From an uncultured Trueperaceae bacterium (GTDB lineage: Bacteria; Deinococcota; Deinococci; Deinococcales; Trueperaceae): a DNA stretch of 64,000 nucleotides. The position numbers were made by a program, and so were the translations under genes. Of this stretch, positions 1 through 64,000 are shown piece by piece. Within the stretch, counting starts at the first letter, position 1. The number at the start of each line of letters is the position of its first letter. The notes beneath the pieces were generated by a model. It did no database searches, was not told where the DNA came from, and saw nothing but the letters and a program-made list of their open reading frames with translations. The stretch spans positions 480,001 to 544,000 of the forward strand of contig CAWCXJ010000007.1 in NCBI GenBank assembly GCA_963799485.1. The letters are read 5' to 3'.

Positions 1-336
1 AGCTGTCTACATACGGGGTGCCTAGACTTGAAAATTTTACGGGGACGACAGACTTTTTAATTTTTGTGGTGCCGTTTTGTGATGTGTAGCGTTTTAGACT
101 AACCGCCATAGCCAGACCTTTCTAACAACGGTGAGTTGCCGTTGCACGCATGTGCTAAGTGTAAACGAATTTGTCAATTCGACCGCATTCTACACGCTTA
201 AGCTTTTTCACATCGTAGAGGGTGCAGCACATAAAAACGCCCCAGACCGCTAGCTGGGACGCCACTTAAGGGATATGAGCTGTGGGTAGTATCAACATCG
301 TTTATCAGCTAAACGGCGCTCTGCCGCTAGGCACAT

Positions 337-361
337 AAGGGTTGATTCAACTCAACCCTTA
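337..361. terminator. Hairpin downstream of the helicase gene
   Basis: AAGGGTTGA-ttcaac-TCAACCCTT inverted repeat just past the stop at 372. Confidence 0.5.
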
Positions 362-1372
362 GCGGTTTAGGTCAAGTATAAGCTACCCTCCCCGTTTCAA
401 GTTTACCAAGCACAGCTCGAGCTATCGCTTCGAGGTCATATGCCTCACCGTCCGCGAGTCTTCTCTTTTTGAAGTAACTCCCAAGAACCTTATCCAAGTC
501 ATCGGTTCGGCCTACAGGTAACTTCATGGGTTGTCCTATAAACTCACCTGTTTCAAAACGGCGGCGCAACTCTTGTATGACTAAAGGCACATCGTTTTGA
601 GGCAGTTCGGTGTTTTGATGCAGAAGGGTGTGCAGCAAAAGTTCGTCGGTATCAGACGGCGTTTCTGCTATTTGATGTTTTGATGCAGCAGGTTTTGAAC
701 CGTTGTCCTCATCGTTTTTTAAGCGGTAGCCGACGGGCTGACCCCGGCCCGGTAGCTTCAATACAGCTACAGTGTCGCCTAAACGCCCGAGCAGTTCCTT
801 AAGGGCATCCGCGGCTGCACGTTGCTGGATTTTGCCCTCACGTATGGCAACCTCGAGTAGTTCTCTGCGTTCTATTACGGTGCCGCGTCTCGTCTCGAGC
901 ACACTCTGCATGACCCTCACCGCTCGTTCGGTTTTTGTCTCGCTGTAGGATTCGGGCAACTCGGTTTCTTCGATTCGCACCGCATCGGCATTGAAATTCA
1001 GCTCTATTCCGAAGGGTTCCGGTAGCGCGGCAAAGCTCGACTTACTGACATCCCAACGCAAAACGTTGCGTCCCTGTACATCCTTTGCTGGGACGCGGGT
1101 TAACAAATGCACCGTGCGACTTTGTGCGGGTTTGGCGATGCTACCCATAACGCCACGTGCCCCTGCTTTCTCACCGCTCATCGGTTTGGGCAAATGGTCA
1201 ATCAGGATAACGGCAGCGCCTGTTTCGGTAGCAAGGCGGCGCAAGTACCAAAACGGCCCCTGTACAGCGGTAAGCTTTACCGGGTCGGTAGCGGGAAAAG
1301 CTGCCATAAACGAATCAATAACAACTAAGTACACCCAACCTAAATAAGTAGGTTGAAGGCGAATACTAAGGA

Positions 1373-1900
1373 ATGACAAAGCGAGGACGAAGGTATATCG
1401 CATTAAGTGAGGCAGAGAACGAGAAGTTAAGAGCGTTAGAGCAGAACGCGCATATAAATGCCAAGGTGCGTCTGCGTGCCCAGATTTTGAGACTATCAAA
1501 TCAGGGCATGAGCCTGGGGCAGCTTTCAGAGCATGTAGCCAAGAACTACGAAACCTTGAGAAGAACCTTTGACCGTTGGGAAAGAGCAGGTTACGCAGGT
1601 CTAGCCGACCACTACGAGACACACGGACAGAAACCCGTAATTACCGATGACATCAAGACGTTCATGGAAACGAAGCTAACAGAACCAAGAACCTGGACGT
1701 GTACCCAGCTCTCCGAGACCGTCGGCGAGCGCTACGGTGTCAAGGTGGGAGCCGAGGGTATCCGCAAACGACTCAAAGAAATGGGCTACAGCTGGAAAAA
1801 GGGACGCTTTACGCCTGCCAAGCGTCCTGGTGAGGACGACCTCAAGCACCATAGAGCAGCCTTGGACACGTTGAAAAAGGGGCGCTGGAGCAAAGGTTGA
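1373..1900 (+). CDS. IS630 transposase N-terminal HTH part (orfA)
   Basis: HTH/winged-HTH pattern, WTCxxL and GYSWKK motifs; ends at an AAAAAGGGG slippery site. Confidence 0.88.
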   Translation: MTKRGRRYIALSEAENEKLRALEQNAHINAKVRLRAQILRLSNQGMSLGQLSEHVAKNYETLRRTFDRWERAGYAGLADHYETHGQKPVITDDIKTFMETKLTEPRTWTCTQLSETVGERYGVKVGAEGIRKRLKEMGYSWKKGRFTPAKRPGEDDLKHHRAALDTLKKGRWSKG

Positions 1901-2400
1901 GACTGCTTTATCTCGATCAGGTCGGTTTTAGTCTGGCGCTCAAGCCGATCAAGACCTGGACGCCTAAAGGTTCAGGAATTCAGTTCGAGATTCCTTCCAG
2001 GCAAGGTTCAGCCGGAAGGCTCAATCTTATAGGTGCATTGGACGTTGCTGCCAACAAACTCGTTTACCGCGACTTGGAGGGTGGCTGTGATGCTCGTAAG
2101 GTCGAGGCGTTTCTCGACAGGCTGGCCGAACGAGCCGATCCCGAAGGTCTCACTGTCGTCGTGCTTGATAATGCTCGCTTTCACAAAGCTAAAAACATCA
2201 AGGCTAAAGAACACAGCTGGCAACAACAAGGCTTGTTTCTTCGTTACCTACCCCCTTACTCGCCCCAGTTAAATCCTATCGAAACACTTTGGCGTCTCCT
2301 CAAAGGCTTTCTCCTGCCTAGACGCTTATACGCTTCCCTCAATCATCTCAAAGAGGCTGTCTTCGCCGCCCTTACACTCCTAAATGCTGTCATCCTTTAG
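1897..2400 (+). CDS. IS630 transposase DDE domain (orfB, probably joined by frameshift)
   Basis: YLDQ, VVLDNARFH, LPPYSPQLNPIE motifs. Confidence 0.92.
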   Translation: MRLLYLDQVGFSLALKPIKTWTPKGSGIQFEIPSRQGSAGRLNLIGALDVAANKLVYRDLEGGCDARKVEAFLDRLAERADPEGLTVVVLDNARFHKAKNIKAKEHSWQQQGLFLRYLPPYSPQLNPIETLWRLLKGFLLPRRLYASLNHLKEAVFAALTLLNAVIL

Positions 2401-2804
2401 TTTCAGGTTGGAGGTACTTAGGTTGGCTCCGGTTGTGCGAGCGAGGTCGCCTAACTGGTTTAGTTCGTTTACGTCCATCCCGAAGGTGTCAGGATCGGGC
2501 TCGAGCACGATAATCTTACTCATATCGCCATCAGGGTAAGCGGCTTGGTGCTTATCAAGCCAAAAACGTATACTGCGCCCGTTTCCAGGGGCGTCATAGT
2601 CTACAAAGATGGTTTTACCAGGGTTGACGTGTTTGCCTAAGAATTCTCCACCATTGGGGCGGCTTGCTTGCCAAGCTAGGGCGGTTAGCGTGGCTGTTTT
2701 GCCATGCCCTGGTAGGGAGGCAACGAGGTTGAGGTAGCCTTTAAGGATTAACTCTTCTACATACCAGTCAAGCGGCTCGAGTTGGCGCGTGAGGTCTACT
2801 TGGA

Positions 2805-3903
2805 TTAAAGGCATGGTTTGCCCCCTAGCGTGGGAACGGCTCGCCCAATGTTGGGTCTGGCATCTGTTTTCGTCTTGGTCGAGAACCCGCTACCTGAAAA
2901 CATCAAATCGGGCTTTTGCTGTGAGCGACGTAAATCTTTTGGTGCAGTAGCTGATGCGCTAAAAGACTTGACTGCGTTAAAAGGGCGGGCACCTTCGAGG
3001 CTTTGGTTAAGCTGCTGTAAAAGCGCACCACGGCCCCCACGCCCTGCCAGATCGCACGCATCCATAGGCCACGGGTCAAGGGTGTAAGCTTTGCCAGCCC
3101 CTGCCCCTGCCCCTGCGCCTGTGCCGCCCACTTGTCACGCGCTTCTCGGCCTACTTCGTCGTCATCGGCGTAAACGTAGACGGTACGGCCTTTGAGCGCG
3201 TCAAGGTGTAATGATCCGCTCGTACCTGCTACACCCATGACCCCTAGATCGAGTCTTGCTAAGGAACATGCCATCGCGTTTAACTCCCCTTCAATCACAA
3301 GCACTTCGTTATGGTTCAAAAAGTCCGGCGAACACCATGCGGGGCTGCCGTGGCCTTTTAGTCCGGTGTAGCGGTCAAGCTTCGTTTTCGGGTGTGCTTT
3401 TCGGCGTTTGATGTTGAGGACGGTTCCGTTTGGGCCAAACACAGGGAAGAGTGCATCGTCCCCTTCAGCGCAACAGCCGAACTTCTTCAAGTCTGGCAAG
3501 GTAAAACCGCGCCCCTTCATCGAGAGGGGAACGCAGCGTAACCGGGCAGCTTGGCGGTAGTGGCGCTCGAGCACCTCCGGCGCAACTGGCTTAAAGATAG
3601 GGGCAGGCTTGGCAGCTTTGATAGCTAGGCGGGGCAGCGTAGCGCCTACCGCACCGCCCGCCCGACGCTCGAGGTCTCTAACCGCTTCAGCGGTGTCGAA
3701 GTCGTAAACCGCCTTGAGCCAGTCCAAGGCGTCGCCGTAAGCCCCACACGCAAAACATAAAAACTGTCTTGGTAGATATGGCAGCTTGGATTTCGGTCGT
3801 CGTGAACCGGGCACAGCACCTTACCGTTGCGCCCGATGTCGTGCGTTTCGCTTACCAGTTCGGTGAAGGGTATGGCAGCTTTGAGCGCTGCAATATCCGC
3901 CAC
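2805..3903 (-). pseudogene. DNA primase (CHC2 zinc finger plus Toprim) with two frameshifts
   Basis: CPVHDDRNPS and CFACG lie in different frames (slip near 3757); VIEGE and YADDD Toprim motifs; second slip at the CCCTGC repeat near 3100-3120. Confidence 0.82.
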
Positions 3904-3904
3904 C

Positions 3905-4123
3905 TCAAAACTCTTTTCCGATGTTGTCTTGAATCCACTGCTCGAGCGCTGCGGTAGGAATACGGATCGTGTTGCCAATTTTGAGGCAGGGTAAGACCCC
4001 GGCATTGGCTAAGCCGTAGGTGCGGTTGATGCCCAAGTTCAATATCTTGGCGGCTTGGCGCACGGTGAGGAGGACGGGTTGGTTGACTTTCTCGGATGTA
4101 GTAGGAACCTCTTTATGATCCAT
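3905..4123 (-). CDS. Excisionase-like helix-turn-helix protein
   Basis: LLTVRQAAKILNLG...LPCLKIGNTIRIP, typical HTH_17/xis pattern. Confidence 0.85.
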   Translation of the reverse strand: MDHKEVPTTSEKVNQPVLLTVRQAAKILNLGINRTYGLANAGVLPCLKIGNTIRIPTAALEQWIQDNIGKEF

Positions 4124-4159
4124 GCGAAAAGTGTCCCGTGCGTCTCGGTAAGTCCTGAT

Positions 4160-4206
4160 TTGACACGCTTAACTACGTCCTGTAGGCTATAAATATGACC
4201 TGTCAA
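4160..4206. promoter_or_regulatory. Divergent control region; sigma70-like promoter for the HTH gene
   Basis: TTGACA-17 nt-TAGGCT on +; a second TTGACA on the - strand at 4201-4206. Confidence 0.6.
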
Positions 4207-4222
4207 AATTCAGTTTTCAAAC

Positions 4223-4873
4223 ATGACTAAGACTAAACGTCCCTATCCTTGGCCTCATCCCGATGAAGTGATCAAGCGGATAGCTAACGCTGAACGTCGA
4301 GGGGTCAAGATGCGGTGGCACGTTATCTATCTGATATGCCGCGTTGACCCAAAAAGGAAGAGCCCGTTAAAAGATAAAGAAATTGCTGCCAAGGTAGGGT
4401 TCACGGTGCAGCATATTGAGAACGTTCGACGGGCTTTTCGTGAGAGAGGCCCAGATGCAATGGAGATGGGGTTTTCATTTGCGCGTCCGAAGGCTGGACG
4501 AAAAGCAATCTTTGGTCAAGATGACCTCGAGCGATTAGCGGCGTTTTTGCAAAAGCTTGAAAAGCCCCGGTGGGAAGACGTTCAGACTTTTTGCAAAGAT
4601 GTACTAAAAATGGAGAAGCCGGTCAGTGACACTACGGCACGGCGGCGGTTTGAGGACTACCTCGACGGAAAGTTTCAGCTACCTCAAGTTGTAGATGTGC
4701 CCGCCGCGCCGAAGAAACAAAATCTGTCAGAGAAGCTAGCCGTAACAAAAGGAGCTAACAAACGCTCACAGCCCAAGAGCGAAACAATTAGGCAGAAGCT
4801 AGAACCGGCAACGTCACCTTCGCTCCCGAAGGACTTAGGTATGTTCGAGTCGTTATTCGATGAGCAAACCTAA
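4223..4873 (+). CDS. HTH DNA-binding protein resembling the IS630 transposase N-terminal region, no DDE domain
   Basis: KEIAAKVGFTVQHIENVRRAFRERG, GRKAIF and PVSDTTARR align by eye with orfA at 1373. Confidence 0.65.
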   Translation: MTKTKRPYPWPHPDEVIKRIANAERRGVKMRWHVIYLICRVDPKRKSPLKDKEIAAKVGFTVQHIENVRRAFRERGPDAMEMGFSFARPKAGRKAIFGQDDLERLAAFLQKLEKPRWEDVQTFCKDVLKMEKPVSDTTARRRFEDYLDGKFQLPQVVDVPAAPKKQNLSEKLAVTKGANKRSQPKSETIRQKLEPATSPSLPKDLGMFESLFDEQT

Positions 4874-4968
4874 CTGCTATCACGGTAGACGGTCGGTTTT
4901 GAGCTAAATACGCCAGGTACCCCCGTGTGCATGAAGCAACAGGTGATAACTTCATTGCGCGGTTCAGC

Positions 4969-5180
4969 TTAGATAAACAGTTCCGTACCAACCCCAAACC
5001 GCTCAGCTAACTTCTTGGCTAGATTCAAGCTGATCGCGTGTTCCCCTTCAAAACCTTCTTCTGCTGGCTGGTAATATCCTCTTTATCAGTTGGTACCGAC
5101 CCCATGCCGTCCTATAAGGTGCGCGAGCATTTGGCAGGGCGGCGCGTCAAGGTTTTTAAGCTCGGGTTGGCCCGTTTCCC
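4969..5180 (-). pseudogene. Remnant of a HigA-type HTH antitoxin
   Basis: Minus-strand fragments DAPPCQMLAHLIGRHG and HAISLNLAKKLAERFGVGTELFI*; no intact ORF. Confidence 0.6.
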
Positions 5181-5346
5181 GCACAACCGTGTGCGCTTAG
5201 GCCCTATTTGCTGTACCGGACGCTGGACTCTACATATTCGTTACTCTATACGCCCATTACAAAGCGCTGTCATCTTCGTTTGGCTTATCCGGGTTATGTA
5301 TCGCGCTTTTGTGGGTCGCGTGTTCTCCGCTGGGTACGCTGAGCAC

Positions 5347-6693
5347 ATGCGCCCCCCCTCCCTAACAGCAATTTTTACGACCTGGTGGCCTCTGGCCGCG
5401 AGCTGGCTTTTTATGGGGGTCGAGCAACCCTTGGTCGGTGCGCTGATTGCTAGGCTCGCCGATCCGACGGTTCAGCTCGCAGCCTTGGGCGGCGTCGTTT
5501 TTCCGCTTTCGTGGCTTATCGAAGCGCCCATTATGATGCTGCTCGCTGCCTCGACCGCGCTTTCTAAAACCAAAGGTTCATACAGGTTTATCTACCGCTT
5601 CATGATGCTTTCAGGTCTAGCTTTAACGCTGCTACACGCGCTTTTAGCGTTTACCCCGCTCTACGACCTGCTGATCGTCCGGCTTTTACAACCCCCTGCC
5701 GTGGTCGTGCAACCAGCCCGCTTGGGCCTCATGATCATGCTGCCTTTTACCTGGTGTATCGCCTACCGCCGTTTTCATCAGGGTGTGCTAATTCGTAGTG
5801 GGCGGTCGCTAACGGTGAGTATCGGAACGGTGGTGCGGCTGCTAGCTATCGTGCTGGGGTGCAGCGTAGGGCTCTTGCTGGACGCACCGGGCATCGTTGT
5901 CGGTACGTTGGGAATCGTAACCGGGGTTTTAGCTGAGGCATTATTTATTGGGGTACGCGTCCGACCTATTGTTCGTCACGGGTTGCCGGACAAGGTGGAG
6001 AGTGAAGCGGAGCCCCTCGGCTGGTCGATGTTTTTGCGGTTTTATACGCCGCTGGCGCTGACGAGTTTGCTGCTGCTACTCGTGCAACCGCTCGGCAGCG
6101 CGGCGCTCAGCCGGATGCCGCTGGCGCTCACCTCACTTGCCGCGTGGCCGGTGCTGGCGTCCTTTATATTTCTCTTCCGGGGGGTGGGGATGGCCTATAA
6201 CGAGGTGGTAGTGGCGCAGCTCGAGACGCCGGGTGCGTGGCGGAGTCTGCGCCGCTTTGCGCTGCTCGTCTCAGCCTTGATAAGTGCCCTTTTGCTCCTG
6301 GTCGCGCTTACACCCCTCGCTCACGGCTATTTTGGTACGGTGCTCGGGCTCGAGCCTGAACTGGCTTCGCTGGCGAGCAACGGTCTTTTACTGGCGTTTG
6401 CGTGGCCCGCGCTGACGATCTTTCAGAGTTACTATCAGGGCATTTTGGTGCATAGTGGCGAAACGCAGCGCGTAACTCAGTCGGTTTTGGTCTCGCTCGC
6501 GGTCAGTGTGCTGCTGCTCGGGGGTGGGGCGCTCCTCGGCACGTTGCCGGGGCTTTACGTCGTAACGATAGCCTTTGTCGTCGGGAGCGCCGTGCAGGTA
6601 TTCTGGCTGGCGTACTCGAGCCAAGCGGTGCTCAGGGGCTTGCGGGCACTCGAGGCACCTTCGGGTGTTGGGCCCGTCGCTGCAACAGATTAG
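5347..6693 (+). CDS. MATE/MOP-superfamily multi-pass membrane exporter
   Basis: About 12 hydrophobic segments with an internal two-fold repeat (WWPLA / YTPLA); start chosen 6 nt after TACGCT. Confidence 0.75.
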   Translation: MRPPSLTAIFTTWWPLAASWLFMGVEQPLVGALIARLADPTVQLAALGGVVFPLSWLIEAPIMMLLAASTALSKTKGSYRFIYRFMMLSGLALTLLHALLAFTPLYDLLIVRLLQPPAVVVQPARLGLMIMLPFTWCIAYRRFHQGVLIRSGRSLTVSIGTVVRLLAIVLGCSVGLLLDAPGIVVGTLGIVTGVLAEALFIGVRVRPIVRHGLPDKVESEAEPLGWSMFLRFYTPLALTSLLLLLVQPLGSAALSRMPLALTSLAAWPVLASFIFLFRGVGMAYNEVVVAQLETPGAWRSLRRFALLVSALISALLLLVALTPLAHGYFGTVLGLEPELASLASNGLLLAFAWPALTIFQSYYQGILVHSGETQRVTQSVLVSLAVSVLLLGGGALLGTLPGLYVVTIAFVVGSAVQVFWLAYSSQAVLRGLRALEAPSGVGPVAATD

Positions 6694-6793
6694 GTAAGGC
6701 TGGCCTCTTCTGGTTCATTTCGGCTTGACTGCTGAAGGTCTATCGTAACTTAGAACGGCAAGATGAACGAATCAACCTTTGAGGTTTCCCACA

Positions 6794-6877
6794 CGCCCTA
6801 TCTACATCCAACTCAAGAACGGCGGCAGCTTGACCAACGGTAACAGTGACGCCGGGCGAGAGGAACTTATGGCTCTC
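6794..6877 (+). pseudogene. Degenerate copy of the 5' end of the ATP-grasp gene
   Basis: RPIYIQLKNGGSLTNGNSDAGREELMAL versus RPVYIQTKNDGSFTNGNSYAAWEGFTAL encoded from 7511. Confidence 0.8.
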
Positions 6878-6928
6878 GACACGCTATAGTATAAAAACCA
6901 TGCGGGACTCTTTGGAGAAAGGGGGAAT

Positions 6929-7111
6929 ATGTCTGCCACTCGTCCATTAAAAAGTACTCCCCTCGTGAGTCAAGAGGAGCGCGAGAAGCTTCGCCGCAAC
7001 AGCGTGCGAATCAACCGGGTGTTTGATACCCTTAACGCTTACCCCGGCGGCTTCCATGCCGAGTTTGAGCGCCGCGCCCGCCAACAGGGTCTGTCAAAGC
7101 ACAACAAGTAA
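6929..7111 (+). CDS. Small hypothetical protein
   Basis: TATAGT -10 box, purine-rich RBS, downstream terminator. Confidence 0.65.
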   Translation: MSATRPLKSTPLVSQEEREKLRRNSVRINRVFDTLNAYPGGFHAEFERRARQQGLSKHNK

Positions 7112-7124
7112 CCTTCCAGCCTTT

Positions 7125-7152
7125 GAAGCCCGGCCCTCGCGTCGGGCTTTCT
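7125..7152 (+). terminator. Intrinsic terminator
   Basis: AAGCCCG...CGGGCTTT hairpin. Confidence 0.6.
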
Positions 7153-7507
7153 CATGCCGCGACGAAGCCTACACGTAGCGTATTAGCGCTGAGACGCGAC
7201 CCGCCAAATCCGCCGCCAACCAAAGGAGCGCACTCCGAGTACGCTGACGGTGAACCTGAAGAGCAGACCCTCGAGACCTATCCCGAAGTCAGCAACGACT
7301 AAAGCCGCGCCAGAGTAGGCGGGCTCAGATTGCCCGCAGGTTTATCAGTTTAATCAGAAATTTATGACCCAAGCTTCTGATTCATGGGGTTATGCCCAGT
7401 TTCTGATTAAAACTCTGACCTCTGACCATGCCAGACCCGCGCCCAGGTCGAACCGCTATTGACCACAGCTTAAAATGACTCCGAAAGCCGAGGAGGTAAG
7501 GTCACTG

Positions 7508-8245
7508 ATGCGCCCTGTTTACATCCAGACCAAGAACGACGGCAGCTTTACCAACGGCAACAGCTACGCCGCTTGGGAAGGTTTTACGGCGCTTGGTTAC
7601 GAGGTAAAGACGTTTCGAGCCGATGAGCTGACCCAGCTCGAGCTAGCACCCGACGCGCTCGTTCACGGTCACGTCGGTATCGTTTGGCAGGCTTTAGCAC
7701 AACTCGGCGCACGTGTACCCCAAGCGCTGGGTATTCCTACCGACCTCGAGCCCTTTTTGGGTCGTCGCCAGTGGCAAAGTACGTTGGGAGAGGTTCGGAA
7801 GCTTGCGGACGTGCCGGTGTTTATAAAACCGCTAGAAAACGGCAAAGCGTTTACGGGCCATATCGTTGCTGAGTTTCGTGACCTGATCCAAACCGCCAGC
7901 TTGCCCGACGACTTTCCAGTGCTTGTGCAGGAGGTGGTGCAGCTCGAGAGCGAGTGGCGCGTGTTTGTCTTACGGGGTGAAGTCTTAGGCGTCGGGTACT
8001 ACTACGGCGACCCGCTCCGTTTTCCCGACGGTGCAGTCGTCAAGGAAATGCTGCGGGCACATAAAGACCCGGTAGCAGCGTATGGGCTCGATGTGGGTGT
8101 CACCGCAGGGGGTCAAACGCTGCTGGTCGAGCTTAACGACGGCTACGCCCTTGGTTGCTACGGCTTACCGCCGACCAAGTATGCAAGGCTGCTCGAGGCC
8201 CGCTGGGACGAACTGATGAGCTGTAAAAAGGTAGCGTCAACCTGA
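7508..8245 (+). CDS. ATP-grasp protein, R2K clade (DUF4343-like)
   Basis: PVFIKP...KAFTG, SEWRVFV, AYGLDVGV, LLVELNDGYALGCYG; RBS GAGGAGG. Confidence 0.82.
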   Translation: MRPVYIQTKNDGSFTNGNSYAAWEGFTALGYEVKTFRADELTQLELAPDALVHGHVGIVWQALAQLGARVPQALGIPTDLEPFLGRRQWQSTLGEVRKLADVPVFIKPLENGKAFTGHIVAEFRDLIQTASLPDDFPVLVQEVVQLESEWRVFVLRGEVLGVGYYYGDPLRFPDGAVVKEMLRAHKDPVAAYGLDVGVTAGGQTLLVELNDGYALGCYGLPPTKYARLLEARWDELMSCKKVAST

Positions 8246-8304
8246 GAGGGCTATAACACGGTAACGGGGTATCCTAAACCTCATCCCGTCTAGGAGGTGC
8301 CCTT

Positions 8305-9096
8305 ATCCCTACGTCCCTTACCCCCACCATCCAAGCTGAATTGAAGCGGCTCGAGCAACAAGAACACATCCGTATCCTCTACGCCTGCGAATCGGACAGC
8401 CGCGCTTGGGGCTTTGCTTCTCAAGATTCAGACTACGACGTGTGCTTTATCTACGTTCGTCCGCTCAACTGGTACTTGTCGTTGGAGAAAAAGCGTAACG
8501 TGCTCGAGGAGATGCTCCCTAATGACCTAGAGCTTGCCGGATGGGACGTCACAAAAGCCTTGACCCTATTCGCCAAGTCGAACCCCCCGATGCTCGAGTG
8601 GCTGGATTCGCCCATCGTCTACTACGAAGAACCAGGGTTTACCGAGGCGCTTAAAGCGTTGCTGCCGACCTATTACGCGCCACGTGCGTGTATGTATCAC
8701 TACCTGCATATGGCGAAGAGCAACCGCCGCGATTACCTTAAAGGTGAAACGGTGTGGACAAAGAAATATCTTTACGTGTTGCGGCCTGTGTTGGCGTGCG
8801 AGTGGATTGCTCAAGGACACGGGCCGGTGCCGATGGCGATGCAGGCGCTTGTAGATACGCTGCTCGAGGGTGAACGCCACAGCGCAATACAAACGCTGAT
8901 CGAACGCAAACGGCGGGGTGACGAGCTGGCAGAGGGGCCGCGGTTGCCGGTACTCGACGCGCTGATTGATGAAACGCTCGAGCGGCTGCAAGATGCGCCC
9001 GAAACGCAGGCACAACCAAAGGTGACGATTAAGGCGTTAGACGCATTGTTTGTGGATACGCTCGAGCGTTATGCCCCACGCCAAGTACCCGGTTAG
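8305..9096 (+). CDS. RlaP/YcgL-type Pol-beta nucleotidyltransferase, possibly decaying
   Basis: ES(D)SRAWGF.SQDSDYD, KSNPPMLEWL.SPIVY, KKYLYVLRP; ATC rather than ATG 7 nt after AGGAGG; ORF track starts at TTG 8341. Confidence 0.8.
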   Translation: MPTSLTPTIQAELKRLEQQEHIRILYACESDSRAWGFASQDSDYDVCFIYVRPLNWYLSLEKKRNVLEEMLPNDLELAGWDVTKALTLFAKSNPPMLEWLDSPIVYYEEPGFTEALKALLPTYYAPRACMYHYLHMAKSNRRDYLKGETVWTKKYLYVLRPVLACEWIAQGHGPVPMAMQALVDTLLEGERHSAIQTLIERKRRGDELAEGPRLPVLDALIDETLERLQDAPETQAQPKVTIKALDALFVDTLERYAPRQVPG

Positions 9097-9220
9097 CGGT
9101 CTTATAGACCAAGATCAACGCCTTGAGCAGCCTTTCCATCTTACTTACCGAAGTATCTTATTTGTATGTCGGCGTCTGGCAGCAGGTGTTTATGCTAAGT
9201 TATCCGAAGAGGAGGGAGAT

Positions 9221-9463
9221 ATGGTTAAGGTATTAGACAAAGCTTATGAACACAGCGAACTTGTTCTTGAAGCCGGAGACGAAGAAATCCTTGACCGAGT
9301 ATGGGCCAGGTTTCGCGAAAAGCATCCCAACTACCGCTCGTCTGCCGAAGAACTCGAGCGCGTTCGCACGCTGAGCGAACGCCGTAAGGCGCTCTACGAG
9401 TCTCTCCCAAGCCCTGAAGAGCGGGCGAGGCGCAGGGCAGCGGTACGCGCACTCAGACCTTAA
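9221..9463 (+). CDS. Small hypothetical protein, paralog of 9811-10095
   Basis: RBS GAGGAGGGAG; shared DR...PNY.xS.E...P..EE..RR pattern. Confidence 0.7.
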   Translation: MVKVLDKAYEHSELVLEAGDEEILDRVWARFREKHPNYRSSAEELERVRTLSERRKALYESLPSPEERARRRAAVRALRP

Positions 9464-9475
9464 ACTGACCTATCA

Positions 9476-9503
9476 AAACCGGCCCACTCACTGGGCTTTT
9501 TCG
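9476..9503 (+). terminator. Intrinsic terminator
   Basis: GGCCCA-ctcac-TGGGCTTTTT. Confidence 0.55.
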
Positions 9504-9810
9504 TATCATGCCGAACCTTCTACGAACATGAGCGCCGAGATACACCGACGACCGACGGCTGCAAGCACCTAAAGGGCAGCCGCGGCATGTCGTTTGTCTA
9601 CCCCCTGATCTATATTACGGTCGCTAACACTAACGAGACGACGCAGCAACCGGACGGTCTCGACAGTAGCCCGCTAACCTTGCAACACGCAGCCGCCTGT
9701 GACCTTGGTTTATGCGTTTGACCTACCCGCCATTGACTCATGGGGTTACAGGAGTTTTATGACCCCTTTTGAGTAATTGAGGGCAGGATGTCATAAGCTA
9801 TAGTGCAAAA

Positions 9811-10095
9811 ATGGCAAAAGCAGACGTGACGCCCGAAGTAGGTGAACCCACACAAGAAGTGCCGGAACCGTGTGAGTCGGGTGAAGCACTCGAGCTTGAC
9901 GAGGCTGCGTCAGACCGTGCTTTGGACAAGTTCTGGCTAGATAATCCAAACTACGAACCGTCGGATGAGTACGTTGCTCATTTGCGGGGAGCAAAGGCGC
10001 GGTACGAGCAGCGGAAGGCTTCACGACCTCCCCGCGAAGAGCTTCTACGCCGTGCCGAAGCGTTGTTTGCAAAGATAGAGGCCCGTCGCCGCTAA
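9811..10095 (+). CDS. Small hypothetical protein, paralog of 9221-9463
   Basis: TATAGT 6 nt before ATG (leaderless); similarity to upstream small ORF. Confidence 0.7.
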   Translation: MAKADVTPEVGEPTQEVPEPCESGEALELDEAASDRALDKFWLDNPNYEPSDEYVAHLRGAKARYEQRKASRPPREELLRRAEALFAKIEARRR

Positions 10096-10407
10096 GAACG
10101 TAAATCTGTTTCATGTGTCTCCGGCATTGCACAGCTCGAGGTGATCGTTATCAAACCTTCTTCGCTATCTGGCAGCGGTCATAGTAGAACACCGACAAAC
10201 TCTGTAACAACACGATATGCCAACAAATCACGTCCGTGACACTGATACTGAGTCCAAAACTTAAGACCAATTTAAGACCACAGGCTTAAAATAGAGCGTT
10301 AAGGGTCGTGAAGAAACGGGAAGTGTACTTGACAGATTTACGTGTGGGTGGGACTAAATACTGGTTTACGAACTGAACCGTGACAGACCGTGAAAGCCTT
10401 TTTGACT

Positions 10408-10452
10408 TTGACACTGTAGAGGTCGGCAGTTCAATCCTGCCCGCGCCTACCA
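10408..10452 (+). other. 3' half of tRNA-Val(GAC); att site (attR-like)
   Basis: TTGACAC loop, TGTAG, AGGTC, T-arm GGCAG-TTCAATC-CTGCC, acceptor strand and CCA; no 5' half upstream. Confidence 0.88.
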
Positions 10453-10550
10453 AGAGAAACAACGTCACAGACGCAAGAATAAGCTCCGCTCGTGTGCGGG
10501 GCTGTTCTCGTTTAGGGTCGGCTTGCACCTTATTTGCACCTACAGGATTT

Positions 10551-11025
10551 TTAGTTTACGGCGTCCGGGTTGCTAGGTTTAGGTAAGAAGTCGAGTAGGG
10601 ATACAGCGCTCTGTGCCCGCTGTGATTCAAACAGGTGCGTGTAACGGTCGAGGGTAAAAGATGCTCGAGCGTGCCCTAGCCGGTCGGCTAATACCTTCGC
10701 ATCCATCCCGCTATGAATCGCAATAGAGGCGTGTAGGTGCCGGAGGTCGTGCAGCCGCACTATGGGCACCTCTGCCTTTTTCATTAAGTGGTCACGCACC
10801 CGCTTCAGGTTGTCGGGGTTGGGGAGTGTGCCGACCTCGGACGTAAAGACGAACAGGTTAGGTAGCTCGGCGTCGATCAACTCATGACCCTTTTGCACCG
10901 CCACGGTGAGCGTTTCGGGCCATGCTTCCCCTAACGCGGCGCGCTCGGCCTCTTGACGCTGACGGTGCAAGAACAGCAGCGCGAGCACATCGGTTGATAA
11001 AGCCACGGTACGAAAGCCCTTCTTT
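10551..11025 (-). pseudogene. Tyrosine integrase C-terminal fragment, 5'-truncated by IS630
   Basis: RLHDLRHLHAS, LGH, YTH catalytic motifs. Confidence 0.9.
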
Positions 11026-11027
11026 TA

Positions 11028-11310
11028 GCATTTCCACTAATTACTGCTCCACCTCATAACCACAATGCTCGAAGGTATTGAGGACTTGCATAGGAGTCAC
11101 GGTTTTGACTGCTTCACAAAAGGCTTGAATGAGGTTGCCTTGCGTGTCAGGGCGAAGACTTTTGATGAACGCTTTAACCTTAGCAAAAAGGTGTTCGATG
11201 GGGTTTAGGTCGGGTGAGTAGGTCGGCAGATATAAGAGTTCACAACCGAAGCGTTCGACCAGTTCTCTAACCTCTTCACCGTGGTGAACAGTCCAGTTAT
11301 CTAAAACAGA
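11028..11310 (-). pseudogene. IS630 transposase 3' remnant
   Basis: VLDNWTVHH, YLPTYSPDLNPIE; abuts TA at 11026-11027. Confidence 0.85.
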
Positions 11311-11375
11311 AGTGGACCCCTGAAAGCGGACAGACCCCTTAGTTGAAAGCACTAAGCTTTCAGAAGGGGGAAGAG

Positions 11376-11657
11376 ATGAAAAAGCAGAGACGAAACCACT
11401 CAGCTGCATTCAAAGCCAAGGTTGCACTAGCGGCAGTCAAAGAGGAGAAAACACTCGCTGAGTTGTCGCAACAGTTTGGGGTTCACGTTCAGCAAATCTC
11501 GGCCTGGAAACGGCAGCTGCTCGAGCAAGCAAGCGATGTGTTCGAGAGCGGTAGCGACAAAAAGCGTAACTTCGAGGCCGAGGTCAAAGAGTTGCACGCC
11601 AAGATCGGCGAGCTAACGATGGAACGAGATTTTTTGTCCAACAAGTCAGGTCGTTGA
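11376..11657 (+). CDS. IS3 transposase OrfA
   Basis: HSAAFKAKVAL HTH and LHAKIGELTMERDFL zipper; T-run slip site. Confidence 0.9.
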   Translation: MKKQRRNHSAAFKAKVALAAVKEEKTLAELSQQFGVHVQQISAWKRQLLEQASDVFESGSDKKRNFEAEVKELHAKIGELTMERDFLSNKSGR

Positions 11658-12550
11658 GCCGCACCGAACGTAAAGCGATGGTCAATCCTAAGACGCAGTT
11701 GTCGGTGGTCAAGCAGTGTCGTTTACTTGGTGTGAGCCGTTCGTCGGTGTACGACCAGGGAGCGGTCGTGTCAGACGAGGAGCTCTCACTCATGCGTCAG
11801 CTTGACGAAATCCACCTTGCCCGACCCTTCCTGGGAAGCCGTCGGCTGGTTGACGAACTCAAAGACCGTGGTCTTACAGTCAACCGCAAACGGGTTCAGC
11901 GCTTGATGCCGATCGTGGGCATTACCGCCAGTTATCCCAAGCCGAGAACGTCCAAAGCCGCCAAGGGACACGACGTCTACCCCTACCTCCGACGCGGCCT
12001 CGATTTTGAGCGAGCCAACCAGGTATGGGTCGCCGATATTACCTACTTGCCTATGGCTGGAGGTTTCTGCTACCTCGTTGCGGTCATGGACTTGTACAGC
12101 CGCAAGATTCTCAGCTGGCAACTGTCGAACACGCTCGACCCACGCTTTTGCGTCACTGCCCTTGAAGAAGCGCTGCAACGCTACGGTTCACCTGAAATCT
12201 TCAATACCGACCAGGGTGCTCAGTTCACATCTCAAGTATTCACCAGGTTACTCGACCGGCATGGCGTCCAAATCAGCATGGACGGCAAAGGTAGGTGGAT
12301 TGATAACGTCTTTATCGAACGCTTCTGGCGCAGTCTCAAGTACGAAGAGGTTTATCTTTTCGCCTATGGCGACCTGGCTGAAGCCCGAACTGGCCTAGAT
12401 CGCTACATGCGCTACTACAACGGCAAACGGCGTCACAGCAGCTTGGGCAAGCAAACGCCTGATGAGGTGTACTATCAAGCGACGAGCAACCCTGCACGAT
12501 CTGCTCTAAAGGTTCCAGGTCAGGCGTTGACGCCTGAACCTTGCTCGTGA
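11654..12550 (+). CDS. IS3 transposase OrfB (DDE)
   Basis: WVADITY, FNTDQGAQF, DNVFIERFWRSLKYE. Confidence 0.93.
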   Translation: MSRTERKAMVNPKTQLSVVKQCRLLGVSRSSVYDQGAVVSDEELSLMRQLDEIHLARPFLGSRRLVDELKDRGLTVNRKRVQRLMPIVGITASYPKPRTSKAAKGHDVYPYLRRGLDFERANQVWVADITYLPMAGGFCYLVAVMDLYSRKILSWQLSNTLDPRFCVTALEEALQRYGSPEIFNTDQGAQFTSQVFTRLLDRHGVQISMDGKGRWIDNVFIERFWRSLKYEEVYLFAYGDLAEARTGLDRYMRYYNGKRRHSSLGKQTPDEVYYQATSNPARSALKVPGQALTPEPCS

Positions 12551-12671
12551 ATAAAGTTAGGAACTAATCGGGTGCTGTCCGGCGGATGGGGTCCACCTTT
12601 CTCAGGAATATTTAGGAGCGCAGAACATCCTTGGTTAGAAAAGAGTTTACCTTATTATCTTTCCATAAACC

Positions 12672-13955
<1,284 letters not shown>

Positions 13956-14029
13956 TCACGCCCTCAACTTTACCCGCACGCCACATCTCGCTTGCCCTGA
14001 GCTGTTAAAGTTTGGGTCATGGAGGCGTT

Positions 14030-14995
14030 ATGAAACTAGGTATGGTCGGACTCGGACGAATGGGTGGCGATATGACGCGCCGCTTGCTGGGGGACGGGCA
14101 CGAGGTCGTCGTTTACGACTTGTCAGAAGATGCCATCGCTGAGCTGAAGAAAGAAGGCGCGTCGGGCTCGTCCGGAATTGACGATATGGTCGCGCAGTTG
14201 GATGCGCCGCGCGTGCTGTGGCTGATGCTGCCGTCGGGCAAGATTACGCAGGGTGCAGTCGATGAAGCGTTGTCCCACCTGCAACAAGGCGACATTCTGG
14301 TCGACGGGGCGAACTCGAACTGGGAGGACTCGCGCCGCCGCGCCGAGCAAGCTGAGGCCGAGGGCGTTCACTACGTCGATTGCGGGGTTTCGGGCGGTGT
14401 TTGGGGGCTCCGCGAAGGCTACAACCTGATGGTCGGCGCGTCCGATGAGGCGTTTGGAACCCTCGAGCCCGTCTTAAAAACCCTCGCACCTGAAAACGGC
14501 TACGCGCACGTCGGCCCTTCCGGAGCCGGACATTTCGTCAAGATGATTCACAACGGCATCGAGTACGCCATTATTCAGTCTTACGGCGAAGGGTTCGAGG
14601 CGATGGCGAAGTATCCGCACGCCGAGCTGAACTTGGAGCAGATTTCCGAACTGTGGACGCACGGGTCGGTGGTGCGGTCGTGGCTTTTAGAACTCGCGGC
14701 GCTGGCGCTTAAAAAAGATGTCGGACTCAACGATGTGCGGGCGTATGTGGACGACTCGGGGATGGGCCGCTGGACGGTGCAGTACGGCGTAAATAACGCG
14801 GTACCGATGGCGGCGATTGCGGCGGCGCTGTTTGCGCGCTTCTCGAGCCGTGAAACCGATTCGTTCGCCGCCAAACTCGCCGCTGCGCTGCGTAACGAGT
14901 TCGGCGGTCACGCGGTTCACGAGGTGCTCGAGGCCGAAGGCGTCGAGGCGTCCGGCGTCGAGGCGTCCGCGCCCCCCGCAGCGAAAGAGGGTTAA
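14030..14995 (+). CDS. gnd: 6-phosphogluconate dehydrogenase (short form)
   Basis: GLGRMG, VSGGVWG, KMIHNGIEY, LRNEFGGH. Confidence 0.95.
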   Translation: MKLGMVGLGRMGGDMTRRLLGDGHEVVVYDLSEDAIAELKKEGASGSSGIDDMVAQLDAPRVLWLMLPSGKITQGAVDEALSHLQQGDILVDGANSNWEDSRRRAEQAEAEGVHYVDCGVSGGVWGLREGYNLMVGASDEAFGTLEPVLKTLAPENGYAHVGPSGAGHFVKMIHNGIEYAIIQSYGEGFEAMAKYPHAELNLEQISELWTHGSVVRSWLLELAALALKKDVGLNDVRAYVDDSGMGRWTVQYGVNNAVPMAAIAAALFARFSSRETDSFAAKLAAALRNEFGGHAVHEVLEAEGVEASGVEASAPPAAKEG

Positions 14996-14997
14996 AG

Positions 14998-16419
14998 ATG
15001 GCTCCGCCCTGTACGTTTGTCATCTTCGGCATTACCGGCGACCTCGCCGCCCGCAAACTGATGCCTGCGATTTTCGAGCTCCATAAAAGCGGCGCGCTCA
15101 ACCCGGAAACGAAGCTGGTGGGGTACTCACGGCGCGACTGGGACGACGCCAAGTTGCAAGATGAGGTCAAAAAGGCGCTGCAAAAGTTTGCGGCTAAAGC
15201 GTTTAACAAAGACGATTGGGACACGCTCGCCCCACGTTTTTCGTTCGTTTCAGGGGGTTACGACGACGCCGCCGGTTTTACGCGCCTAGCTGAACACCTG
15301 GACGAACTCGGACTCCCCGACCGCATCTTCTACACCTCGACGCCGCCGAGTACCTACGGCGGCATCGTCGAACATTTGGGACGCGCGGGCCTCAACCACA
15401 GCCCCGGCTGGACGCGGCTGGTCATCGAAAAACCGTTCGGTAACGATCTGAAAAGCGCGCAGGAACTCAACAAAACCGTGCTCGAGAACTTCGATGAGTC
15501 GCAGGTCTACCGTATCGACCACTACTTGGCTAAAGAGACGGCGCAAAATATCGCCGCCCTGCGTTTTGCCAACTCGATTTTCGAGCCCACCTGGAACTCG
15601 CAGTACGTTGACCACGTACAGATTACGATGGCCGAACCCATGGGCGTCGAGGGGCGCGGCTCGTTTTACGACGAGACCGGCGTGATCCGCGACGTGATTC
15701 AAAACCACTTATTGCAACTCGTGGCTTTGACCGCCACCGAACCCCCGAGCCGCTACGACGCCATCAGCGTCCGCGACGAAAAGGTCAAGGTCTTTCAGGC
15801 GATGACGTGCGCGAACCCTGCCGCCGCCGTGATCGGGCAGTATGCGGGCTACCGGCAAGAGCCGGACGTGGCGAAGAGCTCACGTCAAGGAACCTACGCC
15901 GCCTTAGAGTTGCAGATTGCCAACTGGCGCTGGGCTGGCGTCCCGTTTTTTATCCGGAGCGGTAAAGCCTTAAAGTCCAAATCGAGCGAAATCGTGGTCG
16001 TCTACAAACGCCCGCCGCACATTCCCTTTGAGCTGCGCGGCCCGGTCAAACCCGACCGCATCATCTTGCGGCTGCAACCCAATGAGGGCATCAGCCTCCG
16101 CTTCGTCGCCAAACGTCCGGGGCAAGGCGTGAGCTTAAGCCGCGCGAGTATGGACTTTTACTACGACGAGGAGTTCGATACGAACGGGCGCGACGCTTAC
16201 GAAACGCTCTTAGAGGACGCGATGATGGGCGACGCCACGCTCTTTATGCGCGCCGACGAGGTTGAGGCGCAGTGGCGCATCGTCGAACCGGTGATCAGCG
16301 CTTGGGAGAAAAACTTCGACGACCCGGCGCTGTACGAACGGGGCACCTGGGGGCCGGAAGAGGCGGACATGCTGCTCGCCAAAAGCGGACGTATCTGGAA
16401 CATTCCCGAAACCGAATAG
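14998..16419 (+). CDS. zwf: Glucose-6-phosphate 1-dehydrogenase
   Basis: GITGDLA, EKPFG, RIDHYLAKE. Confidence 0.96.
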   Translation: MAPPCTFVIFGITGDLAARKLMPAIFELHKSGALNPETKLVGYSRRDWDDAKLQDEVKKALQKFAAKAFNKDDWDTLAPRFSFVSGGYDDAAGFTRLAEHLDELGLPDRIFYTSTPPSTYGGIVEHLGRAGLNHSPGWTRLVIEKPFGNDLKSAQELNKTVLENFDESQVYRIDHYLAKETAQNIAALRFANSIFEPTWNSQYVDHVQITMAEPMGVEGRGSFYDETGVIRDVIQNHLLQLVALTATEPPSRYDAISVRDEKVKVFQAMTCANPAAAVIGQYAGYRQEPDVAKSSRQGTYAALELQIANWRWAGVPFFIRSGKALKSKSSEIVVVYKRPPHIPFELRGPVKPDRIILRLQPNEGISLRFVAKRPGQGVSLSRASMDFYYDEEFDTNGRDAYETLLEDAMMGDATLFMRADEVEAQWRIVEPVISAWEKNFDDPALYERGTWGPEEADMLLAKSGRIWNIPETE

Positions 16420-16443
16420 CCGAGAGACAACTGAGGAGAACCT

Positions 16444-16650
16444 GTGAACGACACCCCAAAGCAACCCGAACACGAATCAGACGGTCAAGGCACCGAAAAA
16501 ACGCCCGACCGGGCACAACCCGAGCTGACCGAGCAAAATTTGCTGCTCGAGGAGCGAGGCGAAGCCGACCCCGAACAGCGCCGTAAAATAGAGGGGGAGC
16601 TAGAAGAGATGGAAGACGACCTCGAGGACGCAAACGCGAAAAGCGAATAA
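16444..16650 (+). CDS. Small acidic hypothetical protein
   Basis: RBS GAGGAG before GTG; 68 aa. Confidence 0.6.
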   Translation: MNDTPKQPEHESDGQGTEKTPDRAQPELTEQNLLLEERGEADPEQRRKIEGELEEMEDDLEDANAKSE

Positions 16651-16789
16651 GTCGTCGGTAGCGTGCGGGGTACGGGCTCGCGATATTACGGCTCGAGCCC
16701 TGCTTTTTGCCAGTTTGTGTATATCTACTTGAATATCTGCAATAACTTTCAATTTTACGTCTGTGACGTACTTTGTGCTAGCCTGAGTT

Positions 16790-17674
16790 ATGGCGAACAT
16801 CAGCATCTTAGGCATTCCGCTCGATTTGGGCGCGGGGCGGCGCGGCGTCGATATGGGGCCGAGTGCGCTCAGGCTCGCAGGCTTGGCTGCAAACTTGCAA
16901 AAACTCGGGCACACGGTTTTTGACCACGGCAACGTGCAGATGCCGGTTGCCGAGGCCATCCCGACTGAAAACGGGCTTCACTACGCCCAAACGATTGCCG
17001 AAACCTGCCGTCAGGCGTTTTTAGAATTTAGAGATATTCCCAAAACGGTTTTTCCCATTGCGCTGGGCGGCGACCATTCGGTCTCTTTAGGCAGCGTAGC
17101 GGGGTTTGCCCAAGCCGGGCGCACGGGCGTCATCTGGGTAGACGCGCACGCCGACCTCAATACGCCCGAGAGCAGCCCAAGCGGAAACATTCACGGGATG
17201 CCGCTCTCACATTTGTTGGGCAGCGGTGATAAAAGGTTGCTCGAGATTTGGGGCGGTGGCGCAGTATTACAACCCCAAGACCTCGTGTTTATCGGGTTGC
17301 GGAGCTTGGATCCGTTCGAGCGGGCGTTTATCCGTGAACATAATATCCGCGCCTACACGATGAAAGAGATCGACAAACGCGGCCTCGCAGTTGTGGCAGA
17401 AGAAGCTACCGAATATCTCTCGCACGTTCCGCGGCTTCACCTCTCGTTCGACGCCGACGCGCTCGACCCGGCCATCGCGCCGGGTGTCGGCACCCCGGTA
17501 CCGGGCGGGCTCAGCTACCGCGAAGCGCACCTCTTGATGGAGCTGTTAGCCGATTCGGAAAAGGTCACGAGCCTCGATTTGGTCGAGGTCAATCCGGTTT
17601 TAGATATTAAAAATACAACCGGACGGATTATGGTCGAGATGGCGACGTCGCTGCTCGGCAAGGCGATTCTTTGA
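16790..17674 (+). CDS. rocF: Arginase
   Basis: GGDHS, DAHADLN, SGNIHGMP, SFDADALDP. Confidence 0.95.
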   Translation: MANISILGIPLDLGAGRRGVDMGPSALRLAGLAANLQKLGHTVFDHGNVQMPVAEAIPTENGLHYAQTIAETCRQAFLEFRDIPKTVFPIALGGDHSVSLGSVAGFAQAGRTGVIWVDAHADLNTPESSPSGNIHGMPLSHLLGSGDKRLLEIWGGGAVLQPQDLVFIGLRSLDPFERAFIREHNIRAYTMKEIDKRGLAVVAEEATEYLSHVPRLHLSFDADALDPAIAPGVGTPVPGGLSYREAHLLMELLADSEKVTSLDLVEVNPVLDIKNTTGRIMVEMATSLLGKAIL

Positions 17675-17689
17675 GCCTGATAGTGTTCA

Positions 17690-18103
17690 GCTTGAAGACA
17701 GAGGATGTCCGGGAGCAAACTCCAACAAGTCCTAAAGATTGCCGTAAAGGTCTTTGAACACCGCGATCACACCGTAATCAGCCTGTTTTGGTTCACGCAC
17801 AAACGCTATGCCTTTAGCCACCATCTCGTTATAGTCACGCCAAAAATCGTTGGTGCGGAGAAACAAAAAGACTCTGCCGCCCGACTGATTGCCGATAAAC
17901 GCTGCTTGCTCGGGGGTTGAGGCTCGAGCTAACAAGAGATTTGGGCCCCCTGAACCGGGCGGCGCAACCACGACCCAGCGTTTATCTTGCTCGGTTTAGT
18001 AGGTGTCTTCTACCAGGGTGAAATGAAGCTTTTGGGTATAAAACTCAATAGCTTCGTCGTAATCTCCGACAATCAGCGCGACGTGAACGGTAGACTGCCT
18101 CAT
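17690..18103 (-). pseudogene. VOC/glyoxalase family pseudogene
   Basis: MRQSTVHVALIVGDYDEAIEF, then frameshift/stop; GNQSGGRVFLFL..DFW..Y and FKDLYGNL* with a premature stop. Confidence 0.8.
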
Positions 18104-18141
18104 GTTGACCTCTACAGTGCCGGGGGCTGTTTTTAGACAAT

Positions 18142-19041
18142 TCAGTCCGTACTCAGTCCGTAACTCGGCGGCTCGTAGACACTCAAGGCTTTTTTAAGCC
18201 GGGGGATGTACCCCTCTAACGCCGCGTCCCCGGCGGTCATCGCAACTTCCGCACCGCGAAAGTTAAACCAGCTGATCGGCGGGTTCGTGTGAACATAGAG
18301 CGCTTCATCGGACAAGATTTGCGGCGTCTGCCACGCGGTCATGGTGTGCGCGAGCGAACGCCCGAGCTGCCGCATCGGATGTGCGCCGGGGTGGTCGCGC
18401 AAGCTTTTGTGAACGTGCTGCCCCATCCGGGTGGTGAGCCAACGCTGGGCAAAACGAATCGCGCCGGAGTCGGCCTCCTCGAGCCCCGCCCCGATCCCTA
18501 GTGCGATGTCGAGGTCGTAGCCCTCCAAGGTGGCGAGCGGCAGCGGCGACCCGAGCCCGCCATCGACCAGAAACCGTCCGCCGAGTTCCACGGGTGAAAA
18601 CACACCCGGCATCGAGGCGCTTGCACGCAAGGCTCTCGCCAGCGGCCCGGTGCTCAGATTGACGGGTTCGCCGGTGGCGAGGTCGGTGGCGACGACAACG
18701 AGGGTGCGTTTCAGATCGCTAAAACTCCGGCCTTCGACGAGTTCGTCTAAGTAGGCCTCGAGCTTGTCCCCTGAAAAAAGCGCCGCTTTGTGCAGGCCAA
18801 AGTCAAGCACTTTAGAGAGGTCGCGCCAGCGCATACTGTTGGCTGTTCCGGCAATCTCTTGCGGCGTCAAGCCCGCCGCGTAGAGCGCGCCGACAATTGC
18901 CCCGAAGCTCGTTCCGACAATCAGGTCGGGCGCAAAATCGTGACGTTCCAAACACGAGAGCGCCCCGATATGGGCAAACCCACGGGCGCTGCCGCCACCT
19001 AACGCTACACCGATTTTTAAGGGGGAACTCGAGCCGCTCAC
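18142..19041 (-). CDS. Patatin-like phospholipase
   Basis: GGGSARGFAH, GTSFG, DGG; start uncertain. Confidence 0.92.
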   Translation of the reverse strand: MSGSSSPLKIGVALGGGSARGFAHIGALSCLERHDFAPDLIVGTSFGAIVGALYAAGLTPQEIAGTANSMRWRDLSKVLDFGLHKAALFSGDKLEAYLDELVEGRSFSDLKRTLVVVATDLATGEPVNLSTGPLARALRASASMPGVFSPVELGGRFLVDGGLGSPLPLATLEGYDLDIALGIGAGLEEADSGAIRFAQRWLTTRMGQHVHKSLRDHPGAHPMRQLGRSLAHTMTAWQTPQILSDEALYVHTNPPISWFNFRGAEVAMTAGDAALEGYIPRLKKALSVYEPPSYGLSTD

Positions 19042-19133
19042 GCTTAACCAGTATAGCCCCTGTTCCTTATAATGACCTGTGTAGTATTCAGCTTCTATCC
19101 TCTGGCTCCAACTGGACGTGACGCCCCTCAATT

Positions 19134-20006
19134 ATGAATCTGCCCAAAGACCTGACTCTCCTCGTGATGCACCACCGCACCCCGGCTGTTTTGAGGACGT
19201 GTCTGGCAAAACTCAGCGGTTTTGTTCCCGGTACGCGCGTTATCGTGGTCGATAGCAGCCCGCCGGACGAAACACCGCACGTTACGACTGAACTTTTGAA
19301 AGTACCCAACCACAGCTTCGCGCACATGCTCAACTGCGGCCTCAAGCTTGTGGAAACGCCCTACGCCGCGCACATGAACGCTGACGTTTTTCTCGAGCCG
19401 GGTACAGTGGCGCGGCTTTTAGAAGTAGTGCAACAACCGGGCGTCGGCATGGTCGGGCCAATGGTAAGGACGCCGGACGGTCGGCTGCAAAACCAGGGGC
19501 TTCCCTATCGGCGGCACTACGCAAACCTAAACCGCAGCGCCCAAGCTTCTATCCCGGTGCCGTGGCTTTCAGGCTGCTTACAGCTGGTACGCACCGAAGC
19601 GGTCGCCGCCGTCGGCGGGATGGACGCCTCGCTGCGGTTTTACAACGAAGACATGGAGTGGTGTTTTCGGTTTCGGCGTGCGGGTTGGGCGTGTCAGCTG
19701 GTCAAGACCGAGGTTTTGCATCTCGGCGGCGCGTCTACGCCCAAAGACCCGCGTTTTATCGTCGAGGGCTACCGGGGCGGGTACAAGCTTTCGCAGCGCT
19801 ATCGCGGCGCGGCGTATAGAGGGTTGCACGGCACCGCCGTAAAAATGCAGAGTTCGTGGGATGAGCGGTTTAGCCGCGACCCGGTGCAGCGGCAGGCCGC
19901 TGTAAACATCAGCGAGATGTTCCGGCGTGGTGAATTTGACGAGAGTCCGTTTGGAAGTACGTTAGCGGACGACAACCTATGGTTTTCGGTGGAAAGAGCT
20001 ATGTGA
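19134..20006 (+). CDS. Glycosyltransferase family 2
   Basis: VVDS, MNADV, YNEDMEWC, HLGGAS. Confidence 0.88.
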   Translation: MNLPKDLTLLVMHHRTPAVLRTCLAKLSGFVPGTRVIVVDSSPPDETPHVTTELLKVPNHSFAHMLNCGLKLVETPYAAHMNADVFLEPGTVARLLEVVQQPGVGMVGPMVRTPDGRLQNQGLPYRRHYANLNRSAQASIPVPWLSGCLQLVRTEAVAAVGGMDASLRFYNEDMEWCFRFRRAGWACQLVKTEVLHLGGASTPKDPRFIVEGYRGGYKLSQRYRGAAYRGLHGTAVKMQSSWDERFSRDPVQRQAAVNISEMFRRGEFDESPFGSTLADDNLWFSVERAM

Positions 20007-20124
20007 AATCTCCCCCACTACATGAACATAGGGGAGAACAAAGCAATTCTACAACTTGCTTACCAGTGGTTTTAAGGTCGCCGGAAGGAAACGCTGACTG
20101 GAAAACTGCCAGAGATGCCGGAAC

Positions 20125-20607
20125 CTATACATACCTTTCGGCCTCAAAGAGGACTATTGATTCTAACATCACTTCATCAGCTTCATCTAATGTAAAGGAA
20201 AAGGAATGCTCGAATGTCCGTTCTTCCCCACGCCTCAACACTACATCGGGAAATGCCTTAAAGTAGCTCGAGCCGTCCAGCAAGCGATACTTAGAGGACA
20301 GACTATTACTGTTAGGGCTACACAAACCTGTTTCGTTGATAGCGACGCCATTCGAGTCTACACCCTCATTAAAGCAAACCCCTATACTGGCTGAAAGGGA
20401 TACTTCTGCAAATGTGCTTCTTGGGTCAACTGCAAGCATTGCTTTTACAGTAACATTCACTTCATCACCAACTATGGCTTGCTCGGGTTGCACAACTAAT
20501 GTTACAGGACTGATATTGAGTCGGTCATCGATTGCAGCTAGCTCGTTAGGGCAAGCGCTGAGTAGCGGCGCAAGCACCAAAAGTAGCAGTAGCGATTTTA
20601 CTCTCAT
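20125..20607 (-). CDS. Putative lipoprotein (lower GC)
   Basis: Signal peptide with LLSAC lipobox. Confidence 0.65.
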   Translation of the reverse strand: MRVKSLLLLLVLAPLLSACPNELAAIDDRLNISPVTLVVQPEQAIVGDEVNVTVKAMLAVDPRSTFAEVSLSASIGVCFNEGVDSNGVAINETGLCSPNSNSLSSKYRLLDGSSYFKAFPDVVLRRGEERTFEHSFSFTLDEADEVMLESIVLFEAERYV

Positions 20608-20725
20608 AACAGCAGCCTTTCCCGAAGAGGCTAAAAGCACTCTATTGTGTTGCGATTAAGTACTTTACAGTAGTCGCCGCGTTGCTCTACGGGCAAGCGG
20701 GGTTTGATAAGTGTTTTGTAGGCAA

Positions 20726-21868
20726 CTCACTACGGGGACAAAAGTTTAAGACAGGTATCTAAGGATACCTTGGCGGGCTTATCAGGCAGAGCGAGGAGCG
20801 CAGTTCTCAGATAAGTCAGACCTCTTTTGAAGAAACTGATGGGCAGGTAGCCGTGTTTTTTAAGTGACAGCGGTCTTTGCTGATGAACTCATTCACCTAA
20901 CAGATGTGCCCAGGAAAAAGCGATAGCAAGCATGGCGATCAGGTTGTCGAGCTTGTCAGTCCGGGTCAAACGGGTATCTTCGAGGTTAAAGCCTCTGGTT
21001 TTGAGGGCCGAAAACAGACACTCGATGTTCCAGCGTTCGGCGTAGCGGAGCAGTGCCCGCTCAGGCTTATGCGTACAAGCCAGCACGACAAGCTCACCCT
21101 GCTGCGATTTGGTGAGGGCAAGCTGCAAGCGCAAGCCGTAAATCCAGACACGTTTGGGGCAAACATAAGTTTTCCGACGAGCAAGGTAGCCGTAACGCTT
21201 GGCGACAGACTTGTACGAACCTTTGGAGCCTATGAGTGTGTTGTTTCTAAGCCGCATGATAAAGCAGAGCATGCGTTGCTTGAGCCCTTCGAACCAGGCT
21301 TTACCGATAAACCCCCTGTCAGCCACAAGCGCGTCAATCTTCGTGGCACTCAGGAACTGCAAAAGCGTGTCAAGCAAAGCAAGCCGTTCACGAGTATTGC
21401 TGTTACCGTTCTTGTCTAAGCGCTGCCACAATAGCGGAAAAGCAAGCCCCTTATGACATACGGCAATCATCAGTAGATTCACCTCAATCCCGCCCACGGC
21501 CCAATTCGTGCGGTCTAAGCTTAGCGTGTAGCTCTCTGAGTACGGTATCAGTTTGAGCATCAGCCTGGCAAAGCTGGTCTTTTCCAAGCTTACTTCGCCA
21601 AAAAACCGTTTTAAGCGTTTTTCGTTCGACTCTGGAAATACACCTGGATTCAAGGCACTCGCAACGCAAGTCAGGCTGACCGTCCTCACCACAATGACCG
21701 CCATGACAAAGCGACTTATGAGGTTTAGGCGTGCCCGTGCAGCCTGAAGTCCTCTTTTAATACCTGCTCTAATCCCTTATTCTGTTTCATAGTCAGTCCT
21801 TTGATACTTGAGATTTCAGCATCCCAATTATCTCATGGGCTGACTGTCTTTTTTGTCCCTGTAGTGAG
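20726..21868 (-). mobile_element. IS4-like insertion sequence with inactivated transposase
   Basis: IRs CTCACTACGGGGACAAAA / CTCACTACAGGGACAAAA; DRTNW, ADRGF, Y..RW.IE..F..LK; frameshift near 21740 and premature TGA at 20889-20891. Confidence 0.88.
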
Positions 21869-21888
21869 GTGCGGCACTAAAAACTGAG

Positions 21889-22275
21889 TTGCTTTCGGTA
21901 ATAGATGAGGTTCAAATAGCAGGAACAAGAGACTGCTTAATTCAAAGTGTTGCTCTCATCCATGTTTTAAGGCGACTAGTTGACAAACCGACAATGACAA
22001 CTTTGGTCAATAATTCTCTGGCACTCCTCGAAAAAGTAAAATCTGAAATACAAGATAATCCCTCTGCAGAAGAAGCTTTTACAGCTGAGGAAGAAATGCG
22101 TATTCTTATCGGGCTGGGCAGAGCAGAGGTTGACAGCGAGCAATTACAGAAAACAATAAGAAATAAGCTAAAGCGAGTAGCTAGGCGTGCGCCAGCAGTA
22201 GCACAATCGCTGTTACCTTACGAACAAAGCCAAAGGAAATCGCATCCAGCATCGAAAAATTTACCAAAGTCTTAA
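21889..22275 (+). pseudogene. AT-rich ORF, probably a C-terminal fragment cut by the IS
   Basis: Begins right after the IS end; no clear start or RBS. Confidence 0.4.
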
Positions 22276-22349
22276 TTTGAATAGCCCAAAGCTTTTGAGA
22301 CAGGGCAATAGAGAACGTTTCTCACCGACCCCGTGATAGCATCCTCTAT

Positions 22350-23123
22350 ATGTCTGTAACGGTTCCAGCTGTCGTAACTGCTCCCCCTGAACGCGCAACT
22401 TTGAGGCTCGAGGCCGACACCCTCATCAAACGTTACGGGGGCCGGACGGTCGTCGGTGGCGTGAGTTTTAACCTCGAGCGCGGCGAAATCGTCGCGCTCT
22501 TAGGGCCGAACGGGGCGGGAAAAACGACCTCGTTTTATATGATGGTCGGCTTTGTTCGGCCCAATTCCGGGCGTATCAGCTTGGGCGGTGAAACCATCAC
22601 CGGCTGGCCGATGTATAAACGGGCGCGGCGCGGTTTGGGGTACCTGGCGCAAGAACCGAGCGCGTTTCGCAAGCTTTCGGTACGTGATAATTTAATGGCG
22701 ATTTTAGAGTTTCAAAAGATTGCCAAAGCCGAACAGAACGCGCGGGCGGACGAGCTGCTAGAAGAGTTCGGCTTGTCACGGCTCGCGAGTAACCGGGCCG
22801 ATACGCTTTCGGGAGGCGAGAGGCGGCGGCTCGAGATTGCCCGCAGCTTGACCACCAACCCGGACTTTATCTTGCTCGACGAACCTTTCACCGGCGTCGA
22901 TCCCAAAAATATCCGCGAGATTCAGCTGCTCATCGCCGACCTGCGGGCGCGGCGCGGTTTGGGTGTGCTCTTGACCGACCACAGCGTCCGTGAAACGCTT
23001 TCGATTGCCGACCGGGTTTACCTGATGTTCGACGGCAAGGTCTTGTTCGAGGGGACGCCTGCCGCGTTCGCTGCCGATGAAAGCGTCCGGACACATTATC
23101 TAGGCAGCGACTTTCAACTTTAA
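22350..23123 (+). CDS. lptB: LptB-like ABC ATPase
   Basis: [31 protein letters not shown]. Confidence 0.92.
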
Positions 23124-23137
23124 GCGCGCTCTGGGCG

Positions 23138-24436
23138 GTGTTTTCCCTTTTCCTGCTTCTGATTCTGGCAGCGCTCGCGGGCGTGATCGCCTATGCGGGC
23201 GACCGACTCGGGACGTGGGTTGGACAGCGGCGGCTTAGCGTCTTCGGCTGGCGGCCCCGGCGCACCGGGCAGGCGGTCGGGATTGCAGCGGGCGTCTTGA
23301 TTATGCTCAGCACCATGGGGGTTTTGAGTCTGGCGTTTCGCGGGGCCACCGGGGTACTCTTGCGCTCGCAACAAACGGCCCGCGAACTCGCCGAGTTGCG
23401 GACGCAGCGGAACGCGCTCGAGCAGCAGGTTACGACCACCCAAAACGAACTGAACGCGGCGCGTGCGACAATCTCCGACGCCGAAGTCGCTAAAGACCGG
23501 GCGCGAGCCGCGCGCGACGCGGCGCTCCGTATCCGTGACCGCATCTTAAAAGAACAAGACACCCTGCGCGCCGAACTTACGGCGCTAAGCGACGAGCAGG
23601 CGCGGTTGCAAGGCGATAACGCAACCTTGGAGGAGAACAACGCCGAACTCTCGCTCGCCAACGAATCGCTCGCGGCCCGTAACACTCAGCTCAGCGCCCG
23701 GAACGCCGAGGTTCAAGGGACATTCAACGATCTGCAAACCCAGGTCGTAACGCTCAACGAAGAGCTGCAGGCGCTTCGCGTCCGGTCTGAACGTGAAGCG
23801 CAAAACCTCCGCGATACGCTCGCGCAGTTCGAGGCCGCGAGCGGCAGCGAGCTGACCTACCGCCAGAACGAAATCGTCTACAGCGACCTTATCGCCGCGC
23901 AAAACATTACCGCCATCTCCGCGGCGATGCAGGAGTTCGTCGCGGGCGCGCAGGGAGCGGTCATCGGGCGCGGGGCCAGCGACGTCGAACTCAGTACCAA
24001 CCAGCTCAACAGTCTTATCGGCGCAGTAGCGGCGACGCCTGGAGAAGATTTGGTCGTGCTGTTAGCCGCCGACAACTTCGTCGGCGGCGCGCGCGTTCTC
24101 GTCAACGTCGAGGCGTATGTCAACCAGAAGTTGCTCGGGCGCGGTCAACTCATCGCCAGCCGTCAGGTCTATACCGGCGGCAGCGGCGCGCCGGTCAGCC
24201 GCTCGAGCCTCCGCACCGAGGTCGCCCGTTTGACCCAGGAGAGCGTCAACCGTTTGCAACGTATCGGGCTTTTCGAGCAGGTTCGCCCCGACCCGACCGA
24301 AGCGGAATTAGACGCGTTCGTCGCGTCTTTGTCGCGGCTTTCCGGGCCGGTGGTCATCGCTACGGTCGCCCGCGATAACATTTTTGTTGCCGGCCCTGCC
24401 GATCTCGACTTTATTATCTTGTACCAGGCTCCCTAG
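23138..24436 (+). CDS. DUF3084-like membrane-anchored coiled-coil protein
   Basis: IAYAGDRLG...RLSVFGWRPRRT followed by a long coiled coil. Confidence 0.8.
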   Translation: MFSLFLLLILAALAGVIAYAGDRLGTWVGQRRLSVFGWRPRRTGQAVGIAAGVLIMLSTMGVLSLAFRGATGVLLRSQQTARELAELRTQRNALEQQVTTTQNELNAARATISDAEVAKDRARAARDAALRIRDRILKEQDTLRAELTALSDEQARLQGDNATLEENNAELSLANESLAARNTQLSARNAEVQGTFNDLQTQVVTLNEELQALRVRSEREAQNLRDTLAQFEAASGSELTYRQNEIVYSDLIAAQNITAISAAMQEFVAGAQGAVIGRGASDVELSTNQLNSLIGAVAATPGEDLVVLLAADNFVGGARVLVNVEAYVNQKLLGRGQLIASRQVYTGGSGAPVSRSSLRTEVARLTQESVNRLQRIGLFEQVRPDPTEAELDAFVASLSRLSGPVVIATVARDNIFVAGPADLDFIILYQAP

Positions 24437-24556
24437 CCCGGACGTCGCCCCGTTTTACGGTTTTTTGCTCAGCTCTGCCTCGGTGCAGGTGTTTTTGGCT
24501 GAGCGGGGTCTGTTGGGAAGATGCGCCGCTCGTATTTGGCTCCGCGCGTGTGCCGC

Positions 24557-24653
24557 CCTTCTTGGAATTAAATGTAACGCACAAAGTCAGCCCCAGCATT
24601 TCCTGCCGGGTAAAACCGGTCGACCTTCTTGGAATTAAATGTAACGCACAAAG
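24557..24653. repeat. Perfect 30-bp direct repeat with a 37-bp spacer
   Basis: CCTTCTTGGAATTAAATGTAACGCACAAAG at 24557-24586 and 24624-24653. Confidence 0.95.
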
Positions 24654-24718
24654 ACCCGCTGCAAGAACCCCCGCCGTCTACCTGGGCGCTCCAAAAAACG
24701 CGGTAGAATAAACGTTCT

Positions 24719-25150
24719 ATGATTCAGAACCGCCGCGCCTCTTTCGATTATGAACTCCTCGAGCGTTTTGAAGCGGGGATTGCACTAACCGGTAGCGAGA
24801 TCAAATCCTTGCGTAAGGGAGGTGTGACGTTGGGCGAAGCGTTCGCGCGCGTCCGGGGTGGTGAGGTCTTTTTAGAGGGGATGCATATCCCGCCGTACCA
24901 GGAGGCGAGCTACAACAACCACGAACCGCTCCGCAGCCGTAAACTGCTCCTGAAAAAGTCTGAAATTGCTGAAATCACCAAGGGTCTGGAACGCAAGGGG
25001 CTGACGCTCGTCCCGACGCGGCTTTACTTCAAGGGGGGCTGGGTAAAGCTCGAGGTCGCTCTAGGACGCGGTAAAAAGCGCTACGACAAACGCCAAGACC
25101 AGGCCAAACGCGACGCAGAGCGCCAGATGGAGCGGGCGCTCAAACGCTAG
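24719..25150 (+). CDS. smpB: SsrA-binding protein
   Basis: EAGIALTGSEIKSLR, GRGKKRYDKR. Confidence 0.97.
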   Translation: MIQNRRASFDYELLERFEAGIALTGSEIKSLRKGGVTLGEAFARVRGGEVFLEGMHIPPYQEASYNNHEPLRSRKLLLKKSEIAEITKGLERKGLTLVPTRLYFKGGWVKLEVALGRGKKRYDKRQDQAKRDAERQMERALKR

Positions 25151-26440
25151 ATGCGCCTTTTCGTTGCGCTAGCTCTGTTTATACTGCTGACGTGCGCGGG
25201 CGCGCAGCAGCAGTTGGCGGTCAACGGCACCTTTTTAACTGTTCGCACCGAACTCGTTCCCGGTAGCGCTTACGCGCCGGCGGAAGCTTACGCCAGGGCG
25301 CTCGGCGCGGAATACCGCTTCGACGCGCGCACCGGGATTCTGCTCTCGTTCGGTGGGCGGTTTCTCAGCTTGCAGAGTTTTCCCACACCCGCCCAGGCTG
25401 CAGCGGCGACCACAGCCTTGACAGTCGATGGGCAACGCCTACCGAGTACCGGCGCGGTAAACGTCGGCGAGACGCTGTACCTGCCGGTTAAAAGTGTGAC
25501 GGCGGCGCTCGGGGGCAAAACCGCCTACCTCGCCGAGGCGAAGACCGTTGCAGTCGTTTTTCCGAGACCTCGCCTTACCGCTGTGTCGCCGCCGGGGGGG
25601 TGGGGGAGCTACGAGCGCTTTGTCCTGACTTTCGACGCACCGGTCGCTACCGAAGACTATTTTGAACCTTCGCTCGGGGTCGTGCGCTTTCGTTTTCCCC
25701 GAGCCGAACTCGGCTCGGCTCAGCTGAGCGGGCGGCGGTTTAGTTTAAGCGGCGGCCGTATCAGCGACGCTGCGTTCGTCCCGAACGGCGACTTTTTAGA
25801 CTTCAACCTGACGCTTCAAAAAGGCAATACCTACCGCACCTTCAGCGAACCCTACGGTGCCGGTGAACGCGTCGTTGTCGATGTGCTGCGCGACGCAGCC
25901 GGCAGTGCAGGCGTGCAAACGCCGGTCATGGTGCTTCAGGCCGACCCCGGCACCCTCGCGCTGGCCGCACGCCTAAAGGTAGCGCTCGAGTCTCGGGGCG
26001 TTCGGGCCGAGCTGCAGCGCAGTACGCTCACAGCTGCGGCCCAGGCCGGGTTTGCCGCCCCTTTTTTGCTGGCACTCCGGCAAGCACCGCTCGCGCCGGG
26101 CCGTTTTAACGTCTACTATCTGCCCCAAGATGCGCCTGCGCTGAGCGCCCCGGTACGCCGCGCCCCGGTCGAAGCTGCGCTGTCTGAAGGTGCGCGCGCA
26201 CAACTCGCGCGCCTTACTCCTGATGTTGCCTTTGGTGAGCGGCTCGCGCGGGGGCTCGCTACCGGGTTGGCTGCGCGCACGCCTCTAAGCCTGGAGTCGT
26301 TGCTGGCTGTACCCCTCGAGACGCTCGGCGGCGCAGCGGGGCGCGGGGTGATGCTCGAGCTGAGCGCAAACGACCTGAACCGCCCTAACCTGGCGGCGTC
26401 TCTGGCTTCGCTGCTCGGGTCGCTGTTGCCGGGTTCTTGA
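25151..26440 (+). CDS. Exported protein, possible degenerate cell-wall amidase/AMIN-type architecture
   Basis: Signal peptide, LYLPV stalk-like repeat, ERVVVDV; sits before a GerMN-like gene. Confidence 0.55.
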   Translation: MRLFVALALFILLTCAGAQQQLAVNGTFLTVRTELVPGSAYAPAEAYARALGAEYRFDARTGILLSFGGRFLSLQSFPTPAQAAAATTALTVDGQRLPSTGAVNVGETLYLPVKSVTAALGGKTAYLAEAKTVAVVFPRPRLTAVSPPGGWGSYERFVLTFDAPVATEDYFEPSLGVVRFRFPRAELGSAQLSGRRFSLSGGRISDAAFVPNGDFLDFNLTLQKGNTYRTFSEPYGAGERVVVDVLRDAAGSAGVQTPVMVLQADPGTLALAARLKVALESRGVRAELQRSTLTAAAQAGFAAPFLLALRQAPLAPGRFNVYYLPQDAPALSAPVRRAPVEAALSEGARAQLARLTPDVAFGERLARGLATGLAARTPLSLESLLAVPLETLGGAAGRGVMLELSANDLNRPNLAASLASLLGSLLPGS

Positions 26441-27039
26441 TGCGCGCCTTGCCGACGCTCTTGGGCGCGCTCGTGCTGCTCGCCGGGCTGCTCGCATGGG
26501 TCAATACCCGTCCGCCTGCCGTGCCGCCGCCCGCTCCGGTAACACTCGAGCCCCTTCCCACAACGCAGTTTCGCGCTGTTCTTATTCAGCAAACAGGCAG
26601 CGAAGTGCGGACGCGTGAGGTTACCCTTCGCGCCGCCGACACGCCCCCTGCACGTCTTGGCGTAACCTTGCGTGCGCTTCGGACGTGGCTCCTGGAGGCG
26701 GGTGCGTGGCCCCGAGAACTCGGCGCGCCGCGCGTCTTCTGGCTCGGTGAAGCAGCGTCCGGTGAGGGCCGCGCCGCCCTCGACTTTTCACTGCAACCCG
26801 GTACACTCAATGTGCCGGTTGCCGCTGAGGTCTGGTTGCTGGATTCGGTCCGCCGAACGGCGGCCCGTCAAGGTGTGGTGGACACGTTTATTCTGGTCAA
26901 CGGACAGGTACCGCCGACGTTTCTAGGTCAGGTGGCGTTGCCGCAAACGCTTGAAGACATAATAATTGAAGACATAACACTTGAAAACGTGCCTGAGAAC
27001 CCAACGCTCGAGACTTCGGCACCCGATACTACCGAGTAA
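26437..27039 (+). CDS. GerMN-like membrane protein
   Basis: N-terminal TM; AALDFS and ILVNGQ...FLGQV. Confidence 0.6.
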   Translation: MMRALPTLLGALVLLAGLLAWVNTRPPAVPPPAPVTLEPLPTTQFRAVLIQQTGSEVRTREVTLRAADTPPARLGVTLRALRTWLLEAGAWPRELGAPRVFWLGEAASGEGRAALDFSLQPGTLNVPVAAEVWLLDSVRRTAARQGVVDTFILVNGQVPPTFLGQVALPQTLEDIIIEDITLENVPENPTLETSAPDTTE

Positions 27040-27068
27040 CCCGAACGCCGAGTAACCCGAACGCACCT

Positions 27069-27473
27069 CTAAAAAAGCTGCGCCACCCGGTTTCCGGCAG
27101 TTTGCCCCAAAAGCAGCGCGCCGTAGCCTAAAAAAAGGTTGCCGCCGATATAAAGCAGCGCATAGGCGAACTGAGCGCTTTTTAACAATCCGTCAGCGTC
27201 TAGCTCAAAGGTCGAAAAGGTGGTAAACGCGCCGCAAAAACCGGTACCGAGCGCGAGCAGCCAAACCCCGCCGAGCCGACCTTGTAGCGCCAGCGCCGCC
27301 AAAAACGCCAGCAGAAACGACCCCGTAACATTGACGAAAAGTGTCGCTAGCGGGAGTCCGGCAAAAGGTGTTTGCAACAACCTCTGCTGCACTGCGGCGG
27401 CGACGAGGTAGCGGGCGAGCGCCCCGAGCGCGCCCCCTGCCATCACGCCGAGCAGATTTGCAGATATCCCCAT
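27069..27473 (-). CDS. crcB: Fluoride channel CrcB/Fluc
   Basis: GGALGALARY, TGFCGAFTTFSTF. Confidence 0.95.
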   Translation of the reverse strand: MGISANLLGVMAGGALGALARYLVAAAVQQRLLQTPFAGLPLATLFVNVTGSFLLAFLAALALQGRLGGVWLLALGTGFCGAFTTFSTFELDADGLLKSAQFAYALLYIGGNLFLGYGALLLGQTAGNRVAQLF

Positions 27474-28768
27474 TACGGGTACATACGGGTCAACAGTCGG
27501 GGAAAAGGGATGACTTCACGCAGGTGATGGACGCCCGTGACCCACGCCAAAAGCCGCTCGAAGCCGAGGCCGAACCCTGAATGCGGTACCGAGCCGTAAC
27601 GCCGTAAATCCAGATACCAGGCGAACGCGTCTGGTGGCAGATTATGCGCCTCGATACGCGCTTTGAGGAGTTCAAAGTCGTGAATACGCTCCGAACCGCC
27701 GACAAGTTCGCCGTAACCCTCGGGTGCAATCAAATCGTCGCATTTAACGCGGGTCGGGTCGTCGCCAAAAGGTTGCATGTAAAACGCTTTGGTTTCCGTG
27801 GGCCACGCGTCGATGAAGACGGGTCGGTCGTAGAGCCCGCCCAAAATCGTCTCGTGCGGCGCGCCCAAGTCGTCACCCCAAGTGAGGTGTTCGCCGTGTT
27901 CGGCAAGTTTAGCCAACGCCTCGTCGTAGGAGAGGCGGGGGAAGTTGCCCGTTGCAGTGGCCTCGAGCGTCCCTAAATCCCGTTCCAGCATCGTCAGTTC
28001 GGATTTACGGTGCTCGAGTACCCGCCCCACCAGGTACGAGACGAAATCCTCTTGCAACGTCATGTTGCCCTCGTGTTCCAGATACGCGACTTCGGGCTCA
28101 ATCATCCAGAACTCTAAAAGGTGTTTGCGCGTTTTCGACTTTTCCGCCCGAAAGGTCGGCCCGAAGGTGTAAACACGGCCTAAAGCGAGCGCCCCGGCCT
28201 CGGCGTAGAGCTGCCCGGACTGCGACAGGTACGCCGTGTCTTCACCGAACAGGTCGATTTCAAAGAGGTTGGTGGTGCCTTCGGCGGCGTTCGGGGTAAA
28301 AAAGGGCGTATCGAAACGCACAAACCCGCGCTCGGCAAAAAAATCGTGAACGGCGCGCTCCAACTCGTCGCGAATACGCATAATCGCCCACGGTTTTTTG
28401 TTCCGCAAGTAGAGGTGGCGGTGTTCCATCAAGAAGTCAACACCGTGTTCTTTGGGCGTGATGGGGTAGTCTTCGGTCTGCGCGACTAACTCGAGCCCCG
28501 TCACACCCAATTCGACGCCTGAGGGCGAGCGTTCGTCGGCGCGCACCTCGCCGGTCACAACGATGCTCGACTCTTGCGTCAGTGACCGCGCCAGCTTAAA
28601 GGTTTCTTCGTCCACGTCATTTTTAGCTAACACACCCTGCACGAAGCCGGAACCGTCGCGGAGTTGTAAAAAAGCAATTTTACCGCTCGAGCGCAGGCCC
28701 GCCAGCCAGCCCTGCACGGTGACGCTTTCGCCCAAGTGTTCTTTGAGGTTTTGAATAGAGACGACCAT
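27473..28768 (-). CDS. asnS: Asparagine--tRNA ligase
   Basis: [36 protein letters not shown]. Confidence 0.96.
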
Positions 28769-29016
28769 GCCTGAGTCTATCAAGTCAGGTCTATCAAACT
28801 CCGCTCAGCAAGACGCTTCAAGCAGCGACGCGTGGGTTTTTAGCGCGGGGGGTAAGCCCGTGCTTTTCCCCAAACGCCCCGAAGTTTTTTAGAGATCTTG
28901 GATTTGCTGCTGCCGACGTCCCGGTGGCGTGAACTATGTTGAACTCAGCGCCCGCGTCAGATAGTCGGGGTGGTTGTGGGTTGGGACAATGTGCTGACTC
29001 GTACGAAAATAAATTT

Positions 29017-29823
29017 CTAGACCGATTTAAGTGTCATCGCCCGTTTCAGAGCTTCGACCACACCGCAGTCGTCCACCTTACCGACTGTAAAAAACCGCTC
29101 GCGCAGTTCAGCGGGCGCTTCGGCCATCACGACCGGATGCCCGACCGCTTCCAACATCGGCAGGTCGCCCACGCTGTCGCCGACTGCCATCACGTTTTCC
29201 GCTTTGAACCGCTGACTTTTGATTAAAGCCCGCACTGCCGAACCCTTTGACACGTCCTTCGCTGTGATGCTCATAAATACCGTGCCTTTAAGTGCGGGGG
29301 AGACGGCGCTCGAGACCTGCGCGCCCGGCAACGTCAGGGCTTTGGCCTGCGCCTCCTGCTCCCCCGGAACGACCCACTGCGCCCGCACCACGGGTTCGTT
29401 TTCCGCGACGTCCTCAAGGTTCCGCACAATCGCCGTCGCGCCGATCATCTTCGCGTGCGCTTCGCTTAGGGGTGTGCGCCGCTCGACGTAAAGCGCGTTC
29501 GAGGTGTAGACCTCCAACACCAGGTTGTGCGCCCGCGCATGAGCGATGAGCGCCCGCGTACTCGCCTCTTTAAGTGCGTGAAGCTCGACCACGTCGCCGT
29601 CGGCGTAGGCGGTCATCGCGCCGTTTTGGAAGATGTGCGGGACGCTTTTGCCGAGCCGTTCCGCGACCCGTTTGGCGACGCCGACGCGGGGTCGTCCGGT
29701 ACACACTGCCAGCTTGATTCCTGCAGCTTGAGCGTCTTCAACGGCGTCCCAGACACAGGACAAAACCTGACCGCTCGAGCCGATGACGGTGCCGTCCAGA
29801 TCGAGCAGTACAAACGGAATCAC
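29017..29823 (-). CDS. Cof-type HAD hydrolase
   Basis: DLDGT, CTGRP, SKGSA, GDSVGDLPM. Confidence 0.9.
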   Translation of the reverse strand: MIPFVLLDLDGTVIGSSGQVLSCVWDAVEDAQAAGIKLAVCTGRPRVGVAKRVAERLGKSVPHIFQNGAMTAYADGDVVELHALKEASTRALIAHARAHNLVLEVYTSNALYVERRTPLSEAHAKMIGATAIVRNLEDVAENEPVVRAQWVVPGEQEAQAKALTLPGAQVSSAVSPALKGTVFMSITAKDVSKGSAVRALIKSQRFKAENVMAVGDSVGDLPMLEAVGHPVVMAEAPAELRERFFTVGKVDDCGVVEALKRAMTLKSV

Positions 29824-31601
29824 GCGGGCTCCTTAGTGGATTCGGCGAGGCGTAGCGAGAGTTCCCCCAGCTGCGCCCGCGTCAGTGGCCCCGGCGCGCT
29901 TGTCAGGGGGTCGGCCCCGCGCTGATTTTTAGGAAACGCAATGACTTCACGGAGGCTTTTCGCGCCCGCAAGAAGCATGATCAAGCGATCTAGACCCCAG
30001 GCGACGCCGCCATGTGGAGGCGCGCCGTAAGCGAGGGCGTCTAAAAAGAAGCCGAAGCGTGCCCGCGCCTCGTCGTCCGAAAAACCGAGCGCCCGGAACA
30101 TCGCCAGCTGGGTCTCGAGCTGATAGATACGCAGCGACCCGCCGCCGATTTCAAAGCCGTTCAAAACGAGGTCATAAGCCCACGCCCGCACCTTTTCGGG
30201 TTCGGTAGCGAGCAGCGGCAGGTCTTCGTCGCGTGGACGGGTAAAGGGGTGGTGCATATAGGTGTAGCCGCCCGTCTCCTCGTCGTGCTCCAGAAGCGGA
30301 AAATCGACGACCCACAAAAATGCCAGCTCACCTTCGGGGACGAGATTCAGGTCGTGTGCCAGCTTGAGCCGCACCGCGCCGAGCGCTTCGCACGCGGTGC
30401 GCGTTTTCGCCGCGACGATGAGCAGCAGGTCGCCGTCGCCGGGCGCGTGCTGCATCAACGCCTGCACTTCGGAGTCGGCTAAGAACTTGGCGATTGGGCC
30501 GCTGAACCCCCTACCTTCGCGCCGGAGCCACGCCAGACCCTGCGCGCCGTAAAGTTTGGCGTGCGCCTCGAGCTCCCCCAACCGTTTACGGCTGAGACCC
30601 ACAGCATGTTCCGCCGGAACCGGCAGCGCCCGGACGCTCCCGCCCGAAGCCAGCACCGAGGCAAAGCCGCGAAAGGTCGTGGTGTTAAAAACAGGGGAGA
30701 GGTCGTTCAGCTCGAGCCCGAAGCGCACATCGGGTTTGTCCGAACCGTAACGGGTCAGCGCCTCGTCATAGCTCAGGCGCGGAAACGGCGCAGGAACCTC
30801 GCGCCCCAGCGCTGTTTTGATGACGAACTGCATCAAGCGTTCGTTGAGGTCCAAAATATCGTCCTGGTCGATAAACGACATTTCAATATCGAGCTGGGTA
30901 AAGTCGGGTTGACGGTCGGCGCGGAGGTCTTCGTCGCGGAAGCAGCGGGCAATCTGAAAGTAACGCTCTAAACCGCCCATCATCAGGAGTTGCTTAAAAA
31001 GCTGCGGTGACTGCGGCAGGGCGTAAAAACTGCCGGGTTGCGTCCGCGACGGGACGACGTAATCGCGCGCGCCTTCAGGTGTCGAGAGCGTCAAGAGCGG
31101 TGTTTCGACTTGCATAAACCCTTCTGCGTCTAAAAAGTCCCAGATGGCTTTGCTGACGCGGTGCCGGAGGTAGAGCGGCGCGGCGGCCGCGGGGCGGCGG
31201 AGGTCTAGGTAGCGGTATTTGAGCCGCAACTCTTCACTGACCTCAGCGGCCTCTTCGGGGTTGTTCAGGACAAAAGGCGGGGTTTTGGCTTCGGAGACGA
31301 TGGTGACACCCTCAGCTAACACTTCAACGTCGCCGGTTTTGAGTTTGTCGGTGCGCTGCCCGGCGGGGCGGAGCCGCACGCTGCCGCTGACGCTCACGAT
31401 AAACTCCGGCCTGAGCTGTTCACCTACCGTAAAAGCCGCCGAGTCCGGTTCGATGACGACCTGAACCAGGCCGCTGCGGTCGCGCAAATCCAGAAAGATC
31501 AGCCCGCCGAGGTCGCGGCGGCGGTGAACCCAACCCTGCAGGGTGACGTTCTGGCTTTCGTTGTTGGCGCGCAGGTCGCCGCTCATGTGGGTGCGCTTCA
31601 C
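29820..31601 (-). CDS. aspS: Aspartate--tRNA ligase
   Basis: LPQSPQLFKQ, FRDEDLRADRQP, HHPFT, PPHGG. Confidence 0.97.
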   Translation of the reverse strand: MKRTHMSGDLRANNESQNVTLQGWVHRRRDLGGLIFLDLRDRSGLVQVVIEPDSAAFTVGEQLRPEFIVSVSGSVRLRPAGQRTDKLKTGDVEVLAEGVTIVSEAKTPPFVLNNPEEAAEVSEELRLKYRYLDLRRPAAAAPLYLRHRVSKAIWDFLDAEGFMQVETPLLTLSTPEGARDYVVPSRTQPGSFYALPQSPQLFKQLLMMGGLERYFQIARCFRDEDLRADRQPDFTQLDIEMSFIDQDDILDLNERLMQFVIKTALGREVPAPFPRLSYDEALTRYGSDKPDVRFGLELNDLSPVFNTTTFRGFASVLASGGSVRALPVPAEHAVGLSRKRLGELEAHAKLYGAQGLAWLRREGRGFSGPIAKFLADSEVQALMQHAPGDGDLLLIVAAKTRTACEALGAVRLKLAHDLNLVPEGELAFLWVVDFPLLEHDEETGGYTYMHHPFTRPRDEDLPLLATEPEKVRAWAYDLVLNGFEIGGGSLRIYQLETQLAMFRALGFSDDEARARFGFFLDALAYGAPPHGGVAWGLDRLIMLLAGAKSLREVIAFPKNQRGADPLTSAPGPLTRAQLGELSLRLAESTKEPA

Positions 31602-32884
31602 CGAGCTACCTGCATTTCTGTAGGTTCTGTACGCGCGGCTAGAAATGCCTCGAGATCGGTTTCGGCAACCTCGAGCTGTTCTCCTGATTCCAAATTTTTG
31701 AGCGTATAGACGCCGCCTTCACGCTCCCGTTCGCCGCGAAGTCCGGCAAAGCGTGCCCCACTGCGCTGCGCGTCCCGGAGACCCTTGCCTGGATTGCGCT
31801 CCTTGTAGCCGTGCTGCACCGCAAAAAGACTCCGCAGCGCAAAAGCGGTGCGGGCGACCTCGGCAACTGCCGCTTCGTCCAGCGGGACGAGAAAGAGGAG
31901 CGGTTTAGCTTCGGTCTCGAGTGCCGCGCCGTCCTGCGCCACCGCGTCGAGCACGCGCTCGACGCCGAACGCCCACCCGATACCGGGCGTGGCGGGGCCG
32001 CCCAGATGCTCAATCAGCCCGTCGTAACGCCCACCACCACCCAAAGCCGACTGTGCGCCGATACCGGCGTGATGCACCTCGAAGGCAGTGCGGCGGTAGT
32101 AATCCAACCCCCGGACGATACCGGCGTCAACTTCAAAAGGAACGCCCCAGTCGGTTAAAAAAACTTTTACGGCGTCAAAATGTGCGCGTGCGTCGTCGTT
32201 TAGGAACTCGAGCGGACGTTTAAGCGTTTCTACAATCCGCTGGTCGCCCGCGTCTTTGCTGTCTAGTACCCGCATCGGGTTGAGGCGGAGGCGCTCCCGG
32301 CTCGTTTCGGACAGTTCACTTGCCCGTTTGCCGAGTTCGCCCCGTAAATACCGGTTATACGCCGCTTTGTCTTCCGGGTCGCCGACCGAACCGAGCTTTA
32401 CGGTCAGGTTTTTCAGCCCGCACGCCTGCAGTACGCGGTAGAGAAGCGTGACGGTTTCAGCGTCGATGAGGGGCGAAGCGAGGCCCAACACTTCACAGTT
32501 GACCTGCTGAAACTGCCGAAATCTGCCGCGTTGCGGTTTTTCGGCGCGGAAAATCGGGCCTTTACTCCAGAGCTTGACGGGCGCAGGGCGGGTGTACAGG
32601 CCGTGCTCGAGGTACGCCCGCAGCACCCCCGGGGTAAATTCGGGCCTCAGCGTAAGGGTGCGACTCCCGGCGTCGGTAAAAGTGTACATCTCTTTTTGCA
32701 CGACCAAATCCGACGATTCGCCCGCTGCCTTGACGAACACCTCGCTGTGCTCGAACACGGGCGGCGTAAGCTCATAGACTCCGGCGCGGCCCAGCACGCG
32801 GGCGGCAGCTTCAAAAACATGTGCCCAGCGGGATTGGTCGGCGGGTAAAATGTCGTAAGTGCCTTTAACGGCCTGAAACTTCAT
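31598..32884 (-). CDS. hisS: Histidine--tRNA ligase
   Basis: LRPEFT, RGLDYY, GGGRYDGL. Confidence 0.97.
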   Translation of the reverse strand: MKFQAVKGTYDILPADQSRWAHVFEAAARVLGRAGVYELTPPVFEHSEVFVKAAGESSDLVVQKEMYTFTDAGSRTLTLRPEFTPGVLRAYLEHGLYTRPAPVKLWSKGPIFRAEKPQRGRFRQFQQVNCEVLGLASPLIDAETVTLLYRVLQACGLKNLTVKLGSVGDPEDKAAYNRYLRGELGKRASELSETSRERLRLNPMRVLDSKDAGDQRIVETLKRPLEFLNDDARAHFDAVKVFLTDWGVPFEVDAGIVRGLDYYRRTAFEVHHAGIGAQSALGGGGRYDGLIEHLGGPATPGIGWAFGVERVLDAVAQDGAALETEAKPLLFLVPLDEAAVAEVARTAFALRSLFAVQHGYKERNPGKGLRDAQRSGARFAGLRGEREREGGVYTLKNLESGEQLEVAETDLEAFLAARTEPTEMQVAR

Positions 32885-33013
32885 AACACCCGAGTCTAGC
32901 ACTCGGCTCAGCGTAAAGAGAGTTCACTGGAGGAGGTTACCGGAAAAGGGGCAAGCAACGAGCCATAAAGCGTTAGCTGCTCATAACTCGTTGATTTTCT
33001 CAACTGCCGCTTT

Positions 33014-33382
33014 CTAGGGCAAATTTGCCGGTAAACCGTTGCTTCTTACGCCGTCGACGTAGACGAAGACAAACCCGTAACCGGCGTTTTTAGGAATGTC
33101 CAGAGTGATACGTGAGGGCGTCCAGGTCGTGGTTTTAATCCGTCCGCCGCCGTTGCCGTTGATATCTGCGCCCAACACGACGTAAGAATTAGCGCCTCCC
33201 TGACCGTCGCCCAAGTAGCGCCCCTGCAACACGAGTTCGCCGCCGACCTCACCGGCTGACGTGACCGAGAAAAGCGTCGGTTGAACATTTGTCTCGACGC
33301 TCGTTTGCGGCGCGCAAGCCGCGAGGATAAGCGGGATTAAAAGCAGCGTGCGCCGCCAACCCCTGTAGGTTGAATAACTCAA
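33014..33382 (-). CDS. IPT/TIG-like lipoprotein
   Basis: LAAC lipobox, LQGRYLGDG, DGVRSN. Confidence 0.65.
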   Translation of the reverse strand: MSYSTYRGWRRTLLLIPLILAACAPQTSVETNVQPTLFSVTSAGEVGGELVLQGRYLGDGQGGANSYVVLGADINGNGGGRIKTTTWTPSRITLDIPKNAGYGFVFVYVDGVRSNGLPANLP

Positions 33383-33448
33383 AAAAACCTCCTGCTTTCA
33401 GGATAGAAGCAGGAGGCGGACTTGTCTGTGCGCGTTTATGCGTGCGGG

Positions 33449-34582
33449 CTAGGTGGCGGACTCGTGCTCGAGCGCCTTACTCCGCGCTTCGGCAAGGGTG
33501 TCCATCAGGCTGCTAAAGGGGGTGACGAACTTTTCGACCCCTTCGTCCTCGAGCTGCTGCGTCGCTTCGTCGATGCTGATGCCCAAGGACTCGAGCGTGC
33601 TTAAGATTTCGTCGGCTTTATCGGCACCTTGCTCGAGGGTCGCGGCGGGCTCGCCCGATTCGCGGTAGTAGTCCAGGGTTTTTTGCGCCATCGTGTTCAC
33701 CGTCGGTTCGCCGATGAGCGGCTGCACGTATTTATCTTCGGAGTAGTCCGGGTTTTTGGTGCTGGTACTGGCCCACAAGAGGCGTTGCGGTTGTGCGCCC
33801 TGCGCGGCAAGTTTGGCAAACGCTTCGCCGCCGAAAATCTCTTTGTAGGCGACGTAGGCCATCTTCGCACTGGCAACGGCGACTTCGCCGAGGATTTTTC
33901 CGGCACGTTCGCCGCGTTCACCACCCTCTTTTTGGATAGCCTCGAGCTCCGCGTCGATAAGCGAATCGACGCGGCTTAAAAAGAAACTCGCAACCGACGC
34001 GACGCGTTCAATGCTTTCGCCCTGGTCTACGCGGTCTTGCAGCCCGTCGATATACGCCTCTGCGACGAGCTTGTAACGCGGCAGGCCGAAAATCAGCGTC
34101 ACGTTGACGTTGACGCCCTCGCTAATCAGCTGCCGAATCGCCGGCAAACCTTCCTGCGTTGCCGGAACCTTGATCATCACGTTCGGGCGGTCGATAATCC
34201 GCCACAGCTCCCGCGCCTCTTGAACGGTGCCGTCGGTATCGTTGGCGAGTTTTGGTGAAACCTCGTAAGAGACGAAACCGTCGGCCCCGCCCGTCTCGTC
34301 GTAAAGCGGGCGAAAGAGGTCACAGGCCCCCTGCACGTCCTCGACAGTCAGGCGGCGGTAGATTTCCTCGACACTTTTACCGTCTTGCGCCAACTGCCGA
34401 ATCGCGTCGTCGTAGTCGCTACTTTTGGCAATGGCGGCCTCGAAAATAGCCGGGTTCGAGGTCAGACCCCGAAGGCCGTCGTCGATGAGGTTTTGCAAAC
34501 CGCCTTCTGTGACCAGACTGCGGCGCAGGTCGTCCAACCACGGGGACTGTCCAAACGTTGAGAGTTTCTCGAGTGGGTTCAT
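33449..34582 (-). CDS. tal: Transaldolase
   Basis: GLTSNPAIF, MIKVPAT, ASFFLSRVD, LLWASTSTK. Confidence 0.95.
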   Translation of the reverse strand: MNPLEKLSTFGQSPWLDDLRRSLVTEGGLQNLIDDGLRGLTSNPAIFEAAIAKSSDYDDAIRQLAQDGKSVEEIYRRLTVEDVQGACDLFRPLYDETGGADGFVSYEVSPKLANDTDGTVQEARELWRIIDRPNVMIKVPATQEGLPAIRQLISEGVNVNVTLIFGLPRYKLVAEAYIDGLQDRVDQGESIERVASVASFFLSRVDSLIDAELEAIQKEGGERGERAGKILGEVAVASAKMAYVAYKEIFGGEAFAKLAAQGAQPQRLLWASTSTKNPDYSEDKYVQPLIGEPTVNTMAQKTLDYYRESGEPAATLEQGADKADEILSTLESLGISIDEATQQLEDEGVEKFVTPFSSLMDTLAEARSKALEHESAT

Positions 34583-34704
34583 ACTGTGCCTCCTCAGGCT
34601 GTTGTCTTAAAACCTACTATAGCGTCTATCATCTCACAAATAGCCGGGTGCAACCGTCGTGCGCCGCGCAGATTTTTACGTGCGCCGACCTCTAAACTCT
34701 TGGG

Positions 34705-35247
34705 ATGACCCACGCACAAGACGACCACAAAGACGATTACGACGAAAAATATACCGACCCCGAGCTACGCCGAAAGCTCAAGGAAGAAATCCAGGCGTCG
34801 TCTAAAGGTGGCAAAAAAGGGCAGTGGTCGGCCCGTAAAAGCCAGCTTTTGGTTCATGAGTACGAAAAGCGCGGTGGTGGTTATAAAGGCGAAAAAGATG
34901 AAGCCGCGAAATCTTTAGAGTCGTGGACAAACGAAAACTGGCAGACGCAAGACGGCAGTGCTAGCGCCCGCCAAGATGACGGCAGCACGAAGCGCTACTT
35001 GCCCGAAAAAGCGTGGGACATGCTGAGCGACAAGGAGAAAAAAGAAGCGGAGCGCAAGAAAAAACGGGGAGACAAAGAAGGCAAGCAGTATGTAGAAAAC
35101 ACGGTAGAGGCCAAAGTTGCCCGTAAAAAAGCGCAGGCCGGAAATAAAACCAAAGCTGAGCTTATGGAGGAGGCAAAAAAGCAGGATATCAAGGGGCGCA
35201 GCAAGATGAACAAGAGGGAACTGGGGCGTGCCCTGGCTAAAAGTTAA
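34705..35247 (+). CDS. Highly charged protein (DUF5872-like) with a Rho_N-like C-terminal motif
   Basis: GQWSARKSQLL..EYEK.GGGY; TKAEL...GRSKMNK.EL. Confidence 0.7.
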   Translation: MTHAQDDHKDDYDEKYTDPELRRKLKEEIQASSKGGKKGQWSARKSQLLVHEYEKRGGGYKGEKDEAAKSLESWTNENWQTQDGSASARQDDGSTKRYLPEKAWDMLSDKEKKEAERKKKRGDKEGKQYVENTVEAKVARKKAQAGNKTKAELMEEAKKQDIKGRSKMNKRELGRALAKS

Positions 35248-35762
35248 GCCTGCTCTTCGTTCCAGATAGTCCAGGTCGCGTCGTCAAGCGCAGCTAGCTG
35301 TTCGCGTGTCCAACCGCCCTGCCGTAAAAGGTTCATCACCTGTCCCCGGTGGTGCGAGTCGTGAACGATGGTGTGCTGCAAAAAATGTCCCGGGTGGCTT
35401 TTGTAGGCACCTTCAAACGAGCGGTTTTCGTCGAGCGCGTCCATAACTGCCTTCAATGCCGCTGCGTCTCCTGCTGAAAACGCCTGCTTGATTTCGTCCA
35501 AGTTTTGCGTCGTCAGGTCAAAGTTTTTCCGGTCGCCTTCGACAACTGAAGGAATATTTTCTGCGTGCGGGGGTGAAATAAACCGCAGCCAGTTATAGCG
35601 AAACTCTGCCAGATGGCCTAGATGCTGACCTATATTCCAGCCGCCTTGCCCGTCTGAAACCCTTAAGTCTGATTCAGTAACCGTGCTTAATACAACGTCG
35701 TTGACACGCCCATTGCGGCTAAAAGACTCGAGCAACAAACCAAGATTGGTATTCTGGGCCAT
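35244..35762 (-). CDS. DinB/YfiT family protein
   Basis: HLGHL and HDSHHRGQ metal-binding motifs. Confidence 0.85.
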   Translation of the reverse strand: MAQNTNLGLLLESFSRNGRVNDVVLSTVTESDLRVSDGQGGWNIGQHLGHLAEFRYNWLRFISPPHAENIPSVVEGDRKNFDLTTQNLDEIKQAFSAGDAAALKAVMDALDENRSFEGAYKSHPGHFLQHTIVHDSHHRGQVMNLLRQGGWTREQLAALDDATWTIWNEEQA

Positions 35763-35778
35763 CTTTCACTCCTTGATG

Positions 35779-36000
35779 CTACTCGAGCAGCGGCACCCGG
35801 CGCTCGAACAACTGCCCCTGTTCGTCAACCTCGACTTCCCAAACCGCTAAGTCGGGGCGGAGTTCGTAGGCGAGGGCCTCGAGCCGCGCCGCGAACTCAC
35901 TGTCCCACTCACGCTGTGCTACCAGCCGTTCGACGAACCGCTCCGGAGCCGAACCGCCGAGCGCGTAGCTGAGCACTTCCCTGAGATCGCTCCGGGTCAC
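35779..36000 (-). CDS. Small hypothetical protein coupled to recA
   Basis: GTG start 1 nt after the recA stop. Confidence 0.6.
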   Translation of the reverse strand: MTRSDLREVLSYALGGSAPERFVERLVAQREWDSEFAARLEALAYELRPDLAVWEVEVDEQGQLFERRVPLLE

Positions 36001-36001
36001 G

Positions 36002-37078
36002 TCAGCCTAGATCGCCAAACGCACCTTGCGGCGCGTCGTCGCGAGGTTCTTCGGCTACCTTAGCCCCCCCCACCACGTCGACGACCCGTTGCCGAATGGT
36101 GTCAATCAGCCCGGGCTGGTCTTGCAGATACGCGGAAGCTTTTTCCTTGCCTTGCCCGATGGTCACCCCGTCGTACTTGTAAAACGAGCCCGACTTCTGG
36201 ATGATGTCTAGGTCGCTGGCAATGTTGATCAAATCCCCTACCTTGTCGATGCCGCGCCCGAACATGATCTCGACCTCGGCTTCCTTAAACGGCGGCGCCA
36301 CCTTGTTCTTGGTCACCTTGATGCGCGTCTGATTGCCCACCTTGTCGGTTCCCGACTTGACGTCGCCTTTACGCCGGACTTCCATCCGGATCGACGAGTA
36401 GAACTTGAGTGCCCGTCCCCCCGGCGTGGTTTCGGGGTTGCCGTACATCACGCCGATCTTCTCCCGAATCTGGTTGATGAATATCGCGGTGGTGTGACTC
36501 TTCGATAACACACCGGTCAGCTTCCTGAGCGCTTGACTCATCAAGCGGGCTTGTAACCCTACATGCGTGTCGCCCATCTCGCCTTCGATTTCAGCGCGTG
36601 GGACCAAGGCGGCGACACTATCGACGACGATGACGTCGACGGCACCCGAACGAACCAGCAACTCGGTAATCTCCAACGCTTGCTCGCCGGTGTCGGGTTG
36701 CGAGACCAACAGCTCGTCGGTATCGACGCCCAAGGCTTTGGCGTACCCGGGGTCTAAGGCGTGTTCGGCGTCGACGAAGGCGGCTACGCCACCCGCCCGC
36801 TGCGCCTCGGCGATGATATGCAGACTTAGCGTCGTTTTACCGCCGGACTCGGGGCCGTAAACTTCGATGATGCGGCCGCGCGGGACGCCGCCGATACCGA
36901 GTGCCAGATCGACCGACATCGAACCCGTGGAGATAACCCCCTGGGTCAAGATGCCCAAATCGTCGCCCAAACGCATGATCGCGCCTTTGCCGAACTGTTT
37001 CTCGATCTGGGTGAGCGTGGTCTCGAGGCTTTTGCGCCGCTGCGGGTTCATACCTTCAGGGGTTGGTGATGTACTCAT
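36002..37078 (-). CDS. recA: Recombinase A
   Basis: [25 protein letters not shown]. Confidence 0.99.
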
Positions 37079-37083
37079 AACGC

Positions 37084-37112
37084 AGCTTACCTTAATTGAT
37101 TAGGTAATGCAA
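37084..37112 (-). promoter_or_regulatory. Leaderless recA promoter with a palindrome over the spacer
   Basis: TTGCAT-17 nt-TAAGCT-5 nt-ATG; TTACC-N11-GGTAA at 37087-37107. Confidence 0.7.
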
Positions 37113-37575
37113 GCGAAAAAGGACATCTCTCAGGCGACGTCCTCCCCGCTGTACTGGTTTGTGCGAACACGGCGGTGGCGGCGTTTAAGGCCACGATTTT
37201 TTTACCCTGGCGCGGGACTTCGTGCCGACAAAAACTATAAACGCTAGCGCCTTCTCGTGAACGACCCGCCTGTGAACCTGAATACCCGTAGCGTATGAAG
37301 CCTGTTTTACGGCGTTTTCGACCGGTACCGGTGGTTGTGTGTAGGCCCGGTTGCAGCTGCAGCTCGGCAAGTACCGGGTAAAATTGAGCGTCGCCGTAAA
37401 AACCTTCACGCCCGGTAGTAGGAAGTGTCGGTGACCACTTTTCTCGAGCTCCAAAACTCGTTTACGGTTTTAGAGACATACGGTTTTTGAGACGTACTGA
37501 GATAAGTAGACCCGGAGACAGCATAGCTAAAATATAGCTAAAACGTTCAGGCCGCGACCGGGGTAGGCTGAAGCT

Positions 37576-38613
37576 GTGCCCGACCTTGAACCTGCAACCG
37601 ACTTTGAACACACGACAATGACCTTTTTGGAAAGTTCCGGCGGGCCCCTCTTGCCGTGGCGACGGTTTGTTTTTCCTGTCCCGTGGGACGCTCAGTTTAG
37701 TGCCGCCGGGCCGCTGCACCTGGAAATCGGTTTTGGGGATGGGCGCTACACCGTCCGGCGCGCACAAGACGCTCCGAATGAGCGTTTCGTCGGCCTCGAG
37801 ATTTCCTCGGCGAGTTTGCAGCGGGGGCTCAGCAACGTGCGTAAACGCGACCTGCATAACGTCAAGCTGCTTAAAGTCGGGGCCGGGTTCGCGGTGCAGC
37901 AGTTGTTCGGGCCGCACACCCTGGCGAGCGTTACCGTCAATTTTCCCGACCCGTGGCCCAAAGAGCGGCACGAAAAAAACCGTTTGCTGCAAGCGGACTT
38001 TTTCAAGCTGGCGGCGAGCCGTTTGGTGTCCGGGGGCGCAGTGCTGCTAGCGACCGACCACCCGGATTATCTGGCGTTCGCTTGCGCCGAAGCGGAGCGC
38101 ACCGGGTTGTTCGGGCTCGAGACCACCGACCCACCTGCCGCCGTGTTCGAGACCAAATACGCGCTCAAATGGAAAACGCTGGGCAAGCCTTTGTTTTACC
38201 GAGTATTTCGCTACAGCGGTGCGCCCACACCCGACTACCCTGTTTTAGAAAGAGAAAAAACCATGCCTCACGCCCTACTGTCCGGTCAGTTGCCGCCGAG
38301 TTTAACATTTAGCAAACAGGTCACGCCCTACGCGGGTGGGCACGTGATCTTGCACGAGGTGCTGCAGAGTTTCGACTCGGAGGTCGGCTCGAGCGGTGAA
38401 AAGTGGCTCGTCCGGGCGACGATTGAAGAACCCGAGTTGCGCCAGCAGGTTCTGGTGAGTGTGCGGGCGCGGGGCGCGGGCGGGCTGATTGTGGGGCTCG
38501 AGCCTTTCGGCGATCCGGTCGTTACGCCGGTTGTGCGGGGCGCGGTTCACGCCGTTACCGAGTGGCTTTTGACGCTGCCTGCAAACCTGAGAGTCGAAAC
38601 GCGGTCGTATTGA
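37576..38613 (+). CDS. trmB: tRNA (guanine-N7)-methyltransferase with C-terminal extension
   Basis: LEIGFGDG, FPDPWPKERH, ATDHPDY, TKY. Confidence 0.93.
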   Translation: MPDLEPATDFEHTTMTFLESSGGPLLPWRRFVFPVPWDAQFSAAGPLHLEIGFGDGRYTVRRAQDAPNERFVGLEISSASLQRGLSNVRKRDLHNVKLLKVGAGFAVQQLFGPHTLASVTVNFPDPWPKERHEKNRLLQADFFKLAASRLVSGGAVLLATDHPDYLAFACAEAERTGLFGLETTDPPAAVFETKYALKWKTLGKPLFYRVFRYSGAPTPDYPVLEREKTMPHALLSGQLPPSLTFSKQVTPYAGGHVILHEVLQSFDSEVGSSGEKWLVRATIEEPELRQQVLVSVRARGAGGLIVGLEPFGDPVVTPVVRGAVHAVTEWLLTLPANLRVETRSY

Positions 38614-38629
38614 CCGGGGTTTGTCGCTA

Positions 38630-38936
38630 CTGACGTTCATCAAGACTTTCGTGTCACCGGTTTTGTACGCTCTTCGTGCCCCGAGTCGCCGTAACCGAAC
38701 ATGATGACGTCTTGATGCCGAGCAGTTCGGCTGAGCGGTGCAGCTCCTCGGTGCGTAAAATCGCAAGTTCTTCGGGGCCGCTGACGTTATAGTTTGGGGT
38801 CGGTTACTTTGCCTGCGTTACCCTTGGTCGCGCACCCCAAGGCGACGCTGACGCCTAGGTCGGCGTAGAATGCCGTGCCGCCACAAAAGACTTCATCGTC
38901 GGGATGGGCAAAGACGACCAGGGGCGAGGGGGTCAT
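38630..38936 (-). pseudogene. PIG-L family (BshB/MshB-like) deacetylase remnant
   Basis: MTPSPLVVFAHPDDE...CATKGNAG, then stop/frameshift to LRTEELHRSAELLG and GYGDSG. Confidence 0.8.
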
Positions 38937-39088
38937 AAACCTACCAAACCACGCCACTCCGCTGTGAGCCGCGCCGCTGAAGGCTTTACGCCGAGAAAGC
39001 CCTTATGCTACACTTTCGTTAATTCAGCTTACACCCGCGTCCGGAGCCCCTCAGGGTCTAATCAACCGGTGCGCACTTGGAGGAAAAG

Positions 39089-40186
39089 ATGGCAGAAGTA
39101 GTGCTCGACCACATCTACAAGCGCTACGGCCCGGTGACGGTCGTAAAAGACTTCAACCTCGAGATTAAAGACGAAGAGTTTATGGTCTTCGTCGGGCCGT
39201 CGGGTTGCGGCAAAACGACGACCCTCCGGATGATCGCAGGCCTTGAAGAGATCAGCGACGGTACGCTCCGTATCGGCGACCGCGTTGTCAACGACGTACC
39301 GCCTAAAGACCGCGACATCGCCATGGTGTTTCAAAACTACGCACTCTACCCGCATATGAACGTCGAGCAAAACATGTCGTTTGGTCTGCGCCTGCGTAAA
39401 ACGCCAAAACAAGACATTACCCGGCGCGTCAACGATGCCGCCAAAATCCTGCAGATCGAACACCTCTTGCAGCGCCGCCCGCGCGAGCTTTCCGGGGGTC
39501 AGCGGCAACGCGTCGCCTTAGGTCGGGCTATCGTCCGCGAGCCGAAAGTGTTCTTGATGGACGAGCCGCTCTCGAACCTGGACGCCAAACTCCGCGTCGA
39601 GATGCGCGCGTCGATTACCAAGCTGCACCGTCGTTTGGGCGTTACGACTGTTTACGTGACGCACGACCAGGTTGAGGCGATGACGATGGGAACGCGCATC
39701 GTGGTGATGAAAGACGGTCTCATCCAGCAGGTCGATTCGCCCATCAACCTCTACGAAAAACCCAAGAACAAGTTCGTTGCCGGCTTTATGGGTTCGCCCG
39801 CAATGAACTTTTTGGTCGGCACGGCGCAGGGCGACAAGATCACCAGCCCGAGCTTTAGTGTCAAGCCCGACGCCGAACTCGCGCAAAAACTGCAGCGCGT
39901 CAGCGGTCAGAAAGTCTACTTCGGGATTCGCCCGGAAGACCTCGGATTGCGCGGTGTCGACGCCATCCCTGAAGCCGAGAACATCATCAAAGCGACTGTC
40001 GAAGTCGTTGAACCGCTCGGCGCAGAAACGCAGATCATCACCTCGGTCGATGGTGACCAGAGCCTCGTCGCCCGCATCGACGCGCACGCCCGCGTCAGCC
40101 CCGGCGACCAGATCGAACTCTTGGCCGACCCCAAAAAGATGCACGCCTTTACGCTCGAGAGCGAAGACAACATCCGCTTCTCCTAA
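39089..40186 (+). CDS. Sugar ABC transporter ATPase (MalK/MsmK/UgpC family)
   Basis: GPSGCGKTT, LSGGQRQR, DEPLSNLDAKLR, C-terminal TOBE. Confidence 0.95.
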   Translation: MAEVVLDHIYKRYGPVTVVKDFNLEIKDEEFMVFVGPSGCGKTTTLRMIAGLEEISDGTLRIGDRVVNDVPPKDRDIAMVFQNYALYPHMNVEQNMSFGLRLRKTPKQDITRRVNDAAKILQIEHLLQRRPRELSGGQRQRVALGRAIVREPKVFLMDEPLSNLDAKLRVEMRASITKLHRRLGVTTVYVTHDQVEAMTMGTRIVVMKDGLIQQVDSPINLYEKPKNKFVAGFMGSPAMNFLVGTAQGDKITSPSFSVKPDAELAQKLQRVSGQKVYFGIRPEDLGLRGVDAIPEAENIIKATVEVVEPLGAETQIITSVDGDQSLVARIDAHARVSPGDQIELLADPKKMHAFTLESEDNIRFS

Positions 40187-40202
40187 AGTTGGCCTTACAG
40201 GT

Positions 40203-40238
40203 AAAGCGCCCGGCTTTTCAGCCGGGCGCTTTTTTTTG
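40203..40238 (+). terminator. Intrinsic terminator
   Basis: AAAGCGCCCGGCT-ttc-AGCCGGGCGCTTTTTTTT. Confidence 0.9.
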
Positions 40239-40379
40239 GTAACGCCATAACGGTTTCAGGTACAGCACTTTCGCAGCTGGAAACCAAGGTATCGTCCCAA
40301 AAGTGCTTACCAAAAAGCGATTTTGTGTTGCGCGTGTGAGAAAGGGTGCCCCAGTGGGGCGTAGCCGGGCAAGTCCAGG

Positions 40380-40622
40380 TCAATCCAGACCAAGCTCGAG
40401 CAATATTTCTTTTTCCGAATAGGTTTGTGGCGCTTTCGACGCCGATGATTTTACAACCCCGGTTTTCGGCCTTTGCGAAAGGGTGCGGTTGGCTTTGGCG
40501 CGTTCGGCGAGGTAGGTGTTGATATCATCTAAGTCTCTGGTGGTAAGCGCGGAAAGTTCTCCTTCGCAGAGTTCCCGGCGCATCAGACGTTGGATAAAAG
40601 AGGTAATCTCCGGCGTTGTCAT
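40380..40622 (-). CDS. Small hypothetical protein
   Basis: -10-like box just upstream; 80 aa. Confidence 0.55.
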   Translation of the reverse strand: MTTPEITSFIQRLMRRELCEGELSALTTRDLDDINTYLAERAKANRTLSQRPKTGVVKSSASKAPQTYSEKEILLELGLD

Positions 40623-40728
40623 ACGCTATACTAAGGACTTTACGCGCCGCTCGCATGGGCCGTTAGACCGGCCTCGTTTACGCCGAAAGGTCTAGACCTT
40701 TGCCCTTGGCGGGTACAGGGCCAAAGGC

Positions 40729-40956
40729 CTAGTCCTCTGTGTAACGGCGAATTTCTTCGTCCTCGAGGTCTTGCTCGAAGTCGGTATCGCCGGGGTATAC
40801 AGCCTCTTCGGAGGGTTCGTTCTCGAGGATTTCATCATCCACCGGTGTGCCAAACGTGTCGGGCGTATCGTCGGTCAAGAGCTCAGGCTTGATTTGCGCT
40901 TCTTCGTCGGGGACGAGTCCGCCTTCGAGGTCGGGATTGTGAGGATTATCCATCAC
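40729..40956 (-). CDS. Small acidic hypothetical protein
   Basis: RBS AAAGGA; D/E-rich. Confidence 0.65.
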   Translation of the reverse strand: MMDNPHNPDLEGGLVPDEEAQIKPELLTDDTPDTFGTPVDDEILENEPSEEAVYPGDTDFEQDLEDEEIRRYTED

Positions 40957-40968
40957 GGTTCCTTTCGC

Positions 40969-41130
40969 TTACGCACTTTCAGGTTCGGTGTAATTGGTGT
41001 CGTCGCGTTCTAAAAACTCCTCTTCGGGGTCGGGGACGGTGCTGTCGCTCTCTAATTCGTCTTCTACCGGGTCGCGCTCGAGGTCGTCTACGTTGCCCGT
41101 AGCAATGTCGCGGTCGGTTTTATCGGTCAT
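40969..41130 (-). CDS. Small acidic hypothetical protein
   Basis: RBS GAGGAGG before ATG 41130. Confidence 0.65.
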   Translation of the reverse strand: MTDKTDRDIATGNVDDLERDPVEDELESDSTVPDPEEEFLERDDTNYTEPESA

Positions 41131-41290
41131 GTTTGCCTCCTCAAACCATTGTAAATCACAAAACCGGTCGGCTTTGGTTACAAGGTTGGCTCCAAGCTTG
41201 GTTTGGGCGTCGATACCCGTGCACTGCAAACCAGGTCGAGAACCAGCCTTGATGCGCCTTGTCGTGTACTGCCTTTTTATGCACCAAGGT

Positions 41291-44086
41291 TTAGAAGTTA
41301 AACCCAAGCCTGAAGCCGAATACCCCGGTTGGATTTTTCGGGCTGATACCGTAATCGAAGCGTAAAGGCGGCAACGCCAAGCCCCCGCCAAACCCGATAT
41401 TGAGTTGTACAGCTACCCCGATACCCGGTAGGAGTGGAGCAAACAGGGTGCCGTTATCCAAATTGTCGGCGGCGGCGTAACCCAGGTCTATAAAGCCAAT
41501 CCCGACAATTGTCTGTGTAACCGCTGTCGAAAGTCCGAAATCGTAGCGGTATTCAGCGGTCGCCGCCGCATAGGTGTCCGACGGATTGATGTCTTCGCGT
41601 CGGTAGCCACGTATCTGCGTTGCCTGGTTGTTCGTGTCCCCGATGATAAACAGGCGGCTGTCCGGATACGCGGCACCGAACTGATGACCTGCATTTACGC
41701 GAAAGGCGAACACGTGGCTCCGGTTTTCAAAGGGGGTGAGGTAGGTACTCGCGCCGACCTCGAGCTGCTCGTAGGTGTAGCCCTGCTGCACGTCACCAGG
41801 ACTATAGTCGTTGCCGAAACCGATCCCGCCGCTGACGCTGACGCGGTAGCCTTGACGGGCAAACTCAGGGTTGTCGCGGGTGTCGTAGGCGACGGCTGAA
41901 CCGATAAAGCTCGAGAAGCCGCTCTGCGGCGCGTACAAGACCGCTTGCTCGTAAGGGAGTGAACAGCCGCTCGGCAGCGCCGCCGGGTCACAGACCTTAC
42001 CCGGAGGCTCGACAAAGTAGTCGCTTTGGGTAAAACGGGCTGAAACGTTCGCCGATAAGTTCGGCAAGATAGGCCGCCCGACGCTAAAACGAAACCCCGT
42101 ATCGCGCTGGGTGTATTCACCGATCAGGGCGCGCCCTTCGCAGTCGTTCGCGTCTGCAGCCGGCGTGTCACCGCCGCTGCCAAAGGGCACACAGCGGTTG
42201 CCACTGCTGCTCAAGGGTTGATTTTTCGTCGTGTCGCTAAAGAGTTCGGCGCTGACGCTCGTCGGCACCTCCTTAAAGTCGAGGAAATCAACGTCGAGCC
42301 AAGGAACCGTGTAAGAAATTCTGCCGCCGAGCAAAAAGCCCAAGTCGGACGTGCCGGCGTTGACCGAGGCGCTGGCGTTGTGCGCTAGACCGAACAAGTT
42401 GGTGTCGGCGACGGCAACGTCCGCCCCAAAACTCACCCCACCTTCGGTCGTCAGCTCTGCCGACGGCGTAATCGTGCGCGACGGCACCTCCTGTGCGATA
42501 AAACGGACGATGACCTGAGCCGGATTATCGGTCGGAATCAGCGCGTGTGAAATACGCGTACCAATCTGACCGAGTCGAACGATCTGCAGCGCGTTAAGCT
42601 GCAAGATGCCGCGCTCCACCTCGGCTTGGTTGTAGACGCTGCCGACTTCCGGCAAGTAACGGGTGATGACCCGATCTTTGGTACGCGGATTTTCAGTCTG
42701 CAGATCGACCTGATAGCCGGCGATTTTGACCTCGCGGAGACGCTGAAAGTAGGTGCCGTCCTTGAAGTCGAAGTTAGGCTCTTGCACGAGCAGGTAGCCT
42801 TCTTGCGCGTAAAACTCGGTAAGCCGCCGAAAGTCCTCGGTCGCAAGCGCCGAGGTAAAGGTTTCGCCTGCTTTAAGCGCTAACTGCAGTTTCAGCTCGG
42901 CGTCGGTAAAGACCGTATTACCTTCGATGTTGATGCGCTTAACCGGGCCGGCTGAATCTGGCGCGCCGGAGCTGAACACGACCGCGACGCCGCCGCCGAT
43001 GGGTTGCGCCTCGAGCCGAACGTCTTCACTTCTGCCCTGCGCGAGTCGCTGAACGTCGGCGAGGAGGGTGTCGTAGTTGTACAGATCGCCGGGTTGCAGC
43101 GAAAACTCTGCAGGGTCGATACCGACAGCTGTCGTATCGAGGCTTAAAATCTTCAGCTCGTTGATAACGACGTTTAGCGTCCCGTCTACCAAACTTGTCG
43201 CCGTCCGGTCGACCCCGCTGCCGCGAAAACCGAGCTGGCTGTAGGCGTCGGCGACGCCCTGCACCGCCCCTTGATAGGTGTCCAGACTAAACGTTTCAGC
43301 CGACGCGACGTTACGGAAAGTCGCCGTCAGTTCGTCTTCGGGAACGACGGTCGCACCGGCGAAGGTCACGGTGTCGAGGGGAGGCGTTTCGTTGACGGTA
43401 TAGATGAGGCGCACGGCGGCAGCGTCCTCGAGCGACACCGGGGGTGGAGCGGTATTTGTATCCGTAGCGGTGCTTACGTCAGGCGTGGCGGTGTCTGAGT
43501 CGGTAGCTGCTGCCGGTTCTGTGGCCTTAGCCGCAGCTACCGGACGCACGCTCAGCGTCACCGGAATCTGCCCCGGAAAGCCGATTTGCGGTGAGCTGTA
43601 GATCGATTGCAAGGTGCTGATCGCCTCTTGTGCGCGGGTCGTGTTGTAAACTTGCCCGGCACCGAGCAGGTTTTCCTGCAACAGGATTTGGCGAATCTGC
43701 GCCAGGTCGAGCCCGGTAATTCCGCGTAAAACTACCTCGCGAATCGGTGGGTTTTCCTTGACCCTGACGAACAACACCGGCCCGACGGGACGATTTTCGA
43801 TCGACAAGGAGACTTCGGAAAATGTTCCGGAGTTTAGAACACGGTTGCGCTCCGCCGGCAAGTCGATGTCGGACACGCGGGTACCGGCTCTCGCGGTGAG
43901 CCGGACACGCATCAGACTCTCCGTGGTGGGGTCGCTGATTCCTTCAAAGCGGATGTCGGCGAGGGCTGCGTCCGCCGGAACCGAGGTCACCTGCGCCTGC
44001 GGAGTAGCTGCCGGGGGCGCGGACTGGGCGGTGGCTAGGTTGAGGGAAAGAAAACACAAAAAAAGCGCGAGAAAGGGCCTGAACAT
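41291..44086 (-). CDS. BamA/Omp85 family outer-membrane protein with POTRA domains
   Basis: Signal peptide, VKENPPI and IEGNTVF POTRA motifs, IRGY loop motif, LRFDYG, terminal Phe. Confidence 0.9.
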   Translation of the reverse strand: MFRPFLALFLCFLSLNLATAQSAPPAATPQAQVTSVPADAALADIRFEGISDPTTESLMRVRLTARAGTRVSDIDLPAERNRVLNSGTFSEVSLSIENRPVGPVLFVRVKENPPIREVVLRGITGLDLAQIRQILLQENLLGAGQVYNTTRAQEAISTLQSIYSSPQIGFPGQIPVTLSVRPVAAAKATEPAAATDSDTATPDVSTATDTNTAPPPVSLEDAAAVRLIYTVNETPPLDTVTFAGATVVPEDELTATFRNVASAETFSLDTYQGAVQGVADAYSQLGFRGSGVDRTATSLVDGTLNVVINELKILSLDTTAVGIDPAEFSLQPGDLYNYDTLLADVQRLAQGRSEDVRLEAQPIGGGVAVVFSSGAPDSAGPVKRINIEGNTVFTDAELKLQLALKAGETFTSALATEDFRRLTEFYAQEGYLLVQEPNFDFKDGTYFQRLREVKIAGYQVDLQTENPRTKDRVITRYLPEVGSVYNQAEVERGILQLNALQIVRLGQIGTRISHALIPTDNPAQVIVRFIAQEVPSRTITPSAELTTEGGVSFGADVAVADTNLFGLAHNASASVNAGTSDLGFLLGGRISYTVPWLDVDFLDFKEVPTSVSAELFSDTTKNQPLSSSGNRCVPFGSGGDTPAADANDCEGRALIGEYTQRDTGFRFSVGRPILPNLSANVSARFTQSDYFVEPPGKVCDPAALPSGCSLPYEQAVLYAPQSGFSSFIGSAVAYDTRDNPEFARQGYRVSVSGGIGFGNDYSPGDVQQGYTYEQLEVGASTYLTPFENRSHVFAFRVNAGHQFGAAYPDSRLFIIGDTNNQATQIRGYRREDINPSDTYAAATAEYRYDFGLSTAVTQTIVGIGFIDLGYAAADNLDNGTLFAPLLPGIGVAVQLNIGFGGGLALPPLRFDYGISPKNPTGVFGFRLGFNF

Positions 44087-44257
44087 GGCGCTTAGTCTAA
44101 CCTTGAGCGGGGTGAGAACAGATGAAGCTTCCCTTGCCGCTTTCTTCATGTGTCCTGGCGCACCTGCACAGGCGTTCTTGCACAAGCGTTTGTGCACCTT
44201 AGGCGAACCACAGTGGATGAGCGACGTTTCATGATGCGGGTATGGAATGATGCGGAT

Positions 44258-45115
44258 ATGGAGTCAACTTACACCTCGCCCGATCAGACACCGAACAAAA
44301 AACCGAGCGCCGTTGTTGAGGCTGCACGCAGCATTGTCAGAGATACAACACCCCTCGAGCCCGACATTGCCCTGATTTTGGGTTCCGGCCTCGGCCCGTT
44401 AGCCGACGACATCGACGCCGACGCCGTGATTCCCTATAGCGACCTGCCCGGTTTCGCGCCGAGCACCGCGCCCGGTCACGCCGGAAAGCTCGTTTTAGGT
44501 ACCCTGGCAGGTCGCCGCGTCGTAGCGATGCAGGGGCGGCTTCACTTTTACGAGGGCATCACGGCGGCGCAAGCAGCCTTTCCGGTACGGCTGATGCACG
44601 CGCTCGGCGCACCTACACTCTTGGTCAGCAACGCTTGCGGCGGCCTCAACCCGAACTGGCACGCGGGCGAGCTGATGTTGCAACTCGACCTTATCAACTT
44701 CACCTTTGCCAATCCGCTTTTGGGCCCCAACGACCCGGACCTCGGCCCGCGTTTTCCTGTAACTTTTGACGCCTACGATCCGGAACTGCTTGCGCTGGCC
44801 CGTAAAACCGCCCGGGCCGAAGACATCTTGCTCCGTGAAGGCGTCTACCTCGCCGTAAGTGGTCCGAGCTACGCGACGCGGGCCGAACTGCGGATGTTCC
44901 GGGCGTGGGGCGCGGACACCATCGGGATGTCTACGGTTCACGAAGTTCTGGTGGCGCGGCACGAGGGGATGCGGGTCCTGGGGCTTTCGGTCGTTACCGA
45001 TATGGCGCTCCCGGACGGGGCCGCCCACGCCGACGAAAACGAAGTTCTGGAAACGGCGGCGGCGAGCGGCCCGACCTTCAGAAAACTCGTCAAGGCGCTC
45101 GTGCCCCGGCTTTGA
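44258..45115 (+). CDS. Purine-nucleoside phosphorylase (trimeric type)
   Basis: ILGSGLG, QGRLHFYEG, GPSYAT.AE, GMST. Confidence 0.93.
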   Translation: MESTYTSPDQTPNKKPSAVVEAARSIVRDTTPLEPDIALILGSGLGPLADDIDADAVIPYSDLPGFAPSTAPGHAGKLVLGTLAGRRVVAMQGRLHFYEGITAAQAAFPVRLMHALGAPTLLVSNACGGLNPNWHAGELMLQLDLINFTFANPLLGPNDPDLGPRFPVTFDAYDPELLALARKTARAEDILLREGVYLAVSGPSYATRAELRMFRAWGADTIGMSTVHEVLVARHEGMRVLGLSVVTDMALPDGAAHADENEVLETAAASGPTFRKLVKALVPRL

Positions 45116-45125
45116 ACGTCACTGT

Positions 45126-45818
45126 ATGAACGTCACTGTACCGCTTACAGAGGTTCAGCGGCGCTTAGAAAGAGCTTGTCTCCGCGCAGGCCGCGACCCT
45201 GCCGAGGTCAGACTTATCGCGGTGACGAAAGGGCACTCGGCCCTGTCGGTACAGGAAAACGTCCTCAGCGCCGGTCACACGGTTTTGGGCGAAAGCCGGA
45301 TTCAGGAATGGCGTAAAAAGGCTGCTGAACTGGAGGCCAAACCTGAAGATAAAAGTGTAGAGGACAAACTAGAGTGGCACCTCATCGGTAATTTGCAGAC
45401 GAACAAGGTCAAATACTGCCGAGCGTTTCACACGCTGCACACGCTCAATTCGGAGCGGTTGGCGGACGCGCTCGAGGTTTACGGCGCAAAAAAAGATCAC
45501 ATCTTTCGGGTGCTCTTAGAGGTCAACGTGGCCGGTGAGGCGAACAAACAGGGCGTCTCGCTGGCAGAAGCGGCGGCTTTGGCCCGCTACGCGGAGAGTT
45601 TGCCGCACCTAGAGCTGGCGGGCGTGATGACCATCGCACCCTACCACGACGACCCCGAGGCGGCGCGGCCTGTTTTTAGAACGCTCAGGAACTTACGTGA
45701 TAAACTCGCGCTCAGGGAGCTGTCGATGGGGATGAGTGGCGACTTTGAAGTTGCCGCCGAAGAAGGCGCGACCTATGTGCGCGTCGGTTCGGCGCTTTTT
45801 CCTGACACTGATTCCTGA
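45126..45818 (+). CDS. yggS: YggS family PLP-binding protein
   Basis: AVTK, WHLIGNLQTNKVK, LSMGMSGDF, VRVGSALF. Confidence 0.94.
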   Translation: MNVTVPLTEVQRRLERACLRAGRDPAEVRLIAVTKGHSALSVQENVLSAGHTVLGESRIQEWRKKAAELEAKPEDKSVEDKLEWHLIGNLQTNKVKYCRAFHTLHTLNSERLADALEVYGAKKDHIFRVLLEVNVAGEANKQGVSLAEAAALARYAESLPHLELAGVMTIAPYHDDPEAARPVFRTLRNLRDKLALRELSMGMSGDFEVAAEEGATYVRVGSALFPDTDS

Positions 45819-45833
45819 CACTGAGGAGACAAG

Positions 45834-46307
45834 GTGAAGTTAAGCCCACTAGACGTTCAGCATCACGAGTTTTCAAACGCCATGCGCGGGTATGACAAGG
45901 CGCAGGTCAGAGACTTTTTAGACGAAACTGCGGCGGCGCTCAAGTCCCTCGTCCGCGAAAATCAGCTGCTTAGAGCCGAACTCGTCAAACGTGACGAACT
46001 GATCGCTGAACTTAAAAGCGGCGAGAACGAGCTGCGCCGCGCCATCGTCTCCGCCGAACGTTTGGGCAGCGAACTCAAAGCGCGCGCCCAAGATGACGCC
46101 GAGAGGGTCTTGCAAGACGCTCGCGGCGAACGCGCGGTGATTTTACGCGACGCCGAACTGCAACTCCGCGAACTCAAGGCCGAGTTTGCCCGGACAGAGC
46201 GTGAACACCGGCTTTTCCGGGAACAGTTCCGGGGGATGCTGCGGGCTTACGAGCGGAGTTTGGAAAGCGTCCCGGATGTGCTGAGGCTCGAGGCGCAAGA
46301 AGACTAG
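45834..46307 (+). CDS. DivIVA domain protein
   Basis: LSPLDV..HEF...RGYD..QV.DFL followed by a coiled coil. Confidence 0.9.
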   Translation: MKLSPLDVQHHEFSNAMRGYDKAQVRDFLDETAAALKSLVRENQLLRAELVKRDELIAELKSGENELRRAIVSAERLGSELKARAQDDAERVLQDARGERAVILRDAELQLRELKAEFARTEREHRLFREQFRGMLRAYERSLESVPDVLRLEAQED

Positions 46308-46735
46308 CGAACGGTAAGCGTCCGCATTTGGGTCGTCGCAACAGCGCCATCGGCAGCCATTTTTCTTCCGTGAAAAAGGAGCGTTGCAGTTCCCTTCTCG
46401 GCAAAACTGAGCGTAGCCGTGTGTCTGTAATCTTCGCCGTAAAGTGGGCAAGCTGTACCGGGCGGCGGTATAAGCTGGTACTCGTAAGGCGTAATGTTCG
46501 CGCTTGGTCCCTGAACTTCAACTTCGGTTTCACCTTGTTCCGTGCAGCCGCCACCTGGAGTAATCACGGTAACTTCAAACGATGCTCCGGACTGTACCGA
46601 AACAGGGACAACTATGGCTTGCTCGCTGAACGTAGAGATTTCTCCAACAACGCGCACGCGTCTTCCAAAGAGACTGCACGAGGTTAGCAAAACCAGTAAT
46701 ATCCCGACGTAAACCCACCAGCTGAGTTTTTTCAT
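46304..46735 (-). CDS. Putative lipoprotein
   Basis: LLTSC lipobox; GGGC...C pair. Confidence 0.6.
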   Translation of the reverse strand: MKKLSWWVYVGILLVLLTSCSLFGRRVRVVGEISTFSEQAIVVPVSVQSGASFEVTVITPGGGCTEQGETEVEVQGPSANITPYEYQLIPPPGTACPLYGEDYRHTATLSFAEKGTATLLFHGRKMAADGAVATTQMRTLTVR

Positions 46736-46812
46736 GATGGAGTGTAGCAAAAATGCGGTCAGAGGACTGGCCGCATTTTTCAGATTTGGTATTTAACTTT
46801 TAGAATCCTTGC

Positions 46813-47457
46813 CTAGAACCCTTGTGAAATCTCGTCGAGTTCATCGGCTTGCAACAGCACAATCGAACGGTAGCCCGACTCGATTAAGCCTTCGCTGCGA
46901 AGTTCGGTGATGATCTTCGAGACGCTTTCACGTGTGCTCGCCGTACCCTCGGCGATCAGTTCGTGGGTTGCCGAGACGACCATATGACCGTCGCTGTTTT
47001 CAGCGGCGAGCGGCGTTTCAGACAAGCTGATGAGGTAGCGGGCGACGCGCTGGCGCAGGTCGCCGGTTTGCAGGTGATATTCGTAGTCCATCAGGCGCTG
47101 CATCTGTCTGGATAAGGACTGCGTAATCGTCATCAGGTCGTGGTGGTTGATAAGGGCCGGGTCGATCGCTTCGACCTGCGCGTTGGTCAGGGCTTCGGCA
47201 ATCTCTTCACGGCGACCGTCCATAAACGCCTCTTCACCGAAAAAATCGCCGGGCATGACGTGGCGTACCGTCAGGATGCGGCCTTCAGGAGTCATCCGGG
47301 TAATACGGATAAGGCCGTCACGGACGCGGAAGACCGACTGGGCCGGGTCGCCGTTATGGTAGAGCGTCTGTTTACGCTGAAACCTTAGCGGCTGGCTGGG
47401 GGCCTCGAGCGCGTCTTGCGGATTCTGTCTGCTGATTTCGTTAAGGATGTTGTTCAT
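46813..47457 (-). CDS. Crp/Fnr family regulator, LdrP/DdrI-like
   Basis: PGDFFGEEA; ATHELIAEGTASTRESVSK HTH. Confidence 0.88.
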   Translation of the reverse strand: MNNILNEISRQNPQDALEAPSQPLRFQRKQTLYHNGDPAQSVFRVRDGLIRITRMTPEGRILTVRHVMPGDFFGEEAFMDGRREEIAEALTNAQVEAIDPALINHHDLMTITQSLSRQMQRLMDYEYHLQTGDLRQRVARYLISLSETPLAAENSDGHMVVSATHELIAEGTASTRESVSKIITELRSEGLIESGYRSIVLLQADELDEISQGF

Positions 47458-47612
47458 GGTCTGCCTCCCGTAAACATAGAGTGTTTTTTAACCGTGGTGA
47501 TTCTCGGTTTGCGTTTTTGTTCGCGCGCTTTGCGGCTGCGCGCGTAGAGGCCGTTACATGGGAATCGTCCAAACCCGGGTGTGCATGCTTGCCCCCTTTA
47601 GGCGCACGGCTT

Positions 47613-48518
47613 TTAGGCACGCAGTGCGCCGTACTGCTGAACGAGCTGCGAAAACCGCCTGACTGCGCCCGACGCGTCGGGTGCAAGAAAGGTTCCGGAT
47701 AGAGTTTCGGCGAGTTCGGGATGGCGGTTAAACGCCGCGCCCCCGAACGCGAGTACGGGCGCGATACCGACGAGGTAGCGCCGGGCTTCGGTCAGCGCAA
47801 CGACCGACTCGGTAAGTGAAGCTGAGATCATCACCCCGGCGGGCCGGAGGGTACGGGCCAAGTCGCGCAGGTCTTTAACGGGTGTGTTCGCCCCCAGATA
47901 ATATACCCGGTACCCGGCGCGGCGCAACAACGTGGCGAGAATCAGCGCGCCGAGTTCGTGCTGCTCTAAAGGCGCACAGGCAACGATAATTACCGTGCCT
48001 GCTTCGGCGTTGGAAGTTGCGCTCATCAGGGTTCTCAGGCGGCCCTGCAAGTAGGCGCTGGCAAAGTGTTCGGTCGTTACCGGAATCTCGCCCCGATGCC
48101 AGCGCGACCCCAACTCGATCATCGTGCGCTGCGCGAGTTCGGACAAAACCGTTTCGACGCTGTGAAGGCTGTACGCCTGACTAAAGATTTTGTCGGCCCT
48201 GGCCTCGTCGAGTTGCAAGAGTGCATTTAGTAGTGCTTCTTGCAGGCCGCTCAGTGAGCTGGGCAGCGCCCCCTCCGGTTGCGCTTCACAGAGCGCTTCA
48301 CAGACCAGTTCGGCGGCTCGCGAGGCCGATACCCCCTCAGCGATATGCCGCTTCATCCGTTCGATGTCGTGAAGGTCGTTCTCACAATAAAGTCGGTACC
48401 CCGAACTCGAGCGCTCCGGCTTGGGAAACCCGTAGCGGCGTTCCCACTGCCGCAGAGTACTTGCCGGTACCTTCGTGCGCGCTTCGACTTCATTAACGGT
48501 GTAGCGATTACGGCTCAC
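47613..48518 (-). CDS. B12-dependent MerR-family photoregulator (CarH/LitR-like)
   Basis: TLRQWERRYG HTH, W-x9-EH (WHRGEIPVTTEH), EQHELG cobalamin motif. Confidence 0.9.
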   Translation of the reverse strand: MSRNRYTVNEVEARTKVPASTLRQWERRYGFPKPERSSSGYRLYCENDLHDIERMKRHIAEGVSASRAAELVCEALCEAQPEGALPSSLSGLQEALLNALLQLDEARADKIFSQAYSLHSVETVLSELAQRTMIELGSRWHRGEIPVTTEHFASAYLQGRLRTLMSATSNAEAGTVIIVACAPLEQHELGALILATLLRRAGYRVYYLGANTPVKDLRDLARTLRPAGVMISASLTESVVALTEARRYLVGIAPVLAFGGAAFNRHPELAETLSGTFLAPDASGAVRRFSQLVQQYGALRA

Positions 48519-48546
48519 GGTGAGTCAGTCTCCTCCAAAACGCTAA

Positions 48547-48579
48547 TTATACGGATTTATTCCGTATAACCTCTGTACA
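48547..48579. promoter_or_regulatory. Candidate operator upstream of the carH-like gene
   Basis: TTATACGGA-N5-TCCGTATAA inverted repeat; CGTATA (48563) and TGTACA (48574) 11 bp apart. Confidence 0.55.
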
Positions 48580-48824
48580 AGCGTAAGAGGAGTATAGCGT
48601 CAAAACCGGATTGCGTCAAGGCGTACAAACGTATCCGAATAAGCTCGCAGAAGGCGATAGTTAACGCCTTGGCGAAAATCGAACGAAACAGATTCTACAA
48701 CTACAGCCCTCATCAAAGCTCTACAGAACCTTATACAACATGTGAAAACCGACTGAGGCGGTAGCGGATTTTTACATCGGTACGGCACAGCACATGAGAC
48801 ACCAACCACGTTAAACTTAAAGTC

Positions 48825-49289
48825 ATGACAGGTGAGAAGAATAAATGTATCGAGATTTTTACCGATGGGTCGTGCGACACGACTTCCGGGCGCGGCGGCT
48901 GGGGCTATCTGTTGCGCTGCGGCGAGCGGCAAAAGACGGCTTCGGGCTTTGAGGCCGCGACGACAAACAACCGGATGGAGCTGACGGCGGCGGTCGAGGC
49001 GCTGTCCGCGCTCAAAACGCCGTGTGCAGTGACAATTATTACCGATTCGCAGTACCTCAAAAACGCTTTTACGGCGGGCTGGCTCCGGAACTGGCAACGC
49101 AACGGCTGGAAAACCGCGAGCAAGCAGCCGGTTAAAAATAAAGACTTGTGGCTAAAGCTGCTTAAACTCAGCGCCGAACATACGCTTAGCTGGCGCTGGA
49201 CCAAGGGCCACGCCGGACACGCCGAAAACGAACTCGTAGACAAGCTGGCGCTCACGGCTAGGCGGCGCGGCGCAGCTCACGAGGTGTGA
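48825..49289 (+). CDS. rnhA: Ribonuclease HI
   Basis: TDGS, TTNNRMEL, TDSQY, KGHAGH.ENE..D. Confidence 0.96.
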   Translation: MTGEKNKCIEIFTDGSCDTTSGRGGWGYLLRCGERQKTASGFEAATTNNRMELTAAVEALSALKTPCAVTIITDSQYLKNAFTAGWLRNWQRNGWKTASKQPVKNKDLWLKLLKLSAEHTLSWRWTKGHAGHAENELVDKLALTARRRGAAHEV

Positions 49290-50379
49290 GGGCGCTCACA
49301 CGCGCAAAAAGCCGTTCTAAAGCTGCCAGCCCGACGGGTAAGGAAGCGGGCTCGAGCCACTCACTCAAACGGTGTGCGTCGCCGCCCCGGTAGACGCCGA
49401 AAGCGATGGCAGGCAGTCCGGCGGCCATCGCCGCGTTTGCGTCGGTACTGCTTGCGGAGATGCGCGCGCGCAGGCCGTGGTCGGCGAGTGCGCCCTGTCC
49501 GGCCTGCGTCAACCCGCCGTTGGGTGCGCTCGCTGCCGGACGGTCGCCGACTTGCTGAATCTCTAACTTGACGTTGTGTTTGGCCGCCACACGTTCGGCC
49601 CTGGCCCGCGCTTCACGGCCCAGACGTTCTAGAAGTGCCGCGTCCAAGCTGCGAAGGTCGAGGTTAAACCCGGCGCTCTGGGCAATCGCGTTGACCCCGG
49701 TGCCGCCCCAGACCTGTCCGACGTTGTACGAACTCCGCGCCCCTGCAGCCAGTGGCAGCTTGGCAAGTACGGCGACGGCTTCACCGAGGGCGTGTGTGGC
49801 GCTCGGGCTGGGAAAGTCGCCCCACGAGTGTCCGCCCTTTGCCGTAAAGGTCACTTCAAAGCGCTTGGAACCGACCGCAGCGTCGATCAGTGCGCCGAGA
49901 TGTCCGTCCACGGCGACCACGCCGTCGAAATCTCCGGCTCTTTCAGCGAGCAGGGCGCGGATACCCCGGAGGTCGCCCAGACCTTCCTCGCCGACGGTGG
50001 CAGCAAAGGTCAAGCGCGGATACGAGGCAACCTCACCGCGCTTTAGCCGCCGTAAATAAGCGAGCAGCACCGCCAGGCTCGCGCTGTTGTCGCCGATACC
50101 GGGCGCGGCCAGCCGCCCCTGACTCCCGACAGCGCGAACGCGCACATCGGTGTCGGCACCAAAAACCGTATCGAGGTGCGCCGCAGCGAGGAGGCGTGGG
50201 CCACGTCCGCCGGGAATGTCGGCGGTGACGTTGCCGACGGCGTCGGTGTGAGGCTCGAGTCCCAGCTCCCGTAAAAACCCGCCGATAAGTTCTCCCCTTG
50301 CGCCCTCGTGAAACGTTGGGGCCGGGGTTTCGCAGATAGCCCGTAAAAGACCCGTCAGTTCGTTTAGCTCACGGCTCAT
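49258..50379 (-). CDS. M20/M25/M40 metallopeptidase
   Basis: AHLDTVF, GIGDN, GEEG, GGHSW. Confidence 0.9.
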   Translation of the reverse strand: MSRELNELTGLLRAICETPAPTFHEGARGELIGGFLRELGLEPHTDAVGNVTADIPGGRGPRLLAAAHLDTVFGADTDVRVRAVGSQGRLAAPGIGDNSASLAVLLAYLRRLKRGEVASYPRLTFAATVGEEGLGDLRGIRALLAERAGDFDGVVAVDGHLGALIDAAVGSKRFEVTFTAKGGHSWGDFPSPSATHALGEAVAVLAKLPLAAGARSSYNVGQVWGGTGVNAIAQSAGFNLDLRSLDAALLERLGREARARAERVAAKHNVKLEIQQVGDRPAASAPNGGLTQAGQGALADHGLRARISASSTDANAAMAAGLPAIAFGVYRGGDAHRLSEWLEPASLPVGLAALERLFARVSALTPRELRRAA

Positions 50380-50597
50380 TCCAAACCCTCACGAAGTCCG
50401 GCGAGCGCCGCAAACGGGTTCGGCGTAGCGACCGGCAACCAGCGGCAAAAACTCACGGCAGCCGAACCGGCACCTTCAGGCTCGAGCCGGTGCGGACACC
50501 CCGGACACTCCGGATAGGCGAGCGCGGTATAGGCCAGCTCGCGGAGGTCGTCGGGGCCGTCGCATTCGCGCAAACACCCCGCCCGAAAGCGTTTCAT
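50376..50597 (-). CDS. Small Cys-rich hypothetical protein
   Basis: CxxxC, CxxC and C; ATGA overlap with the peptidase gene. Confidence 0.65.
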   Translation of the reverse strand: MKRFRAGCLRECDGPDDLRELAYTALAYPECPGCPHRLEPEGAGSAAVSFCRWLPVATPNPFAALAGLREGLE

Positions 50598-50673
50598 TTG
50601 GCCTTCACTTCAGCACTCATCCAAGTATCCGGTTCTGCGAAGTTCGTACCTGTCCGATTTATAACTGTCAAGT

Positions 50674-51333
50674 TCACGCCCCTTTAGAAAGGGTGGCGAT
50701 CCCTTCGCGGAGTGCGTAAAGCGCTGCCTGCGTCCGGTTGTTGAGCCGCAACTTTGAAAAAATCTCGGAAAGCCGGTTCCGCACCGTTTTTTCACTTACA
50801 CCCAGTTCGTCGGCAATCTCGACGTTTGACGCACCCTGCGCGAGCAGCCGCAGAATGGTCGCTTCGCGTTCGGTCAGTTCAGACAGTTTGTGGCTTCCTA
50901 CCGAGCTCTCCTTGACCCGCCGAAACTCGGCGAGTACCGACGACGCGAGTTCGGGACGAAGGAGCAGTTCGCCTTCAGCCACGCGGCGAATCGCGCTGAT
51001 GAGGTCGTCGGCCCCGGCGTCTTTTAGGAGGTAGCCACATGCGCCCGCCTTGATCGCCTCGAAAACGTAGCGGTCCTGGCGGTACATCGTAAGGATGATG
51101 ACCTTGGCAGCCGGAAACTCTTCTAAAATGGTCTGGGTCGCGGCTACGCCGTCTAAGTCGGGCATCTGGATGTCCATCAAGATCACGTCCGGATGAACCG
51201 AGAGCGCGTAACGTACCGCTTCGCGGCCCGTCGCGGCCTCGCCGATAATCCGGAAACCCTCTTCGGTTTCCAAGATACTCCGTAGTCCCTGGCGAAACAT
51301 CGTATGGTCATCACAGAGTAAAAGGCGCGTCAT
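50674..51333 (-). CDS. NarL/LuxR family response regulator
   Basis: DDH, MDIQMP, LLKD, LTERE HTH. Confidence 0.95.
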
Positions 51334-51429
51334 ACACCTATGCTAACGCACCGAGGTGCGCGGTAAGATGGCCCTTACGACGAACGCGCTACCCGACCGG
51401 CGCGGTAGGCGCACAACCGAAGGAGTCAG

Positions 51430-51891
51430 ATGCAACACCCTAAAGGTGTCCTAATCGAACGAGCCAAGCAGTTGGGTCTCGGCAAACCGAACTTTGACAC
51501 ACACAATACCGGCCCTGAACACGAACCGCTTTTTGAAAGCACCGTAACAATTCGCGGTGAGGTTTACGGCGAAGGTGAAGGCGGCACCAAGCGCGACGCC
51601 GAACGCCGCGCCAGCGAAGAGGCGTTAGACGCCCTTAAAGATACGCGGCGCGAAAAGAGCTCCGTCAGTCAGAGCGAGGCTTTCCCGGGCGACGAATCTT
51701 TTGACGGCCCCTGGCCTATTTTCGCTGAGGTCTTAGCCGCGAGTCTAAACGTCGCGCACGCCCGCGTGAACCCGACCCTGACCGGCCCGGACGCGATTAC
51801 CGAGGTGCAGGCGCTCGCTTTGCAACTTTACAAGGGTAGCTTGGAAGGGCTCGGCGAAGTCGTCGAGTTGGATGAACCCGAACAAGACTGA
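51430..51891 (+). CDS. Double-stranded RNA-binding motif protein
   Basis: HPKG.L, GPEHEPLF, GEGGTKRDAERRA. Confidence 0.85.
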   Translation: MQHPKGVLIERAKQLGLGKPNFDTHNTGPEHEPLFESTVTIRGEVYGEGEGGTKRDAERRASEEALDALKDTRREKSSVSQSEAFPGDESFDGPWPIFAEVLAASLNVAHARVNPTLTGPDAITEVQALALQLYKGSLEGLGEVVELDEPEQD

Positions 51892-51892
51892 T

Positions 51893-52189
51893 TTACGGGT
51901 TGGTTTTCGCCCAGCGTTCGATACGGGTCAACTCTTCGGTGGCTTTTTCTTTTTTGAGCAGCTCGAGTACCTTGGGCTGCGCCGTAAAGTCGCCGGTGCC
52001 GATAATCTCAATGACATCGACCATCTTGGCGCTAAAGGCGCGCAGGGGCACTTGAGTCGCACCCTCGCTCACCTCAGGACTCGGGCGGCTGAGCTTGAAA
52101 AGCGGCCCGTCGAGGGCGTTGCGGGGCGTTTCGTCGAGTTCGGCCAGTACGTCGCCGTAATCGTCGGTCAGGATAAGGTAGCGTCTCAT
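51893..52189 (-). CDS. Hypothetical protein
   Basis: TAGGCT -10 box just before ATG; 98 aa. Confidence 0.6.
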   Translation of the reverse strand: MRRYLILTDDYGDVLAELDETPRNALDGPLFKLSRPSPEVSEGATQVPLRAFSAKMVDVIEIIGTGDFTAQPKVLELLKKEKATEELTRIERWAKTNP

Positions 52190-52352
52190 AAAGAGAGCCT
52201 AGCACTTGGTCACGCCGGAGATTGCGCCGAGGCTGCGTTTGCCAGAAGTCGCCGCGCTTGCGGCGTAATTTCGCGGCGTAATCTACGCAACGTGCGCTGC
52301 AAGCCTGCAAGTCCTCGTCAAGTTCTAACCGGGCGATGCCATACTTGGAGCT

Positions 52353-53339
52353 ATGACAGATACGGATACAACAAATACGGACATGACAAATACAGTGGAC
52401 GACGCGCTCACGCCCGCAACCGCCGACGCGGTAGCTGCTATCTGTCTGATGGCGGCGTTTGCCGACGGGCAAAAAGGCTCGGACGAGCAAAAGCGGTTAG
52501 AAGAAATTTTTAGCAGCTTGGGTGAGGTCAACGCCGGAACGCTCTACAGCCGCGTGATGCTCGGACGAACGGACGTGCAACAAGAAGCCGCCGCCCTCAC
52601 CACGCCGGAACTCCGTACCCTCGCCTTTGAGATGGCGCTGAGCGTCTGCGACGCCGACGGCTCGATGAGCGAGGCGGAAGGGGTCTTTCTGGGTCAGCTG
52701 CAAGAAGCGCTCACGGTTCCGGCAGCGGCGGCGATGACGGCGCAAAGAGACGCGGAACAGCTTGCTGAAATGCCGGTCGAGACGTCCGGGCAAATTGCGA
52801 CGGCTGTACCGGAAACCGAGTCTGAAACGGCTGAGGGAGCCCTCGAGCAAACTATCTTGAACGCCGCTATCTTAAACGGGGCTTTGGAGCTTTTGCCCCA
52901 GTCTCTAGCCACCGTCGCCATCATCCCGCTACAGTTACGTCTCGTCTACACGGTCGGGCAAACTTACGGCTACACGCTAGACCGCGCCCACCTCAAGGAG
53001 TTTCTAGGCGTCGCCGGGGTCGGCATGACCTCACAGGTCGTTGAAGGGCACGTGCGTAAGCTGTTCGGCAATTTCGCCAAAAAAACGGTAGGGCGCGGTA
53101 GCAAAAAGCTTGCCAGCGCCGCAGCGGGCGCAGCGCTCACCTTTGCCACGACCTACGCACTCGGACAGGCCGCCAAGAGGTATTACGGCGGGGGGCGCAA
53201 ACTCGAGCTGACCGAAGTCCGTGCCCTGTTTCAGGAGCAGCTAGGGCAGGGGCAGGAACTCTTCAACAAGTATCAGGGCGACGTGCAGACGAAAGCCGAA
53301 ACGACCAATGTGCAGAGTTTGCTGAAGCTGATTCGGTAA
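52353..53339 (+). CDS. TerB-like plus DUF697-like protein
   Basis: AAFADG and VCDADG..SEAE..FL; IIPLQ.RLVY.VG..YG. Confidence 0.7.
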   Translation: MTDTDTTNTDMTNTVDDALTPATADAVAAICLMAAFADGQKGSDEQKRLEEIFSSLGEVNAGTLYSRVMLGRTDVQQEAAALTTPELRTLAFEMALSVCDADGSMSEAEGVFLGQLQEALTVPAAAAMTAQRDAEQLAEMPVETSGQIATAVPETESETAEGALEQTILNAAILNGALELLPQSLATVAIIPLQLRLVYTVGQTYGYTLDRAHLKEFLGVAGVGMTSQVVEGHVRKLFGNFAKKTVGRGSKKLASAAAGAALTFATTYALGQAAKRYYGGGRKLELTEVRALFQEQLGQGQELFNKYQGDVQTKAETTNVQSLLKLIR

Positions 53340-53401
53340 GGGTAGAAGCAGGGAGTAAGAAGCAAGAATCAGGAAGACGGTCTCACGAGGTTTAAGCACA
53401 T

Positions 53402-53430
53402 AAAAAGCGCCCGATACAAAACCGGGCGCT
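53402..53430 (-). terminator. Intrinsic terminator between convergent genes
   Basis: AAAAAGCGCCCG...CGGGCGCT. Confidence 0.7.
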
Positions 53431-53464
53431 GCTGTACTCTAGTTGAGCCTAGCGCGAGTGGGGA

Positions 53465-53713
53465 TTAGTAACGCGAACCCCGTGACGAACGATCTGAAGC
53501 GGGCGCGGCGTTCGTAACCTTGACGTTGGTCGCCTGCATCCCTTTTTGACCGCGTTCGGTGTCGAACTCGACTTCATCGCCTTCGTTGAGGTTGCGGTAG
53601 CCGTCACCGGTAATCGCCGAGAAGTGGACGAAAAGGTCTTCGCCGCCGCCTTCTTGTTCGATAAAGCCGAAACCTTTTTCGCCGTTAAACCACTTAACTT
53701 TGCCTGTTGCCAT
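53465..53713 (-). CDS. Cold-shock protein
   Basis: GKVKWFN, KGFGFI, FVHFSAI. Confidence 0.96.
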
Positions 53714-53906
53714 TTTTTACCAATCTCTCTTCTACTGCATTTTACACGTAAAGCCGAAATGCTGTATTCGCGTTGCAGTAGACAACCTCGGGCAGCTGCC
53801 CGAACCACAACGCTTACCTTTGTTGCAGATGACCTGACTATAAACTATTCAGGACCCTAATACAAGTCGTCACCTTGCGGCCTCGACAAGCTTATTCCAC
53901 AACCCG

Positions 53907-54236
53907 CTAGAAAGCGTTGTCTCCTTTGTCGGGTTTATCAAGGTCTTGCAAGATGCTGTAACGCCGGGGTTCTTCAGCGGCGCTTCTTAGGTCGCGCTGA
54001 ACTTGCGTGCTGATCACCTCTGCGCTCGGCAGGTCGTTGTCCCAGCGCACGCCGCTGCCGTGCTCGAGTTCGGCCATCGCCGCCGTGACCGCATTTTCGG
54101 CGTTTGCAATGACCTTGCCGGTCAGGGTCGAAGGGACGCCCTTTTTCAGCTGTGCGGCGCGCCGCCCGACGACAATCGACAAACGGTAACGTGAGTCGGT
54201 GGCTTCTCTTAAAACATCAAACCCTTTTTGGGACAT
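53907..54236 (-). CDS. rpoZ: RNA polymerase omega subunit
   Basis: DSRYRLSIVVGRRAAQL, NAVTAAMAEL. Confidence 0.88.
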   Translation of the reverse strand: MSQKGFDVLREATDSRYRLSIVVGRRAAQLKKGVPSTLTGKVIANAENAVTAAMAELEHGSGVRWDNDLPSAEVISTQVQRDLRSAAEEPRRYSILQDLDKPDKGDNAF

Positions 54237-54663
54237 GGCGCACTCCGTTCGGTGTCCGGCCCCTAGAATGCTGCCGAAACCACAACCCGTTATTTTGCGG
54301 GGATAACCTCAGCGTAACAGGTTTGACCTCGAGTCGGTGTCTTGCAGTGCTGCGCCAGCTCAACGCGAGTTGGGGAAGGGAGTTATACCCCCAAAGGCTC
54401 CTGCTGGTAACGTCCTAACGCCTTGCAGACCGCAATCTCTGATTGCAGCTACTTCTGCAAAAAGCACCCTTTTGTGGTTTGGGGAGGGTAGCGTTTGAGC
54501 CTAGCTGAGCTGTCCAGCCCTCAAAAACGTTGTTGTCTCGACAAACACGGGGCGTTTACGGCACGACTTTTGTACAAGGACGTTTTGGAAAAGGGCTACG
54601 CCGACAACTGCTGACAATCAAGCTCAAACGATCTACCGGGAAGAAGACGTTCGGTGTGTCTCG

Positions 54664-56343
54664 TTACCCTTTAGTCGAGTTTCCCGCCACCGCGTCGTGA
54701 GCCGGTGTTTCAGCTTTACTTCCGAGCGCTTCGGTAGCCCGTACCCCGCGTCGCCCGAACTTACGGGCCAGCTCGAGTTCACTCAGTACCAGCGCCGTTG
54801 GTCGCCCGTGCGGGCATGCCCACGGGGTTTCACATCCGGCAAGCGCCTTCAACAAGGTTTGTGCGTCGGTGTGAGCTAGCATGTGGCCCGCTTTAAGTGC
54901 AGGTAAACACGCCAGACGGCCCAAAACGCCTCGCCACGCCTCCTCCGCGCTGCCACGCCCGAGTACGTCGGTAACGACGCCGGCGAGCAGGTCGGGATGC
55001 CCGAGCAAAAAAGCCGGAACCGTTCGGACACGCCAGCGGCCCCCGCCGAAGGGCTCGAGCGCCAATCCCTTAACCGCAAGTTCAGCCTGCCGCGACAGGT
55101 ACGTCGCCTCGTCTTCAGGGGTGAGCGGTAAAAGCTCGGCGTGCGGAAGTTCCACGGGCGGTTCACTCCGGTAGCGTCTTTCCAGCTCTTCAAACAAGAT
55201 GCGTTCGTGAGCTGCGTGCTGATCGACGACCCAGAGCTGCGCCGCGCCCTCGGCGAGCAGGTAAAGCTCACGGTAGCGCCCTAGATAGGTCAGCGCCGGA
55301 AAATTGTGTCGTGGCGCAGCCGTAACGCCCTGCGCCACATTAAAGTCAGGCAAGGCCGGAGCCAATGATACCGTGCTGAGAGCCGCGCTAACCGCGTTTT
55401 GAACAAACGCGGTGACTGCGCCGAGTTGTAAAAACCGGACTCGAGCCTTGTCCGGCGACGTGTTGACCAGCACGGTTTCGGGGGGAGCGTCTAGGTTAAG
55501 CACGCCGACCGGGTAGTGTCCGGCGGGTAACAGCTCTTTATAGGTCGCCAAAACTGCCTTAAGCAGCCCCTCATCCCACTCGACCGGACGACCGTTGACC
55601 GCGAGCAGCAGCCGGTCGCGGCGGGGCCGGGTCAGTTCGGGCCGCGACAAAAGCCCCACCACCCTGTACACGCCGGTTTCGTGGGCAAGTGGTAACAAGC
55701 GGTTTGCCGTCACCGGCCCCCAGACGAACTTCGCCGCTTCAAAAAACGACCCGCCCGCGTAGCTCCAGCGCGTTTCACTGTCGGTTTCCAAGCTTATTTG
55801 CAAGTGTGGGTGATGCAGCAGGTAACGGTTGAGGAGCCCCACGGCGCGTTTAGCTTCGGCAGCGGGGGACTCGAGCGCTTCAAAGCGTGCCGGCAGCCGC
55901 GCGAAAAGTCCTGTTACGGCCGCACACGTTCCGTTCGGGGCCGGATGGCTGCGGGTCGTTACGGCGTCCCCTTCCGCCAACAGCGTAACCCCGCCGAGCT
56001 GACCGGCGGGGCGGCTGGTGAGGGACAACGTGCCCGCGTGCCGCACCGCAAAGAGCCCTTCACCGCGAAAACCGAGCGTGCGAATAGCTGTCAGCGACGT
56101 AAGCTTCGAGGTGCTGTGCGCGTCGGCGGCGAGCGGCAGTTCGTGTTCGGGAATGCCTGCGCCGTTGTCGCGCACTGTAATACGCCGGGTACCGCCGGCC
56201 TCGAGTTCCACCGAAAGCCGCGTCGCCCCGGCGTCGAGGGCGTTCTCCAAAAGTTCTTTCACTACGTCAACAGGGGCGGTGACGACCTCACCGGCGGCGA
56301 TTTCGCGGATGATTTCGGGAGGCAGCTGGCGAATTGCGGTCAT
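54664..56343 (-). CDS. mutL: DNA mismatch repair protein MutL
   Basis: IAAGEV, GFRGEG, DQHAAHERILFE, ACPHGRP endonuclease motifs. Confidence 0.97.
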   Translation of the reverse strand: MTAIRQLPPEIIREIAAGEVVTAPVDVVKELLENALDAGATRLSVELEAGGTRRITVRDNGAGIPEHELPLAADAHSTSKLTSLTAIRTLGFRGEGLFAVRHAGTLSLTSRPAGQLGGVTLLAEGDAVTTRSHPAPNGTCAAVTGLFARLPARFEALESPAAEAKRAVGLLNRYLLHHPHLQISLETDSETRWSYAGGSFFEAAKFVWGPVTANRLLPLAHETGVYRVVGLLSRPELTRPRRDRLLLAVNGRPVEWDEGLLKAVLATYKELLPAGHYPVGVLNLDAPPETVLVNTSPDKARVRFLQLGAVTAFVQNAVSAALSTVSLAPALPDFNVAQGVTAAPRHNFPALTYLGRYRELYLLAEGAAQLWVVDQHAAHERILFEELERRYRSEPPVELPHAELLPLTPEDEATYLSRQAELAVKGLALEPFGGGRWRVRTVPAFLLGHPDLLAGVVTDVLGRGSAEEAWRGVLGRLACLPALKAGHMLAHTDAQTLLKALAGCETPWACPHGRPTALVLSELELARKFGRRGVRATEALGSKAETPAHDAVAGNSTKG

Positions 56344-56345
56344 GA

Positions 56346-58871
56346 TCAGCCTACAGGCGTCAGGCCGCGGGCGCGGTCTCTAAGTTTGTGGAGCAGCGCG
56401 AGCGCCTCGAGCGGCGACAAACGGTTCAAGTCTTGGGTCAGGAGCGCCTCGACGACCTCTTGGGCCGAATCCTGACCGCGCGCCTCGAGCCCTGCCAAAA
56501 CCGAACGCGCCCGCTCCAACACGCCTGCCGGAACCCCGGCAAGTTGGGCGACCGCGAGCCCGTAAGCCTTCGACGCCGGTCCCGGCAACACCTGATGGTA
56601 AAAGGTCAGTCCGCCCGCCTCTTCTTTGGCGGCGACGTGAAAATTACGCACCGCGCCGAGTTTGCTCTCCAACGCCGTAAGTTCAAAGTAGTGGGTGGCA
56701 AAAAGGACATATGAACCCGTACACGCCTCGAGGTGTTCGGCTGCCGCCCATGCGAGGGCCAAACCGTCAAAGGTGCTCGTCCCACGCCCGATTTCGTCGA
56801 GCAGCACCAGGCTTTTCGGCGTTGCGTGCTGCAAAATCGTGGCGAGTTCGCTCATCTCGACCATAAAGGTGCTGCGCCCCCCGGCAATATCGTCCGACGC
56901 GCCGATACGGGTGTAGATGCGTTCAAACAGCGGCAACACCGCTCGTTCTGCCGGAACGAACGAACCGACCTGGGCAAGCAGCGCAATCAGCGCGGCCTGC
57001 CGTAAATACGTCGATTTACCCGACATGTTCGGCCCGGTCAGAATGATGAGGCGTTCGCTTTCCGAGAGTTGCAAGTCATTCGGGATAAACGGGTGAAACC
57101 GTTCGACGACCGGGTGACGGCCCCCTTCGATGCTCAGCACCCCATCCGAAAAGCTCGGGCGGCAGTAGCGGCCTTCGGCGGCGACTTCGGCAAGGGCGCT
57201 GTAGGTGTCCAACTCGGCTAGCGCTGCGCCGAGTTCGCGCACGGCGTCGGCAGCGGGGGCGAGACCGGCGCGGAGTTCACCGAAAACGGCGTATTCGCGG
57301 CCCCGCGCGGCGGTTTCGGCCCGTAAAATCTCACGCTCGCGTTCGCGCAGGTCGGGCCGGACGTAGCGCTGGCGGTCTTTAAGGGTTTGCACGGCGCGGT
57401 AGCTCTCCGGTACGGCGTCGTAGTAGGGGCGGGTAACTTCCAGGTAGTACCCGAACACGCCGTTAAAGCCGATTTTGAGGGTAGGAATGCCGGTGGCGGC
57501 GCGTTCACCGGCCTCGAGCGCGGCAATCCACGCTCGCCCCGCTTCGGCGGCGGCGCGGAGCGTGTCGAGTTCGCTGTCGAAGCCGCTCTGAATCAGGCCG
57601 CCTTCGGTCAGTTTGAGCGGCGGATTTTCCACGAGTGCGGCGCTGATGCGCTCGTAGGTGGCCCCCAACCCGTGCAACCGTTCGGCGAGGGCTTGGAGCG
57701 CGCCTTCGCTGCGTCCGGCAAGCAACGTTTTAAGTTCCGGAACGAGCGCCAGGCTGCGTGCCAGCGCGCAGAGGTCCCTAGCGTTGGCGCGGCCCGTGAC
57801 GAGTTTCGAGGCGAGGCGCTCCAAGTCGTGCAGTTTGTAGAGCGCTTTTCTGACCTCACGCCGTAAAACGGTGTCCCGCACAAACGCTTCTACGGCGTCT
57901 TGGCGGCGGCTAATCAGCGGTTCTTCCAGGAGCGGATGCCGCAACCACGCCCGCAAGAGCCTGCGTCCGGGCGCGGTGCGGGTCGTATCCAAAATGCTTA
58001 GCAAAGTGCGAGCTTCGCTGCTCGGGGTTGGCGTGTTGGCGGAGAAGACCTCGAGCGTCGCCAGAGCCGTTTCCCCGACCTGCATATACGCGCTCGGGTC
58101 GTACCGTAAAAAGCGCGTCACCTGCGCGAGTTGTCCGCGCTGCGTGGTCAGGGCGTAGGACAAAACCGCACCGGCAGCGCGCAAGAGGGCGTCGTCGGCT
58201 CCCGGCGGCACCGCGCCGAAGTGCCCGGAAAGCGTACTTTGCGCCTCGTCTTCACCGAAACGCCCGCGCGTGAGCATCACCGCAAAACGTTCGCTGCACG
58301 CTTCCCGGAAATCCTCCTGCGCGTACAACTCGGGGGCGAGCAGCAGCTCGGCGGGGCGGTAACGGCGCAGTTCGTCGAACAGGGCGCTTTTGCTGTACAA
58401 GAGCGTGCCGCGAAACTCTCCCGTCGTTACGTCTAAAAAGGTCAGGCCGTAGCCTTCGCCGGTCGCTACGGCAGCCAAATAGTTCGCGTCGGGCCGTAAA
58501 AGCTTTTCGTCCGTGACCGTACCGGGCGTGATGAGCTGCGTGACCTCACGTTTGACGAGGCCGTCGGCGGTTGCCGGGGTTTCGGTCTGATCGGCAACGG
58601 CCACGCAGATATTTTGCCGTAAAAGTTTTTCCAGGTAAGCGTCCGCGCTCCGCACCGGAATCCCGGCCATCGGGGTCGTAAAGTCTTTGCTCGTTTTATG
58701 CGTCAGGGTAATGCTGATGGCGCGGGCAAAGCGCTCGGCGTCTTCACCGAAAGTCTCGTAAAAATCGCCGACTTGAAACAGCAGCAGGTAATCCGGGTAG
58801 CGTTCGCGCAGCTCGGTGTACTGCACCAAAAGCGGTGGTAGCGGCCCCTGGCCCTCGCCTTTAAGCGTCAT
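56346..58871 (-). CDS. mutS: DNA mismatch repair protein MutS
   Basis: GDFYE, GPNMSGKST, DEIGRGT. Confidence 0.98.
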   Translation of the reverse strand: MTLKGEGQGPLPPLLVQYTELRERYPDYLLLFQVGDFYETFGEDAERFARAISITLTHKTSKDFTTPMAGIPVRSADAYLEKLLRQNICVAVADQTETPATADGLVKREVTQLITPGTVTDEKLLRPDANYLAAVATGEGYGLTFLDVTTGEFRGTLLYSKSALFDELRRYRPAELLLAPELYAQEDFREACSERFAVMLTRGRFGEDEAQSTLSGHFGAVPPGADDALLRAAGAVLSYALTTQRGQLAQVTRFLRYDPSAYMQVGETALATLEVFSANTPTPSSEARTLLSILDTTRTAPGRRLLRAWLRHPLLEEPLISRRQDAVEAFVRDTVLRREVRKALYKLHDLERLASKLVTGRANARDLCALARSLALVPELKTLLAGRSEGALQALAERLHGLGATYERISAALVENPPLKLTEGGLIQSGFDSELDTLRAAAEAGRAWIAALEAGERAATGIPTLKIGFNGVFGYYLEVTRPYYDAVPESYRAVQTLKDRQRYVRPDLREREREILRAETAARGREYAVFGELRAGLAPAADAVRELGAALAELDTYSALAEVAAEGRYCRPSFSDGVLSIEGGRHPVVERFHPFIPNDLQLSESERLIILTGPNMSGKSTYLRQAALIALLAQVGSFVPAERAVLPLFERIYTRIGASDDIAGGRSTFMVEMSELATILQHATPKSLVLLDEIGRGTSTFDGLALAWAAAEHLEACTGSYVLFATHYFELTALESKLGAVRNFHVAAKEEAGGLTFYHQVLPGPASKAYGLAVAQLAGVPAGVLERARSVLAGLEARGQDSAQEVVEALLTQDLNRLSPLEALALLHKLRDRARGLTPVG

Positions 58872-58921
58872 GGCTCTATGATACCGCCCTGTCAGCTCGA
58901 GCTCTACTTGCGTAGGACGCT

Positions 58922-59779
58922 TTAGAGTGCTTCAGCTAGTGAGGCGCCTTTACGGACTTCGACCTCGACCTCGAGCCCTGCCCCGCCCCCACCGCGCCTG
59001 AGCCCCCGTACCGGCGGCAGGTCGTCGTAATCACGTCCGTAGCCGATCTTGACGTGTGCTTCAGTGACCGGGCAGCCGTTGGTGGGGTCGAAGCCCACCC
59101 AGCCGTTGCCCGGCAAAAATGCCTCGACCCAGGCGTGCGACGCTTCTGTGCCGATAAGCGTTTCGTCGCCGCGTGGGTTCGAGTGGATATAACCCGAGAC
59201 GTAACGCGCCGGAATCCCCGAGGCGCGGCACAAGGCGAGCATGGCGTGGGCGAAGTCCTGACACACGCCTGAACTGTGCTGCGCGAACTCGGTCAGCGGC
59301 GTATTGACGTCGGTGGCAGAGGGCGAGTAGCGAAAACGCCCGTGTAGATATGTGTTCATCGCAGCTAGATAACTTACGAGCCCGGAACCGGAGGTAAGCG
59401 GCAGCGCTCCGAACGCCCGGTGCCAGTTTTCGTTTAGGGGCACCCGCAAGGTCGGCGCGAGGTACTCGAAAAAGCGGTGCCGCAAGTCGGGCAGGACTTC
59501 AGCTGAGACCTCGAGCGGTGTCGGAACCGGATAGGTCACAACCGCCGAAGTCGCTTCGATACAGAGTTCGTTGTGGTCGTTCGGCAGGTGAAAGTGATAG
59601 ATCAGGTTGCCGAACTGGTCGCGGCGCTCTCTGACCGTAACGTTGGGTGAAATCTGCAAATTAAACGCCAAGAGCGTCTGCCGGTAATCGTCGGCGGGGC
59701 GCAGCCACACTTCGTTAAACGAGTCCCAGGCGGGCCGCGCGTAGCGGTAGGTGGTGGTGTGCCGGACGTTCAGATACAT
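58922..59779 (-). CDS. Transglutaminase-like protein
   Basis: HTTTYRY, GVCQDFAH, SHAWVE, FDPTN, GRDY. Confidence 0.92.
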   Translation of the reverse strand: MYLNVRHTTTYRYARPAWDSFNEVWLRPADDYRQTLLAFNLQISPNVTVRERRDQFGNLIYHFHLPNDHNELCIEATSAVVTYPVPTPLEVSAEVLPDLRHRFFEYLAPTLRVPLNENWHRAFGALPLTSGSGLVSYLAAMNTYLHGRFRYSPSATDVNTPLTEFAQHSSGVCQDFAHAMLALCRASGIPARYVSGYIHSNPRGDETLIGTEASHAWVEAFLPGNGWVGFDPTNGCPVTEAHVKIGYGRDYDDLPPVRGLRRGGGGAGLEVEVEVRKGASLAEAL

Positions 59780-60052
59780 ACCTTGAGGGAGTATAGCAAG
59801 GGTTTTCGGCAAACCTCTGCAATCTGTACAGGCGTCCCGCAAACCTTTTGCGCCTTGTAAATCCGACCGTGATACGGGTTGTTTATCCTATTGGCGATTA
59901 CCTACATCCGCTACCGCTACCTGAAAAGCCCGCGCGGACAAACTATCTTGCAAGTTATTGTCGGGGACAGCAGCGTTTCTGGGATCGGTTTTTTACTCGG
60001 ACAACTCGGCGCGGGCGCGTAAAATGACGCTTGAGGCGCGTTAAACTGCCCT

Positions 60053-60853
60053 ATGGAACTCTACTTGGGCACGGGCGGCTACAGTAACGACGACTGGAAC
60101 GGTATCTTTTACCCTGAAGACGCCAAATCGTCGCAGTATTTAGGGCTTTACGCCGAACACTTCAACGCCGTTGAACTCAACAGCAGCTTCTACAACATCC
60201 CCGGCGTCAAGGCGTTTGCGGGCATGGTTAAAAAGAGTTCGGGTCGGGTGCGTTTCGCCGTAAAACTGCCGAGTACGATGACGCACAGCCGTGACGCCGA
60301 CGCTGAACTTTACCAGCGGCTTTTTGAGTCGGTCGAGCCGCTCCGTGAGGCTGGGATGCTGGGGCCGTTTCTGGCGCAGTTTCCGTATTCGTTTCACCGG
60401 ACACCGGAAAACCGGGTGTATCTCAAATCCTTGACCGACCGTTTTACCGACGCAGGGGAGGCGCTCGCTGTCGAGTTTCGCACTGCCGACTGGCACCTCC
60501 CAGAAGTTTACGACGCGCTCCGTCAGAGCGGCCTCATCGCTGTAAGCGTAGACTATCCGCCGCTGCCGAACATGCCCAAGCCGGTGCTGCTCGAGACCTC
60601 GAGCACCGCCTACCTCCGCCTGCACGGGCGCAACGAAAAGACCTGGTACGGCGGCAAAAGTGCGGCTGAGCGGCACGACTATCTGTACAGCAAAGACGAG
60701 CTTCAGCCGTGGGTCAGCGCAGTCGCTGAGAGTGGACTCGAGCAGGTCTATATCATGTTCTTAAACACCACCAAAGGTCACGCGCTTAAAAACCTCAAGA
60801 TGATAGCTGAGCTTTTTGATGACGTGGGGCTCGAGGCTCCTATCTCGTTATAG
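60053..60853 (+). CDS. DUF72 family protein
   Basis: VELNSSFY, QFPYSF, YLRLHGRN, YLYS. Confidence 0.92.
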   Translation: MELYLGTGGYSNDDWNGIFYPEDAKSSQYLGLYAEHFNAVELNSSFYNIPGVKAFAGMVKKSSGRVRFAVKLPSTMTHSRDADAELYQRLFESVEPLREAGMLGPFLAQFPYSFHRTPENRVYLKSLTDRFTDAGEALAVEFRTADWHLPEVYDALRQSGLIAVSVDYPPLPNMPKPVLLETSSTAYLRLHGRNEKTWYGGKSAAERHDYLYSKDELQPWVSAVAESGLEQVYIMFLNTTKGHALKNLKMIAELFDDVGLEAPISL

Positions 60854-60946
60854 ATTTTTTTACCGACCGACTGCGGGCTCACGCTGCCGGTCTAACCCGA
60901 CCGCGACCTCGAGCAAAATCTCCCGGGTGATGGCTCATTAGAGACT

Positions 60947-61491
60947 GATAGCCGCACGTTCAAGGTTGTAGCGAACTAAGGTTGTAGCGGACTAAGAACA
61001 GCTGTAGACACATCAGGTGCAGGTGTTCTGACTTGGAAAAGGCTAGGGTTTTTCGAACAAAGCGAGCCAGACGTTGGCGAATGGGGTTGTCAAAACGTTC
61101 AACGTGGGCGGTTAGACCCGAGTCCTTGCCTACAGCCTGGTGTTGTTTGTCAAAGAGCACAGCCTGATAAGCTTCCCGGAAGTCGCTGAACACGGTACCT
61201 TGTTTGTAGTAGGAATGCTGCTCCACAGCTTGCGGCAGGTAGCGACGCCGCGTCCACCTGTGACAAGCACAGCGACCTGTTTGGCTTGTTTGCAAACCGC
61301 TAACCAGACCCACCGTTTGGTGTGTTTGCGGTGCACGAATGACCAAAGTGCCCCAAACGAAGTGGCAGGGTACATTTCATCAAGTTCGAGTTGAACCGCT
61401 TCAGGCTTGTCGGGCGTGATAAGTGTGGTACTGAGCGGCGGAGTCGTCTCGGCTTTTTTTAAGCCACTTCGCTTTTCGGTGTACAACTATC
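60947..61491 (-). mobile_element. Internally deleted, frameshifted IS1-family remnant
   Basis: ELDE..WSFV...WVWLA, SDF..AY, HVERF...RQRLAR.VRKTL.FSKS; weak IR GATAGCCGCAC / GATAGTTGTAC. Confidence 0.78.
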
Positions 61492-61492
61492 T

Positions 61493-61888
61493 ATGACTGC
61501 AACGCCAAATCCACCCGAGGACCTGCTCGCGGCTGCTAAAACTGCCCACCGAAATGCCTACGCGCCCTACTCCGGCTTTCACGTCGGTGCGGCGCTACGG
61601 GCCGAGAGCGGCAAGGTCTACGCGGGCGCAAACATCGAAAACGCGTCCTACGGCCTCGGGCGCTGCGCGGAACAGTCGGCGATTCAGGCCATGGCGTCGG
61701 CGGGAGAGCGGCAGTTTAGTGAAATCGTCGTCTACACCACCGCCGCCGAACCTGCGAGTCCTTGCGGGGCGTGCCGCTTGCCGAACCGGGTCAGGACACG
61801 CGCCGGGTCGCGGTCAGCGGCACGCTGCAGAACCCGGCGGACTTGCTCGGCAAGGTCGTCGATACTGTTATGCAGGAACTCGCGCTGA
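61493..61888 (+). pseudogene. cdd: Cytidine deaminase whose C-terminus is replaced after PCGACR
   Basis: AYAPYS.F.VGAA, ENASY, CAE, PCGACR, then unrelated sequence from about 61778. Confidence 0.8.
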
Positions 61889-62204
61889 ACGTCTCCCCGA
61901 AGACCAGGCGGAGCTTGACGCCGTAATCGCGCAAACCCCGGCCCTGAGTACCGGCACGAACAAAAGCGGCAAGTCGTAAACCGTGTTGTGCGCTCTGAAG
62001 TCTTTGACCTCCAGCAGCTACGCACGATGACTCGGATCGTTCCTGTTTCGTTTTTCATCTCTTACATGATAAAAGCCTGCCTCCCAGGGGGGTAGCCTTG
62101 CATTAGGCGCTGTCAAGCGTTAAACTTTCTTAGTAGTCAAGTGGTCTAAAACGACTTTAGGACCACAGGCGCAGTAAAAGTATATGTAGAGCGGTAAAAC
62201 ACTT

Positions 62205-62281
62205 CGGGGTGTAGCGCAGCCTGGTAGCGCACTTGACTGGGGGTCAAGTGGTCGCATGTTCAAATCATGTCACCCCGACCA
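62205..62281 (+). tRNA. tRNA-Pro(GGG)
   Basis: Full cloverleaf: acceptor CGGGGTG/CACCCCG, anticodon arm CTTGA-CTGGGGG-TCAAG, TTCAAAT loop, CCA. Confidence 0.96.
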
Positions 62282-62303
62282 CAAATAAAAGCGTTCTAGA
62301 CGC

Positions 62304-62338
62304 AAAAAAAGTAGAGGTGCCATTGCCTCTACTTTTTT
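62304..62338 (+). terminator. Bidirectional terminator after tRNA-Pro
   Basis: AAAAAAGTAGAGG...CCTCTACTTTTTT. Confidence 0.85.
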
Positions 62339-62385
62339 CATTGCCGCGTCTGACCACAATACTGACCACAACTAGGTGCAAAAGG

Positions 62386-64000
62386 CTAGTTCGGCACGCT
62401 CAACTGCTGAGGCGAACCCGACCTAAGTGCTCCTTGCAACAAATTGGCAAGACCGAGCGCTGCTTGGCTGCGCTGCTCGTCGTAGAGGTGTTGATAAACG
62501 TTTCGGGTAAAGCCGGGGTTGGTATGCCCGAGCCGCTCACTGACCACCCCGATGTCAATGCCGTTTTTTATTAATAACCTCGAGTGCTAGTAGAAAAGGG
62601 GTAAAAGATGAGAGAAGATAGGTCATGCGAACCGTTGATCTTCTCTCAAAGCATAATGTAACAGACCTTTTCACAATCGTATATGTCCTGATAGACGACT
62701 ATCTACAAGCCTCAGAACGCTTAGGACGCTTCAAGTTGCCTAAAAAGCGCCAACAAAAATCCAGCTACGCCGAGTTGCTCACCATTGTTCTGGTCGGCGA
62801 GATACTTCAGCAGAAAAATCAAGGCTTGTGGTACTTGCTGGTGCAGCGTGAATACGGCGCTTTGTTCCCCGACCTGCCTCATATCACACGTTTTTACCGA
62901 GTGAGCCGTAACTTCGAACGCATCTATGCGGACTTAGCTATGCTGATTGCTCAGCATGATGGGGTGTAGCTGGTCGACTCCAAGCCGCTGCCTATCTGCA
63001 AGGGTGTTCGCTACCCAAGACCAAGAAGGATGACCGAAGCTACCTCTGGACGCGGTGGGGCAACCAAACGCTTCTACGGCTTTAAACTTCACGCCGTTTG
63101 CACGGGTCAGGGTGCTAGCTGTCGTTTTGCCATCGTGCCAGCCAATGAAAGTGATGTCACCGTGGGCAAGTGTCTCTTGGACGCTTCTGGCGATGACCTA
63201 AACAGCATCATCGGCGACAAAGGCTATCAGGGTTTAGGCATCTACACCCCACCCAAGCAAAACGCCAAAGAACCCGGCTGCTGGTGTGACTTCTTCGCTC
63301 GTGCCAGAAAGTCTGTCGAGGCTGTTTTCTCCTCACTCGCAAGATGTCGCAATATTGCCTTGCAACAGCTCAACTCTTTTTGGAGCATTCGTGCCAGTGT
63401 CTGCCGCAAAGTCGCGGCTCACAACCTCATCCTGTTTCTGTTCGACTAGCACCCGAGGTTAATAGGCTAGCGTGCGTGTGACGTAAACCGTGGATGCCTA
63501 TGCTCGTCACGGCAATACCTTTGACAAGGCGCTCGAACACACGTGAAAGGTTGCGCGGGTTGAGATACGTGCCGAGTTGCGACGGGAATACGAGATCAAA
63601 GTCAGACCATGCCTGACCAAAATACTCTTGCTCTTCTTTTAGACGGTCACGGTGGTTTAGCAAAACTTGAATGTCGTCTTCTTGAACGCGAATGCTGCGG
63701 CGCGACGCTTTTGTTTTTGGTTCACCAGCATGAACCGTTCCGTGAACATCGACAGCATTGCGGCGCACGTAGATACACTGTTTAACGACTTCAACGTCTT
63801 GCCAGCGTAGCGCAACTAGCTCGCCGCGCCTCATACCGGTAACGACCGCAGTATAGAAAAGACCATAAAGGCGGTGAGGTTGCGCGTGGGCCAAAAAGCA
63901 CGCTACCTCGTCGGCAGTCCAGTAGGCCACCTCAGGTTTAATTTGCTTCGGAACTTTGACGGACTCAAGCACATTACGACCAACCAGTTCCCACGCTACG
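62386..64000 (-). pseudogene. Tyrosine integrase next to tRNA-Pro, interrupted by IS982; 5' end outside the window
   Basis: TGMRRGE, HGLRHTHASLL, then after the IS: IKNGIDIGVVSERLGH...YQH; frame restored when the IS is removed. Confidence 0.92.
62577..63459 (+). mobile_element. IS982-family element; transposase has an in-frame TAG at 62967-62969
   Basis: IRs ACCTCGAGTGCTAGT / ACCTCGGGTGCTAGT; TAATA target duplication; VDSKPLP, YGFKLH, GDKGY, RKSVEAVFS. Confidence 0.9.

Follow-up and report, generated by a model that had tools for sequence, protein, structure and literature searches.

CTCGAG is a highly iterated palindrome in a Trueperaceae genome and in most of the phylum Deinococcota

The hexamer CTCGAG is a true highly iterated palindrome, comparable to cyanobacterial HIP1, in the genome of a member of the Trueperaceae, and its abundance is an ancient trait common to most of the phylum Deinococcota. 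We put the probability that this word is real and maintained at the level of DNA at about 0.9. The stretch analyzed here ("the window", 64 kb) contains 132 exact sites dispersed without strand assignment over 416–62584, the first at 416 and the last at 62579–62584, with a mean spacing of 475 bp and a longest gap of 2,140 bp. Shuffles that preserve dinucleotides contain 21.4 ± 4.5 sites (100 shuffles; maximum 36; none reaching 132), in agreement with the first-pass annotation, which had estimated ~130 sites against ~20 expected. By our own ORF calls, 89 of the sites in the window read CTC|GAG (Leu-Glu), 11 read xxC-TCG-AGx, and three read xCT-CGA-Gxx, so that more than one coding frame is indeed used; the other 29 lie outside called genes and include all five sites previously named as intergenic (7270, 10135, 16692, 58896, and 60908). 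CTCGAG spells 89 of the 154 Leu-Glu dipeptides in the window.

The same abundance is seen across the whole genome that holds the window (G000; other G numbers denote sampled relatives). In its 3.655 Mb (15 contigs), CTCGAG occurs 7,252 times (1.98/kb), and no other of the 4,096 hexamers is as frequent. The expected count rises from 1,163 (order 0) through 1,229, 1,549, and 2,224 to 4,904 (maximal-order Markov model). The excess over this last expectation is modest, at 1.48-fold, but CTCGAG still ranks first among hexamers (z = +61.5). It also ranks first by the ratio of observed to synonymously shuffled counts (3.51), and under every null applied. A literature search found no publication on CTCGAG abundance.

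Since CTC and GAG are favored codons and Leu-Glu pairs are common in proteins, the excess could in principle be an artefact of codon-pair or Leu-Glu usage. Indeed, 81% of genic sites (4,811 of 5,964) read CTC|GAG, and Leu-Glu is mildly over-represented in G000 (8,950 vs 7,264 expected). We nevertheless consider this explanation practically excluded. Using home-made gene calls that cover 80% of G000, we shuffled synonymous codons within genes; the shuffled genome has 1,697 genic sites rather than 5,964. All three frames exceed this null, by 3.3- to 8.5-fold: CTC|GAG has 4,811 sites against 1,444, xxC-TCG-AGx has 868 against 220 (3.9-fold), and xCT-CGA-Gxx has 285 against 33.5 (8.5-fold). Intergenic spacers shorter than 150 bp contain 143 sites where ~19 are expected, an enrichment of about 7-fold. 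CTC accounts for 70% of Leu codons before GAG but for 29% of those followed by any other codon, and the enrichment holds in relatives with a GC content of 36–48%. The first-pass annotation had named control for codon-pair and short-word bias as the route to refutation; the excess survives both the synonymous shuffle, in all three frames, and the maximal-order Markov model. It is the usage artefact that is refuted, by the synonymous shuffle together with context-specific codon choice.

Codon choice also reveals that the effect is specific to all six letters. CGA is a rare Arg codon, with a share of 0.047 overall and 0.03–0.075 where only one flank matches; it reaches 0.45 in ..CT-CGA-G.., i.e., the rise from 5% to 45% is confined to the complete word. 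Similarly, the share of TCG among Ser codons is 0.29 overall, 0.08–0.30 with one matching flank, and 0.68 in ..C-TCG-AG... The Glu codon following CTC is GAG in 96% of cases, compared with 29–80% behind nine other tabulated codons, and the 4,811 Leu-Glu dipeptides of G000 spelled CTC-GAG (of 8,950) compare with 1,385 expected. Sequences flanking the sites are not conserved, apart from a mild preference for G at −1 and C at +6. From context-specific codon choice, we estimate a scaled strength of the force of ~3 (range 1.7–3.4). Near-miss spellings are drained according to their mutational closeness to CTCGAG: CTC-GAA is at 0.14 of expectation, CTT-GAG at 0.25, and CTG-GAG at 0.34, the most depleted being those joined to CTCGAG by transitions. 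Likewise, CTC makes up 0.095 of Leu codons ahead of GAA but 0.24–0.39 ahead of other A-ending codons. Simple equilibrium selection does not predict such draining, which is consistent with directed conversion or with an ongoing process.

Sites are also retained between species. In two comparisons at ~84% amino-acid identity, 233 and 237 of 286 orthologous sites are kept (81–83%), compared with 44–48% for other codon pairs (medians of 0.48 and 0.44); CTCGAG ranks second of 279 and first of 352 codon pairs. Retention of CTC is 0.83–0.84 before GAG and 0.56–0.71 elsewhere, while that of GAG is 0.90 after CTC and 0.60–0.66 elsewhere. In the xxC-TCG-AGx frame, 33 of 34 and 34 of 40 sites are retained, against 0.41–0.45 for generic hexamers. 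An excess in every frame and also in non-coding DNA, specificity for the full hexamer, and retention across species together support the earlier suggestion that a host process creates or preserves CTCGAG as a DNA word. The sites are, moreover, spaced more evenly than chance, because the force is weaker near an existing site. The probability that a Leu-Glu pair is a site is 0.24 with a neighboring site within 15 bp, 0.50 at 30–60 bp, and 0.61 at 400–700 bp. When site status is permuted 300 times over the Leu-Glu positions for comparison, the observed gaps have a lower coefficient of variation (0.935 vs 0.989; z = −5.7), with deficits both of gaps <30 bp (232 vs 340; z = −9.2) and of gaps >1.6 kb (234 vs 291; z = −5.7). 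Density is steady, at 1.8–2.2/kb, across classes of gene GC3 and codon score.

Within the window, the young IS elements largely lack sites. The housekeeping core (12601–62570, no strand assigned; Pfam matches to tyrS, gnd, zwf, asnS/aspS, hisS, tal, recA, bamA, mutL, mutS, and others) has 102 sites outside its IS4/5-like element, or 2.0–2.5/kb. Island cargo at 2419–11304 (no strand assigned; R2K ATP-grasp, RlaP, an integrase fragment, and unassigned ORFs by Pfam) has 25 sites (2.8/kb), at least the host level. By contrast, the IS630-family element at 1328–2418 (+ strand; Pfam HTH_32/HTH_33 and DDE_3; HTH ORF 1373–1900, DDE_3 ORF 1897–2400; GC 0.51) has none. The IS4/5-like element at 20726–21695 (− strand; DDE_Tnp_1; two genome copies) also has none and lies inside the longest site-free gap of the window, 20267–22407. 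The IS3-family element at 11305–12600 (+ strand; a self-BLAST repeat family with rve (integrase core)/HTH_21 matches and four genome copies) has a single site, at 11520. These counts confirm the contrast first drawn by eye between the three elements and the cargo. At 62571–63475 (no strand assigned), a member of the IS-sized self-BLAST repeat family with the most copies (10 segments genome-wide) has one site, at 62579. As context only, the window also contains mutL (54664–56343; MutL_C/DNA_mis_repair) and mutS (56346–58871; MutS I–V), together spanning 54664–58871 on the − strand; a methyl-directed ratchet would require these two mismatch-repair genes.

The proposal that site density could date acquired DNA is borne out in that density tracks residence time. 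IS families with at least three copies have 0.6/kb (six sites in 10.1 kb), plasmids of a relative, G141, have about 1.4/kb (1.39/kb, vs 2.58/kb for its chromosome), and chromosomes have 2.0–2.6/kb. Prophage-like contigs (C2 and C3) have 1.8–1.9/kb, and three viral contigs share the enrichment, with an O/E of 6.5; both counted against a function confined to chromosomes.

Enrichment extends over most of the phylum. An O/E of at least 2.5 was found in 25 of 30 sampled relatives (7–60 kb each) spanning a GC content of 36–74%. Among 121 genomes sampled from the phylum, 53 do not belong to family f2, and every one of these has 0.63–3.4 sites/kb, above the 0.34/kb that is the maximum attainable through composition alone, whatever the GC content. 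The weakest excess (0.63–1.1/kb) is in a genus taken to be Thermus. Family f5 has 5.3–6.3 sites/kb, up to 32 times the compositional expectation, and the Leu-Glu dipeptide is itself in ~2-fold excess there (163 vs 66, 96 vs 44, and 60 vs 33). Family f2, probably Deinococcaceae, behaves in the opposite manner, specifically avoiding CTCGAG.

One candidate driver is methylation, through a Dam-like or Elhai-type ratchet: an orphan methylase modifies CTCGAG, the hemimethylated copies guide mismatch repair or some other process after replication, and selection for coverage or repair biased to the methylated strand builds up a saturating density. The tables of Blow et al. 2016 (PMC4752239; S1/S3/S4) list m6A CTCGAG methylation in three of four CTCGAG-rich Deinococcota with SMRT methylomes, with active enzymes lacking a cognate nuclease in Marinithermus hydrothermalis (M.Mhy14884I; 94.6% of sites detected), Meiothermus chliarophilus (M.Mch9957IV; 94.1%), and M. 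ruber (M.Mru1279II; 99.5%); the main-text passages searched do not mention CTCGAG abundance. We located matching Eco57I+TaqI_C genes in G024 and G038. G002, from the genus of the window, has an intact orthologous methylase next to an XhoI-family nuclease broken by stops; G020 has an intact XhoI nuclease with a different methylase class. A putative gamma-class N6-adenine methylase that has no nuclease next to it is vertically inherited in the family of the window, occurring in five of five genus genomes (63–77% identity) and in 12 of the 18 from the family. The nuclease of its R-M lineage appears distantly XhoI-like (PF04555 is the best match, sub-threshold, in six of 12 members; hhalign E 4e-5, 70% probability). 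Saturation over a few hundred bases, as predicted by Elhai's model, and the presence of mutS and mutL also favor this explanation.

Several observations make methylation an unlikely primary driver, although it is the likeliest of the rivals considered here. The M. ruber-type enzyme was not found in G000 and occurs in only nine of 121 phylum genomes, with site density no different with or without it. The search for an orphan methylase in G000 that the first-pass annotation had called for yields a single palindrome-capable candidate without a partner nuclease. In this candidate, a TGA interrupts the reading frame at a position that encodes Arg in G001, and the recognition domain (M_Eco57I_C) is unlike those of the documented enzymes; the G005 copy has stops too. 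CTCGAG is not avoided in the host DNA that surrounds 63 complete R-M versions of the candidate family (170 vs 141). Neither enzyme type was found in three of three f5 genomes at the thresholds used, save one 26%-identical match in G026. G141, taken as M. silvanus DSM 9946, has 9,077 sites (2.4/kb), yet CTCGAG is not among the five methylated motifs listed for that strain, although SMRT sequencing has little power to detect m5C; none of the four genomes of its genus yielded a TaqI_C-domain protein. Finally, no MutH-like or Vsr-like nicking enzyme, nor a SeqA-like reader, was found in G000. The association with methylation proposed earlier is supported in part, by the three relatives. Given a patchy enzyme, its absence from G000, and a CTCGAG-rich relative with no listed CTCGAG methylation, methylation may follow the abundance of the word rather than cause it.

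A mutation or repair bias that depends on neighboring bases and serves no function, i.e., a lineage-specific polymerase or repair preference that makes CTCGAG from near-matches in long-resident DNA, would account for the depletion of transition-linked spellings and for an enrichment that scales with residence time and reaches prophage-like contigs, plasmids (at intermediate density), and viral contigs. We consider it improbable. A context-free bias predicts neither repulsion between sites over hundreds of bases nor the deficit of long gaps. Five matching letters, moreover, have no partial effect where six have the full one; a generic bias would not produce this, and an enzyme that reads sequence would be needed. 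No Vsr homologue was found in G000. Still less probable is a DNA-uptake or self-recognition word like DUS/USS, enriched by biased uptake and recombination in naturally competent Deinococcota. Even spacing, depletion in new DNA, clade-wide sharing, and interspecies retention are features of uptake sequences, and a 2026 paper argues for HIP1 as a possible uptake sequence (PMC13756078). A six-letter palindrome offers little specificity, though, and the viral contigs are enriched too. The word is avoided by f2, probably the Deinococcaceae, whose type genus is naturally competent, and is least enriched in the presumed Thermus, where DNA uptake is sequence-independent. A separate, non-palindromic 10-mer restricted to the genus of G000 looks more like an uptake "dialect".

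We favor a saturating process acting on a signal word, through selection or directed repair, although we hold the odds for it to be roughly even. CTCGAG arises by point substitution at scattered places, without conserved flanks, and a force recognizing only the complete hexamer favors it in every frame and between genes. Sites are kept at orthologous positions, and newly arrived IS elements have not yet been acted upon. Spacing and conservation suggest that a conserved DNA-transaction system of the host reads the word, with selection or biased repair maintaining one site per few hundred bases. The methylases are more likely followers than drivers, a reading supported by the intact methylase beside a broken XhoI-family nuclease in G002 and by the XhoI nuclease with another methylase class in G020. 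They may be remnants of XhoI-type restriction systems, which would help against phages rich in CTCGAG but endanger a host that is itself rich in it.

Among known systems, DUS (Neisseriaceae) and USS (Pasteurellaceae) are family-specific, non-palindromic words of 9–12 letters. Like CTCGAG, they occur at ~1 site/kb, are evenly spaced, depleted in DNA of recent acquisition, and common to a clade, and are tolerated in particular frames; CTCGAG differs in being short, palindromic, and phylum-wide, and we know of no uptake bias for it. Very-short-patch repair is reported to shape CCWGG/CTWGG abundance in E. coli (Bhagwat & McClelland 1992; Merkl et al. 1992). There, too, a repair bias with sequence specificity favors the target of a methylase at the expense of its transition neighbors, but the CTCGAG effect is far larger and G000 has no detected Vsr; m6A, the documented type of CTCGAG methylation, does not deaminate to a mismatch. 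By analogy, Dam/GATC and CcrM/GANTC likewise combine a palindromic target with a vertically inherited methylase lacking a partner nuclease, and a distance-dependent function, such as methyl-directed repair or replication control, would explain saturating spacing. To our knowledge, neither GATC nor GANTC shows a gross excess in its hosts, and no MutH-like or SeqA-like reader is known for CTCGAG. The listed methylases of Blow et al. share both word and phylum with our case and have an orthologue in G002, but differ from the stop-interrupted M_Eco57I_C candidate of G000. The closest parallel, aptly chosen by the first-pass annotation, is cyanobacterial HIP1 (GCGATCGC) with its alternate HIPs, as portrayed in the relevant parts of Elhai 2015 (PMC4390886) and Xu et al. 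2018 (PMC5861425). Both words are hyper-abundant short palindromes in coding and non-coding DNA at ~1–3 per kb, spread by substitution rather than insertion, are clade-wide, and are conserved between species above expectation. Both have orphan methylases in some members, with other word-rich members lacking one, and both fit saturating maintenance, as in Elhai's model. They differ in length (eight letters for HIP1, six for CTCGAG), in phylum (cyanobacteria vs Deinococcota), in enzymes (GATC and CGATCG enzymes vs an m6A gamma-class methylase), and in the specific avoidance of CTCGAG by one family. The excess over composition is 55–228-fold for HIP1 but 6-fold for CTCGAG in G000 and up to 32-fold in f5, reflecting the higher baseline of a hexamer.

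CTCGAG is strongly over-represented both in the window and in the genome from which it comes. The first-pass annotation had estimated ~130 CTCGAG sites in the 64 kb, compared with ~20 expected, and the estimate was accurate: the window has 132 sites, spanning positions 416..62584, compared with 21.4 ± 4.5 in 100 dinucleotide-preserving shuffles, none of which came near 132. The source genome (3.655 Mb in 15 contigs, 59% GC), in which the window occupies 480001-544000 of contig C7, has 7,252 sites (1.98/kb), the highest count among all 4,096 hexamers. Expected numbers range from 1,163 (order 0) up to 4,904 (maximal-order Markov model), and the z-score relative to the latter, +61.5, is also the highest among the 4,096 hexamers. 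The flanks have 50% G at position −1 and 51% C at position +6 and are otherwise unconserved, i.e., the core is the bare hexamer; a 3-base periodicity around the sites is due to frame preference. The same genome avoids several other palindromes relative to the maximal-order expectation: TTTAAA (22 vs 811), GGCGCC (210 vs 3,330), CGGCCG (284 vs 1,962), GGGCCC (244 vs 1,260), and CCGCGG (490 vs 2,350). Words containing GGWCC, as well as GTTAAC, are likewise under-represented. These deficits suggest the action of restriction systems, past or present.

Some sequences occur twice in the assembly. A 983 bp recA stretch in the window (36051-37033; ORF 36002-37078) has a second copy with at least 90% identity at 479454-480436 of contig C6, which may represent either a paralogue or contamination (the contamination estimate for the assembly is 4.6%). 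There are also near-identical duplications at contig ends: 35 kb of contig C9 (1-35046) is shared with C15/C14, and an 8,438 bp segment that closes C4 also opens C8. These seem to be products of the assembly (redundancy or overlaps), not real duplications.

The excess of CTCGAG is not codon usage. Genes were called with a home-made, self-trained ORF scorer, and sites occur at 2.03/kb in the resulting 2,947 genes (80% of the genome) and 1.78/kb in the remainder, the gene set being crude and the remainder including some missed genes. In spacers <150 bp, where missed genes are improbable, there are 143 sites, compared with ~19 expected. When synonymous codons were shuffled within each gene (30 replicates), the 5,964 genic sites fell to 1,697. 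The excess over this null extends to all three frames: 4,811 vs 1,444 for CTC|GAG (Leu-Glu), 868 vs 220 for xxC-TCG-AGx, and 285 vs 33.5 for xCT-CGA-Gxx. The first-pass annotation had placed sites in more than one coding frame and in non-coding DNA, and had named Leu(CTC)-Glu(GAG) codon usage as the explanation that could refute a hexamer-level signal. The former observation holds genome-wide, and the excess survives the removal of codon usage.

Codon choice depends on all six letters in an all-or-none manner. Arg is encoded by CGA in 4.7% of cases overall, and in 45% (285/633) of cases between ..CT and G.., but in just 3–7.5% of cases where a single side fits. Similarly, Ser is encoded by TCG in 29% of cases overall, 68% within C-TCG-AG, and 8–30% where a single side fits. 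The GAG share of Glu is 96% after CTC and 29–80% after nine other tabulated codons; the CTC share of Leu is 70% before GAG and 29% before any other codon. CTC-GAG spells 54% of the 8,950 Leu-Glu dipeptides, compared with 15% expected. Computed from these context odds, the scaled advantage of a site over its one-step neighbor is ~3.4 for GAG vs GAA, 2.8 for CGA, and 1.7 for TCG. Near-miss spellings are depleted in an order that follows their mutational closeness to the site, to 0.14 of expectation for CTC-GAA, 0.25 for CTT-GAG, and 0.34 for CTG-GAG. The probability that Leu is spelled CTC is 0.095 when the next codon is GAA, and 0.24–0.39 before other codons ending in A.

Sites are also retained between species. 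We compared the source genome with 400 kb from each of two genomes of the same genus, using 215 and 222 ortholog codon alignments with ~84% amino acid identity. At conserved Leu-Glu dipeptides, a CTCGAG in the source genome is matched by CTCGAG in the congener at 233/286 and 237/286 positions (0.81 and 0.83), ranking second of 279 and first of 352 codon pairs; for other codon pairs, the median is 0.48 and 0.44. The corresponding probability of a site opposite a non-site is 0.18 and 0.21, with non-sites mostly being distant TTR-GAR spellings. Context-matched controls indicate that the conserved unit is the hexamer, since CTC is kept in 0.83–0.84 of cases before GAG vs 0.56–0.71 elsewhere, and GAG is kept in 0.90 of cases after CTC vs 0.60–0.66 elsewhere. 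Sites in the xxC-TCG-AGx frame are kept at 33/34 and 34/40 positions, compared with 0.41–0.45 for generic hexamers. Sites in the xCT-CGA-Gxx frame turn over fast, with 1/4 and 0/10 kept.

The spacing of sites is more even than expected by chance. The probability that a Leu-Glu dipeptide is spelled as a site rises with distance from the nearest other site, from 0.24 at 6–15 bp through 0.44 to 0.50 at 30–60 bp, and then, at growing distances, through 0.52, 0.53, 0.55, and 0.59 to 0.61 at 400–700 bp. When site status was permuted 300 times among the 8,950 Leu-Glu positions, the coefficient of variation of site spacing was 0.989 ± 0.009, compared with an observed value of 0.935 (z = −5.7). Short gaps (<30 bp; 232 vs 340 permuted, z = −9.2) and long gaps (>1.6 kb; 234 vs 291 permuted, z = −5.7) are both scarce, and sites in the 3.66 Mb are never more than 4,667 bp apart. 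Site density remains flat (1.8–2.2/kb) when genes are grouped by GC3 or by codon score.

Young DNA has fewer sites. The first-pass annotation described the insertion sequences of the window as poor in CTCGAG and the older island cargo as rich, and the counts agree: the IS630 and IS4/5-like elements have no site and IS3 has one, while the cargo at 2419-11304 has 2.8/kb. Genome-wide, representatives of IS-sized repeat families with at least three copies have six sites in 10.1 kb (0.6/kb), where composition predicts 2.8 sites; the host genome averages 2.0/kb. Two prophage-like contigs, C2 and C3, have 1.8–1.9 sites/kb, and in three viral contigs related to the methylase gene of these prophages, the observed/expected ratio (O/E) is 6.5. 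An apparent CTCGAG-specific avoidance in 77 other viral contigs (O/E 0.34) was discounted, because palindromes are generally avoided there (median 0.58). The two prophage-like contigs each include a module with a ParB-like gene, a C5 methylase gene, and a small-terminase-like gene (C2:19047-23006, L008; C3:34389-38336, L009). The modules are near-identical apart from the variable region of the methylases, which suggests two phage methylases differing in specificity.

The host is a member of the Trueperaceae, and the over-abundance of CTCGAG extends across most of the Deinococcota. We sampled 7–60 kb of DNA from each of 30 relatives, and counted sites in a phylum-wide sample of 121 whole genomes with rounded sizes; since relatives are not independent, the tallies from both describe a pattern and are not a test. 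Of the 30 relatives, which range from 36 to 74% GC, 25 have an O/E of 2.5 or more, and CTCGAG is the top hexamer in nine relatives. The exceptions are G007, G009 (6.7 kb sampled), and three genomes of one family, f2, which is probably the Deinococcaceae (O/E 0.07–0.45). In the phylum-wide sample, all 53 genomes outside f2 have 0.63–3.4 sites/kb, compared with at most 0.34/kb from base composition alone. The most extreme family, f5 (samples L142, L146, L150, and L156; GC 45–48%), has 5.3–6.3 sites/kb, with O/E of 24–32. CTCGAG spells 64–77% of Leu-Glu dipeptides in f5, and the dipeptide itself is ~2-fold over expectation (163 vs 66, 96 vs 44, and 60 vs 33). A reversed-word control comparing GCTCGAGC with CGAGCTCG (1,540–2,544 vs 0–1 genome-wide in f5) was unreliable, since some lineages avoid GAGCTC; it has 0–1 copies in f5 and none in 80 kb of the f5 samples. 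We replaced this control with sampled DNA and absolute density. In G021, from another family (f4, genus g17; L141, L164, and L230), the tetramer TCGA occurs 57 times in 60 kb, compared with 174 expected, and 56 of the 57 lie within CTCGAG, i.e., TCGA survives almost only there.

In f2, the pattern is reversed. Of the 68 genomes, 67 have <0.34 sites/kb (minimum 0.01) and one has 0.46, and five samples have fewer sites than the maximal-order expectation (1 vs 10.7, 3 vs 8.5, 1 vs 5.3, 1 vs 7.5, and 7 vs 18.2). TCGA and CTCGA are undepleted in f2 (e.g., L139, L143, L147, L163, L231, and L232), so the avoidance is specific to the hexamer. An XhoI nuclease was rejected as the cause: 0/81 f2 genomes had a match in a search that detected the XhoI-family genes of G020 and G002.

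Methylation of CTCGAG is documented in relatives, and may follow the abundance of the word rather than cause it. For three Deinococcota species, Blow et al. (2016, PMC4752239) list, in their supplementary tables, active Type II m6A methylases of CTCGAG that have no cognate nuclease. The fraction of CTCGAG sites detected as methylated was 94.6% in Marinithermus hydrothermalis, 94.1% in Meiothermus chliarophilus, and 99.5% in M. ruber (PMC4752239, same tables). In the genomes we take to be M. hydrothermalis (G024) and M. ruber (G038), the enzymes have Eco57I catalytic and TaqI_C domains; orthologues of this type (M.Mru1279II) occur in G002, G029, G038, G056, G054, and G125. In the phylum-wide sample, the type is present in 9/121 genomes, including 3/13 of its own genus and 0/3 of the densest related genus, and site density does not differ between genomes with and without it. 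Conversely, the genome we take to be M. silvanus DSM 9946 (G141; three contigs, 3.721669 Mb) has 9,077 sites (2.4/kb), while PMC4752239 lists five methylated motifs in that strain (TTAA, TCGWCGA, AAGAYC, GGCAGC, and CCCAG), none of which is CTCGAG, and no TaqI_C protein was found in any of four genomes of its genus. m5C escapes SMRT sequencing, and C5 modification at M. silvanus CTCGAG sites is therefore possible. XhoI-family nucleases (PF04555) are found in 2/31 genomes: intact beside a beta-class methylase in G020, and broken by stops beside an M. ruber-type methylase in G002, which belongs to the genus of the window.

The first-pass annotation had linked CTCGAG to methylation and proposed a search for an orphan methylase. 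The link stands for three relatives; in the source genome, the documented type was not found and the one candidate has an apparent stop. No Eco57I+TaqI_C orthologue of M.Mru1279II, one of the solitary methylases listed by Blow et al., was found in this genome. PF04555 was not found either, and CTCGAG is enriched rather than avoided, unlike a target of XhoI/PaeR7I accompanied by its cognate nuclease. No Dam-type enzyme was found, and Vsr (PF03852), the endonuclease of VSP repair, has no match in the genome, which is 99.99% complete. The genome encodes Type I, Type III, and MmeI-like enzymes as well as the two prophage C5 methylases. We rejected the first three because these classes read bipartite or asymmetric sites rather than 6-bp palindromes, and the C5 methylases because both copies are in prophage-like modules and the family is present in only 2/5 genomes of the genus.

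The remaining candidate, on contig C6, is a predicted gamma-class N6-adenine methylase with an Eco57I catalytic domain and M_Eco57I_C, and no adjacent nuclease. Its frame has TGA where the G001 orthologue (same genus) has Arg. The stop is at 1879-1881 of the locus; public contigs cover 1403-1663, 1489-1639, 1882-2086, and 2019-2200, none spanning the stop, and the best public read sets contained at most 20% of the sampled words. The gene is vertically inherited, being present in 5/5 genomes of the genus (63–77% identity) and 12/18 of the family, several copies having stops; the other four families (12 genomes) gave no match. In other phyla, an HMM scan (L016-L095) found homologues of the gene beside a conserved nuclease-like neighbor at 63/80 loci. 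Members of this neighbor family (63 loci within L019-L095, e.g., L037:4184-5038) are ~290 aa, have a PD-(D/E)XK-like signature, and lie directly downstream of M_Eco57I_C-type methylases. PF04555 is the best, sub-threshold match in 6/12 members, and profile comparison with hhalign yields E 4e-5 (70% probability), making the family distantly XhoI-like; none of 66 scanned neighbor ORFs (of 151 listed) near C6-type homologues reached the XhoI-family Pfam threshold. Judged by sequence, this is probably an undescribed restriction enzyme family. Solved-structure searches with the C-terminal part of the C6 enzyme and with the nuclease profile returned nothing useful. A CTCGAG specificity of C6-type enzymes found no support in the host DNA around the complete systems, which does not avoid the word (170 vs 141). 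Two loci titled Gammaproteobacteria (L027) and Myxococcota (L028) MAGs have C6-type homologues with ~50% identity and no partner nuclease. Their CTCGAG density is typical of Deinococcota (21 in 6.3 kb and 13 in 4.9 kb), and these contigs may have been placed in the wrong bin.

Together, these results show that a hexamer-specific, DNA-level force creates and keeps CTCGAG sites; the force saturates locally, needs time, and is old. A mutation bias that favors CTCGAG irrespective of context could be proposed as a source of sites, but the saturation and even spacing of sites speak against it. Rather, they fit a process that reaches over some hundreds of bases, as in the model proposed for HIP1, the highly iterated palindrome of cyanobacteria, by Elhai (2015, PMC4390886). 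The draining of near-misses by mutational closeness, and the enrichment in prophage-like and viral DNA, argue for a directed conversion, or a still-running process, that would act on all resident DNA. Methylases fit better as followers of the word than as its drivers, given at least three non-orthologous CTCGAG-associated methylases, their patchy distribution, one decaying nuclease, and one word-rich genome for which no CTCGAG methylation is listed. XhoI-type systems might have been gained repeatedly because the phages of the clade are CTCGAG-rich, with the nucleases being shed afterwards as too costly for a host carrying thousands of sites.

Our overall reading, to which we give a probability of roughly 40%, is that CTCGAG is to Deinococcota what HIP1 is to cyanobacteria, namely an old, phylum-level signal with a putative conserved reader in some DNA transaction; methylases would be secondary relics of XhoI-type systems, and f2 would have flipped to hexamer-specific avoidance with no XhoI-family nuclease involved. 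If this is true, the pressure respells more than half of the Leu-Glu dipeptides in the source genome and doubles the frequency of the dipeptide in one family, and f2 and the rest of the phylum provide a natural on/off contrast for finding the reader by comparative genomics.

Full-text searches of the literature outside subscription journals turned up no description of an over-abundant CTCGAG in Deinococcota; the searched passages of the Blow et al. main text (PMC4752239) deal with methylation and are silent on abundance. What is new here is the Trueperaceae case, the phylum-wide map with its reversed family, the site-repulsion signal, and both the link and the mismatch between CTCGAG abundance and published methylomes. 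There are also practical consequences: CTCGAG density can help to date acquired DNA and to flag misbinned contigs, and abundance explains the fine XhoI digestion of unmethylated Meiothermus-type DNA. In Deinococcota, restriction at CTCGAG should be exceptionally powerful as a defence, and exceptionally hazardous.

For thirty years HIP1 has gone unexplained, in part because it was considered peculiar to cyanobacteria. With a second, independent case of a hyper-abundant palindrome in a different phylum, the problem can be approached by comparison. The Deinococcota include cultured, genetically tractable members (Thermus and Meiothermus), published methylomes of one species that is methylated at CTCGAG (M. 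ruber) and one with no listed CTCGAG methylation (M. silvanus), a density range of 0.6 to 6 sites/kb, and a sister family that specifically avoids the word. With these contrasts, methylation, repair bias, uptake, and chromosome structure can each be tested directly.

CTCGAG differs from the uptake sequences DUS and USS, which are 9–12 letters long, non-palindromic, and specific to a family or genus, whereas CTCGAG is a 6-letter palindrome found phylum-wide. The source genome has a second iterated word, TTTTACGGCG, which is non-palindromic and occurs 277 and 263 times on the two strands, compared with ~3 expected per strand. In the window, it is found at 7582, 32165, 37305, and 49067 on the + strand, and at 13683, 16579, 19835, 37392, 57859, and 60256 on the − strand. 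Its flanks are unconserved, and it occurs in several reading frames, inside and outside genes, with no strand polarity. The excess is graded, from 3.4-fold for TTACGG and 9.6-fold for TTTACGG to 22-fold for TTTTACGG. The word is restricted to the genus, with 51 copies per 400 kb in G005, 23 in G001, and none in the samples of other families; of the two words, this one more closely resembles an uptake-sequence “dialect”. CTCGAG itself shares the following with highly iterated palindromes: (i) over-representation relative to both composition and Markov nulls; (ii) occurrence in several coding frames and in non-coding DNA, beyond codon usage; (iii) spread by substitution rather than as part of a longer inserted repeat, given the unconserved flanks and the presence of sites at aligned orthologue codons; (iv) conservation between related genomes above matched controls; and (v) a clade-wide distribution. 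Another HIP property is a methylase that lacks a partner nuclease and reads the word or its core in the same genome; for CTCGAG, such enzymes are listed in three relatives, and the source genome has the interrupted C6 candidate. A further HIP property is a periodic distribution on a 10–90 kb scale (Xu, 2018, PMC5861425); for CTCGAG, in an assembly of 15 contigs, the analysis covered short-range spacing. HIP1 proper is GCGATCGC in a cyanobacterial host; with another word, in a Trueperaceae host, CTCGAG is an analogue of HIP1 rather than a member.
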